Shown here piece after piece: positions 1 through 64,000 of a stretch of DNA of 64,000 nucleotides (the first letter of the stretch is position 1; each line of letters opens with the position of its first letter). The notes below the pieces were generated by a model that was not told the origin of the DNA, ran no database searches, and worked only from the letters and a program-made list of their open reading frames with translations. The stretch is from Raja brachyura (lineage: Eukaryota). A program made the position numbers and the translations under genes. The stretch spans positions 62,001-126,000 of the forward strand of contig CAUPSL010000078.1 of the NCBI GenBank assembly GCA_963514005.1, given 5' to 3'.

Positions 1-1700
1 AGTTTTAACAGAGCTGTAGTTGTGGAGTGATTAGGTCTGAACCCAGACTGGCATGGAGATAGAATGTTGAAAGTTGAGACATAATGTGACAGCTGGTTGA
101 ACACTAGTTTCTCGAGTATTTTAGCCACCGAGTTGATAATTGAGACGGGGCGGTAATTGTTAATATCTTGTGGGTCACCTCCCTTATGCAGTGGAGTAAC
201 ATTGGCACACTTCCATGCGGAAGGGAGGGTACAAGTTGAGAAGGACAAATTAAACAGGTCGCATAGTGGGTACATTAGAATATTAGCTGCTAATTTAATG
301 AATTTAGTCTCAATACCAACTGGTCCAGATCCACATTCATCCTTTAATTCATTAATAGCATGTTGAACGTCAACAGGTTCTATTTTTGAAAAGAAAAAAA
401 GCTTCTACGTGTAGAGGTGGCTGGAAAGTCACATATAATAAAGGAGTCAAATACAGTAGAGCTACATACAGTGGAGAAGTGATGGTTGAAAGCATTGGAT
501 GTAACAGCAGGGTCCTAAATTATATCATTATTGACCCGAATCTGAGTGCTGATATTTTGATTTGATTTATTAAGAACATTATTTAGTCTTTTCCAGAACT
601 TTTTTGGATTATGCATGTCTTCAGAAAGATGTTTTTAAAATGACTTGATTTAGCATTACGTGTTCTTGTCGTACACTGATTCCTTAAGGACCTATATTTT
701 TCCCAATCAGCAGGGTCCTTTGTTTCCCTGAAAGTCTTCCAGACTTTATCCCGCTCATTAAAAAGGTTGATCAAATCAGCGTAATCCATGGTAAATGTTA
801 TCCCTTGACTTTTATTTCTCTCCAGGGGACATGCTTATCGATAACTCTTGTGACTTCAGTGTATAAATAGTTCCAGGCATCCTCAACAGTTGGTATAAGT
901 TGAAACTTGTTCCAGTTTATTGCAATCAGGTCATGCATATAATTATCATAATTCAATTTTCTAAATTGTCGGACACGAATAAGTTTAGGAGGAAGATGGG
1001 AAGGTTTAATCTTCCACACACAGAAGATAGCAGAATGATCGCTAAAGCCATCTGACAAAACGCCAGATGTTAAGATTCGGTCAGGATTGGTAACAATAAT
1101 CCAATCTAATAGTGATGTAGAATTGCCATGAACTCTGTAAGGTTCGTTCATTAACTGGGTCAGGTTTATACTTTAAAGCAAGTTTTTGTCGTTAGGAGAG
1201 GAGCGATCGAGCCAGTTTTTATTGAAGTCACCAAGAAGCACTAATTCACATGGGTGTTCAATAGAGATGAGAGTGGAAATTAGGGACTTTGTTGAGTTAG
1301 GATGAACAGGGGGGGGGAATCGATAGATAGTGCCGATGATTAGATGTTTATTCTCATGAAGCTTTAACCTAATGAAAAGGCTTTCAAAGAGAGATGAGGT
1401 TACTTTAGGAATGGCAGATTCAGATATAAAGCGAGTTCACACATAACAAGCCACACCTCCAGCTCTCGTAGGCCTATCTGCTCTATATAATGCAAAATTA
1501 TCAATATGAATATCATTGTCACAAATTTCACTATGTAACCATGTTTCTGAAAATGTTATTATGTCAGGTTTATTCTGTGCAATCCAAACTCTAATTAAAT
1601 CAATCTTTGGAAGAAGGCTCCTAATGTTCAAATGGATGATTTTTAGGCCTTTAGCTGTATCAATTGTGGATCAATTGGGTGTAGATAATGTTGGGGTCAG
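1..1700 (-). mobile_element. Degenerate CR1/L2-group non-LTR retrotransposon ORF2 (APE endonuclease plus start of RT), continuing beyond the window start
   Basis: Minus-strand frames give HLNIRSLLPK..ITFSETWL..RADRPTRAGGVACYV and LDWIIVTNP..GFSDHSAIFC (APE motifs). Near the window start they give LFNLSFSTCTLPSAWKCANVTPLHKGGD..NYRPVSIINSVAKILEK..QSGFRPNHSTTTAL (RT domains 0-2). Broken by stops and frameshifts. Confidence 0.85.
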
Positions 1701-2359
1701 GGGAATAGCATAAGGAAGGGGACAAGAGAGCCACATGCACAGATTTACACAAACACACACACATAGAAGACAGGACAGACAAAGCACACAAGATCAGGCT
1801 GCGTCATTGAGAGAGAGAGAGAGAAAAAGAAAAAAAGCGAGCATACACACAGTCTGCATAGCTCATATTTATGCAAATAGATCAAAGTATGATATCCTGG
1901 ACCATTTATGTTTAAATTAAATTAAATTAATTGGGCATTATGAAGCCCAAAATAGCAAAATTCTATCGCATATGGTTAATAAAAATAAAAATAAAAAGAG
2001 AGAAAATCTAGATTAAACTTCATTTGCCTTCAATTGTCAATTTATCAAATTTCAATATTCAAATAATTGGTAATTGAATATAACCAATTGTTTATAGGGA
2101 CCAATCCTTTAAAATTCAAACAACCCTTTACTTTTCGTATAGGAAAGGAAAAAGAAAACTCAACTCTTAATGTTTCGACGTTTTACGTCCATTGTGACGC
2201 TTTTTACAGCAGATAGTAGTAAAGCAGGCATCATTGTATCGAAGTCAAAAGTTGAATAAGAAAATTATAGAAAAAATACAACAGAAACAGCGAAACACAG
2301 TGTTCATCGGCAGACAACATTATTGTGCTCAGGCTATCACCAGCCACTGGCCACCAACA

Positions 2360-3169
2360 TTAGGATGTTATATCACAGTCCATGTAGGAGCTAGTGGAGG
2401 AGAGCTGACCGAGAAATGTCTCAACTTTATCAGGAGTGCAAAAGAACTGTGTCTTGCCAGCGTGGACAACTCGCAGTGTGCAGGGAAAGATCAATGCATA
2501 TTTGGTGTCACGGTGGCATAGCTTCTTGTTAGCCGCATCATACTCCCGACGTCTCTGGACAAGACCAGCGCTGAAGTCCGGGTAGATATGAATCCGAGCT
2601 CCGTTGTACTCAAGGGGCACATTTTTCTCCCGGGAGAGCTTCACTATCCTCGGCTTATCCTGGAAATAATGGAACTTCACCAGGATCGGCCTCGGACCCT
2701 TGGCTCTGGAGTTATCCTTGCGACCGGTGCCGTGACAGCACTCAATCACAAGAGGAGTGGGGAAATTCGCTTCACCGAGGAGCTGCGGTATCAGACAGCC
2801 CACGAATCCGGTGATATCTTTGGACTCGACCCTCTCGGGTATACCGGCGAAACGTAGGTTGGAACGTCTGTTTCTGTTCTCAGCATCATCTGCCCAAATT
2901 TTCAGATCAGCGTTTTCTTTTTCAAGTGATTTTACACGTCCAGCCTTGTCTATTATATTATCCTCGTTGAAGCTAACTCTTTGCTCAAGCTCCATTACTT
3001 GCTCTACAAGCGTTCGAAGTGAGCCTTCGATGTTAGTCAGACTTGCTCCAATTCGAGAAATTTTGTTGTCCATGTGTAATATCATGTTGAGCTGCATTTG
3101 CTGCATGTTATTCAAGACACTTTGGAGGGCAATTGGCTCGCCCATTGTAAGACCAGTAGTCTTTTCCAC
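2360..3169 (-). mobile_element. L1-type ORF1p (Transposase_22-like coiled coil/RRM/CTD), 269 aa open frame
   Basis: Coiled coil followed by the L1 ORF1 motifs ENRNRRSNLRFAGIPE, GPRPILVKFH, IHIYPDFS and YALIFPCTLRV. Confidence 0.85.
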
Positions 3170-3899
3170 TCAATAAAATTGTAGCAGGTAGAAGGTAGTC
3201 CAGTAATTAGTTGTTTTTAATGCTAAAGTGCTAAAGTTGTTTTACCTTGCTTTTTAAATTCACCAAAAGTTCTTCATTGACACCAGGAGAGTTAGAGTAG
3301 AAAAGGTATCTCAGAACACCATCAGTAGACAATAGTTGAGCCAGCAGACTAGAACTTGTTACAAACACAGAGATACAGAGATATCACAGAGATAAAAAGG
3401 CTCATGTCCTGGTAAAACTCATAGCTGTGTATCTCCGAAAATAAATTAAGCTAATTCAATCAAAGAGGCACAAGGTCATACAGCGTGGAAAAAGGCCCAT
3501 CGGCCCAACTAGCCCGCTCCAACCAACATGCCCCATCATATACCAGTAACCTTATCTTATTCAGTACCTCTTTCATTATTTCTTAAAGATTGATCAGTAT
3601 GCATATATTGTGTCAATTTGTGTACAGTTATTATTTCGAAAATAAGTAAAAGTTAGATTTGTATCTTTGCTCGACTCAATAATTTCACTTTATGGAGGAA
3701 AGAAAATGTGAGATTAAAGACTTAACGGTTACTATGACTACATGAGAAGTGCGAAACAGGGTTATTTGTCCCTCTGAGGAATGGAATAAAAATAGATGTT
3801 TCGATAACGTGTTCAAGCAGGCGTGCTGAAGGTATAATTCTGAACACCTGCCGCAGCAAATTAATGAAATGGCTCTGACCTAATTTACAAGTGCTCAAA

Positions 3900-3907
3900 T
3901 ATATAAA
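3900..3907 (+). promoter_or_regulatory. Candidate TATA box of the GPR139-like gene
   Basis: TATATAAA 62 nt upstream of the ATG at 3970, in non-repetitive sequence. Position only. Confidence 0.35.
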
Positions 3908-3969
3908 TTGTGTTCATTGCAAAGATCCCATCATATGTCTTCATATCGTAAAGTTCAACAGTAAACGAA

Positions 3970-4039
3970 ATGGAGCTACCTATAATTCCACACTTTGAGG
4001 ACATTTACTATCCCATTCTCGCACTGATTGGCATTCCAG
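3970..4039 (+). CDS. GPR139-like GPCR, coding exon 1 (MELPIIPHFEDIYYPILALIGIP-G)
   Basis: ATG at 3970 with an in-frame-region stop just upstream. YYPILALIGIP is the typical TM1 start of GPR139/142-like receptors. Donor CAG|GTAAGT at 4039/4040, phase 1, matches exon 2. Confidence 0.88.
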
Positions 4040-4599
4040 GTAAGTTAGAAACTGATATTCGTTGACTTCGTGCTTTTACCAAAGAAAATGCAAACGGAAA
4101 CAAGGAACTTACCGTCTAGGAACTAACAAACTCGCGTAGTTTGCAATGCGAGTGAAACAATCAGAGAGATTGAAACCCTGGAATGATGGATTTGAAATGC
4201 AGGAAGGAACTGCAGTTGTTTAAACCGAAGATACACACAAAAAGCTGGTGTTATTCCGCGGGTTAGATGTTGCTGACTCGCTGAGTTACTCCAGCTTGTG
4301 TCTATGATAGCTTTGAAGTTTCATTGTAAAATACGTTTCAAGTATGCACGAAGAAGAAATGTGATTACCTCTATGAGCATGTTTTATAAGATGTTGCGAT
4401 GCTCTTCTCATCAAATCGCTCCAGCACTGGAACGATGATATGTAGGCAAAACGGATATACACATATTGGCGATCGGTATTTATTAAGGAAAATAAGGATA
4501 AAGCAGAAAACTAGAATACAATTCAGACATGATAATTGAAAACGTATCAGCTACAAGTGACCACATGGTGAACGCTGTTCTTATTCATTAAGTCATAAG

Positions 4600-6055
4600 G
4601 TTATTGATGATTGGCGTAGAAGTACTCCAGTCGGCCTATCAATCCTCTCCGCCATTCAATTATGGCTGATCTATCTATCCCTCGTACCCCATTCGCCAAC
4701 CTTCTCCCCATAACCTCTGCCACATGTACTAATCAAATATCTATCTATCTCTGCCTTAAAAATATCCACTGACTTGGCCTCGTCATCCTTCTGTGGCACA
4801 GATTCCACATATTTACCACCCTCTGACAAAATACATTTCTTATCATCTTCCTAAAAGAACGTCCTTTAATTCTGAGGCTATAACCTCTAGTTCCAGAGTA
4901 TCCCACTCGTGGAAACATCCACTCTACATCCACTATATCCAAGCATTTCTCAATTATGTGTGTTCCAATGAAGTCCCCTTCATTCTTCTAAACTCCAGCG
5001 AGTTCAGGCCCAGTGCCGACAAACGCTCCTCGTTGGTTAACCTGCTCATTCCTAGGATCATTCTTATAAACCTCCTCTGGACCCACTCCTGAGCCAGCAC
5101 ATCCTTTCTCAAATATGGTGCCCAAAACTTCTCACAATATTACAATTGGGACCTTATCAGTGCCTTATAGAGCCTCAGCACGACACCCCTGTTTGTGTGT
5201 ACAAGTCCTCTTGAAATAAATCCTAGCACTGAACATGCTTTCTTTACTACCGATTCGACTTGCAGATTAACCTTTTGGGAATCCTGCACCAACACTCCCG
5301 TGTCCCTGTGCACTTGTGATTTCTGGATTATCTCCCCTTTCAGACAATAGTCTATGTTTTTATTCCTACTACCGAAAAGCATGAAGCGACACTTTGCCAC
5401 ATTATATGTCATCTGCTACTTCTCTGCACACTCCCCCAACCTGGCCAAGTATTTATGTAGAGTCCCTGTTTTCTCAACACTACCTGCCCTTCCATTTATT
5501 TTCGTATCATCCGCAAACTTGGCCACAAAGCCTTCAATCCACTCATCCAAATCATTAATATACAACATGAGGAGTAGTGGACCTAGCATCGACCGCTGCG
5601 GAAATCCGCTAGTCACTGGTAGCAAACCAGAAAATGCCCCCCTTTATTGCCACTCTTTGTCCTCTGTCATCCAGCCAATACATGCTAGTATTTGTCCGCT
5701 GATACGGTGAGCTCTCATCTTCCTGAGCAACATCACGTGTGGCTCCTCATCAAAGGCTTTCTGAAAATGTAAGTTAACACCATCTACTGACTCTCCTTTG
5801 CCGTCCTGCTACTTACATCTTCAAATAATTCCAGCAAATTTGTGAAGCAAGACCTCCTCTTCACAAAGCCATGCTGACTTCGGCCTATTTCATCGTGTAC
5901 TTGGCCATAAAGTATGTCGCAACCTCATCATTTATAATGGATTCTAAAATCTAACCAAGCACAGAAGTCAGACTAACCAGCCTTTTGTTCCCACTGTTTG
6001 TGCTTTGATCCCTTCACGTGCAGCTGGGTAATATTGGACATTTTCCAATCATTGG
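4600..6055 (-). mobile_element. CR1-type LINE 3' fragment (RT C-terminus plus 3' UTR) in the GPCR intron
   Basis: VTSGFPQRSMLGPLLLMLYINDLD..KFADDTK, RLYKALIRSQL, TRGYSLRIKG..QRVVNMWN. Disrupted. Ends approximate. Confidence 0.85.
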
Positions 6056-6892
6056 AAATTTCCAATTATTGAAATCTCCCATGACCACCATAGCATTGCC
6101 CTTTTGCTTGTTTCTATATTGAATCCATGCAGAACACGAAATCTTTTCGACAAATGGTTAATTCCTCGGTTTATTACGTTTGCTAATGAGACCATTGCGC
6201 GATCTCAAATGCTTGCTGATTCTTTTGAGCATTTTTCATGTCGGAGAATAATTTGAAGGCACAGAACATGGAACAGTCCAGCACATGAACTAACAATGTC
6301 GGTGCTGAACATGATGCGAAGATAAAGTAATCTAATTTGCCTGCACATTACCCATTCCCTGCATACCCACGTGCCTATCTAAAACCGTCTTCAACGTCAT
6401 TATTGCATCCGCCCACCGCCACAGGTGGCAGCGCATTCCAGGCATCATCGGCCTCACTGTCAAACGTTTCCCCTTTCGTTTTAAAGTTTAGCCCTTTCGC
6501 CTTTCCCTTCAACTGGGGAACGGAAAACTTTTCGACTGCCTACCATATCTATACATCTCAATATGTTATATACTTGTATCAGACCTCCGCTCTACCTATG
6601 TCCATGCACAGAAAACAATCCAAGTCTGTGCTAACAATACTTACAGCGAATACCGTCTAACCCAATCACAATGCTGACAGATAATGTAGCATTTACACAA
6701 ACAAAACCCTCAAATTAACGATAATGGAAATGCAAAGCATGAATTTCACATCCCTTCTAAGGTCATTAACCCAATGTAATATCTATCCATGTTTTCTTAT
6801 TACTTGCATTGAAATCAAGAGAGGAAAAAATCGTCAGCTGTAGAAAATATGCCACATGTCCAAATTCCACTAAATGCACTCCACATGAGCCA

Positions 6893-7094
6893 NNNNNNNN
6901 NNNNNNNNNNNNNNNNNNNNNNNNNNNNNNNNNNNNNNNNNNNNNNNNNNNNNNNNNNNNNNNNNNNNNNNNNNNNNNNNNNNNNNNNNNNNNNNNNNNN
7001 NNNNNNNNNNNNNNNNNNNNNNNNNNNNNNNNNNNNNNNNNNNNNNNNNNNNNNNNNNNNNNNNNNNNNNNNNNNNNNNNNNNNNNNNNNNNNN
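6893..7094. other. Assembly gap (202 N) inside the GPCR intron, followed by a (TA)n(TG)n microsatellite
   Basis: Run of N. Dinucleotide repeats at about 7104-7144. Confidence 0.99.
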
Positions 7095-7103
7095 CTGTTT
7101 GTC

Positions 7104-7146
<43 letters not shown>

Positions 7147-7658
7147 GAAGGATTCGCAGGTGCTGGCTTAAAACGAAGAAAGACACAAAAGGCTGGAGTA
7201 ATTCAGCGAGGCAGGTATCATGGAGAGAAGGAATGGGTGACGTTTCGGGTCCAGACCTTCTTCGGACGGTATATGGGTGGATATGTGTATGTACACACAC
7301 ACTAACCTTTGTCTCTCTCGTTAATTATATTGTTTAGAATGTACTATGTTTACATATTCAGTTCTGCTGCTGCAAGTAACAATTTCATTGCTCTAACAGG
7401 GACATACGACAATAAAACACTCTTGAATCTTGAATCTTGACTCCATGGGCAACGTTACCGGTCGGGCCGCTTCTTAAGTCTGAAGAAGGCTCCTGACCGG
7501 TAATGTCGCAAATCCATTCCTTCCACAGATGCCGCCTGATCCGCCGAGTTACTCCAACGCGTTGTGTTTTATTTATGAAATATTTGGAGTTAATCTTCAC
7601 GTAACATTTTGTCCAAAGCGGTTTTTCTCTGTGACTGCGCATATTTCTATTCTTGCAG

Positions 7659-8593
7659 GTAATCTTATGGCCATTGTGATTCTATCTCGTGGGAACTGTG
7701 GTCTTTCCAAATGCATCACACGTTACATGGTCACCATGGCTGTTGCAGACCTACTGGTGATAATATTTGATGTAGTATTATACGAGATTAATGACATGTA
7801 TTTTCCGCTTTCCTTCTTGCATTATACTCCCGTCTGCAGCCTCATAATTGCCCTGGTGTTCGCAGCCATTGATTGTTCGGTCTGGCTAACCGTTGCCTTC
7901 ACATTTGATCGATACATCGCCATTTGTTGTCAGAAGCTGAGAGCAAAATACTGCGCCGAAAGAACTGCCGCTATTGTAATAGTGATTGTGTTTGGATTAA
8001 GCTTTGTGCAGAATATCCCTATTTATTTTGAAAACGAGCATCTGCTGATTATTGACAACGTGCCATGGTTCTGCAAAGTGAAGTCAAGTCTCTCCAGTTT
8101 ACCAATATGGGTTGCATACTTCTTCTTCGACATTACCTTAACACCGTTTGTACCTTTCCTTTTGATTGTGCTGCTTAATGCCCTGACCACCAGACATATT
8201 TTACAGGCCAGTCGGATAAGGAGGGAACTCCGGGGGGACGGGAAAAGCGAGGATTGCACTGATCCGGAGATTGTAAACCGCAGAAAATCGATCATTTTAC
8301 TGCTCTCCATCTCAAGCTGTTTCATACTGCTATGGATGGTAACATTTGTACATTACATATGCACACAATTTGCAGGCGTTGAGTTCATGCTCACGGATTA
8401 CAACGATCCTTTCGCCATTATGGAGCACACTGGGTATATGCTGCAGCGCCTGAGTTCGTGCACAAACACATTTATTTATGCGGTGGCTCAGGCAAAGTTC
8501 AGAGAATCATTGACGAATACGCTGAAATATCCGTTTACTTTCTTGAATAAATTAGTTCCAACCTTGGACCAGAGATCACGTAGCGTGTTTTAA
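7659..8593 (+). CDS. GPR139-like rhodopsin-family 7TM receptor, coding exon 2 (spliced protein 334 aa)
   Basis: Acceptor ttctattcttgcag|GT. Protein has GNLMAIVILSRGNCGLSKC, MAVADLL (TM2), FTFDRYIAIC (DRY), NRRKSIILL and SSCTNTFIY (NPxxY variant). TAA at 8591-8593. The ORF-track N-terminus (7529-7658) is intronic repeat sequence. Confidence 0.92.
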
Positions 8594-8630
8594 TAATCCA
8601 TTATCTAAATCAATTTACCTGTTGTCGCAT

Positions 8631-8636
8631 AATAAA
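8631..8636 (+). terminator. Candidate polyadenylation signal of the GPCR gene
   Basis: AATAAA 37 nt after the stop codon. Confidence 0.4.
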
Positions 8637-10342
8637 AAATGTTTGACAAGAGCATAGATGGCATGCCGTTTGTGTTTCGAACATGAGCAACTCCACAAAA
8701 GCATATCTGAAGTATTTATCAACTAACCTGAAGAAGCCAAGGCACGTAAAACAACCAGTCTTCATATGTTCATAAAATGACAAATTGCAAAAACACAATT
8801 AGGCCATTCTGCCCATCATGACAACTCTTCCATTCAATTATGGCAGATCTGTCGATCATTCTTTATCCCATTCTCCTGCCTTCTCCCCTTAACCACTGAC
8901 ACCCGTACTAATCACGTATCTATCCATCTCCACCTGAAAAAACAGCCATCAAATTGGTCTCCACAGCCTTCTGTGGCAACTAATTCTACATGCCACTAAT
9001 TTTAGACTTTCCCAATAGTGGAAACATTCCCTCGACATACATTCTATCCAGGCCATTCTATCCAGGCCTTTCATTGTTCAATATGTCTTGCCCATGGAGG
9101 CACGAGTTTGCAGAAGCTTGAATCTTGAGCAAAAAAACACATTTCTGAAGGAAGCCAAACAACGCGAAACTTCATCTGTCCCTCCCCACCACATATGCTG
9201 CCTGATCCACAGAGTTCTTCCGATAGATATATTTTTGTTTATAACTTGTAAATGCTATTCATCATGTTCAATGCGACGTCTCCATGGAACAGCTTTAAAT
9301 ATTGTCAATTTATTTGTGATATCACAAAATCGAAATATTATCATCCTGACGTAGCACAGAAAATGCCTAAAATGCACGAAACTTCTCACCACACAGCTCC
9401 CTCTCTCAGTCCCATTATGAATTCATGCATCGCATTCCTATATCAACTTCATGCAACCGCGAGGAAAATCATCTTTGATAGAGACCTTTTATTCTCCATT
9501 GCAAATCGCCGAGCCCGTCTACTTTCGGCAATGTACACTTGCCCATTTATCAGAACGCTGTAACACTATATTCTGCACGCTGGTATATGTTTTATCTTTA
9601 CACTACTTACGTATGGCTTAATTGTGTGCATGCATAGTATGATGTGGCTGAATACCACGCAAAGGGTTTTTCACTGTATCTGGTTACCCGCGTCATTAAT
9701 AAACCATACGTTGTATCTATCGATTGCAGCACCTAGTGCTTATTTTAAACAGGTAGCAAGGTTTTATTAAATGTTCCTTTTTGCCTTCGACTACGTGGTG
9801 AAGAGCCATCCTTTCTTACACCGCTGAAGACCTCCATGCTCTAGTACAATATTCTGTCGCGTGGAGCGTTTCGGCATTTGCAATACTGAGGATCAGCGAC
9901 ATATTTCCAAATCAGATTGACGGTCAATTTGGATCATGATCTGCAGGTGCTATTTTAACACGGTAGATTTCTAAGGGAGAATAGCACTAATTGCTCGCTT
10001 GATTCCACCGTCCAGAGGGAAATGATTATAATCTTCCATTCAGTGGCCAAAAGTAACACCTGTCCAAATGAGTCTTTTCTTCCCTGGACATCAGCACTTG
10101 CAGCTTCCAAGTTCGCGTGAGTTCCACTGTCTGGCCTAAAGGATGGCGATTCAATTATTATTTCAACAGAGGCTGATGGCGGGGGAGTTAGCTTGGCAAT
10201 GTTATTGAATGGTAAGGCAGTTTACATCTTGCCTAATACAACACCTGCAAACAACTTTGTGTCATTCACACATTTCCTAAACATGGAACTCATATCTATA
10301 CCCAAATCCTTGATTTAAATCAGAAAATACAAACAAGAATTA

Positions 10343-11100
10343 AGGGCAGCTTCGCAGCAGTTGAACGGATGCCTCGCAGCGTCAGAGACCCGGGTTTGAT
10401 CCCGACTACGGATGCTGTCTGAGTGAAGGTCGTACGTTCACACTGGCTGCGTGGGTTTTCATGTGTTGGTAGAGGAGATTATTTTAACTTGGCATCACGT
10501 TCGGAACAGAAGGTGTGGACGCAAGGGCCTGTTCCTATGCTGAACTGTTCTGCATGTCAGCGAGTCTATGTTCAGGGAGGGTGAGGTTGAGAGGGCTCTG
10601 ATTTCATTCCTCAGAGTGCAAAAGGATGGGATGATCTGAAAGAGGTTTGCAAAATTATGGGAGCAATCAATCAGGTAAATGCGCGGTGAGAGGGGGTGTG
10701 TGTGGAGATTTAATAGGAACAGTTTTACACAAAGAGTGGTGGGTATATGGAACGAGCTGCCAGAGGAGGAGGTTGAGGCAGGTACTATCATAACAATTAA
10801 CAGGCAATTAGACAGGTACATGCATAGGATAGGTTTAGAGGGTTATGAGCCAAGCGTGGGGAGTTGGGACTAATATATATGGGGCATGCTGTGCCGAAAA
10901 GCCTGTTTCAACGCAGTGTGACTCGATGACTCAGTCCCACTTTGGCACCTTACACATCTTACTTGGGGCAATTAACGTGTAAACCTGCACGAGTTTGGAA
11001 TGTGGGTGGAAACCAGCGCCCGGAGAAAACCCACGCAGCCAGTGTGAACGTACGACCTTCACTCAGACAGCATCCGTAGTCGGGATCAAACCCGGGTCTC
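10343..11100. repeat. tRNA-derived SINE split by an inversion, with 76-bp perfect inverted repeats (10385-10460 / 11025-11100) enclosing CR1 3' fragments
   Basis: The two arms are exact reverse complements. The SINE body continues on the minus strand from 11024 leftwards. Confidence 0.8.
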
Positions 11101-13344
11101 CTGCTCTTAGGAAGAATGTTCTGGTTATGGAGGAAGTGTTCTGAATGGTCATCAGATTTCAGGGATGGGAAGACTAATGTATGATGGACAATATGGGCGA
11201 TTAGTTTTACATCTGAGATTAGGACCATTCTAAAACAACTACAAAATTCTTAAGGGTCTGTACAGATTCAAGAGAGCCAAGAGTGTTTTATTGTCATTTG
11301 TCCCAGATAGTACAGTGACATTCTTACTCGCAGCAGCACATGGAATATGTAAACACAGTACACGGTAAACAAAATGAAAAAAGAGAAAAAAAAATCAGTG
11401 TGCGTATATATACACACACACACACACACACTCACCGGTACACACACATATATGTGTATATATGTACGTATACATATATTCAAGAGGGAAATCAGGTCAG
11501 TTCAGAACCCAGTAGTCAGAATCTGAAGCTCAGGCATAAAGTTGAGATGAAGAGCGATTACTTCTCCCACAGAATGGTGAACGTGTGGAATGTTATAACA
11601 CTGGAAGCAGTTGAACACAGATCATTACATTTATTCAAGCAGTTATATGTTATTCGTATGGTCAAAGGATCACAGATGATGAGGAGAAATAAAAGGATCA
11701 AGGTAATAAATGTGGGTCACAATTTATCACATGGAATAATAGTTGAGGCTTAAATGCCTGAATTCCTATTAATTTTATATGCTGCATTTCAACATTTTTG
11801 TATTTATCCTGGCCACATTTCCTCTGCATTGAAGAGCATGATAACTTAAAAGGAAAAGATACCCTGGTGCCTATGCCTTTTTTGCAGATAAGACAAATGC
11901 ATACATTGGTTTGGTGTTCACAAAGCAAGGACAAATCAGAAATAATTTTCTGAACACGCCATCCATTGCCGTTTCAATGTGTTTACTCAAGATGCAAAAA
12001 AAACAAAAAAACTACTGTGTTTATAAGCACTGCATTGAAAATGTACTAACCTATACTTTTGGATGAAATAAACAAAACATGGTCATCGAATCTCCCTGGG
12101 TAAGTCTTCCACCCCCTGCCCTCCACCCCTTTGAGAAGTGGCTGAAGGGTGATATTAAACTACATAAAGGTTTTAAATGAATCATATTGATGAAAACATT
12201 TCCACGATAAAATACAGCAGGGAATTCTACAGATAATTCTCCCTCTTCTCCCCTCCCACCCAATACTGGTGAGAATGAGGGTCCAGATCAATGAATTGCA
12301 TTTAGGGGAAGGCTGGGCAAACACAAAAGAGAAAGGAACAGTCGGTTCTACATTGGAGAATCCAGCATAGTCTAGCCAACTATTTTGCAGATCGCATAAG
12401 GTGGGAAGAGGCTCATGTGGACTATATGCAGCAGCATTGACAGGATAGGCAGAGTGGCCTGTTTCTACACACTTGTTTCCACTACAACCTTGTATTACTT
12501 TGCTGCCAATTCATGTTTCATAACTTTGTTCCCATTCTTTGTTTAAAAAATACAAAATCAACTTTGATGTCAGATAACTGTGATTGGTGCTGTTGCAAAT
12601 AAATGGAGGCATTACATTTTCTTAACAACAATTTATTTTTTTGCCTTGTATATTATATCTTTCGTATTATATCTTGCACATTCCTTATATCTTGCCTTTA
12701 CTTTGCAACATGAAGCCACTATAAAACAGGATGCAATCCAATGTGTTTACTTGGATTTCATGCCCATCTATTTCCAAAAATCATATGCTCAATGGTCTAT
12801 TCATCAAGCACATTCTACAGGCAACTTTTATTAGGTGAAATCACAAGAGCAGCACTTGTTCCAAATCAGCCACATAAAATGAACTTGATTACTGTGCCAC
12901 CAATCACTGTGGGCAATTTTATATTCATATAGATGATAAATTCTTTGCATTAGATTAGAAATGTACAAAGTACAAACAATCAAGACGTTTTGACATAATC
13001 AAATAACCAAGCATTATGTAACAACATTTATTGGTGCTGAGTCTCAGACTAAATGCAATGTTAAAACAAAATATATTCTATCCAATAATGACTGTAGCTA
13101 ATAGAATCTCCAACTAAAAACAGAAGACTGAAAACATTCAATGGCTCAAGCAAAATTATTGGGACAAATTGTTGATATCACAAATAGGGTCAAGAACCTG
13201 CACCCGGCATGTGAGGGAAGAGGATGGCAAGGAGGGATAGGACAGAGGCAGGTGCATAAAATGTAGAACCAGGTGGGGAGAGGATAATGGGTAAATGGAA
13301 ACAGGTAGGAGAGGAGGAAGAAGACGTGAACCACAGGAGAATAA

Positions 13345-13880
13345 ACTTTTCAGGCGAGACAGAGGTTTACTTGCACCTCTTTAAAATGTATCTACTGCAT
13401 TCACTGCTCACACTGTGGTCTTCTCTACATTGGAGAAACTAGCTTAGACGTCAACCATTTTGTAGAGCACCTACCCTTTGAAGTAAAGAGAATCCTGAGA
13501 TGTTGTATGGTATTTTAACACCTCTTCCCACTCTCACACTGACCCATTTATCATTAATCTTGGACACTGAAAGTTTTAAGTAAAGTATTTGATAATCCAC
13601 CTGGGTACCTTACAAGCCAATGGTATGAATATAAAGTTTACAAATTTCAGCTTATCCATACCACTGGTGTTCATTTGTTCTCCCACAACCACCCCTACAC
13701 TAACTTTGCTCCATCTGCCCATCATCCCCTTCCCAGCTGATTCCACCTGCCACTTACCAGCCTGTGCCCCATTCCCCCTTCAAACTGTTAGAATCTGGCC
13801 ATCCTCTCCTTCAAATCTAATGCAGGGCCTTGACTTGAAATGTTGGTATATGTCACTTGCCTCCACAGATGCTGTTTGAC
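13345..13880 (+). mobile_element. Old Penelope-like element 3' fragment (degenerate GIY-YIG endonuclease)
   Basis: tttcaggcgagacagaggtttacttgcacc..tctacattggagaaact.. matches the FQVRQRFTCT..LYIGET signature of the better-preserved copies at 24.9, 53.5 and 60 kb. Confidence 0.7.
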
Positions 13881-14001
13881 CAAGTACTTCCACTGGCCTT
13901 TCTTTAGTCTAAAATTCTTGTTGGAAATAACCACAAACTCTATCCATAATTGAAACCATTTAGGGGTAGGGTAATCAAGAACCAGCAAAAACAGGTGTAA
14001 G

Positions 14002-14640
14002 CAGTGTTCAATGCTCATTTTGTAGGTGTCGGAGCTGTCAAACCGAGGCGTAATTTCAGATTTTGCTTGGGGGGGGGGGCAAGCTAGTCTCCCTAGAGGG
14101 TCAAACAAGATTATAGCCCATCAAACAAGATTATAGCCCATCACTACATCCCAGTGTATAGATAGTACATTCAAACATATAATACTTAATTTAATAATGA
14201 CGAAATATTGCACAGTTGCACTCACTGATTATCATGAAGTATAATTAAGAAACAAGTAAAGAAAAATATGGTTATCATGTATTTCTACAGAGGTGCTGGC
14301 AAGACACCGACTTGCCCTGACTATCCCGCAGCTCTGGGGCTTCACACACTCACACACACTCACCCTCACTCACCTACACACCCACCCACCAGAGTTCCAG
14401 GGTCATCACCAGGCCCACAACCACAAACAATGCACACATCACATGGTCTGACTCTGCTGCGTCCTAATGCTCCCCCTCCAACAGGGAACCTCAGTAGTGA
14501 TGGTTCTTCCCCTTACCCCTCTTTTAATCAGGTTACCCCAACCACATAAAGGCTAGTTAAAATTCCACGCTGTTTATTTTTTTCATTAACAGTGGTGCCG
14601 GATCGGTGCTCCAGTGAGCTCCGGCAGCACTGAACCCCTG
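14002..14640. mobile_element. Non-autonomous hAT-like DNA transposon nested in a CR1 3' fragment
   Basis: Imperfect TIRs CAGTGTTCAATGCT / (rc) CAGGGGTTCAGTGCT. 8-bp TSD ggtgtaag (13994-14001) / ggtttaag (14641-14648). The flanks rejoin to a continuous CR1 3' sequence. Confidence 0.7.
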
Positions 14641-16829
14641 GGTTTAAGGTGAGGAGGAAGATTTAGTGGGAACCTGAGAGGCAACCTTTTCTACTGAGAG
14701 GTTACTGGGTGTTTGGAATGAGCTGCCAGAGAAGGTAGAACAACAACATTGAAAAGACACTTGGACAGGTACATGGATAGAACATGTTGAGAGGAAAGTG
14801 GGTCAAACGCTGGCAAATGTGACTAACCTAAATGTAGCATTTGTTCAGCTTTGAGCATTAGGTGGAAGTACCTGCTTCCGTGCTATATGGCTCTATGACT
14901 CTTTGTTAGATTAACATAAACGTGGCAAATTGATAATAATGGAAAATATGTGCTCACGCACACTGGTAAGAGCAATTAAAAGGAAGCTATTATCTAAATG
15001 GAGGGAGATTGCAAATTAGTGGAGTACAAGAGATTCAAGTGTTTAAAGTGCAAAAAAAAACAGCATGTAGGTGCAGCACACAACACAGAAGGTGATTAGC
15101 ATATTGGCATTCAAATGTAGGTTACTATTGTAATTATGGTACATGATGTTGCTCAGGACATATCAGGAGCACTGTGCACAGCTTGGTCCTCAGATTTAAG
15201 AAAGGGATATATTAATATTGGATATCACCCAGAAGAGATTTCTGGAATAAGCAAGTGTTGCCTAACCATGAATGGCTGAAATCACTGGTCTGTGTCCCTT
15301 GGAGATGACAAGAAACAGAGTGAACCGTATGAATGTATTAAGGAGGCATGATGGGGTGGTGAATTGGTGGATAATGCCTGGGTATATTCTAAAAGAACAG
15401 GGAATTGTGTGGAATAAACACAGTGAAGGAGTTGAGGCCTCAGTCATATCAGCTATTATCAACATAAATTGCTAGATAGCTCTAATTTGTACAAATCCAC
15501 GGCAGTCTATTGAGAATTTCTGTCATGTTTGATGAACTTAATTTAACTATTTCCATTTATTTCAGTTCCTGTATTTTAATCACATCCATGAAATCTTCTA
15601 CTCAGCGATTGGTTAGCAATGCGCGTTCAGCTTTGGTTGAATATTTTGATAATCTGAGGATGGAAATTAAATATTAGACAACTAAGAAATGGCAGGGAAT
15701 AGAACTCAGAAAATGCAACTTGTTTATTCGCTTTAACTGTTGATTCATCGCATGTAACATCTACCTTCCAGATATAATGGCACAGCGCCAGACACCCGGG
15801 TTTGATCCTGACAGGGTGATGTCTGTACGGAATTTGTACCTTATCCATGTGACTGCATAGGTTTTCTCCGGGTGCTCCAGTTTCCTCCCACATTTCAAAG
15901 ACAGACGTGCAGGTGTGTTTGCTAATTGACTTGTGTCCCTAGATTATGTGGGTGATTGTTGGTTGGTGTGGACTCAGTGGGCCGAAGTGTCTGTTTCAAT
16001 GCTCTCTCTCTAAACTAAAGAAAAAACTCAATACTCCTTCAAACAGTTTTGTTCACACAATTTCTATGTTATCGAACTTTCGCTTCCACACTAGGGTCAA
16101 ATTACACAGACCAATTAACCCATAAACCCTGGCATCATTAGTATGTATGTGGAGACTGGAGTACAGTGGAAACCCATGCGGTCATAGGGAAAACATGCGA
16201 ACTTCACGCAGCCGACAACCGAGGTTAGGATTGAACTGATGCCTCTGACGCTCTGAGGCAGCAGCTCTATCAGCTGCGACATTCTGCCTCAGGTTGCGTC
16301 ATGTTCAGCACAAACATTCTTGGACAAAGGACCTGTTCCTCTATTAGAGGGGTATTCCCATGCACAGTAAAATTCAGCGAACTCAGCACCATTGGGTCAC
16401 TGGAAGTATTCCCTGCCTGACTATCAGATCCCATTGAAATGCCTCCAGATCAGTCGGACAGACACCAGTTAGGCAGCATCTGCCTGCAAATGATTAATGT
16501 CCCTCCAACCCCTGCATCTCCATGCACACACGAAGGTGCACCCCAGACGCCACCATCCCTGGCAGTGCTTTCCAGGCACACACCACATAGTGTGTAATAA
16601 AAACCTGCCCTTTTAAAAAAAACTGCAGCTTGTACCCTGCGCTGAATATAATGCAATAAGTTAAATGCCATAGTAGGCATTTGGTTAATTCGGATAATTT
16701 TAGTCAATTGGGAAGTGTGATTGCAAATCTTGTACAATATCATAAACAAGTAAAATGTGACAAAGTCAAAATGGCCAGGCACAAATAACGGAATAATCGT
16801 GAACATAATAACATGTCATGGTACTGAAT

Positions 16830-17360
16830 AAAACAGTTGGGATGTTCTGATAAAGTTGTACAAGATGTTGGTGGGGCCACATATGGAGTATTGTGTTAAG
16901 TTGTTGTCACCCCACTATCGGAAGGATGTCATTAACAGGGCCTGAGATTCAGGGAGAGGATGGGCACGCTTGGACTTTATTCTTTGGCACGCAAGAGGCT
17001 GAGGGGTGATCTTATGGAGGTTTATAAAATGAAGGAGCATAGATAGATTGAATGCACAGAATGTTTTAACCAGCCTTGTGTAATCAAGAACCAGAGGACT
17101 CAGGTTTAAGGTGAGAAGGAAACGAGTTACTCGGAACCAGAGGAAGTGGAAATATGGAACAACATTCCAGGGGAAGGAGTTGAGGCAGATATTAAAAAAG
17201 CATTTAGAACACACTTGGACAGGTACATACTGTAGATAGGAAAGGTTCAGTGAGATATGGGTCAATTGTAGGAACAGCGGTCTAGTTTAAACATGGCATC
17301 TTGGTTGGCAAGGCCAAGTTGAGGCAAATGACCTGTTTCCATGCCGAATGACTCTATGGC
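16830..17360 (+). mobile_element. CR1-type LINE 3' fragment
   Basis: gttgtacaagatgttggtggggccacatatggagtattgtg..aggctgaggggtgatctt..aatcaagaaccagaggac: CR1 ORF2 end and 3' UTR. Confidence 0.75.
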
Positions 17361-17546
17361 TCAGTGGGTTTGAAAAGCCAATTCCTTTCTGTTTCATTGC
17401 TAAATGTTAGTTAATCACCCTCACGTATAGTGACCACAATGGGAAAGCCATGACCACGACTCGTTGACAGTGATAATAAGCTAACCATTGCCTCAATTCA
17501 AATGTGCATGTTGTTGATGTTCAATGACTAAATTGTTGCTGCAATT

Positions 17547-17638
17547 TTAGTTTTTGCGAGAGGTTAAGGTGAGAAATGGCTTGGTTCTGATCTGGGTGCT
17601 GGAACTGCTAGACATCTTGATACCATGAAAGTAGAACC
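17547..17638 (-). CDS. Candidate terminal cytoplasmic exon of the MHC class I gene ((G)FYFHGIKMSSSSSTQIRTKPFLTLTSRKN*)
   Basis: Acceptor tttcctgaaaccag|GG is phase-1 compatible with the TM exon, in non-repetitive sequence, giving a Tyr plus Ser-run tail. An 18-nt phase-1 micro-exon (17855-17872) could precede it. No transcript evidence. Confidence 0.4.
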
Positions 17639-19305
17639 CTGGTTTCAGGAAATATACTTGCTGCTAGGTGTCTCAGACCAGCAATGCCAGGGAACATTAT
17701 ATTTTGAAGAGTAAATATGAAACAAACAAGGCCAAGTGCTCGAGAAAGCAGCACGTCTGTTATTTCAATGAAAACTCTGCTCTTCATCCATCTTGTCATT
17801 TTGATCACCCAGTTTTGTTTATAATATTGAATAACATTTGCAATCAATTCTCACAGTTTATGACATTTACAGCTGGCGTGAAGATGCATCAGTCAATACC
17901 TTCTGTCTTCCAATTTAGTTTATTTAATAGAAAGATAGAAACATAAAAAATGGGTGCAGTAATAGACTATTCGGCCCTTCGAACCAGCACCGCCATTCAA
18001 TAAAATCATGGCTAATCATCCAAAGTCAGTACTCCGTTCTGGCTTTTCCCCCATATCCCTTGATTCCCTTAGCCCTAAAAGCTAAATCTAACTATCTTGA
18101 AAACTGTGATGCAGTGTGTAAACAGGCCCTTTGTGCCAGAAAATCCATACTCACCAGCAATCGCCTATTCATAATAGATTTCCCATCCACTCCCTACACT
18201 ATCAGAGTGATTTACAGAGGATGATTACATGCAAACCCCGCTCATCTTTGGGATGTGGGAGGAAACCAGAGCTCCCTGAGGAAGCCCAGTTCGTCACTAG
18301 GAGAACGTGCAAACTCCACATAGACAGTACCCGAGGTCCAGATTGAACCTGGGTCTCTGGCGTTGTGAGGCAGCAGTTCTACCAGCTGAACTACCATGCT
18401 GCCTTACGTACAAACTCTAAATCCTACATTGACTTTCCCTTCCACTTGTTATATTCAACACAATAACTCCTATACACAGGAGGAAAGTGAACTGCAATTC
18501 GTCGCCAGAATATCTCTTACAACAGTGTGATCACAGGCAAGAAACGAGTGATATAGATGACTGAATTTACACTAAAACCTTGATCATCCAGCTCTCTTGG
18601 GATTTGGGAAATGGTAGATTTTAAGGACTGCTGCATGTTACTCCAAACATACTTTAATTCAACTAATTGTGGCACTTGTTGAGCAAGTCAGTGGTTGAGG
18701 TGCATCTACACACTACGGTCAGACTTAACTGGAGGAATACCCACTGTAATTTGCCAGAAGAGTCTCGAACTAGAATACCACCTATCCATGGTCTCCAGGG
18801 ATGTTGCCTGACCTGCTGAGTTACTCAGAGTTACTGCCCCTCGCAGTCTTTCCCAATCTTATAATTCAAAAATAGTCAGCATCTTTCTCCACCACAAAGA
18901 GGCATGGAAATACACCAACATGGCCTTTGTCCCATTGAGTTGGCACCAACCATTCATGTACACTAATCCTACATTTGTCCCATATTCTCATCAGCTCTCC
19001 ACAAATTGTATCATGCACAATCTAGGGGACAACTAACCAACCAAACCATGTTTTGGGGATGTGGGAAGAAACCAGAGCACCTGGGGAAACCCACATGGTC
19101 ACAGGAACAACATGCAAAGTCTACAGATGTAACAGCCGATGTCGGTATTTAATTCAGGTCCCTGACTCCGTGCTGCCCTGTTTCACATTGTAATTTACCT
19201 GTCATGTTGTTCCTCATTCAATCGGCTTTCCACCTTGAACCATTTTTCCCACCACTACTCACATTCCCACAATGTTGAGTCTTCCTGTAACCGTGGCCAC
19301 GGAGG

Positions 19306-19597
19306 CGGCCACTGTGCGCAGCGGTAGAGTTGCTGCATTACAGCGCTTGCAGCACCGGAGACCCAGGTTCAATCCTGACTACATATGCTGTCTGTACAGA
19401 GTTTGTACGTTCCCCCCCGTGACCGCGTGGGTTTACTCCGAGATCTAAGGTTTCCTCCCACATTCCAAAGACGTACAGGTATGTAGGTTAATTGGCTTGG
19501 TGCGTGTGTGTAGGATAGTGTTAATGTGCGGGGATTGCTGGTCAGCGCAGACTCGGTGGGCCGAAGAGCCTGTTTCTCTAAATTAAACTAAACAAAA
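19306..19597 (+). mobile_element. tRNA-derived SINE (HE1/V-SINE-like), near full length
   Basis: A-box gcgcagcggtag, B-box ggttcaatcc, conserved central tgtctgtacagagtttgtacgttc, and a (taaac)n tail. About 20 further copies occur across the window. Confidence 0.85.
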
Positions 19598-20220
19598 CCA
19601 GTAAATGTTAAACTGCAACCAATCTGCCTCGTAGCTGACTTGTATTATGAGCAGTGTGAGCCCCCAACAGAGCACCACAGTGTCACAACTAGTAGAGCTG
19701 ATGCCTCACAGCAACACAGACCCGCGTTCAATTTTCACCTTGAGTGCCATCTATGCGGAGTTTGCACGTTCTGGGTGTAACCGCATTGGATCCCTCCAGG
19801 GGCTCCGGTTTCCTCACACATCCTAAGATGTGTCAGTTTTTAGTTTAATTGGCCACTGTAAATTACCCCTAGTGGGTGGTTGACTGGATGAGATGGTGCA
19901 ATGAGATAGAATTCATGAGAGCAGGTGGTTGGCATGGACTCAGTGGGCCAAAAGGACTGCTTGCATGCTGTACTTTTCAATGATATCTCTAGAATTTGGT
20001 GCAATTAATTCATAATGTCTACCTATTTATTTTACTCTGAATTCACAATTTTCAAATATCTGATTAACAGAAACATTTAACAACAGCACAAAGGCTAGTT
20101 GACATTGGCGACTGTCGGGGCATTTCAGGTGTAGCTGCTGCCTTATTCTACTTGAGATCAATCATTTATTCAAGCCCAATACCTTTATTAGCAACAGTGC
20201 ATCACACATTCCCATCTTAC

Positions 20221-20328
20221 CTCTCCTCTTTTTCCTCCACCAAACAAATACTGCCAAGACAATAGCCAGCAATATCAGCACACACACGGCAATAAGGCCT
20301 ATGTGCCCGTCTTTCTTGCTATTTCCTT
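20221..20328 (-). CDS. MHC class I heavy chain exon 5: connecting peptide, TM and basic stop-transfer
   Basis: ttttcag|AA..AGA G|GTAAGA. 108 nt, phase 1-1. EGNSKKDGHIGLIAVCVLILLAIVLAVFVWWRKKRR. Confidence 0.88.
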
Positions 20329-21639
20329 CTGAAAAATAAGAATGCATAATTTTACAAATCAATTGTTAAGCTGTGCAGCTAAATAGATTGGCACTGTCTG
20401 AGGACTTCAGGATGAAGAAGGGTCTCGACCCGAAATGCCACCTATTCCTTTTCTCCAGAGATACTGCCTGACCAGCTGAGTTATTCCAGCAATTTGTGTC
20501 CATCTTCAGTGTAAACCAGCATTTGCAGTTGATCCTTACACATGGACAGGGGACGTTTCGTTTTGGGACCCTTCTTCAAACTTTGTTTGAGAAATTGATT
20601 AGAAGTCTTTGAAAATGCAACAGGAACCCGTAGACAATGTATATTCGAGCAGCAGTAGTTTGCAGGTGTGCAAAGCCTAAAATTCTAAACCAAATGATGG
20701 AAACCCAGAATAGGTAACAACATTGGAATTAGAAACAAAAGAAATACAATATATTGTAGAGATCCAAACGTTGTGAACAAACCAATGTTTTTAAAGAAAT
20801 ACAGTTTTTGCACACATGTGCGTTTTTTAACAACGAGCAAAGTTCCTGCCGTTGCAAACAGGCGCACCAGTTCACCGGCGATGAACTCATCACCAACTCA
20901 CATGAAAATCCTGTCACGTGATAGACCCAGCTCCCCTGACGAGGGTTCTAGCAATAAGTGGCCCGACCACCAGATGTCGCCAGAATATCTGGATTTTCAT
21001 AAGATATCTGATCAATTGATGCAAAGGCACATGGCTTATGACATTGGGGGTAATAATTAGCATGAATGGAAAAACAATTAAGAGCAAGCAGAGAGTTGTC
21101 TTAAAGGAGTGTTCAGGTTGGGAAACGGCATCTGCAAGTTGGGAATCAATGCAAGAAAGTGAACTACTTATCGTTGGCATTAAGAGCAGATGAAGGGACT
21201 GATGGTGCTGTAGCCTAGGTTGCTGATGATACATAGATCGTTTGGAAATTAAGTTTTGGAGTATGTCAACAGTCTTCAGAGTGAAAAATCAGATTGCTTA
21301 ATTGTGCATTGTTCGAGGAATCTTCAAAAGTGAGCATTTGTGTAGGTTAGTGCAGCATGCATTGAATCAATCTGGTATGATCACCGTTTGTCAGGCTGTT
21401 ATATTGTTCGTTGCAGAAGCTGTAACTTGCGTCACGGAACTTACTTCATTAGGTTTAGGTTTATTAATGCCAGATGTTTCAAGACACAGTGAAAAGGTGT
21501 TGTTTGTATGCTATCCAAACAAATTAGATAAGACTATACATAAATACAAATACAAAATAATAGATAGAGCAAAGAGGAGGATACAGAGTACAGAATATAG
21601 TTCTCAACATTGTAACGCATCCGTCCCATAGACAATGTT

Positions 21640-22160
21640 CAATGTGCAATGAGGTTGAGGTGAATCGGGCATTAAACCTACATTATGGAAGGACCCTTCC
21701 GAAGCCTGATAACAGATGGAAAGGGGGTGTTCCCGAGCCTGGCAGTGCATATTTTCAACTTCCTGCACCAATTGTGTGATGGGAGCAGGATGGAGGAATG
21801 ACCAGGGTGGACCAAGGCAACCTGGTGTAGATTGACTCAATAGTGGGAAGTCTGGCCTGTGTGACGATCTTTAACTCTTTGTATATTCTTGGGCAGTGCA
21901 GTTCCCAAATCAAGATGTGATGAAACCCAACAACATGCTTTCTCTAGCGGCTTCTATAGATGTTTGCTAGAGTCGCCAGAGACATTATGAATGTTCTCAG
22001 ACTCCTGAGGAAGTAGAGGTGTCGGTGTGCCTCCTTGGCTATGTGGTCAGGCCATGAATGAATATTGTATATATTCATGCCAAGGAACATGAAGCTCTCA
22101 ATCATTTCCACTTCGGACCATTGATTCGGATTGGGGCATGTACTCCCCCAGTGCCTTGCT
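21640..22160 (-). mobile_element. Rex1/Babar-like LINE 3' fragment
   Basis: Reverse strand reads K(E)AHRHLYFLRSL, the degenerate KKAQQRLYFLRRL RT end. A similar copy lies at 58730-59200. Confidence 0.55.
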
Positions 22161-22468
22161 GTTTATCACATCATGAGGAAAGATTCATTTTTTATTTAAA
22201 CATGCATTTCTGGGATTTCAGTTCCACCACTGAGAATCCCAAATACTCCTTCCTTGTATATTGGTCATTTATTTACTTTTGATACATTTTCTGTTGACAA
22301 AGTCTTCTGCTCATGTGGAGACTGGGCACTGATTACGTGATTACTTAGAGCAACACCACTGAACAAAGAAAGTTTACGCATCTTGGAATATGGGATGTAG
22401 TCACAATGATTAAAATGGAAACAACAGACGATAATGATGATCTATGAAAGAATATTTAACGTTCTTAC

Positions 22469-22735
22469 CCCAGATGATGGTCTTCCCACCGGGCAGGCTG
22501 CTGTGATCGACATGACAGGAATACTGTTTCCCATCATACGGATCATACTCAAGGACAGACTTTAGATGATATGTTCCATCGTTATTGGGTATGACCCCAG
22601 AAGATTTGGTCTCAGAGACATGTTGACCATTCTGCAACCAGCTGACATTGATGGCCGGTGGGTAAAATCCAAACACAGTGCAGTACAGGACTGAATGATC
22701 ATCAGGGTGGGCAGCGAGAGTGACCTCAGGGGAAA
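22469..22735 (-). CDS. MHC class I heavy chain exon 4: alpha3 Ig C1-set domain
   Basis: ctggtag|TT..TGG G|GTAAGA. 267 nt, phase 1-1. VSPEVTL..LYCTVFGFYPPAINVSW..PNNDGTYHLKSVL..YSCHVDHSSL. Confidence 0.95.
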
Positions 22736-22889
22736 CTACCAGACAGTAAGTTGGTTATTTTCAACTTCAGTAAAACTTGCACAGTCACCCACCACAAAAT
22801 ATTCTTCAGTCTACTACAACAACCAAGTTACTGTCAACATCTGCCCCATTTTACCTCTTTCGTCACCATCAACCAACCACGTGGTTTAA

Positions 22890-23365
22890 AAGAGGTGTAC
22901 AAGAATGAACCCAGGAATTAATGGGTTAACATATGATGAGCATTTGATGGCAGAGAACCTGTACTCGCTGGAATTTAGAAAAATAAGGGGGAACCTCAGT
23001 GAATAATATCAAACAGTGAATGGGTTGGATAGAGTGGATCTGGAGAGAATGTCTCCACTGGTAGGAGAGTCTACGACTAGAGGTCATTGTCTCAATATTA
23101 AAGGACATTCCTTTAGGAAAGAGATGAGGAGGAATTTATTTTGTCAGAGGGTGGTGATTCTGTTGAATTATTTGCCACAGAAGGCTTTGGAATCCGTCAA
23201 TGGATATTTTTAAGGCATAGATGGATTCTTGATTATTATGCATGTTAGGGGTTATGGGGAGAAGGCAGGAGAATGGGGTTAGGAGGGAGAGATAGATCAG
23301 CCATGATTGAATGGTGGAGTAGACTTGATGGGCCGAATGTTCTAATGCTGCACCCATCACTTATC
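22890..23365 (+). mobile_element. CR1-type LINE 3' end in MHC intron 3
   Basis: GLDRVDLERMSPLVGESTTRGHCLNIKGHSFRKEMRRNLFCQRVV followed by the CR1 3' UTR. Confidence 0.8.
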
Positions 23366-23687
23366 ACCTTATGCATCAGTTGGCTTCCTCCATGTGCTCC
23401 AGTTTTGTCCCATCTACGAAGGACGTGCCAGTGAGTTAGTTGGACATTGCAAATTATCTGTAGTGGAGCTGAATGAACGGAGAATCCGAGGGAACTCAGT
23501 GCAAGTTGTGAGAGTGAGCTGTTGAACAGTTCGTCGACATTGCATTGAAAACTAGCATAGACTCAATGGGCCGAATTACCTTTCCCTCTGTCATGATTGG
23601 GTCAGAGATAATATTACTCATTGCCTCAGAGTGAAATATTACTCATCGCCCACCATCACAAAACAACATCCTTTGTTCTGAACTCAC

Positions 23688-23963
23688 CTTCTCTGGTCAG
23701 GTATGTCTTTCCAATTGCATAGTATGTATGCCATAGATCCACACAGTCATTTTCTAACAAGCTCTTGAAATAACGGTTCATTTTTTCATTCTTGTCCCAT
23801 TTCTCTTTGAAGGGCTCAGCTACTGGATCATGCACTGTCCACTTTAGTGTGTTCTTATCAAAACTAAATGCATATCTTCCATCGTAAGCCAACTTCAATA
23901 TCCCTACATTGGGACTGTGATCATTCACCTCACAACCAAACTGTCCTTGAATATAGTGATAAT
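23688..23963 (-). CDS. MHC class I heavy chain exon 3: alpha2 domain
   Basis: ctttcag|AT..GAA G|GTGAGT. 276 nt, phase 1-1. NYHYIQGQFGCEV..LAYDGRYAFSFDK..FKEKWD..LLENDCVDLWHTYYAIGKTYLTRE, with the C101-C164 pair. Confidence 0.95.
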
Positions 23964-24103
23964 CTGAAAGAAAGACAAAATCATTATTTTATTAATTGTT
24001 ATGACACCGGAGTTCAAGTCATTTATATATGTCACAAGTAGCAAGGGTCACAGGACAGACCCCTGCATAACTCTACTTGTCACTGAACTACACCCTGAAT
24101 ATT

Positions 24104-24555
24104 TGGCCTTCCGTGCAACTGTAGAGACCATATTATTGTACGGGTGTGAGGCATGGACTCTCACTCCAGCACTGTCCAAGTCTCCGATGGTACCTACACC
24201 CGAATGCTCAGAATAGTTCAAAACCACATCACCAATGCCCAGCTCCATGGGGAGACTCCACCTCTGACCGAGAAGATCACGTTGAGAAGGATGAGGCTCA
24301 CAGGTCACTGCCACCGCCACCCAGAAATGCCAGCAAACAAAGTTGTGCTGTGGGAACCAACCCATGGAAGACTTGACCCGGGACGACCAATCAAGACGAT
24401 GCTGAAGATGTTTATGGAAGACCCATCTGTAGAGATAAAAAAGGAGCTTGCCAGCTGCATGGAGGGCAGAGATGTGTGTTGCATCCGTCATCGTGCCCGT
24501 CAGAAACCAGCATGGCACTAATGTTATCAACGATTAGTATTATTATTATTATCAT
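24104..24555 (+). mobile_element. RTE-like non-LTR retrotransposon 3' end with (ATT)n tail
   Basis: FRATVETILLYGCEAWTLT / DGTYTRMLR..RRMRLTGHCHRHPE..VLWEPTHGR..GRP, then attattattatt. Confidence 0.75.
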
Positions 24556-24677
24556 CCACTACACCCCTCTGTCCTGGGGATTTATTCACATTTCTCTTCA
24601 AGTGACCCAACATCTCCTTCTTGCTTAACTTCAAAGTGCCCCTGCATGTTAGCCTTCTCCACATTGATTTTCCATGT

Positions 24678-25462
24678 GTAAGAAGGAACTGCAGATGTTA
24701 AAATTGAAGGTAGACACTAAATGCTGGAGTAACTCAGCAGGTGAGGCAGCTTCTCTGGAGAGAAGGAATGGGCATCGTTTTGGGTCGAGACCCTTCTTCA
24801 GACTGATGTCAGGGGAGGGACAAAAATAGAATGTAGGCGGAGACAGTAAGACTGGTGGGAGAATTGCAAAGGGGGAGGGGATGGAGAGATAAATCGAGGG
24901 CTATCGAAAGTTATATAAGTCAATGTTCATAACGCTGGAGTGTAGACTGCCCAAGCGAAATACGAGGTGCTGTCCCTCCAATTTGTGCTGGGCCTCACTC
25001 TGACAATCGAGGAGGCCCAGGACAGAAAGGTCAGATTGGGAATGGGAGGGGGAATTGAAGTGTTGAGCCACCAGGAGATCAGGTAGGATAAGGCGGACTG
25101 AGCGGAGGTGTTCAGCAAAACGTTCGCCGAGCCTGCGCTTGGTCTCGCTGATGTAGAGAAGTTGACAACTGAAACAGCAGATACAGTAGATGAGGTTGGG
25201 GGAGGAGCAAGTGAACCTCTGCCTCACCTGGAAGGACTTTGGGTTCATGGATGTAGTTGAGGGGGGAGGTAAAGGAACGGGTGTTGCATTTCCTGCGGAT
25301 GCAGGAGAAAGTATCTGGGGAGGGGGTGGTTTGGGTACGAAGGGACGAGTTGACCAGGGAGTTTCGGAGGGAATGATCTCTGGGGAAAGCAGAAAGTGGT
25401 GGAGATGGGAAGATGTGGCTAGTAGTCGGATCCTGTTGCAGGTGGCGAAAATGTTGGAGGCT
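24678..25462 (-). mobile_element. Penelope-like element 3' part: GIY-YIG endonuclease plus terminal repeat
   Basis: FQVRQRFTCSSPNLIYCICC..LYISETKRRLGERFAEH..VAQHFNSPSHS..RLGSL, followed by the tctgaagaagggtctcgaccc terminal repeat. Confidence 0.88.
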
Positions 25463-25699
25463 GTACTTACTATTAAAGTCCTTACTTTTCATCATGTCTT
25501 TCTTGGTGAAACCAAATGCAACTACTATTTGTTTCGTACCTCGCCTCCGTCCACAAACACCAAGCACATATTCGCTGCTACATGTTTAAGCAATCCCACC
25601 TTCTCCCTCGTGTTTTGGTGCAATGGCTGCCTCGCCAAAACTCTGCCTGTCCCTTCCTTCTTTGTGTCGGTTTTGTATGTATTGAATGTATGTTCTTTA

Positions 25700-26025
25700 T
25701 GGGCCTGTCCCACTTGGTGATTTTTTTAGGCAACTGCCGGCAACTGTCATAGTTATAGCAGGTCGACGAAAAACCAGTGACAATCTACGTCATCCTGGCG
25801 ACAACCTACGACAGCACCTATGTCAGGAGAAGTTAAGCTCTGCTCAATGGAGTCAAACCCATTGTCGCTGTAAAATTTTCAACATGTTCAAAATTTAGCG
25901 GTGAGCAGAAAGACACTACAACGTTTTCCGTGACTGAGACTACCCCCGGCGACCACCGGTGAGCATGTGGCAATAAACTAGTCACCTGCAGTTGCCTGAA
26001 AAATCGCCTAAGTGGGACAGGCCCA
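25700..26025. mobile_element. PIF/Harbinger-type MITE
   Basis: Perfect 16-bp TIR TGGGCCTGTCCCACTT / AAGTGGGACAGGCCCA. TTA TSD at 25697-25699 and 26026-26028. Confidence 0.85.
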
Positions 26026-27817
26026 TTAGTGTTCTTTAGCTTGTTTTGCGTGGGGGTTGGGGGATGGAGGAAACTTTTTCTAATCTCTTACCTCGATGTA
26101 GATGCGATTTTTTTTCCGTATCGTATCTCCGGCCACACTGGGGCCTAACACCGAGGTGTTGGCAGCCTTTGCTTTTTTTTTTTAAGTGTGACTGTATTGT
26201 AATCTGAATTTCATTCCACCTTAATTGGTACATGTGACAATAAATTGACCTTGAAACCTTGAAAATGATGTGGGATTTTCTGTAATCCGACTCGCCAAAG
26301 CCACTTTGTGGCCTCTATTGGCCATTTTAGTTTTAAGCTTTAGAGATACAGCGCAGAAACAGGCCCTTCAGCCCACACTAGGGACAATTTACATTTATTC
26401 TAAGCCGATTTACCTACATACCTGTACGTCTTTGGAGTGTGGGAGGAAACCGAAGATCTCGGAGAAAACCCACGTAGTCATGGGGAGAGCGTACAAACTC
26501 CTTACAGGTAGCACCCGTAGTCAGGATCAAAGGCGGGTCTCCAACGCTGCAGGTGCTGCAAGGCAGCAACTCTCCAGCTGTGCCACCCTCTACTCACCCA
26601 CTCGAGTTATTCCCTCCTTTCTTTACATTCCTCAAAGCTCCTGCCTGATTCCATCCTCCTGAACCTTACATGCACTTTCTTTTTGTTTCATTCTAATTAA
26701 ATTTACCACCTGTTTGGTTATGCAAGCTTTCATTCCTTTGCCATTCTCGTCCTTCCTCACAGTGGAACTGGTGATCAAATAACTCATACATAAGTCATGG
26801 GAGTCACGGTAACATTTATGTCATTTCTATGACATCCATAAAGACCAAACCCTGGAAGACTTGATGCTGAAAAATCAAATTAACATAACATTTTAATGTT
26901 TGAAATGTTCAAACGTCCTTCTCTACAATTAAACAAAGTGCGGGAGTAACTCAGTGGGTCGGACAATCCTGGGTGAGAAGATTCTAGTCCTCAAGGTAAA
27001 ACACTTGGACACGTGGACAATGCCTGGAGATGTATCTCCAACCAGGACCATTGTGTCTCTGCAGTCAGGACTCCTACAGGTTGGACCAATATTAAGGTGC
27101 CAATATTAGTCGAATATATTTAGACTACCTTTTAAGAGTTTAAGGTTTGAAGAGTCCCAACCCAGAATTACCAATCCATGTTCTCCAGCGATGTTGCTGC
27201 ACCCATCGAGTTGCTCCAGCACTGACACAATTTACAAGCACAGCAACACCCCAGTTACATAAAATACCCATTATATTTCACAAGTGTTCTCCCAAACTTG
27301 TTGCCCGATGCTCTTCACGTGGACATTTAAACGTAATGATATAAACAAACATTCAGTGGGCATTGTAACATATGCATCTCCATTCCACCTGTGCTTATAA
27401 TGCAGAATACGTCCTACTTTCAATGGGATTTTCTGCCAATAATATAAACCACCTGATTGCCACATGCATGAAGTCAACACAATTCAAGAAAGACACAAGA
27501 TAGACACCAGAAGCTGGAGTCACTCAGCATCTCAGGTGAAAAGGAATGTGACATGTTGGTGGCAGGTGTGAAGGAGGTCTCAACCAGAAACATCACCTAT
27601 TCCCTTTCTCCAGACTTGCTGACTGACCCACTGAGTGACTCCAGCTTTTTGTGTTAATCTTCGGTTTCAATCAGCATCCGCAGTTCCTTCCTAAAATTAA
27701 GAAAGACACAAAGTGTTGGGGTAACTCAGCCGGTCAGGCATCATCTCTGGATAATGCACAGGCTACGATCTTTAGGTCCATCTGCTTGCCGTTTCCTAGG
27801 AAACTGTTCCTGATTAA

Positions 27818-27888
27818 CCTGTTCAGTGCCACCCCCGGGTATACTCGGGTCATGGCCAATAGTGAAATAAAACGTGGCAGTCAACAGG
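27818..27888. mobile_element. 71-bp piggyBac-like mini-element
   Basis: TTAA|CCTGTTCAGTGCCAC...GTGGCAGTCAACAGG|CTAA. TIR 13/15, with TTAA/CTAA flanks. Confidence 0.6.
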
Positions 27889-27908
27889 CTAACAAGGTGT
27901 GGACAGAG

Positions 27909-28602
27909 TGTGGGGACTTCAGTGCAAGTTTTTGATCCAAGACCAGGTGAGAGAGAGGGGGAAGACAGAGGGGGGAGAGAGAAGGGGGAGAGAGAGAAGA
28001 GGGGAAACGGGAGCGTGGGGTTCATTTTCCCCACACAAGCCATAGGTGACTGGGTGATCTGAACCCAAGCACCAAGTTGAAAGCGGCCGAAGGTGCGCAC
28101 CCCTCGGTTCAGCCCCCACTGTCCCACGACCACCCTCCGCGGGCTGCGGGTCGGATGGAGCCGAGATGTGGGACAATGTTCATCCGTTCACAGTGTTGTG
28201 ATGGACGCGGGGGTCTGGACCAATCACTGACAAGTCCCGCCCCCGGCAACGTCAAGACCGTTATTGGACTTATCTGTTGAGCGGTAGTCGGTCCTTTAGC
28301 TTGGAGGTGAAGCCGCCTTTCGGGTAGGTGGCGTTTCGACAGAGCGGCCATTCGGTAAGTTTGCTTTTGGTGATGCAGCTTTTAGGCTCGTTGGCTTTTA
28401 GGCGTCTCACCCTTTTGGTTACTTTGTGTTTAGGTGTCCCATCCTTTCGGTTAGAAGGGGTTTCGTCTTCGTATTCATTCGGTTTATTGGCGTTTCGGCC
28501 CCATTTCTATTCGGTTATTTGGCTTCGACGTCTTTGCTTCAGCTTCTCGTCCATCGGTGCCACGTCCGGGTACCGGACCAAGGGTCCGGTAGCATCTCCA
28601 CA
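27909..28602. mobile_element. Probable CpG-rich solo LTR (694 bp)
   Basis: TGTGGGG...CTCCACA termini. 5-bp flanks cagag / cagtg (4/5). Internal CCAAT and GC boxes around 28220-28267. Confidence 0.55.
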
Positions 28603-29811
28603 CAGTGAGAGGGAGCTGTGTTACCCCGTCTACTTTGCTCCTGCTTCCCAAAGAGGAACATGGGAGGACGAGGAGCATGACATGGACAATGGAAGCATGG
28701 AAACAGGCACTTCGGCCCAGCCAGTCCGCACTGACCAGTGATACCCGCACATTAACATTATCCCACACACACTAGGGACAATTTATATTCATATAAAGCC
28801 AATTAGCCTACAAACCTGTATGTCTTTCAAGTGTGGGAGGAAACCAAGATCTCTGAGAAACCTCATGCGGTCACGTGGAAAAAGTACAACCTCCATACAG
28901 ACAGCAGGCTTGTACCTTGGTCTATGGCACTTTGAGGCAGCAATATGTTTACAAAAGTTGGAAGAATTATGCCTGCAGCAGAAACACCACTGCAGAATCC
29001 CAACCTGATCCTATCTTATGGATGGCTCTTCCTATCAGAGAACGTGGAATTAAGATGAAAGGAAAGAAACCCTGGATCTATGCCCCAGGTGTGAAATAAG
29101 CTCATATTTGTTACAAGGACAATTATTTCGTATAGGTTAGAGATAAAGCATGAAAACAGTCCCTTCAGCCCACTGTACCCACATTGACCAGCCATCTCTG
29201 TACATCAGCACAATCCTACATACGAGGTGCAATCTACAATTTTTACCGAAGCCAATTAACCTACAAACATGTGTGTCTTTGGAGTGTTGGAGGAAACTGG
29301 AGCACCCAGAGAAAACCCTCACATTCACAGCGAAAACGTACAAACTCCGTACTGACAGCACCTGGAGTCAGGATCAAACCCAGGTCTCTGGAGCTGTGAA
29401 GCAGCAGCTCCACCGCTGTGCCACCATGCTACCCTGTTGTCATTAGTATTGTGTGCTGAAATGTTTCCATCAGTGATTATGGCAACTCTCTCCAAACCTC
29501 TATACATTTTCAGTAGACCAAGCAGTTCCTCCTTCCACCTTATGAGGCTGAATTATTGGATGGCTGAACTCTTTGGGAACCTCCTTAGTGCAAGTTTGAT
29601 TTAGTTTAGTTTAGAGATACAGTGCAGAAACAGGCCCTTCAGCCCACGGAGTCTGCACCAACCAGTGATCCCAACACATTAACAATATCCTACACGCACT
29701 GGGGACTATTTACATTTATACCGAGCCAATTAACCTACAAACCTGTACGCCTTTGGAGCGTGTGTGGAAACTGAAGATAGCGGAGAAAACCCACACAGAT
29801 CACGATGAGAA

Positions 29812-30385
29812 TGTGAATGTAAATCTTGAATCAACACTGTAAAATGGTTCTGTGAAGGGAAAATGGAGGTCAGGTGAACTGGGTTGAAACTTAAAATGTC
29901 TGCTGACCAAAGTTGCTGACTATGTGGCTGCAGGTTTCAGGAAGTTGCGATCCTGAGAAATACACATTATCCTGCTGATGCTGATCTGCTGATCGCAACT
30001 TTGATATTCCTCGCACCCGTCTGATTGAGGTGGCTGATTTTCAGAAGGCTGAAGAATATGCAAACCACTGGCTCCCGAAAGTCTGAGAAATGTCCCTGTC
30101 TTAGCTCTAGTGTTGTTCCACTAATTAACATCTCCCATTGTGTACGTGCCTGTTATCATGACCATTGTGTACAGGTCTGTTGGTTAATTGGGTAATGTGG
30201 GAGGGGGCTAAACGGTGGCATTAACATATATCAAGCATTGCAATTAAGGGCAGAGAGCTTGACTCTTTGCTAGGTTGTTAACCTGTGTGGAGACTCCTGC
30301 TCAATAAACGTACGTTTAAAGTGACCCCGGTGCCTGGTCGATTATTGACGAAACAACCGATGTGAGAGAAAAACGTGAATCAACA
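29812..30385 (+). mobile_element. Solo LTR (574 bp) inserted into a SINE
   Basis: TG...CA ends, 4-bp TSD AGAA (29808-29811 / 30386-30389), AATAAA at 30303-30308. The flanks rejoin to the SINE sequence gagaacgtacaaactcc. Confidence 0.85.
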
Positions 30386-30728
30386 AGAACGTACAAACTC
30401 CGTACAGAGACCACTCATAGTCAGAATCAAACCCACGTCTGTGGCGTTGCAAGTGCTGTAAGGCAGCAACTCTACCACTGTACCACCGTGCAGCACAATC
30501 TCTTGGCTTTGCTTATAATTATAATCATGTATTAATCTTATATTGTTTTTTTTTTGCTTTTCGCCTATAAACAAATGTAAAGCTGCACATAAGGTTAGAT
30601 CCTTTCAAGCTCCGAGCTGCCCCTTCTTTCACCACAAAAGTGCTTCCTATTTTTAGAGAAACGTGGATATAATAAGGCTCACCCCTCATTGGCATTGAAG
30701 GCTTTCTCCAAAACATGCAGACCATTGA

Positions 30729-31800
30729 GCTGTTCACTGCCAAGTTTATATTTACTATTGGCCATGACCCGAGTACACTCGGGGTTGCATTTCATAAAGA
30801 TATCCAGTGCTGTGTAACTGCACTACCTTTCCTTCGTATTCTTACTCGAGGATGGTCGCTGGCAAATTGGTCCGTGAACGAGCACGACCCCCTTCCACCT
30901 CAGAGAACCACACCGAAAACCAACAACGACCAGTGACGAGTGTCTACAGTTCAAATGATCACCTGATAAAATGATGTCATGTCTGCATATTTTTCCTCAC
31001 TAAAAAATGCCTTCCAAGTTTTTTTTTAATCATTCTGAACCATGCAAGCAAGGAAGGAACTAGTTTGGAGGATGTTACTAAAAATACAACTACTGTTGTT
31101 TGCAGTAGCCCTTTTGCTTCAGTAGCCTTTTAAGAAAGGCAGAAGGGGAAGAGCAATAGTGAAGAGGAAGAACAAGAAGTGGTCTCAATGGGTGAATGGA
31201 GATGATGTGATGGACGGGCCCAGCACACCAGATGACTGGAAGAGAGTGGCGCTGGGCTTTGACAAAATATGGAACTTTAAGCACACATCAAGGGTAGTGG
31301 ATGGCAAGCATGCCATTCATGTCCCTGTCCCCGTACCCCTCATTTTCCTTTTCGTACAGGATGGCATTCTGCTGGAACCATTCCTCAAGGTTCCCCTCCT
31401 GCTGCCTGGTGAAGGTGTAGGGCATAACCTTCCTCCAGCCCTCCCTCACCACCAATGGGGCATCTGCAACTGATGCTGTGTCAGACACAGGAGAAAGGGC
31501 TGCTTTGCTGCATTCAAATGAGGCAGTGAAGGATGGGGTGGTGGTGGGGACATATACTACCACCCTGGCCTTCCCCCGCAGGGGTCTGTCATGCAGGGCT
31601 ACCTCCTCCTGCACTATCTCCTCCTGTGGCAGCACCTCCTGCCACTCCTCCTCCTGGATGGGCAACACCTGTATGGCAGGATTTTTTTAGGGTTGTGCCC
31701 CCCCCCCCTGCGATGCTGTCATTTTGGTGCCATCTCTAAAACACAAGTCTCCTCTGCAAACTCTCCAGCTATGAATAAACATGCCTTGGTGTGAAAGAGG
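30729..31800 (-). mobile_element. Longer relative of the 27.8-kb mini-element, with a degenerate ORF (31288-31668) weakly resembling a MADF/Myb-like DNA-binding domain
   Basis: First ~60 bp match 27829-27888 in inverted orientation. ORF contains FTRQQEGNLEEWFQQNAILYEKENEGY. Right end poorly defined. Confidence 0.4.
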
Positions 31801-31854
31801 TGACGTTCTGCTGTTTAAATTACCGTTTTTTTCCACTGACCTTTCTTTCACCCC

Positions 31855-32230
31855 AGAGCTATTACAAAATTCTAAAAGGACTGGACAAGCTAGATGCAGG
31901 AAAAATGTTCCCAATGTTGGGAGTGTCCAGAACCTGGGGCCACAGTCTTAGAATAAAGGGGAGGTCATTTAAGACTGAGGTGAGAAAAAACTTTTTCACC
32001 CAGTGTTGTGAATTTGTGGAATTCCCTGCCACAGAGGGCAGTGGAGGCCAAGTCACTGGATGGATTTAAGAGAGAGTTAGAGAGAGCTCTAGCGGCGAGT
32101 GGAGTCAAGGGATATGGGGAGAAGGTAGGCACGGGTTATTGATCAGCCATGATCACAATGAATGGCGGTACTGGCTCGAAGGGCCGAATGGCCACCTCCT
32201 GCACCTATTTTTTATGTTTCTTTGTTTCTA
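31855..32230 (+). mobile_element. CR1-type LINE 3' end
   Basis: YKILKGLDKLDAGKMFPMLGVSRTWGHSLRIKGRSFKTEVRKNFFTQ, 3' UTR and (tttcta/tgtttc) tail. Confidence 0.85.
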
Positions 32231-33811
32231 TTACCTTCGACCACCTTCTACTACCTATGACTAGCATCATGGCCGACTACGACCGGCTTCGACTAGACCA
32301 ACGACTAAATATATGTAGATTTTTCCCACGACGACCTATATTTAGTCGCGGTCAACTTTTAACATTTTGAAAAATACGCCACGACCTAGTTGAACACTGG
32401 ACTACGCGGAGACCACTCTCGACCATGAAGGAGAGTGACGAAGACCTCCTACGACCTCGTGGCGACCTTGGCGCGACTATGGGTCGCGGTAGAGGTCACC
32501 CAAGTGGGACAGGGGCTTTTGGTGAATCATTCCCTCTGGCATTGATTGATGAATCAAAGGAGGTTGCAGGAGAGGGTGTAAAAATGTGTGAGGATTTGCT
32601 GGTGAGTTTGCTTAAAAACTGCTCACTCCTTGAAAAGAAGAGTCTGTGAACTTTAGCCCAGAGATAAAGAACAGCTTGTGAACTCAAGGTTATAATTGAT
32701 AAAAAACCTAGGCACAACTGTGAACAACAACTCTTTATTAGGTTGAAGGTCATGAGGTAATGCCAACCAGCACCCAGGAGCAATAAGGGAGGGACAAAAC
32801 TCGGATGATGTTTACATTCCAATAAGCAACACTGCAAACAATGATAGCTAAATAAAACATAATGATGTTGTATAGATCAACAGCCTTCTTTTCAAGTTGC
32901 TTTCTGCAGTCTTTTAGTTGTTCTGCAGGTCTTTTAGTTTCTCTCGTCTTTGTGTTTTCAAGAAATACCACAAATAGCTGACTATATACTAATTATGGAA
33001 ACTTTGAAAAATATGTGCAGGCGTAGACCATTTGGCCCTTCAAGCCGGCACCACCATTCAATATGATCATGGCTGATCATCTAAAATCAGGACCCTGTTC
33101 CTGCTTTTTCCCCCCATATTTCTTGATTCGTTTAGCCTTAAGAGCTAAATCTAACTCTCTCTTGAAAGTACGTTGTTTGGATATGAGCCTTCTTTCCAAG
33201 CTTCTTTCTGAAGTCTTTTAGTTGTGTTTTGCAGGTGCTTTAGTTTGTCTCGTCCTTCTCTCTGCTAAATATGTAACAACTACAAGCTGTGAATAACAGA
33301 CATCCTTGAAAACCAACATGGGAGTGTGAGTACAAAGCATGTTCTAACGTGACCCGACTTCAGTCTGAAGTAGGATCCTCATCCAAAATGTCACCTATCC
33401 ATGTTCTCCAGAGATGCTGCTTGACCTGCTGATTTCCTCCAGCACTTTATGTTTTTTTGTACAAACCAGCGTCTGCACTTCCTTCCATCTACATTTTTTA
33501 AATAGTTCAATCCAGACAATTCGTTCAATTTTACACTGTTGACTAAAATGAGAAAGAAGGCAATTCAAGGATAAATAACTGTCCAAAATTCCAAGTGTCA
33601 TGAGAAAGAGGCCTTTCAGCCTCCTGAGCCCACTTTATCCCAGAGAATATCACTAATTTTGCCCAAAACAGATCTTCCTCACTTCTATCAATGCCACAAA
33701 TTCACCTTTACGAAGAGAAATTTGCAGCGGTGGATTAATCTACTAAATCAGCACATTTTTGGTATGTGGGAGGAAACTGGAGAACAAACATTGTCACAGG
33801 GAGAATGCTTA

Positions 33812-34493
33812 AACCCCTGTCCCACTTACTTGTCCTTGACACGCTAATTAAGCGACCTCGTGGTCGCGTGGAGGCGCTACGATCCCGCGAAGGTCGCGTG
33901 CGACTTCATACGCCTGCACAGCCGTCTGGAGCGCGTGACATCATATGAAGATGGACACCAAATGCTGGAGTTACTCAACGGGACCGGCAGCATCTCTGGA
34001 GAGAGGCAATGGGTGATGTTTCGGGTCGAGACTCATCTTCAGTCTGAAAGAAGGGTCTTGACCCGAAACGTCATCCATTCCTTCTCTCCAGAGATGCTGC
34101 CAGTCCCGCCGAGTTATTCCAGCATTTTGTGTCGATCTTCAATTTTCTTGGCCCCGCTCTGGAAGTAGAAGTGGGGGCGGATCCGGACCGCAACGGCCGT
34201 GAGCCGCAGGCCGAGCTCGGCGTTCGTTTGCCTGCTTCTGCTGCTGCTGGAGGTGAGACGTTGCGTCACGCCAGGGTCTTGGGCCTGTCCCACTTTGGCC
34301 GTCAGTTACGCGACAGGCCGGTGGCGCGCAAAGATTTCATTTGCTACAAAATTTCAGAGCGCATACAACTACATACCCCTCCGCGGCTCTCATTGGGACC
34401 GGCCCCGCGCGGCCATTGGATGCCCGTGCGCATCAACGCGACGACGAGGTCGGGTAATTTGCTTGCCAAGGACACGCAAGTGGGACAGGCCCT
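33812..34493. mobile_element. Harbinger-type MITE inserted in a SINE and itself carrying a palindromic Penelope-terminal repeat
   Basis: TTA|AACCCCTGTCCCACTT...AAGTGGGACAGGCCCT|TTA. Same TIR family as 25700-26025. A right-end-only copy lies at about 32234-32518. Confidence 0.75.
33954..34133. repeat. ~180-bp palindrome: two head-to-head copies of the Penelope-terminal repeat
   Basis: gacaccaaatgctggagttactc...cttcag|tctgaa...gagttattccagcattttgtgtc; arms are reverse-complementary. Confidence 0.85.
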
Positions 34494-34579
34494 TTATACT
34501 CCACACAGGCTGCACTGGAGATGATTGAACCCGGATCACTGGAGCTGTGAGGCAGCAGGGCTCTTTGCTACAAAAGCAG

Positions 34580-35050
34580 TCATAGAGAGAGTCACACAGC
34601 ATGGAAACAAGCCCTTTGGCACAACTTGTTCATGCAAATCTAGATACCCCATCTAAGCTAGTCCCATTTACCCTGCAATGGGTAGATACTGTATCACTCG
34701 AAACCTTTCCCATGCATGTCCCTGTCCAAGTGTCTTTTAAATATTGTTATTGTACCTGCCTCAACTCCATTCTCTGGCAGCTCATTCCATATACTTACCA
34801 CCATCTGAGCACAAAGATTGCCCCCCAGGTTCCAATCAAATCTTCCCTCTCTCACATTAAACCCATGTCCTCTGGTATTTTATTCCCCTTCTCTGGGTAA
34901 AAGGCTCCACGCATATACTCTATCAATTCCCCTCATGATTTTAAGCACCCCTATATGATCACCCCTTAGCCTACTGTGCTCCATGGAATAAAGCCCTGGC
35001 TTGCCCAATCTCTCACTCTTGTTCACACCCTTGAGCCCCGGCAATATACT
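34580..35050 (-). mobile_element. CR1-type LINE 3' fragment
   Basis: Reverse frame LPGLKG..ERLGKPGLYSMEHSRLRGDHIGVLKIMRGIDRV. Confidence 0.75.
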
Positions 35051-35787
35051 CATAAATCTCATAAACATAACAATGTTGCAGATAATATGCGCACCATGAT
35101 TAATGCAAATAAAACATCTTATTTTTGAAGGCAATATGATTCAATAAACATGGTTCAATGAATCGGACGATAATCCAACAAATGTCTTATTCACATTAAT
35201 TCACATGTAATTTGAAAATAATAATAAATATTGCAAGGTATGGAAAATTGATATAAATTATGCCCGGTGCATAATATTTTGATGTATTGTACACACCTTT
35301 CCCTGTCCAGAGTTAAAGATTAAATATAATTTGTTTAATGTGTAACCAAAGAGGTAACAAAAAGTAATTAATCATGAATCATGAATAGATGAATATGAGT
35401 TCATAATGAATACCCAAGGTATCCAAAGAGTCTTCTATCCAGAGATGCTGCCTGCCCCGCTGAGTTACTCCAGCATTTTGTGTCTATGCTGTAAACCAGC
35501 ATCTGCAGTTCATTCCTACACATCTACAGTATGTTATCCACACTCTCACCCAATCTCTGCACAACAAGAGCAATTTACAGAGCCTAATTAACCTACAAAC
35601 CTGCACGTTTACACGATATAGGACAAAACTGGAGCACCTGGAGGAAATATGTGTGGTCACAGGGAGAACGTGCCAACTGGCTTGAGGTCAGGATCTAACC
35701 TGGATCTCTGGCACAGCGAGGCATTTCCGAGAGATTTTTTTATTTACATTGATCACAATCCAACTTTATTCAAATGAATGAACTAAC

Positions 35788-36048
35788 TTGTTGTTTCGCT
35801 ATGCCTCCGCATCCATTCGTCGACTTGCCCTTTGATGATTCCATGGAAACCAGTTTCGGAAACCGTATTTGTTACCCAGTAATTCCTGTCAAATGCAGCT
35901 GCCATCCATTTCTGTCTTGGAACTGTAATGGCCATGTTTTTGTCATAATACTGTATCTCACAACCGTCCAGAACACCCACCACACTATATTCTGGTAGAT
36001 GAGTATTCCCGTGGTTCAGGGTGTAGTAATAGATCAGTGTGTGAGGCC
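35788..36048 (-). CDS. MHC class I heavy chain exon 2: alpha1 domain
   Basis: tttgtgtctag|GG..ACA A|GTTAGT. 261 nt, phase 1-1. GPHTLIYYYT..LPEYSVVGVLDGCEIQYYD..PRQKWM..NYW..WMRRHSETT. Confidence 0.95.
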
Positions 36049-39000
36049 CTAGACACAAATAAAAGAATACAATTATTGTCAAGCAATAGACATTTCTATG
36101 GATAGGAAAGGTTTGGAGGTAAACCGGCAAAACACCAATTGGACTTAATTTGCACTAAACATGATACCCTTTATCCTGTATCTATATATTGTGAACGGCT
36201 TCATTGTAATGTAGTATTTTCACTGACTGGATAGCACACACAAAACATTTTCACGTGACATTAATAATAAATTAAATTAAGCTAAAATATAGGTAGGTGG
36301 GTCAAGGTTAGATGGGGCATCTTGGCCGGCATAGATAAGGTGGGCTGAAGGGCCTGTTTCTATGCTGTATATGATTCTAAATGTCAAGCTAACTTAGATT
36401 ATTTTAGTTTAGCTTAGACATACAGTGTGGAAACAGGCCCTTGAGCACGAGTCCGCACATTAACACTATCCTACACACGAAGGACAATTTACATTTATAT
36501 CAAGCCAATTAACCTACAAACCTGTACGTCTTTGGAGTGTGGGAGGAAACTGAAGATCTTGGAGAAAACCCACACTGGTCATGGGGAGAACGTACAAACT
36601 CCCTACAGACAGCACCCATAGTCAGGATCGGACCTGGGGCTCTGGCACTTTAAGGCAGCAACTCTATCACAGCCCCACTGTGCTGCCCTTACTGATCAAC
36701 ATTTGGAAATGATATGATATTCAGATATTCCACCCACAAAGGTGAGTCACGGCAGTTATTTGGTTCCCAGGCCACCATTTATTACTCCATGTGTCATTAA
36801 ATAGTAAAATCTAGGGGTGGGTATTGGAAATATCAGGAAGATAAAAATAGATCAGGTCCCAAAAAGGTTAGCATGGACTTAGTGGGTCAAAGGGCTTGTT
36901 TCTGTGCTGCACTCTCTATGCTGCACTGTCAATTAGTTGCATCACATCATATTTATGTCGTAACCTGCATTTGATTAGTCTAACAAGGGTTCATTCACTT
37001 GTGTGTCAGACGACATGTAGCTCGCCGTTGACTACTGTCGTCATCCAACATGTTGACAGAATTGCTCGCCCGACACGTCACAGAGTGCATCGTGTCGTCG
37101 GTTCCGGGGATCGCCACGAGGAGGCTTCTGTCACGATTCCACACAAAAGGGTGACGGTGGAACAACAGTAGAGTTACTGCCTTACAGCACAAGAGACTGC
37201 CAGGTACAATCCTGACCATGGGTGCTGTCTGTATGGAGTTTTTACATTCTACCTGTGGGCTTTCCCTGGGTGCTCCAGTTCCCTCCCACACTCCAAAGAC
37301 GAGTTTGTAGTTTAATAGGCTTTGGTAAAGATTATAAATTGTTGCAAGTCCATAGGATATTGCTACTGTACGGGGATCGCTGTTCAACGTGGACTTGGTG
37401 GGCTGAAGAGCCTGTTCCCATGCTATATCTCTATATCATCTTGAGCTGTAATATACAGTAGGCTGGCCAAATCGGCTTGCACCATGACACTACATCAAGA
37501 GCAGATTCCAAACATATCAATGTAACATTTAACTTCTGCTTTGATATGACCTCCTGGTGACTTTCTGATAGTTCACCACATCCCCCTTTGTCAGCGAGTT
37601 CCTCTATCATCTCACAGGCTGGCCCCCACATTCACACATCCTCAAATACCACACATTTCCTGTTCGACTAGTTTTTTAACTGTTTACTCTCACAGTCTGC
37701 CCTGTGAACATGCAGAAATTAACATCACAAATAAATCAGGATTGAACAACTCATTATCAACCTTAGACACTAAGTGCTAAAGTAACTCAGCAAGACCGCA
37801 GCATCTGTGGAGAAAAAGACTGGATGGCACTTTGTGTCAGGACCCTACTTCAGTCTCATGCAGGGTTAGTCTGAAGAAGGTTCCCAAACCCAACGCATCA
37901 GTCTGAAGAAGGGCCCCAACCTGAAGCTTCACCCAGCATCACCCATCCTTTTTCTACAGAGATGCTGTCTGACCCGTTGAGTTACACCAGCATTTTGTGA
38001 CACACTTTGGTACAAACCAGCATCTGCAGTTCGTTGTTTCTACATCATTATCTATCTCTTTGAGAAGGCGTTCCCATAGAATTAGCATCCTAACAAAATA
38101 AGATCACACAAAGTTACCAATAAGGGTGGCACAGTGGTAGAGTTGCTGCCTTTACAGTGTTTGCAGTGCGAGAGACCTGGTTTCAATCCTGACTATGGAT
38201 ACTGTCTGTATGGAGTTAGTACGTTCTCCCCGTGACCTGCGTGGATTTTCGCCGAGATCTTCGATTTCCTCCCACACTTTAAAGACGTGCAGGAATGTAG
38301 GTTAACTGGCTTGATGCACGTGTCAAATTGGCCCTCGTGTCCATAGGATAGTGTTAGTGTGCGGGTTAGTCGCTGGCCGGTGCAGACTTGGTGGGCCGAA
38401 AGGCCTGCTTCCATGCTGTATAGCTAAACTAGAAAAACTAAAGAACCTATTTTACATATCTCACTTCCTTTGGTTCAGGCAGTGTTCTCTCAGGTGAAGC
38501 CTGCTTGATAGTAATTTTCAGTGCTTATTCTGGCTGATAGAGATAGCAACATGAAAACCACAGAAATAATCTTTAAAAAACTGAATCATGCAGCATATAA
38601 ACAGGCCCTTTTGCCCAATCTTGTCTATGCTGACCGAGATGCTTATCTACAATTACATGAATTATGCCCTTATCCCTCCCTGACTTTCCTACCAAAAGCC
38701 CAAATGTTGTATAGACATTGTGGTTATATCTGCCTCTACCATCTCCCCTGCAGCTCATTCCAGATAACTACTGCAGTGAGAAACATCTGCTCAGAACCCC
38801 TTGACATTTCTCTCCCATCACGTTAAAACTCCAGTTCTAGTCTCCACTGCCCTGGGAAAGAGGCAGTTACTCTCTATACTATCTATACCCCAAAGATAGA
38901 CACAAAATGCTGGAGTAACTCAGCAGGGTAGGCAGTACTTCTGGAGAGAAGGAATGGATAATGTTTAGAAATGTCACTCATTCCTTCTCTCCAGTGATGC

Positions 39001-39534
39001 TGCCTGTCCTGCTGAGTTGCTCCAGCATTTTATGTCTGTCTCCTGTGTAAACCAGCATCTGTTGAACCTTCCTGAAGAAGGGTCAAAACCTGAATAAAAA
39101 GGGTCTTGAGCCGAAATGTCACTAATTCCTTCTCTCCAGTGATGCTGCCTGTCCCACTGAGTTACTCCAGGTTTTTGTGTATTTCTTTGGTTTAAACCAG
39201 CATCTGCATATCCTTCCGACACTACCTATAGCCCTCATTATCTCACTCCTGCATTCCAGTGAGAATAAATGCAGCCTATCCAATCTCTTCACATAACCAC
39301 ACACCTTTATTCCAGGCAACAACCTGGCAAAACCCTTCTGCACTATTCATCACATCCTTTTTAGTTTAGAGATACATTGCAGAAACAGGCCCTTCGGCCC
39401 ACAGCCGACCAGTGATCCCCACACAGTAACGTTAGTACTGGAACGACCACAACTCTAAACAATACTCCATGTGCAGCCTAACCAATGTTTTGTTTGATTT
39501 CTCAACTCATATACTTGATGACTGAGTCTATTCA

Positions 39535-40052
39535 GTTATACATGGCCCTGATGAGACTGCACCTGGAATACTGTGTGCAGTCTTTGTCTCCTAGTTTGAA
39601 GAAGTACATTCTTGCTATTGAGGGAATGCAGCAAGGTTCACCAGGATGGCAGGACTAACATATGATAAAATAATGAATCAACTGGGCTTATATTCACTGG
39701 AATTCAGAAGGATGAGAGGGAATCTTACAGAAACACCGAAACCGATTAAGGGATTTGACAGGCTAGAAGCAGGAAAATAAGGGGAAGACCATTTAGGATT
39801 GAGATGGGGAAAAACATTTTCACCCAGAGTGTTGTGAATCTGTGGAATTCTCTGCCACATAAGGCAGCGGAGACCAATTCACTGTATTCAAGAGAGAGTT
39901 AGCTCTTAGGGTTAACGGAATCAAGGGATATGGGGAGAAAACAGGAACGGGGTACTGATTTTGGTTGATCAGCCATGACCATATTGAATGATGGTGCTGT
40001 CTTGAAGGGCCGAATGGCCGACTCCTGCACCAATTTTCTATGTTTCTATGTC
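39535..40052 (+). mobile_element. CR1-type LINE 3' fragment
   Basis: gccctgatgagactgcacctggaatactgtgtgcag..aggatgagagggaatctt..cagagtgttgtgaatctgtggaattc..ctatgtttctatg tail. Confidence 0.8.
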
Positions 40053-41226
40053 TAAGCGGACAAATATGCCAAAGTGCATTCTTTGCTTTCCTGTCTACCC
40101 TTGTTGGCATTTTTACGTAACTTATGAACTTGCAACCCAAAGACACTCTGTACATTAACACCCCTCAGGTTCTGACCTTTTATGTCCTACCAGAACATGA
40201 CATGATGATGCACACAACTTCACACATGTCCAGATTACATTTATTCTGCGATTGCTCCATCCAGCTCTCAAGATAATCTGTATCTCACTGTATCCATAGA
40301 CAACCTTATTCAATGTTTATGAATCCATCAATGTACATGTCATCTGCAAACCTAGTAATCAAACCACCTATATTCACATCCACATCATATATACTATGCA
40401 CTGCAAAACACAAAGGGCTGCAGGGACGCTGCAGGTCAGGTAATAACTGGAGCAATGTTTTCCACTCAGCACGTACTCCTGCAGTCTAGAATGGACAGAT
40501 GATGTTTTGGGTCAGACACTTCTTCAGACTGACTGTGATAGAAAGCTGAAAAAGAGAGGTGGGGCTGGGACAAAGCCTGACAAGTGATACAGGTGATAAG
40601 ACATAAAATGCTGGAGCAACTCAGCGGGCCAGGCAGCATCCCTGGAGAGAAGGAATGGGTGACATTTTAGGTCAAGATTCTTCATCAGACTAGTTGGGGA
40701 TAAGGGAAACAAGAGATATAGACAATGATGTAGAGAGGTAAAGAACAATGAATGAAAGATATGCAAAAAAGTAACGATGATAAGGGAAACAGGCCATTGT
40801 AAGCTATGGGTTGGGTGAAAACGAGAAGCTGGTGCGACTTGAGAACAGATTTGATAAGTAGATGGGTGGAGTAAGTGGCAACGGCTAGAGGTGAAAAGGT
40901 GACAAAGGGTCTGAAGATGGGTCTCGACCAGAAACATCACCCATTCCTTCTCTCCAGAGATACTACCTGTCTCGCTGAGTTACTCCAGCTTTTTGTGTCT
41001 ATCTTCGGTTTAAACCAGCATCTGCAGTCCCTTCTTACACAAGAGACAAAGGGTGTCAGGTAAGGAGATAAGAGGAGTGAAATGTAAAGCCAGATGAAGG
41101 GCCAAAGGTGGAAGGAGACAAGGGGGTGGGGGGGGGGGAGTAGAAAGATAGGGTATAAAAGTGCAATGAGAGAATTGAGGAGGGGAGATGCATAAACAAA
41201 GGGAAAAGGAACTGAGTGATTGGGAG

Positions 41227-41516
41227 GAAAGATCCTAAAGCGGGGCAAGATAGATCACTCCTGCCAAATGCAATGGGCTGACATGGAGTACGCAACGGAA
41301 CGGAACATGGGCCTTTTTTTCATCCATTTCCGTAAACCGACCCGACCCGACTCGCAGTGTAATCAACGTTGCGGGGGAACAGTTTGTGTTAATAAATTAA
41401 AATTCTGAAAACGAGGAGAAGATTTTTTACCAGATAACTTTTATTTTTACGATGATGTTTCCGTAACCGGCTTCTGTTTCGTCGATTGATCTATCTTGCT
41501 TGCTATAGGATCTTTG
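41227..41516. mobile_element. 290-bp MITE with ~30-bp TIRs and 8-bp TSD (P-element- or hAT-like)
   Basis: (g)AAAGATCCTAAAGCGGGGCAAGATAGATCA...TGATCTATCTTGCTTGCTATAGGATCTTTG. Perfect TSD ATTGGGAG at 41219-41226 and 41517-41524. Confidence 0.85.
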
Positions 41517-42561
41517 ATTGGGAGAGTGGGTGGTAATGGGAGAAATAGGTGAATAGGTGCATGTCAGGGTGGACAGGAAAGAGCGGGTGTTGGTGGGGGG
41601 GGGGGGGGGGGGGGAGGGGGGGGGGATGGGATGAAGGGGAGGGTATTGCCTCAAATTGAACAATTCAATGTTGATATCATTGCACTGTAAGCTATCCAAG
41701 TAGAACATCGAGTGCTGTTCCTCTAGATTTCATGTGTCCTCACTCTGGCAATGGCAGAAGCTAAAGACAGGATGGTTGGTCTGGTACTGGGAAGGGGAGT
41801 TGAAAGGTTAGGAGCTGGGAGATCCAGCGGGCATTGACAGACAGAATGCAAGTGCTTTTTAAATGGTCGTCCAGTCTATGCCGATGCAAAAGAGGCTGCT
41901 TTGGGACACAGAAAGTGGTAGATGCCTGGAACACACTCTCAGGAGAGGTGGATGCAGATGCTACAGCACAATATATGTGGATAAGCATTCACACACATGA
42001 ACAGGCAGGAAATAGAGGGGTATAGACCACATGGTGACGTGGAATTAATGTAAATAGGGTCTGAAAAAGGGTCTCGACCAGAAACATCACCCAGAAACAG
42101 AGATGCTGCCTGTCCCGCTGAGTTGCTCCAGCTTTTTGTGTCTATGTTCTGTTTTAACCAGCTTCAGCAGTTCCTTCCTGTACATCCTGCCTTGTGCATC
42201 ATTGTTCTGTGTTTACAAATACAGTGTAAATAAAACCTGGCATCCTGTGTACCATTTAAATCAATTATGATTGATGTATGTTTTTATTCCACGTAATCCT
42301 ACAAAGTATCCCACAAATACACCACTCAGTGGCAGCATTCAGTGGATGGTGGCTGAGGTAAGGCAACGATCAACTAGTTCATGGATCACATTTGTTTTCT
42401 GTTGACATTGTCCTTTACAATTTAATTTAACAATTATTTTTAATCTTTTTTCCCCAAGTTACTGAACGTTTTCCACAGGAAGTACTTTTTTATGGCCCAT
42501 TCTAGTGAGAATATTGCTGATTGAAAAACAAGGAAACTGTTCCAGTGGGCAGCATTATTAT

Positions 42562-42881
42562 GGGCGGCACGGTGCAGTAGAGGTAGAGTTACTGCCTTAC
42601 AGCGCCAGTGACCCGGGTTCGATCCTGACTACAGGTGCTGTCTGTATGGAGTTTGTACATTCTCCCAGTGACCCGCATGGGTTTTCTCCAAGGCCTTCGA
42701 TTTCCTCCCACACTCCAAAGACGTACAGGTTTGTAGATTATTGGGCTTGGTGTAAATATTAGATTGTCCCTAGTGTGTGCGTGTATGTGTGTGTAAAGTA
42801 GCGATAGTGCGGTAATCACTGGCCGGTGCGGACTCGGTGGGCTGAAGGACCTGTTTCTGTTCTGCATCTCTAAACTAAACT
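42562..42881 (+). mobile_element. tRNA-derived SINE (HE1/V-SINE-like), full length
   Basis: gggcggcacggtgcagtag..ggttcgatcc..ctctaaactaaact. Confidence 0.85.
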
Positions 42882-45800
42882 ATTAACGTCTGTATCAAAA
42901 TACTGATGAAAATAAAATCATCGAACACGGAAACTTGTGTCTGTGCGAGCAGTCAAGCACTAATCCCACACAAAACTGTTCCAAATGTTGCGGGAGTCCA
43001 GAACCAGGGATCAGTTTAAAACTAAGGGGTAGGCAATTTAGAACTGAGATGAGGAAGAACTTTTTCAACCAGATAGTTGTGAATCTGTGGTACAAGAAAA
43101 CAAGACTAAGAGTTAGATTTAGCTCTTAGGGTATTGGAATCAAATGATTATGGGGGGAAAAGCAGGAACGAGGTACTGATTTTGGATGATCAGCCATGAT
43201 CATATTGCATAGATACAGACGTTAATAGTTTAGTTTACAGATACAGAGCAGAAACAGGCTGGTTCGAAGGGCCGAATGGCCTCTTCCTGCACCTACAGTA
43301 TTTTCCATGTTTCTTTGCTTCCATGTAAATCTCACATTCCCATTAACTTCTCTCGCCTCTCAATTTTCCCATCACCCACATTCACTGGGGGAAAATCACC
43401 TTCCAGTAAAATAACATGATCCTACCTCACAAAAGTTTATAAACGCTTTAAGTGTAACCTTGTTAAATGTCTTCTGAACTGGTGATTAATCTTTATCTCC
43501 CATTTTCCCTTTCTTCTCAAAAATGTACATACTTCAGCAGGCATAACTACACTTTTACACATCCTTACTGTTCTCGCTGATAAATCCACAACAGGTCAAG
43601 AGAAATGAGGAATGTATTGCTGGACTCGACTCTCAATATTAATCAGCAAAAGGCCCATGTTCTAGGGTATGATTACATTACAAAAACTACCAAATAACCT
43701 TTCCGTTTTCAGTAGAAAATAAGGTAAAATAATGACGTGGTGCTATAAACCTGACACAGAAATATAACATGTTGGAAATGGTCCAACAGCATCTGTGGAG
43801 GTAACTAGAGTTGCGACATTTTAGTTGCCAAATTAAATGATGAAGCTCCAGAACGTGAATTCAGATTTCCTCTCCTTAAGCTTAACATTTTCCATGCTTT
43901 CTGTGAATTTAGTTTGATTTAGAGATACAGTGCAGAAACAGGTCCTTCGGCCCACCGATTCCATGCAAGTCAGCGATCCCCACACACTATCACTATTCTA
44001 TGCACACGCTTGGGACAATTTAGAATTTTACTAACGCAATTGGTATGTCATTGGCGTGTGGGAGGAAACCGGAGCACCCGGAGGAAACCCGCGCCAGTCA
44101 TGGGATGGGAAGTCCGTACAAACTCCATACAGACAGAAACCGTAGTCAGGATTGAACGCATGTCCTTGTGCTGTGAGGCAGCAGCTTTGCCGCTGCACCA
44201 CCGTGCCGATCCATATTTTTAGCATTTCCTGCCAAATCCTACACTGTATCACAAGATGACTTCTCATGCAGGCTTGGTCATGTCATTTCAAATATTATTT
44301 TGAAAATATTACTACACACTCCAGCAAATGGTTTATGAATAATAGACGCGACTTACTATGCCAGTAAAAATACCAGTTGTTAAAAATGTAATTCCCTCCA
44401 AATTTCATTCCCTTCTGATGTGCAGCAAGTAAGAATCTCATTGTCCTATCTGGGACAAATGACAATTAAACACTCTTGACTGTTGAAGATGTGAGGAAGG
44501 GTCTCAACCTGTAACATCACCTATTTCTGTTTATCAGCAATGCTGCTTGACCCACTGAGTTACTCCAGCATTTTGTGTCTATCTTCGGTGTAAACCAGCA
44601 TCTGCAGTTCCTTCTTACAAAGATGTTCCTCTACCACCCGAGTTCCTGCAGCAGTCATTTTTATGATACTAGGTTGACATGCAATTGAGACATGCTGTGA
44701 GCTTCCCTTCAAAGCACGAGGACAATTAAGCCCATATGTTAATTCCATGCACATTTTAACCAATGACGTATTGTAAAGCCTTAACAGTGTAATTTACATT
44801 CAGGTTTCAGATAACGCATTTGACCATGAACAGATGTCTATCTCATTACATTCTACCAGATAATGCTTTGAAAGTCTGGAAAAGAGCCTCGCCCCGAAAT
44901 GTCACCCATTCCTTCTCTCCAGAGATGCTGCATGTCCCGCTGAGTTACTCCAGCTTTCTGTGAATCTTTGAAAGACATTCTCCCTCCCCACACTTCCTGC
45001 AGCTTAACATGCTTCTTTTTTTCTCCCAGAAAAAGACACAAAGTGCTGGGACAACTCGACGAGTCAGGCAGTATCACTGGAGAACATGGATATGTGACAG
45101 TGTTGTTGTGGAATGGGATCCTTCTTCAGACTAATTGTGGGAGGTGGGGGGGGGGGGGGGGGGGTGGTATGGGCGTTGTAGAAGGGGGGGAGAAGAAGGA
45201 AACTGGATGAGAGGATGGGCAGGCAATAGGCGAACATAGGTGAGGAGAGGGTATTGGTGGTATCTTTTCATCTATAATCTGCCATACTTTGTCCTGCCCC
45301 TCCTCTCGTCCAGCTTTATTTATTCTCACAATCAGTCTGAAGAATGGTCCCGACCTGAATCATCACCATCCCCACGTTCTCCAGTAATGTTGCCCATCCC
45401 ACTGTGTTATTCCAACACTCTGTCTTTTTTTGTTAACCAGCATCTTCAGTTCCTCGTTTCTTCTTTCTACTCCTTCCTGGTCCTGAAGGGTCTCTGGCCT
45501 GAAACATTAGCACTGCTTTCCTTCCCACATATGACCTACTGCATATTGCCAGTGCTTTTTGTGCATATTACTAAAGACAATTTTAACATTACTATTCCAG
45601 CATGCATTAATGAATTACTATCCTTTTCAACAATGTTCAACATTGCTATGTTTTGAGATACAGCACGGAAACAGGCCCTTTGGCCCACCGGGTCCGTGCC
45701 GGCCAGTGATCCCCGCACATTAACATCCACTAGGGACGATTTTTACATTTACCAAGCCAATTAACCTACAAACCTACACGTCTTTAGAATGTGGGAGGAA

Positions 45801-48800
45801 ACCGAAGATTTTGGAGAAAATCCACGCAGGTCACAGGGAGAACGTACAAACTCCATACAGACATCGGGATTGAACCCGGGTCTCTGGCACTACATTCACT
45901 GTAAGGCAGCAACTCTAGTGCTGCACCACCATGACTGCCCTTTGTTCAAGGTATGAACATTTCAGCATGCAATTCTAATGCAAAAATATCACATAAATAT
46001 CAAACAACAGTGTTATTCAAACAAGTAGATTATATAAAGACATGTTGGAATCCTGAGCAATGAAATACTGGAGGAACTCAGTGAGTCAGGCAGCATCTGT
46101 GGATGGAATGGACAGGTAACGTTTTCAGTCAGAACCCGTCTTCAGTAGTTTAAATATTTTTGAATCCAGCCACTTGCAATACATCAGTAATTTTATTGGT
46201 CTTTAGGTTAGTTTACAGTTACTGCATGGAAATGGGCCCTTCAGCCCACTGAGTCCATACTGACCATTGATCTCCCATTCACTAGTTGTTCCACTTTCTC
46301 ATCCACTCCTTACACACTCGTAGGCATAGGCAAATTAACCTACAAACCTGCATGCCTTCGGGGTGTGGGATGAAACCAGAGCACCCGGAGGAAACCCATG
46401 CAGTCACAGGTAAAACATGCAAACTCCACATAGACAGACCCGAGATCAGGATTGAACCTGGGTCTCTGGCACGATGAGGCAGCAGCTCTCTACCATTGCA
46501 CCACTGCTGTAGTTCCCAAAACCAATTAACACAGGTTAATGGCAACAAAAATCAAAGGAGCATTGGCGGCCATGGGTGACTGTGTTTTATGGAAAATAAA
46601 GTTGGGAGGGAATAGGATCGATGAATGAAGGAATGAATGAATGATACTCTATTGTCACATGTACCCGGGTTACCTGTGTATGGTGAAATGCTTTGTTTTC
46701 CATACAACCTCAGTCTATCCTTGATTGGACTTTGCTGGCTTCACTTTGCACTAAAAATTATTCCCTTATGATGTGTCCCTACACAGTAAAAGCATTCATC
46801 GTAACCATGTATTGTCTTTCTACTGACTGGTTAGCATGCAACAAAAAGCTTTTCACTGTACCTCGGTACACGTGACAATAAACTAAACTGAACCTAGGCA
46901 GTACAAAAGTGTCGCCATGTGTTGGTACAGACAAAGTTACAAAAGTACCGAACAGTCCTATCCACTGTCTGTTGCCATACATGGCAGCAGACCCCATCCC
47001 CACCAGTACCCCCTTCATTCTTGGTGGCACTCCCACCCCCACAGTTCCCCCTTTATCCTCGTCCTTCCTCAATGGGAGAGCCTCCCTGTGCTGAATGCCC
47101 TACTGCTACAATGTTCTAAGTATAAGATTAGATTAAGCAATGCTCACTGTTGGACTTTGTACCTGAAAACCTTTATTACTTTGTTGTTCTCTTTGAATAA
47201 AAACATTCTTGGGTGTTCTTGGCTGAACAAACTAAAATGTGTTGGTTTTTCCGTGACGTTTGAATTCGGGTATCATGCTCACCAATCTTTTTTAACAGAT
47301 GCAGCATGGAAACAGGCCTTTCTGCCCACTGAGTCTGCACTGACCATCAATCACCCATACACTAGTTCTATGTTCACATCCTACACACTCAGGGCAATTT
47401 ACATAGGCCAATAAACCTACAAACCCTCACGTCCTTGGAACGTGGGAGGAATACGGAGCACCCAGAGGAAACCCGAGCGGTCACAGGGAGAACGTATCGA
47501 CTCCATACAAACAGAATCCATTGTTGGAATCCTTCTTGTGTCTGTGTAGGAAGGAACTGCAGATGCTGGTTTACACCAAAGAAAGCAACAAAATGCTGGA
47601 GTGATGCAGTGGAACAGGTAGCATCGCTGGATAGAAGGATTCAGCATTTTAAAGATCAATACTTTGAGGGCCCCCTTTACAATGACATGTGCATCCCATC
47701 ATTTGGAATGCTCCTTCGCCTACTCTTACTTTCAAAGCATTCTCCACACATATAGTCACAGAGACACACAAACAGACCCATCAGCCGACAGAGTCCACTG
47801 ACCATGAAGCACTAATTCCATACCATTCCATTCCATCATTGAATGGATCTACAGGAGGAGCTGCCTCAGAAAGACAGCTAATGTCATCAGAGACCCACAC
47901 CAACCTGGCCATACTCTCAGGGCCGGCCACCCAGATCTTCGCCCGGAAGATCTGGCCCATCCATCATGGACCGAGTTCTTGGTCGCTGTGGATCAAGGAT
48001 GGAGGAACCATCTGGAAGGCTCAATTCTCCGGCCCAGAGTGGAAGGAGTCAGATGGATGGGGTATAGACAGACTGGCTGCGTGAGGGAATGCACTGCCTC
48101 AACAGTGGAGTGGGCGCTGGAGGCCCTGCAGCAGCCTGGAGCTTGGCTGTTCCAGGTGCCGCTCCAAGAGGCTGGGCGCATGGACCAGTTGCTCCCTGCA
48201 GCAGTAGAGGACACCACAGCTTCGCTGTGCCAGGCCGACCCTGTAACAACACCAGGACAATGGGGCTCATGATCTGGCCAAGGACGCTCACTTACAACAA
48301 CTGGGACGTGATAATGGCACTAAGAACTGGCGACACGTACTGTATCTGAGATGCTTATCTAAGATATATCTAAGGGTTTATAAATATAGTGATACCTGTA
48401 CTAAACTGTATACAAAAATAAATTTCACTGTACCTCGGTACATGCCACAAATAAAATACCATTGAAACAATGAACTACCTTTGAGGTGAGAGAGCCTGAG
48501 AACTGTTAGCTCCAGGTTTAAGAGCAGCTTTTTTCTGACGAGCAACAGGCTTTTAAACACTGCACAACACTAACCACGACCTCACCTCAACAACTCTTAT
48601 CTGTGATGGACTTTATTTTGCTTGCAGTAAGGAAGTTTTGTTTTTCCACTGTTATGGTTTGGTTACCTAGTATAACTAATATTAATTTATTGTGTCAGTG
48701 ATTGTTTTATATTCAATATGTGCATAAGAATTTCATTGTTCCATTGCCAGTACAGATGACAATTAAACTCTTGCTCTCGACCAACCCATTCTTATTCTCT

Positions 48801-49336
48801 GCAAATTCCCATCATCTCTCTCCAGATTCTATTACTTACCTACAAATGACAGTCAATTTACACTGTAGAAACAAGGAACTACAAATGTTGGTTCACAAAG
48901 AAAGATGCGCAAAGTGCTGGAGCACCTTAGTGGGTAAGGCAGCATCCCTGGAGAACATAAATATGTGATTATGGATAGATGTTTCGGGTCAAGACCCCTT
49001 CTTCACTCTGTGGAAGGGTGTTGACCCTAAACGTCATCTATCCACGTTTGCCGGGGATGCTGCCTGACCAGCTGAGTTACTCCAGCACTTAGAGATTGAC
49101 ACAAAATACTGGAGTAACTCAGTGGGACAGGCAGCATCTCTGGAGAGAAGGTCTCGAGCTGAAATGCCACCTATTCCTTTTCTCCAGCGTCGCTGTCTGA
49201 CCCGTTGAGTTACTCCAGCTGTTTGTGTCTATCTTCGGTTTAAACCAGCATCTGCAGTTCCTCACGACGCAGCTCCTCCCTTGGCATTGTTCCTCAGCAT
49301 TGCAAACCATCTTCCAGTTTTAATCAAGTGCTTAAT

Positions 49337-49341
<5 letters not shown>

Positions 49342-49408
<67 letters not shown>
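49342..49408. repeat. (TA)n microsatellite, about 33 units
   Basis: Direct reading. Confidence 0.97.
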
Positions 49409-49410
<2 letters not shown>

Positions 49411-51099
49411 TACCCCAGCACCAAATTATATATACTCACTTACATGCACACATATACACACATATAAACAACGAGAAACGGAACAATGAGATTTTTACTC
49501 AGAGCATGATAACAGGTCTGTACAGACAATAAACATAGAAAATACATAACACAACTAACAAAAAAACAAAATCAATAAATTACTAACCTCAATACTAGGG
49601 CAAACAAAATCTGAAAGTCCTTAGTGCAACCAAAGACAGTCCATAGATTTTCACAGTTGAGGTTAGCATTTTGTAGTGTTCATGTGCATGATAGTTGTTG
49701 GGAAGAAGCTATTCTTGAGCCTGGTGGCCATGGTTTTCAAGCACCTATACTTTCTTCCCCCTGGAAGGAGGTATTGAGAGTGTGGCCAGGGTGATGATGT
49801 TGGCTACCTTTTTGAGGCAGCGTCTCATGTGGATCCCTTCGATGGTGGTGAGGTCAGTACCCATGATGAACCGGGCAGTATAACATCCTGATTATTCACA
49901 AGTATAATTACTTCATCTGAAGAGTAGGCCCAAGTCGTAGAATTGCTCTCTAAATATCCCTTCCTCTTATTCTTCCTTTAAGATGCACCTTAAATGTGTA
50001 TTTTGCTAATTGTCATGTAATGCCATTAGACTGCTCGAAGTAAAAAGTTACAGAATAATATTCTTACTTGAAGCATTCTCATTGAAGCATTTTCCTACAT
50101 TGGAACTGCCATAAATATGTTATTCTTTATATATATGTCTGTTTCCCCTTTCACCAACTTAGATTATTACCATCAAAGGAGAATGTCGTTTTTTGTGTGC
50201 TGCTGGAATGTGATCATTTGATGTGTGCTGGAATGTGATCATTAAAATCTTCCCCTATATTGAACCCTGAACTACACTACACTCAACTATGAATAATGAA
50301 CAAAATAAAGCCAAAGTGTTGGAGTAACTCAGCAGATCAGGCAGCATCGCTGGTGACAGTGGATAGGTGATGTGTCAAGTCGGACCCTGTAGACCTATGG
50401 ACTGTCTTTGGTTAGACTAAGCATTCAAGGTGTTTCTTGCACGTATTGGGATTATCAATTTACTGATTTTTTAGTATGTTATCTATTTGTATTGTCTTAC
50501 AGTTCTGCTCAGCTGCTACAAGAATGGCATTGATTTGTAGTCAGCACATATGGCAATTGAACATTCTATACTCTCTTTCCTTCTGGACTCTCTTGTGGAG
50601 TGGGAACAAACCTAACATAAGCAAAATGGTGCCATTCATCCTTTGTCCCCAATCTCTAATATTCTATAAGATCATAATGATCCTCATGCAGACCACCATT
50701 TTTCCGAACTAAACTTTTCTTTGTGTATCCAAGCATCTTCCAACCCTGCCTCAAGCGTCTGATTGACTGAATGCCCACAGCCTTCTTGGACAGAGAATTT
50801 GAAACACTAATTCCCCTCTGGGTGAAATAATTTAATCTCTTTACAACACTGAATTCAATGATTCAATAGTATTTTATTATCACAGGCACCTAGGTACAGT
50901 GAAAAATTTTGTTCCATATACAACTCAGTAAAATCATATAGCAGATCTAACCTAGGCAATACACAAGTGTCACCATGTTTTGGTGCCGTACGAATGTCTG
51001 AAGCCTTATTTGTAAACTGTGAATTTTGATTTCACACACACCGGTCTGGGGAGAAATAAAAAGACCATCCCTCAAGTTCTGAACTTTGACTCACTTCAT

Positions 51100-53098
51100 A
51101 AAGTGCAGAATTTGGATGTTCAGCCCATCGAGTTTACTCCACAATTTAATCATGGCTGACCTATCGTTCCCTCTCAACGCCATTCTCCTGTCATCTCCCT
51201 GTGACCTTTGACACTCTTAGAAATCTGGCGACATGGTGGCGTTTTCCGGGTTTGTATTCCAGTCCTCTTGATATAAATCATCTTCCTGACTACCGGTTCA
51301 ATTTGCAAATTAACCTTTTGGGAGTCCTGCACCAACACTCCCAAGTCACTTTGCTCCTCCGATTTCTGGATTCTATCTCCTTTGCAAAATAATCTACGCC
51401 TTTACTCTTATTACCAAAACGCATGTCTCCACACTTTGCTATGCTGAATTTCATCTGCCACTTCTCTGCCCACTCTCCCAACCTGTACACGTTCACGTTA
51501 CTGGAGTAGAATTAGGCCATTCGGCCATCGAGTCTACTCCACCATTCGATTATGGCTGATCTGTGCCTCCTAATCCCATTTTCCTGCCTTCTCCCAATGT
51601 TAACCCGTTCTAATCAACAATGTGTCGATCTCTGCCTTAAAAATATCCACCAACGTGGCTTCCACTGCCCTCTGTGGCAATGAGTTCCACAGATTAACTA
51701 CCCTCTGATGAAAGAAATCCCTCCTCACCTCCTTTCTAAAAGAGCACCCTTTAATTCTGCGGCTATGACCTCTGGTACTAGACTCACCCACCAGTGGAAA
51801 CATCCTTTCCACATCCACTCTATCTTTGCTTTTCATTATTCTGTAAATTTCAATGAGGTTCCCCCCTCAACCTTCTCAACTCCAGCGAGTAGAGGCCCAG
51901 TTCTGTCAAACGCTCATCATATGCTAACCCACTCATTCATGGAATCATTCTTGTAAACCTCCTCTGAACCAGAACCAGCACATCCTTCCTCAGATAGGGG
52001 GCCCCAAATTTGCACACTGTACTCCAAATGTGGCCTAATCAGCACTTTTGGAGCCTCAGAATGACATCTCTGTTTTTTGTATTCCAGTCCTCTTGATTTA
52101 AATCACCTTCCTGACTACCGATTCAATTTGCAAATTAACTTTTTGGAAATCCAACACCAACACTCCCATGTCACTGTGCACCTCAGATTTCTGGATTATC
52201 CCTCCATTGGTAAAATAATCTACGCCTTTATTGTTATTACCAAAATGCACGTCTCCACACTTTGCTATACTGAATTTCATCTGCCACCTCTCTGCCCACC
52301 TCTATACTGAATTTCACCTGCCACCTCTCTGCCCAAATCCTTCTGCAAAGCTCTTGCTTCCTCTACACTGCCTGTCCCTCCACCTATTTTAGCATCAACT
52401 GCAAACCTGGCCACAAAACATTCTATCCCCTTATCCAAATCATTAATAAACCACATAAACATGATGACTGCATGTTTGGAGCTAAGAGTTTTCGCTCAGT
52501 AAATAGCAAAATCCGCAGTGTGTGACACATTCCAGAAAATTAGTCAAGCATGATTTCCCTTTCAAAAATCCATGTTGACGGACTAATCATTTTACTGCTA
52601 TCCAAATGCCCCATTATTACCTCTTTAATAATTGACTCCAGCACCTCTCCCACCATCGAAGTCAGACTAACTAGTTTGTAATTCCCCGTTTTCTCTCTCG
52701 CTCCTTTCTTGAAAAGTGGGATAACATTAGCTATCCCCCAAACCACAGGAGCTGATCCTGAATCTATTGAACATTGGAAAATGATCACCAATGCGTCCAC
52801 TATTTCCAGAGCCACCTCCCTGAGGACCCTGGGATGCAGACCATCAGGCCCAGGGGATTTATCATCCTTCAGTCCCATTAGCCTACCCAATACTATTTCT
52901 CGCCTAATGAAAATGTATTTCAATTCCTCTACCCCCTTAGGCCCTCTGTCCTCCAGTACATCTGGGAGATTGTTTGTGTTTTCTTTAGTGAAGACAGATC
53001 CAAAGTACCTATTCAACTCCTCTGCCATTTCCTTGTTGCCCATACTAATTTCACCTGTGTCAACCTTCAAGAGACCCACATTTGACTTTGCTAATCTT
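51100..53098 (-). mobile_element. Cluster of CR1-type LINE ORF2 fragments
   Basis: KSPGPDGLHPRVLREVA..ANVIPLFKKG..NYKLVSLTS; FINDLD..ARFAVDAK; WAEKWQMKFSIAKC; RVVNLWNSLP. Confidence 0.9.
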
Positions 53099-53198
53099 TA
53101 GTGACTGTGCTAATCTTTTCCTGATTTTGCATTGTACTCATGCCTCTCTCTCTTCCGACATTTGGCCATAAACTTGAACCTGTCAAACAAGGCACTTT

Positions 53199-54120
53199 GT
53201 GTAGGAAAGAACTGCAGATGCTAGTTTAACTCGAAGGTAGACACAAAATGCTGGAGTACTCAGCAGGCAGGCAGCATCTCTGGAGAGAAGGAATGGGCGA
53301 CCTATCAGGTCGAGGCCCTTCTTCAGACTGATGTCAGGGGAGTGGATGGGACAAAGAAAGAATGTAAGCGATGACAGTAAGACTGGTGGGAGAACTGGGA
53401 AGGGGGAGGGGATAGAGAGGGAAAGCAAGGGCTATTTAAAGTTGGAGAGGTCAATGTTCATGCCGCCTAGTTGTAAACTACCCAAGCAAAATATGAGGTG
53501 CTATTCCTCCAATTTGCACTGGGCCTCACACTGACAATGGAGGCGGCCCAGGACAGAAAGGTCAGATTGGGAATGGGAGGAGAGGTTGAAGTGCTGAACA
53601 ACCAGGAGATCAGGTAGGTTAAGATGGACTGAGCAGAGTAGTTCAGCAAAATGATTGCCGAGCCTGCGCTTGGCCTCGCTGATGTAGAGAGGTTGCCACA
53701 TGCAACTGCGGATACAGTAGATGAGGTTGGAGGAGGTGCAAGTGAACCTCTGCCTCACCTGGAAAGACTGTTTGGGTCCTTGGTTGGAGTCGAGGAGGGA
53801 GGGAAAAGGACACGTGTTGCATCTCCTACGGTTGCAGGGGAAAGTACCTGGGGAGGGGGCGGTTTGGGTGGAAAAGGACGCGTTGACCAGGGAATGTCGG
53901 AGGGAACGTCTCCACTGAAAGCAAAAATGGGTGGGAATGGGAAGATGTGGCCAGTAGTGGGATCCTGTTGGAGGTGGCAAAAATGATGGAGGATTATATG
54001 CTGTGTGCGACGGCTGATGGAGTGGAAGGCGAGGACAAGGGGGACTCTGTCCTTGTCACGAATGGGGGGGGGGGGGGGGGGGCGGGAGAGCAAGAGCGGA
54101 GCATCGAGGAAACCCTAGTG
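53199..54120 (-). mobile_element. Penelope-like element 3' part: GIY-YIG endonuclease plus terminal repeat
   Basis: DRVPLVLAFH..QQDPTT..PGTFPCNRRRCNTC..FTCTSSNLIYCIRS..LYISEAKRRLG..QHFN. Confidence 0.9.
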
Positions 54121-54390
54121 AGTAGCCTCGCTCCTGTTTATTTTACACGAGTTAAAATCAGTTTAAACTAATGTTTGCAGCTCTTTCTTCCACAAAGGAA
54201 ACGGGGCATGATGCAAATCAAAGCACACATTCCAGTCTGGATCTGAAACAGGGGAGGTAAACCCTTTTAACGTCTGCATGTACCTCAGACTAACGTGCGC
54301 ATTTTTAACCTGAGTCGCCTCCTGTCCAGATTGAGATTAAGTCAAGACGCTTTTAGCCAGTTGCGAATAAAATTAGAATCATTAACTTAC

Positions 54391-54442
54391 CGGCGAGAGC
54401 CCCTTGTACACGGAAGAAACTCAGCAAGATGAACAGAATCAT
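54391..54442 (-). CDS. MHC class I heavy chain exon 1: signal peptide MILFILLSFFRVQGALA-G
   Basis: ATG at 54442-54440, 17-codon hydrophobic leader ending A-L-A. Donor G|GTAAGT, phase 1, joins alpha1 to give mature G-P-H-T-L. Confidence 0.85.
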
Positions 54443-54498
54443 TTCACGCACAAACTCCCGCATCAACAGCAGCAACTGAGCCAAACTTCACCAACCCC

Positions 54499-54533
54499 AG
54501 TCTGAAGAAGGGTCTCGACCCGAAACGTCGCCT
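54499..54533 (+). ncRNA. Putative minimal type-I hammerhead ribozyme motif within a Penelope-terminal repeat
   Basis: CTGAAGA (54502-54508), A, stem II GGGT-CTCG-ACCC, GAAAC (54522-54526), GTC triplet (54527-54529). Stem I is weak (2 bp) in this copy. Confidence 0.55.
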
Positions 54534-54645
54534 ATCTCCTTCACTCCTTAGATGCTGCTGCACCCGCTGAGTTTCTCCAGCTTTTTGTGTAACCTTCACC
54601 AACATCAACATCAGCTTCACCAACATCAAAGCAGGATCTCATCAT

Positions 54646-54700
54646 GCAATCAGAATGAAAATACGACGGGTCGTCACCAGTTGTCGAGCGATGTCATTGG
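54646..54700 (-). promoter_or_regulatory. X1/X2-Y box-like module of the MHC class I promoter
   Basis: Minus strand: CCAAT (54700-54696), X1X2-like CTCGACAACTGGTGACG (54688-54672), then Y-like CTGATTGC (54653-54646) 21 nt after the X1-like 14-mer. About 200-250 nt upstream of the ATG. Confidence 0.5.
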
Positions 54701-57700
54701 ACAAGCACAAAACAATTGACTGCAATGGAGGCACGAGGAGGTGTTGATGCCTATTTACAACAAAGACAAATACACAAAGTGCTGGTGTAACTCAGCAGGT
54801 CAGTTCGCAACTCCGGAGATCATAGATTGGCGGCGATAGACACAAAGCACTGGATTAACTCAATGAATCGAGCAGCATATTTGGAGAAAAAGGATAGGTG
54901 ACTATTGTCAGTCTGAAGTAGGTTCCCAATCTGAAACAGCGCCTGTCAATGTCCTCCAGAGATGTTGCCCGACCTGCTGAGTTACTACAGCACTTTGTTT
55001 TTTTCGCACTCTATAGCAAATGGAATGGAATGGAATTGCAGGGCGTGGTCGCCTGGAACTGTAATTACGTTTCAGATATCGCCCCATTCTTCAGCTGCTA
55101 ATTGCTCCTAATGTTATTTTATGATTCAGGAGACCCATAAATCCAATCACTTGTCCTAACTTGAATCATTACAATGCAGAACAAAAAGGAGGAAATCAAA
55201 CACGGTCCACAGCTAGTAGAGCTGCCGCCTCACTCACAACACCAGAGACCAGCGTTAGATCCGGACCTCTCGCATTGTCTGTGTAGATTGTCTTTAACAA
55301 AGAACTGCAGATGCTGGAAAAATCGAAGGTAGACAAAAATGCAGGAGAAACTCAGTGGGTGAGGAGGCATCTATGGAGCTAAGGAAGAGGCAACGTTTCG
55401 GATCAGACGCTCCAAGAATGGTCTCGACCCGAAACGCCACCTATTCCTTCACTCCGTAGATGCCTCCTCACCTGCTGAGTTTCTCCAGCATTTTTGTCCA
55501 CCTTCCGCATAGATTTTGCTCATTCTTCTTGTGACCGCCTGGGTTCTTCCCGGTGCTCCGGTTTTCTCCCACATTCCACAGATGTGTGGGTTTGTCAGTT
55601 AATTGTCCTCTGTAAATTTCCCCTAGTGTGTGTGGGGCTTGGACAAAAAAGTGGGATAACATTGAACTAGTGTGAAGGGGTGACCTGTGGTCAGCATGAT
55701 GGGCTGAAGGGCCTGTGTCCATGTTGCATCTTTCAACTCAAAACGGAATTCTGTAAAGACGTTATATTGGAAGCTAGTTTGGACATTGAAACTGTGCAGC
55801 GCATGGTGGTGGATATCGACGGCAATGGTGTCTGTGAATTTATCAAGGACCTATCTACCAGATATGGGGAGAACTTACACAATAGCATTGGTATTGATTT
55901 ATTATTGTCACGTATTGAGATACAGTGAAAAGCTTTTGTTTGCGTGCTAACCAAATCAGATCAGGAATGACTGAGGGATTGTACTAAATGACAGGGCAGG
56001 CTTGTGGGCCTGTTTCAATGCAATAAACTCCATATTAATGTACCATATTAAGAATGCGGGTGCTGGTATGCTTGGTGATGAGCCCAAAATATTGATTTTG
56101 TAATTCAAGATTTCCTCAGTGTCGCAACAGTAGAGTTGGTGTTCATAGCAACGGCGACTCGGGACGTTTCTGACTAATGGTGCTGTCTGTACAGTGTTTG
56201 TACGTTCTCCCTGTGACTGTGATGTTTTTCTCTGGGTGCTCCAGTTTCCTCCCACATCTCAAAGAAGTACAGGGTTTTATGTTAATTGGCTTTGGTAAAA
56301 TTGTAAATTGTCACTTGTCGTGCTATAGTACTAGTGTACGGGGGTCAGCGAGGACTCAGTGGGCCAAGGGCCTGTTTCCGTGCTGTACCTCTAAATTAAA
56401 AATGTTAATTTCTATTCATTTTAATTTTCAGCTCTTAACCAAATTCATTTCAATCAACCCAAAGATGACTGTGTTTCTCCCTCACAACACCAGATTTAAG
56501 TCTGCATTTAAAAAATGCTTTTATTTTTGCTCGCATAGTGCTGAACTAATTCACTTATGTTACTGAAGTTATAACTCACAGCAGTGACCACAGTAAGCAA
56601 GATACATCAAATACATGAACACAAGAAACGGGAAGCAGGAATAGGCCCACAAGTCACTGGCGGAACTAGTCCTAACCAATAATACATCATACATGAGTCC
56701 AATCACAGACAAGTAAGAATGTAATGATTGTAGTGGGTAATTGTAGAGATCACAAGGAAAATAAAGCATTTGTTGGCCATGAGTAAAATCTGTTCTGCAG
56801 CTCAATTAGGTCATGACTGATCTACTCTTGACCAGAAGAGTCTGTAACCAGTAACCCACAACTTCCCAAAAAAACAAATCCATCCTTCTCAGTAATGTAA
56901 TGAATCTACACTCTGCAGTTGAAAATTCCCACGATTCATTATCGTCTGGGAGAAATATAAAACACTTTTCTCCTCAGTTTGAACCCTTGGCCTCCAATGT
57001 CTAGTTTCCTCCATGATGGGAACTATTGAGAACAGGAGGAAATAGCTTACTACTGTTCTATCAGCCCATAGAGTAGTCACTAAACTTGTCGCACCGTTCA
57101 ATAAAATGATCACTGATCAGTTGGCCTCAGATCCTTAGATTAGTTTGGTTTAGAGGTACAGCATGGAAACAGGCCCTTAGGCCCATCCAGTCTGTCCAGA
57201 CCAGTGATCCCTGCAAACTAATGCTGTCCTACATACACTTGGGGCTAATTAACCTGCAAACCTGTACATCTTTGGAGTGCTGGGGGAAGCTGGAGCCACC
57301 AGAGATAACCCACACAGGTCAAGGGAAGAATGTACTAACTCCATACATACAGCCCCCATGGTCAGGATCACAATGTTCCCCTGGTCTCTGCCACTGCAAG
57401 GTAGCAATCTATCGCTGTTCCTCCGTGCCACCCCTTGCGTCACTGTGCCACCTACACAGTTCTATCCTATACACATGGGACAATTTACAGATGCCAATTA
57501 ACCTACAGACCTGCAGGCCTTTGGAACTGGGAGGAAACCGAAGCACCAGGGGAAAACCAATATGATTACAGATAGAACATACAAAGTTGGTACAGACAGC
57601 ACCCATAGTCAGGATGAAACCTCAGATTCAGATTCAATTTTAATTGAATCAGTTGGGTCACAGAGTCACAGGGACTGCAAGGAAGTAACTCCACTGCTGT

Positions 57701-59957
57701 GCCACTGTGAGGCTCCACTGTTTGAAATGTTGGTTGCAAGTTCTAACTTTTTTCATGAGGGTTATCGTCAAGGACACAAGAAAAAATAACAGGAGTAGAC
57801 TAGGAAGTAGTCTCCTCTGGTCCATTGCCCCTTAACTCTCAATTGCTTCAATCTTTCAAAGATTTCTCTATCTGGTCTTAAACATATTTAATGCCTTGGC
57901 TATCACCACCTCTGAGCACAGAATTACAGCAATTCACTCCCTTCTGAAAGAAGTAATTTTGATGTACCTCAAATTTAAACAACTGGTCCCTTATTCTGTA
58001 GTTGTTTCCCATTGTTTTTAGACTTTCCCACCAGTGAAACATCTCAACATCTATCATGAAAAGCCCCTTAAGATATTGCGTGTGTGAATAAGGTCACTCA
58101 TCACTTTCTACACTCCAAGGTATGCGGACCTAAACTGTTTACCACTCTTGATGAGACAACCTTTTCATCCCTTGACTTAGTTTGATGAATTTCATCTGGT
58201 CTGCATCCAATGCTCCTATCCCCTTTTTAATGTTAAAACTGTGTGCGGTATTCCAGTTATTGACTCAATATAATCATCCTGCATAATTCCAATATTACAT
58301 CCCTATTCTTGAATTCCATCCCCCTTTGCAGTAAAGACTGCATTTTTTCCATTGGTTATTGGGTCTGCTGCTAACTATTTTTGATGCATGCACTTGAATA
58401 CCAACATCCCATCCGAACTTCACTCATTTACAGTCTCTCTCCATTTGGACAATAATCCACCATTTAAGGTTTAGCTTCAGGTTTGTTATTGTGATGTATA
58501 CCAAAGTACGATAAAAAGCATTGTTTTTGATGCTGTATACATAAATACTATCAAGCCAAACACAAGTACAATAGGCAGACTGAAGGATAAGATACAGAGT
58601 GAAGAATAGAGCTCACAACATTATTGTACAACAATTTCAGAGACAAAATCCAATGGCCATGTTGATGTAGAGGAGAATTGGGAATGGGTTCTAGCACATG
58701 GAACATTCAGAAGCCTAATAACAGAGGAGAAGAAGCTGTTCCTCTGTCTGGTGCTCTACACTTTTAAGCTCTGCATCTTCTGCCTGACGGGAGTAGAGAA
58801 AAAAGGAATCACTAGTGTGAGGAAGGTTTTTGACTATGTTGGCTACCTTCCTGAAGCAGCAGGAATTGTAACTGGAGACAATGATGGGCAGTCTGGTCTG
58901 TGTGATGGACTGGGCTACATCCACATCTCTCTGCAATTTCTTGTGGTCTTGCGCAGAGCTATTCTGAAAATAAGCTCTGACGTAGCCTTTCTATGGTGCA
59001 TCTGTGGAAGTAGGTAAGAGTCATTGGACACATACTAAATGTCCTCAGTCATCTGAGGAAGTGGATGCATTGGTGTGCCTTCTTGGCTGTCCCTTCAATG
59101 TGGTTGATCTATCAAGGTTCGTTGGTAATATTTACACCAAAGAATTTGAAGTTCTCAACCATTTCTACTTTGGCACCATTGATACTGATTGGGGCATGCT
59201 AACTTGATTCCTCATGCCAAAGAGCATGAGTTGAAACATCACCCATTCATTCTACCTAGAGATGCTGCTTGTCCTGCTAAGTTACTCCAGCATTTTGTGT
59301 CTATCTTCAGTGTGAAACAGCATCTGCAGTTCCTTCCCACACAATTTGTCTGCTCCAATAGGAGATCTCCTCAAGATCCTCAACTGCCTGAAATGTCACC
59401 CATTCCTTCTATCTAGAGATGCTGCCTGTCCCGCTGAGTTACGCCAGCATTTTGTGTTTATCTTCAGCATGTCCTCACAGTTTCCCACATTAAACACATT
59501 AGCCAGGTTTTGACTAACCACTCAAGCTATCTATATCCTGTTGTAGAATCATACTTTCCTCATTAAACCGTGCCATTTCATCTATTTTTGTATCATTGCC
59601 AAAACTGAGTCCTTACATTTGTTCCCTGCACCAATTAGTTGAGGGGAGCACTGAGAGAAGTATGTAAAATCATGAATGGCATGGATAGGTTTGGCTCCCG
59701 TCTGGTAGAAGGTGCAGAAGATTGAAGGCACGTACCACCAGCTTCAGCGACAGCTTCTTCCCCTCTGTTATCTGGCTTCTGAACAGTTTTTCCATAGGTT
59801 ATGGTTAGTCTGATTTACCTCTATCCACCAAGATCATTGGTCTTTCTCTCTGGAACTGATGCACTACAATGCTGAGATCGATATTCTGCATAATATTCTT
59901 CCCCTTTGAATTAATTATATCAGTGTATGGTTTATCTAATCTGTTTGGATAGCATGG

Positions 59958-60480
59958 CATGCTTTGGTCCTTGGATGAAGTCAAGGGGGGAGGTCAACTG
60001 CTCTACATCGGTGAGAACAAGCACAGGCTTGGCGATCGCTTCACCCAACACCTTCGCATTAACCAACCTGAACTCCCAGTGGCTCAGTACTTCAACTCCC
60101 CCTCCCATTCCGAATCCGACCTTTCTGGCCTGGGCCTCCTCCATGGCCAGAGTGCGGCCAACTGCAAATTGGAGGAGCAGCACCTCATTTTTCGCTTGGA
60201 TAGTTTACACCCCAGCGGTATGAAAATTAACTTCTCTAATTTCAGGTAATCCTTGCTTTCTCCCTCCTTCCCCTCCCGTTCCAAGCTCTCCCACAGCCTA
60301 CTGTCTCCACCTCTTCCTTTCTTCTTCCTGCCCCCCCCACCCCCACATCAGTCTGAAGAAGGGTCTCAACCCAAAATGTTACCTATTCCTTTGCTCCGTA
60401 GATGCTGCCTCACCCACGGAGTTTCTCCAGCAGTTTTGTCTACCTTCGATTTTTCCAGCATCTGCAGCTCTTTCTTAAAC
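59958..60480 (+). mobile_element. Penelope-like element 3' end (GIY-YIG C-terminus plus terminal repeat)
   Basis: LLYIGENKHRLGDRFTQHLR..PVAQYFNSPSHS..KLEEQHLIFRL..NFSNFR*, then cagtctgaagaagggtctcaaccc. Confidence 0.85.
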
Positions 60481-60871
60481 ATGTACTTGTTCTTTGTACT
60501 TTTCCTGAGTATATGGTGGGGTAATATGGAGTGTGCTTCACCCAAGATCAAATGTGAGGTAAGAGTCATTTAATTGTCATATGTATCAACAATGGAACAA
60601 CACAATTCTTACTTGCTGCAGCTTCACCTGAATGTAACTGCAATAACACAGAGATAATATAAAACAACCAATAAAACAATGAATTAATAACTGGACTATC
60701 ATAATAGAGCACAACATAAAATTCATAGTACATTCAATGACAGTCCGTATATGGTCATAGGTGCTGATGTTAGTTTTGTTTGGTGTTGAAGTGATTGTTG
60801 AGAAGAGGCTGTTCTTGAATCTGGTTGTCACAGTTTTAAGGCTGCTGTATATTTCCCTATATCTATACTTA

Positions 60872-61181
60872 GGGACGGCAGTGTGGCGCAGCGGTAGAGT
60901 TGCTGCCTTATAGCACCAGACATCTTGGTTCGTTCATGACTTATGGGTGAAGCCTGTACGGAGTTTGTATGTTGGGTGAATGCATTGTTTTTCTCCAGGT
61001 GCTCCAGTTTCCTAACACACTCCAAAGACATACAGGTTTGTAGGTTAATTGGCTTGTAAATTGTAAATTGTTCCTAATGTGTGTAGGATAGTGGCAATGT
61101 AAAGGGATCATTAATCGTCGCAAACTTGGTAGGCCGAAAGGCCTGTTTCCTCGCTGTATCTCTAAACTAAACTAAACTAAA
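60872..61181 (+). mobile_element. tRNA-derived SINE (HE1/V-SINE-like)
   Basis: ggcagtgtggcgcagcggtagagttgctgcc..(ctaaa)4 tail. Confidence 0.85.
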
Positions 61182-61189
61182 TCTGCTCT

Positions 61190-62214
61190 TTTTTTCCCCT
61201 ACAAAATGCTTTTATTCAGAACAAACAAATACAATGTAGTAACACGATCAGAGAATGCCTATATTGGCATTTTACAAAGTTATCAAATTAAAATATTAAC
61301 ATTTTGATCAATAATACATTCGACCTCCTGCGGTGACCAGCGTTCACGGAAGGCCTCCACAGTCCCTGTGGACACCGCGTGTTCCCTCTCCAGGGATACG
61401 CGAGCACGGACGTAACCCCGGAAAAGGGCAGGCAGTCGACTGCTGTGCGGACGTCGACTGCCCGCTGCCTGGACCCGCGAATGGCCATCTTGGCCAGGCC
61501 CAGGAGCAGACCGACAGGGAGACCCCCTCCTCCCTCCCGACCATCCCCCCTCTGTACAGGGTGCCCAAAAATCAATAGCATCGGACTAGTGGAGCCAAAA
61601 CACTAGTCCGAACACGGTCTCTTCCTCGCCGCAGAAGTAACAGGCGGCGGACGAGTCCGTGAACCGGCTCAAGTACCTGTTGCAGGCCACGGCTTCTGCT
61701 CTTTTTTTTTTTTTTTTTTTACAAAATGTTTTAATCAAACAAACAAATACAATTACAAACACAATCAAAAAATGCCTAAACTGGCATCTTACAAAGAAAT
61801 TTCAAATTAAAACATTAACATTTTCATCAATAAAACATTCCACCCCCTGCGGTGACCAGCGCACACAGAAGGCCCCCACAGTCCCTGTGGACACCGCGTT
61901 TTCCCTCTCCAGGGACACGCGGGCACGGACATAACCCCGGAAAAGGGGCAGGCAGTCGACTGCTGTGCGGCCGTCGACTGCCCGCTGCCTGGACCCGCGA
62001 ATGGCCATCTTGGCCAGGCCCAGGAGCAGACCGACAGGGAGACCCCCTCCTCCCTCCCGACCATCCCCCCTCTGTACAGGGTGCCCAAAAATCAATAGCA
62101 TCGGACTAGTGGAGCCAAAACACTAGTCCGAACACGGTCTCTTCCTCGCCGCAGAAGTAACAGGCGGCGGACGAGTCCGTGAACCGGCTCAAGTACCTGT
62201 TGCAGGCCACGGCT
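61190..62214 (-). mobile_element. Tandem pair of 5'-truncated L1/Tx1-clade LINE 3' ends (61190-61694, 61703-62214)
   Basis: C-terminal ACYFCGEEETV zinc-knuckle remnant and LLLGLAKMAI..RWSPQGVEC, followed by polyA tails. The 8-mer TCTGCTCT is at all three junctions. Confidence 0.85.
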
Positions 62215-63282
62215 TCTGCTCTGGGAGTGTGTGTTTGGACAACGCAGACATAGCTTTACTTTGAGTTTTTCTTTTTAAAAGGCAGTACATTGAGGCAGCT
62301 GGCAGAATGGCTGCCCCTCTGCTCCAGCAACTTGGATTCAATACTGATCTCGGGTACTGTGTATCATTTTCATGTTCTCCCTATGACACGTGGATCACCA
62401 CCAAATAGAAACATAGAAACGTAGAAAATAGGTGCAGGAGTAGGCCATTCGTCCCTTCGAGCCTGCGCTGCCATTCAATATGATCATGGCTGATCATCGA
62501 ACTCAGTATCCTGTACCTGCCTTCTCTCCATACCCCCTGATCCTATTAGCTACATGGGCCACATCTAACTCCGTCTTAAATATAGCCAACGAACTGGCCT
62601 CAACTACCTTCTGTGGCAGAGAATTCCACAGATTCACCACATGCGAGTGGTTGGTTAATTGACTGCTGTAAACTACCCAATGTGTAATTGGGTGACGTTG
62701 TCTATGTTTCGTTTAGAGATACAGTGAGAAAACAGACCCTATGTCCCACCGTGTCTGCAACGACCAGCGATCCCCGCATATTAGCTACCCTACACACACT
62801 AGGGGCAATTTTACCTTTTATACCAAGCCAATTAATGTACAAACCTGTATGTCTTTGGAGTGTGAGAGGATACCGATGATCTTGGAGAAAACCTACGCAG
62901 GTCATGGGGAGAATGCACAAACTCCATATAGAAAAGCACCTGTAGTCAGGATTGAACACCAGGTCTCTGGCGCTGTAAAGCAGTAGCCCTACTGCGATGC
63001 CACCATGCCATCCTACAGCAAGGTCCCACATGGGTGGCTGGTCCATTAGGTTGGAACACATGGGATCCAGGGTGAGCTAGTCAATTGGACACAAAGTTGG
63101 CTTGGTGGTAGGAGTCAGAGAATGGTAGTGGAGGGTTGTTTTATTGGAAGCCTGTGACCAGTGGTATGCCTCAGGAGCTGATGCTCTGATGTCATTCAGT
63201 CACACACAGTGCTATCAGACTGATTAATGCTTTCAATTTGCAGAAATGAAAGAGATGTGAGGAAGTGAGATCGAGCTGAGGG

Positions 63283-63382
63283 ATGAGAGATGGAGAGATA
63301 AATAGATGGAGCGAGATAGGGAGATAGAGAGAGAGAGATAGCAAGATGGAGAGAGATGATAGGTAGTGAGGTAGAGAGAGGG
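63283..63382. repeat. Degenerate (GA/GATA) low-complexity repeat
   Basis: Direct reading. Confidence 0.8.
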
Positions 63383-64000
63383 ATAATGTGATCAATACTT
63401 GTTGAGAGCAGAGCTGAAAAAAGGTGAGGTGCCCTTGGGAAACAGGATGTCTGGGGATGGCCATTTTATAAAGGGACTACACTATGAAGCAAAATAGATC
63501 AATGTTAATGGTTCTCAAGCCAGATAAGCAAAAATAAGATGTGTTTTGTTATTTAGTCCCTGGATGAGTGGCAACTTGAATTTCTTGATTTTCTTCTTTT
63601 CAGAGTTCAGACCTTGGATTAGAGTCTATTGTGCAACAAGTTAGTTGAGGCCTAGACAGATTAATGGTTGCCTGTTCAACATTCTGTACAACTGTAACAT
63701 GACACCCCGACTCCAGTCCTCAGTACCATGGCTGATGGAACAAGGCATAACATTTACTCTGTGTAGGAATGAACAGCAGATGCTAATTTAAACCGAAGAT
63801 AGACACAAACAGCTAAAGTAACTCAGCGGGACAGGCAGCATCTCAGGAGAGAAGGAATGGGTGACGTTTCAGGTCGAGGCCATTCTTCAGACATACACTC
63901 CCTCCACTGCCCTATCGAACTATTGTGAGGGATAAAGTGATTAAACCCCACTATTGTACGGATTCAGGTGAAGATTCTAACTTGTAAACAGGATTCTAAC

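Follow-up and report, generated by a model that had tools for sequence, protein, structure and literature searches.

Copies of the hammerhead repeat and their neighbours

The 64-kb stretch of the Raja brachyura genome analysed here (the window) contains many copies of a short repeat with a minimal hammerhead ribozyme core, mostly without an open reading frame, which raises the question of whether the repeat is a mobile family of its own or a part of a larger element. A profile search recovered 50 copies of the motif (27 on the plus and 23 on the minus strand, within 4198..63894), and no match in 10 shuffles. These included copies at 7139, 7474, 20403, 27564, 33356, 37896, 39096, 44487, 44871, 45330, 49003, 54908, and 63756, and all twelve positions listed as solo copies in the original prediction were among the 50 matches. 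With a structural descriptor, one intact core was found in the window, at 54502-54529, exactly where it had been predicted. This core belongs to a young solo copy (54497..54594, plus strand) that consists of the 5' boundary, the core, and a further stretch of about 65 nt reaching the first 3' end; its predicted cut lies after 54529 on the plus strand, and the copy is flanked by a 10-bp target-site duplication, CTTCACCAAC (left, 54486..54495, plus strand; right, about 54594-54603). An older solo copy with a tail (40905..41044, plus strand) is flanked by the two copies of a 10-bp duplication of host target sequence, GACAAAGGGT. Another older copy (42055..42185, plus strand) has an internal deletion and a broken core, and no target duplication was found around it. 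Two head-to-head inverted pairs, spanning both strands, were also present; the pair at 33944..34145 is joined at the 5' boundary and has one inserted base in its plus-strand core, and the pair at 38885..39081 lacks most of the core.

The repeat lies 3' of GIY-YIG endonuclease remnants in sense orientation at 24.9-25.5, 53.4-54.1, and 60.0-60.2 kb, as had been stated. On the minus strand, a decayed Penelope-like element (PLE) linker and GIY-YIG remnant (24907..25459) is followed by a terminal repeat with a tail (24671..24810) whose core is broken by changes in G12 and GUC, and a second decayed linker (CxxxxCxxC) and GIY-YIG remnant (53438..54057) is followed by a tailed repeat with a broken core (53194..53335). 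On the plus strand, a decayed GIY-YIG remnant (59995..60243) precedes a tailed repeat, also with a broken core (60345..60484). The intact motif attributed to these three copies was thus found in none, as each carried core changes. The same order was seen at a fourth, older GIY-YIG remnant at 13.3-13.6 kb (13348-13648 within the feature 13348..13882, plus strand), with a weak repeat copy at 13814-13882 (plus strand).

The probable parent Penelope-like element

Three tandem loci yielded a map of a unit of about 4 kb, with core spacings of 3984-4051 bp, in which the core is followed by about 66 nt, a 34-nt tail, and an ORF that begins about 135 nt after the cut. The unit encodes a reverse transcriptase (RT), a CxxxxCxxC linker, and a GIY-YIG domain; the Pfam RVT_1 and GIY-YIG matches were weak and below cut-off, and no uninterrupted ORF was present in any of the three long units read. 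The linker sequence, CNRKRCYTC, fits the CX2-5CxxC pattern before a C-terminal GIY-YIG that is described as common to the Neptune and Nematis clades (Craig 2021, PMC8557442). The motif is located in the terminal repeat of an element with RT and GIY-YIG. Exact cores numbered 44,549 genome-wide, and exact matches to the leader numbered 48,590 vs. 201 for the ORF start (about 240 to one), in keeping with the very high copy number without the ORF that had been proposed.

Structure and conservation of the hammerhead

The descriptor search identified the CUGANGA/GAAA/NUH core with stem II and palindromic positions 15.2-16.2, and gave 109 matches in 0.98 Mb, all from the PLE repeat family, vs. 1-2 in shuffles. 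Stem II and the loopless ACGT were as first described, and the core, stem II, palindrome, and terminal-repeat location all agree with the proposed identity; the motif is the known minimal type I hammerhead of PLEs. On the other hand, the suggested check with hammerhead covariance models did not bear this out, since the Rfam scan returned no hammerhead family at E<=1. Stem I encoded by the element comprises 2 bp (U-G or U-A, then G-C), and its third position was paired in 18 of 198 copies. The 4-bp stems I formed by GGGT that had been reported at 40907 and 42057 are not element-encoded: the former is the end of the 10-bp host target duplication, and the latter probably reflects added G. A cut at the upstream GUC, whose C is C3, was rejected, as no stem I is possible there and the GT is kept in most copies.

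For each pair, between 0 and 3 two-sided changes were counted among about 250 copies; the subfamilies contained no compensatory change because stem II is invariant, and a single one-sided change was found, at the first stem I pair. Among five subfamilies, 1 of 28 core columns was variable vs. 19 of 61 downstream columns (p=0.003). In inserted copies, the rates of change in core and flank were 0.063 vs. 0.083 for old copies (p=0.06) and 0.009 vs. 0.013 for young ones (p=0.2). The expected conservation of the core was thus evident among the source subfamilies, and the inserted copies showed no clear protection of it. This pattern is the one expected for a core under selection in the source elements, and such conservation could also serve a promoter or a protein site. 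Folding prediction for the monomer gave no hammerhead (z=0.35), and a dimer with stems II and III reached -12.7 kcal/mol vs. -19.7 kcal/mol for the best fold.

Ends of the copies and origin of the solo copies

The ends were mapped in 106 young copies within the initial 3.9 Mb of a single contig, with the 35 nt that follow the cut as the sole selection criterion. The 5' ends fell at positions -5..0 of C3 in 47 copies and at the predicted cut in one, and 37 copies extended at least 30 nt into the 3' UTR; the 3' ends fell at +60..70 in 69 copies and at +96..106 in 26 (about 66 or 101 nt after the cut). A fixed 5' boundary, 2-4 nt before the core, was common to many copies, and the boundary of short copies is also the start of ORF-bearing copies. 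Loci L001-L030 were excluded from all end counts, and a run of extra C before their core was dismissed as an effect of query selection. Likewise, an apparent peak of old copies whose start lay 8 nt before the cut proved to be a 66-bp minisatellite. Among 80 boundary copies, 52 were solo, 26 inverted, and 2 tandem. Duplications of at least 8 bp (lengths 8-17 bp) flanked 28 of the 52 solos vs. 38 of 2652 mismatched pairs. Of 28 solos with a start at G-2, 17 had G as the preceding letter (32% expected, p=0.0014), as did 8 of the 13 with a start at A-3 (p=0.019); genome-wide, 8,695 copies start at G-2.

Starts 0-5 nt before the core, often after an extra G, point to a capped transcript start just 5' of the core. 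We consider that an abundant Neptune-type PLE has this repeat as its terminal repeat and 5' leader, and that the short solo copies, which span its first 100-135 nt, are likely run-off cDNAs of the element's own RNA instead of a separate element (probability about 0.7). Under this model, RT would prime inside the element RNA at two 3' points, copy backwards through the uncut ribozyme, and run off the capped 5' end, adding G; longer copies would arise only from read-through RNA of a tandem. Head-to-head pairs would mark the meeting of two primed ends, and tandem stutters the re-engagement of RT. With a stem I of 2 bp, the ribozyme would depend on a dimer or on assistance by protein, and it would likely cleave only a tiny fraction of the RNAs used as templates. 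In another PLE, two internal RT starts flank the tail, uncut RNA is reported as the dominant RT substrate, and the ribozyme is protein-assisted (Frangieh 2024, PMC11167929). Penelope has an internal promoter (Schostak 2008, PMC2377424). Two relatives have loose ends at the same boundary, on contigs whose RNA status is presumed (one is probably DNA); no transcript starts or ends and no splice joint were seen in these contigs. A point against the model is that the extra letters at 5' junctions often comprise more than one G and in part duplicate DNA close by. A splice-related end is also possible: upstream of the boundary lies a pyrimidine tract that ends in CAG, and in D. virilis Penelope the 5' side of helix I is described as the end of an intron (PMC4209133).

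Amplification of an independent SINE- or retrozyme-like family from short masters by the PLE enzyme, as originally proposed, would account for the leader excess of about 240 to one and for fixed ends with target duplications, and if transcription starts at the first base of the short copies, these would contain an internal promoter; vertebrate PLE-derived retrozymes have also been reported (bioRxiv 10.64898/2026.07.22.740005). This origin is nevertheless unlikely, because 50 short and 34 UTR-linked young copies had an identical majority sequence and similar divergence, and the short copies correspond to the end of ORF-linked copies with a shared boundary. A SINE is expected to have a lineage distinct from its partner, which this comparison did not reveal, and the Rfam scan over the repeat detected no tRNA, 5S, or 7SL-type RNA. 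Head-to-tail units with a whole hammerhead in each, the normal form of retrozymes, comprised only the 2 tandems among the boundary copies, and the start of most copies does not coincide with the cut. Short parents could still account for a minority of copies.

It is equally improbable that the near-palindromic CAGTCTG sets the fixed boundary through endonuclease cutting, arrest of the RT, or use as a splice acceptor, in place of a transcription start. Such an origin would suit the upstream tract and the joining of head-to-head pairs at the near-palindrome, in line with the inverted share of boundary copies, and endonuclease resolution has been invoked for the tail (Craig 2021, PMC8557442); against it stand the enrichment of G before the start and the duplication that, in about half of the duplicated solos, abuts the start without an upstream exon. 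If the terminal repeats at the two ends of full-length insertions recombined, a single repeat inside a target duplication would likewise remain, and solo pLTRs of a rotifer have been attributed in part to this process (PMC3846280), but it is very improbable here, as >99% of bodies would have been lost through 100-bp repeats only while copies were still about 1% diverged, and head-to-head pairs and stutters would be unaccounted for.

Run-off copying of the PLE's own RNA thus remains the preferred reading. Tens of thousands of near-identical young copies (about 1% diverged) would provide a base-level map of RT starts and stops. As the motif itself is already known, the usefulness of the family is the scale of its copies, which makes testable the position of the transcription start relative to the ribozyme, cutting in vivo, and the origin of inverted and tandem structures. 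Solo PLE ends can also be mistaken for SINEs or retrozymes.

Possible signs of cleavage

Genome-wide, clean 5' ends exactly at the cut were about 4.5-fold more frequent than at four nearby positions (small counts, p about 0.001), and three tandem arrays started exactly there. These observations hint at rare cleavage, of about 0.2% of templates. One array (L003) has seven 40-42 nt units with the whole core in each; in the rare arrays, the junctions are uneven and lie within a single target duplication, a pattern more suggestive of RT stutter than of circular RNA. A wider proposal is that the genome records the ends of PLE RNA, with the hammerhead forming the first 31 nt of the capped transcript, about 0.2% of templates self-cleaved in vivo before copying, and RT re-engagement at RNA 5' ends building tandem arrays in one step; we regard this as tentative, at somewhat below even odds. 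If true, it would provide a direct route from PLE to retrozyme-like repeats and in vivo evidence that the minimal hammerhead of a metazoan PLE cleaves, evidence that the publications consulted report as lacking.

Host context

A scan of 142 window ORFs found only a GPCR and two MHC class I exons. The suggestion that copies cut host pre-mRNAs receives no support here, as no host exon was detected near the only intact core, the copy next to the MHC class I exons has a broken core, and the monomer lacks a predicted hammerhead fold. A strand bias that would mark purging from transcripts was not evident, as 37 of 64 neighbouring intact cores were on the same strand, which is near half (a weak test, made without gene models).

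Comparison with known systems

No published description of the 5' boundary or repeat family was found in the open literature (subscription papers and Repbase/Dfam were outside the scope). The motif resembles the minimal hammerheads in the PLE pLTRs of metazoans (Cervera and De la Pena 2014, PMC4209133) in CUGANGA, the extra base before stem II, G10.1-C11.1, GAAA, the absence of loop III, palindromic 15.2-16.2, and a dispersed occurrence, mostly as single motifs, in association with truncated PLEs. It differs in stem I (2 bp, as in D. virilis, vs. 4-5) and stem II (4-5 bp vs. 7-8), and in being one sequence family, whereas the genomes described there have thousands of heterogeneous motifs. As in the Poseidon element PAc of Anolis (Frangieh 2024, PMC11167929), the hammerhead is followed closely by two fixed 3' ends, one on either side of a 30-40 nt tail, and uncut RNA, the template of PAc, is also the template proposed here. 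In contrast, the ORF of PAc starts inside stem II, the CxxxxCxxC linker (Neptune or Nematis type) is unlike Poseidon, and the main text on PAc mentions no sharp 5' boundary at the core. The element shares RT, a CX2-5CxxC linker, a C-terminal GIY-YIG, 5' truncation, partial tandems, inverted copies, and an optional tail with Neptune-type EN+ PLEs (Craig 2021, PMC8557442), but its insertions extend beyond microsatellites with 8-17 bp duplications, and its putative clade is assigned from the linker. Like animal non-LTR retrozymes (bioRxiv 10.64898/2026.07.22.740005), the repeat is non-coding, PLE-derived, and equipped with a type I hammerhead. The bulk of the copies, unlike those retrozymes, are single or inverted and identical to the parent's end, and the few arrays, such as L003, probably fit their tandem definition.

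Abundance and Origin of the Solo Copies

The repeat, which forms the terminal repeat and 5' leader of a Penelope-like element (PLE) and carries a minimal hammerhead core, was far more abundant than its parent. The 2.7-Gb genome contained 44,549 exact 34-nt cores and 48,590 exact matches to the 35-nt stretch that follows the predicted cut (3' of GUC), and the 35-mer at the ORF start matched 201 times. In 18 segments of 10 kb placed arbitrarily, 63 copies were counted (0-13 per segment); extrapolated to the genome, this gives roughly 0.9 million copies, young and old together. Units of the parent element occurred in tandem at three loci with a core-to-core spacing of 3984-4051 bp. Within a unit, the core is followed by about 66 nt and a 34-nt tail, and the first ATG lies about 135 nt past the cut; downstream come RT, a linker with CxxxxCxxC, GIY-YIG and a 3' UTR of about 250 nt before the next core. 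None of the units at these loci had a single unbroken ORF, and the Pfam matches of the parent element to RVT_1 and GIY-YIG were weak, under the cut-offs. By the linker alone, a type that defines Neptune or Nematis in the available text of PMC8557442, the parent element would be placed with one of these two groups.

Ends were mapped in 106 young copies that lay within the initial 3.9 Mb of contig C1 and had been selected solely by the 35 nt downstream of the cut. Relative to C3, at the start of the core, 47 of these began at -5 to 0, five at -17 to -6, 11 at +2 to +10 and five at +15 to +22, while 37 extended at least 30 nt into the 3' UTR and a single copy began at the cut. The 3' ends, numbered from the cut, fell at +60 to +70 in 69 copies and at +96 to +106 in 26, part of the former group continuing past an indel because the extension was ungapped. 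Of the 80 copies with a start near the core, drawn from the young C1 copies and from 3'-anchored matches, 52 were solo, 26 head-to-head and 2 tandem. Duplications of 8-17 bp flanked 28/52 solos compared with 38/2652 mismatched flank pairs, several ORF-reaching copies shared their 5' point with short copies, and the majority sequence was identical in 50 short and 34 UTR-linked copies (divergence 1.3% and 1.0%, respectively). Therefore, the solo copies probably represent short insertions of leader sequence from the parent, without a lineage of their own; the repeat fails as the SINE- or retrozyme-like family proposed in the original prediction. The two fixed 3' ends fit what Frangieh (2024; PMC11167929) showed for another PLE, in which RT initiates internally at two sites on either side of the tail and uses an uncut RNA as template. 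At one locus (L147:1290-1355), predicted pairing of the tail with bases 20-30 nt past the cut would close a long hairpin that encloses the first 3' end (z -1.4, not significant); this hairpin is a candidate RT-binding structure.

Transcription may start 2-4 nt upstream of the core. Genome-wide, 8,695 copies started at G-2, preceded by a non-A base. With loci L001-L030 and all copies that were inverted, stuttered or UTR-linked excluded, a G preceded the start in 17/28 copies starting at G-2 (expected 32%, p=0.0014) and in 8/13 copies starting at A-3 (p=0.019), and in several copies the preceding G or GG lay outside the duplication. An additional 5' G on a retrocopy marks its template as capped. 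Contigs of two related organisms showed loose ends at the 5' boundary as well, and Penelope has an internal promoter, according to the sections available of PMC2377424. The boundary could instead reflect a splice acceptor or cleavage by an endonuclease at this position; no paper on the boundary was found in the literature searched (Repbase, Dfam and subscription papers were outside its scope).

Copies in the Window and Host Transcripts

A search profile derived from eight genuine copies identified 50 repeat copies in the window (27 on the forward and 23 on the reverse strand) and none in ten shuffles of it. All solo positions listed in the original prediction were among these matches, and the exact core expected at 54502-54529 was found there; it was the one intact core that a structural descriptor found in the window, and its copy is flanked by a 10-bp duplication. 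The repeat had been described as following GIY-YIG ORFs in sense orientation with a hammerhead inside. The placement held, with GIY-YIG remnants upstream in sense at 24.9-25.5, 53.4-54.1, 60.0-60.2 and 13.3-13.6 kb; the cores of all three named ORF-following copies were broken. The 4-bp stem I proposed at 40907 consists of bases that are the end of a host duplication, and an Rfam scan gave no hammerhead match. Contig C25 holds four close relatives of the decayed PLE at 53.5 kb (L062-L065; 83-87% protein identity), and the odd copy at 54908 has near-identical partners there; this similarity suggests a duplicated segment. Adjoining the PLE remnant, 52540-53097 on the reverse strand is presumably a LINE-like reverse transcriptase fragment, without a Pfam match.

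Pfam searches of 142 ORFs from the window revealed a single-exon rhodopsin-family GPCR reading frame of 369 aa (7484-8593, forward strand), directly after a masked stretch, and the alpha2 (23656-23988) and alpha3 (22410-22754) exons of an MHC class I gene on the reverse strand; no alpha1 exon was present among the ORFs scanned. The 24.7-kb copy lies on the MHC strand and has lost its G12 and GUC, and no exon was found by this search near the intact copy at 54502-54529. Nothing supported the suggestion that sense copies cut host RNA. Neighbouring intact cores shared a strand in 37/64 pairs.

Hammerhead Identity and Possible Cleavage

The core matches the minimal hammerhead class of PLEs as described in the accessible text of Cervera and De la Pena (2014; PMC4209133). 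Stem I comprises two pairs, a third position being paired in 18/198 copies. Across five subfamilies of at least 13 copies each, 1/28 core columns varied versus 19/61 downstream columns (p=0.003); this near-invariance indicates that the source elements kept the core, which could also be explained by a promoter or protein site. Stem II is invariant among these subfamilies and therefore shows no covariation of the kind sought in the original prediction. After insertion, core and flank decayed at similar rates (p=0.06 in old and 0.2 in young copies), and the predicted fold of the monomer contained no hammerhead. Published minimal hammerheads cleave poorly, as dimers or with protein assistance, in the parts consulted of PMC11167929 and PMC4209133. 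The testable sequence features were passed, and the repeat is a predicted ribozyme that would work like a PLE minimal hammerhead. The motif itself is already known, and this family is a further example.

Cleavage in vivo was assessed from 5' ends: at each of five offsets from the cut, copies were counted if none of the three bases upstream agreed with the element. In the raw counts (50, 46, 182, 107 and 182 at -3, -1, 0, +1 and +3) the cut did not stand out, since inverted junctions and deletions predominated. Copies without upstream element sequence numbered 8, 7, 9, 3 and 2 in the first 30 loci per set, or about 33, 24, 124, 24 and 25 when scaled genome-wide. Clean 5' ends were 4.5-fold enriched at the cut (binomial p=0.0008), from small numbers and under a rule fixed after viewing the data; the excess amounts to about 100 of 48,590 copies (0.2%). 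One of the nine clean starts was the first unit of an array and four were preceded by TCA. The cut set included three separate loci (L217-L221, L223-L226 and L239-L240) that are arrays of 61-63-bp units, beginning exactly at the predicted cut and extending to the first RT start; one of them, inside a 15-bp duplication, has four units that all begin at the cut. No such array occurred among the 120 control loci, two of which, both at +3, were junctions to sequence from the ORF start. Pausing or jumping at the stem I junction could yield the same picture as cleavage.

Arrays with whole cores were also found. L003:1250-1600 comprises seven 40-42 nt units, each with the whole hammerhead core, joined at uneven junctions and lying within one target duplication; L030 holds an array of the same kind, and the same jump occurs in contigs of two relatives. 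These arrays would offer a natural substrate in which to assay dimer cleavage, and rare arrays such as L003 resemble the tandem retrozymes described in the available portion of bioRxiv 10.64898/2026.07.22.740005. A dispersed minisatellite (L163, L171, L174, L184 and L202; e.g., L184:6855-7120) derives from the same repeat, with a 66-bp unit that contains neither the CUGANGA box nor stem II and runs from GAAAC to just short of the first 3' end.
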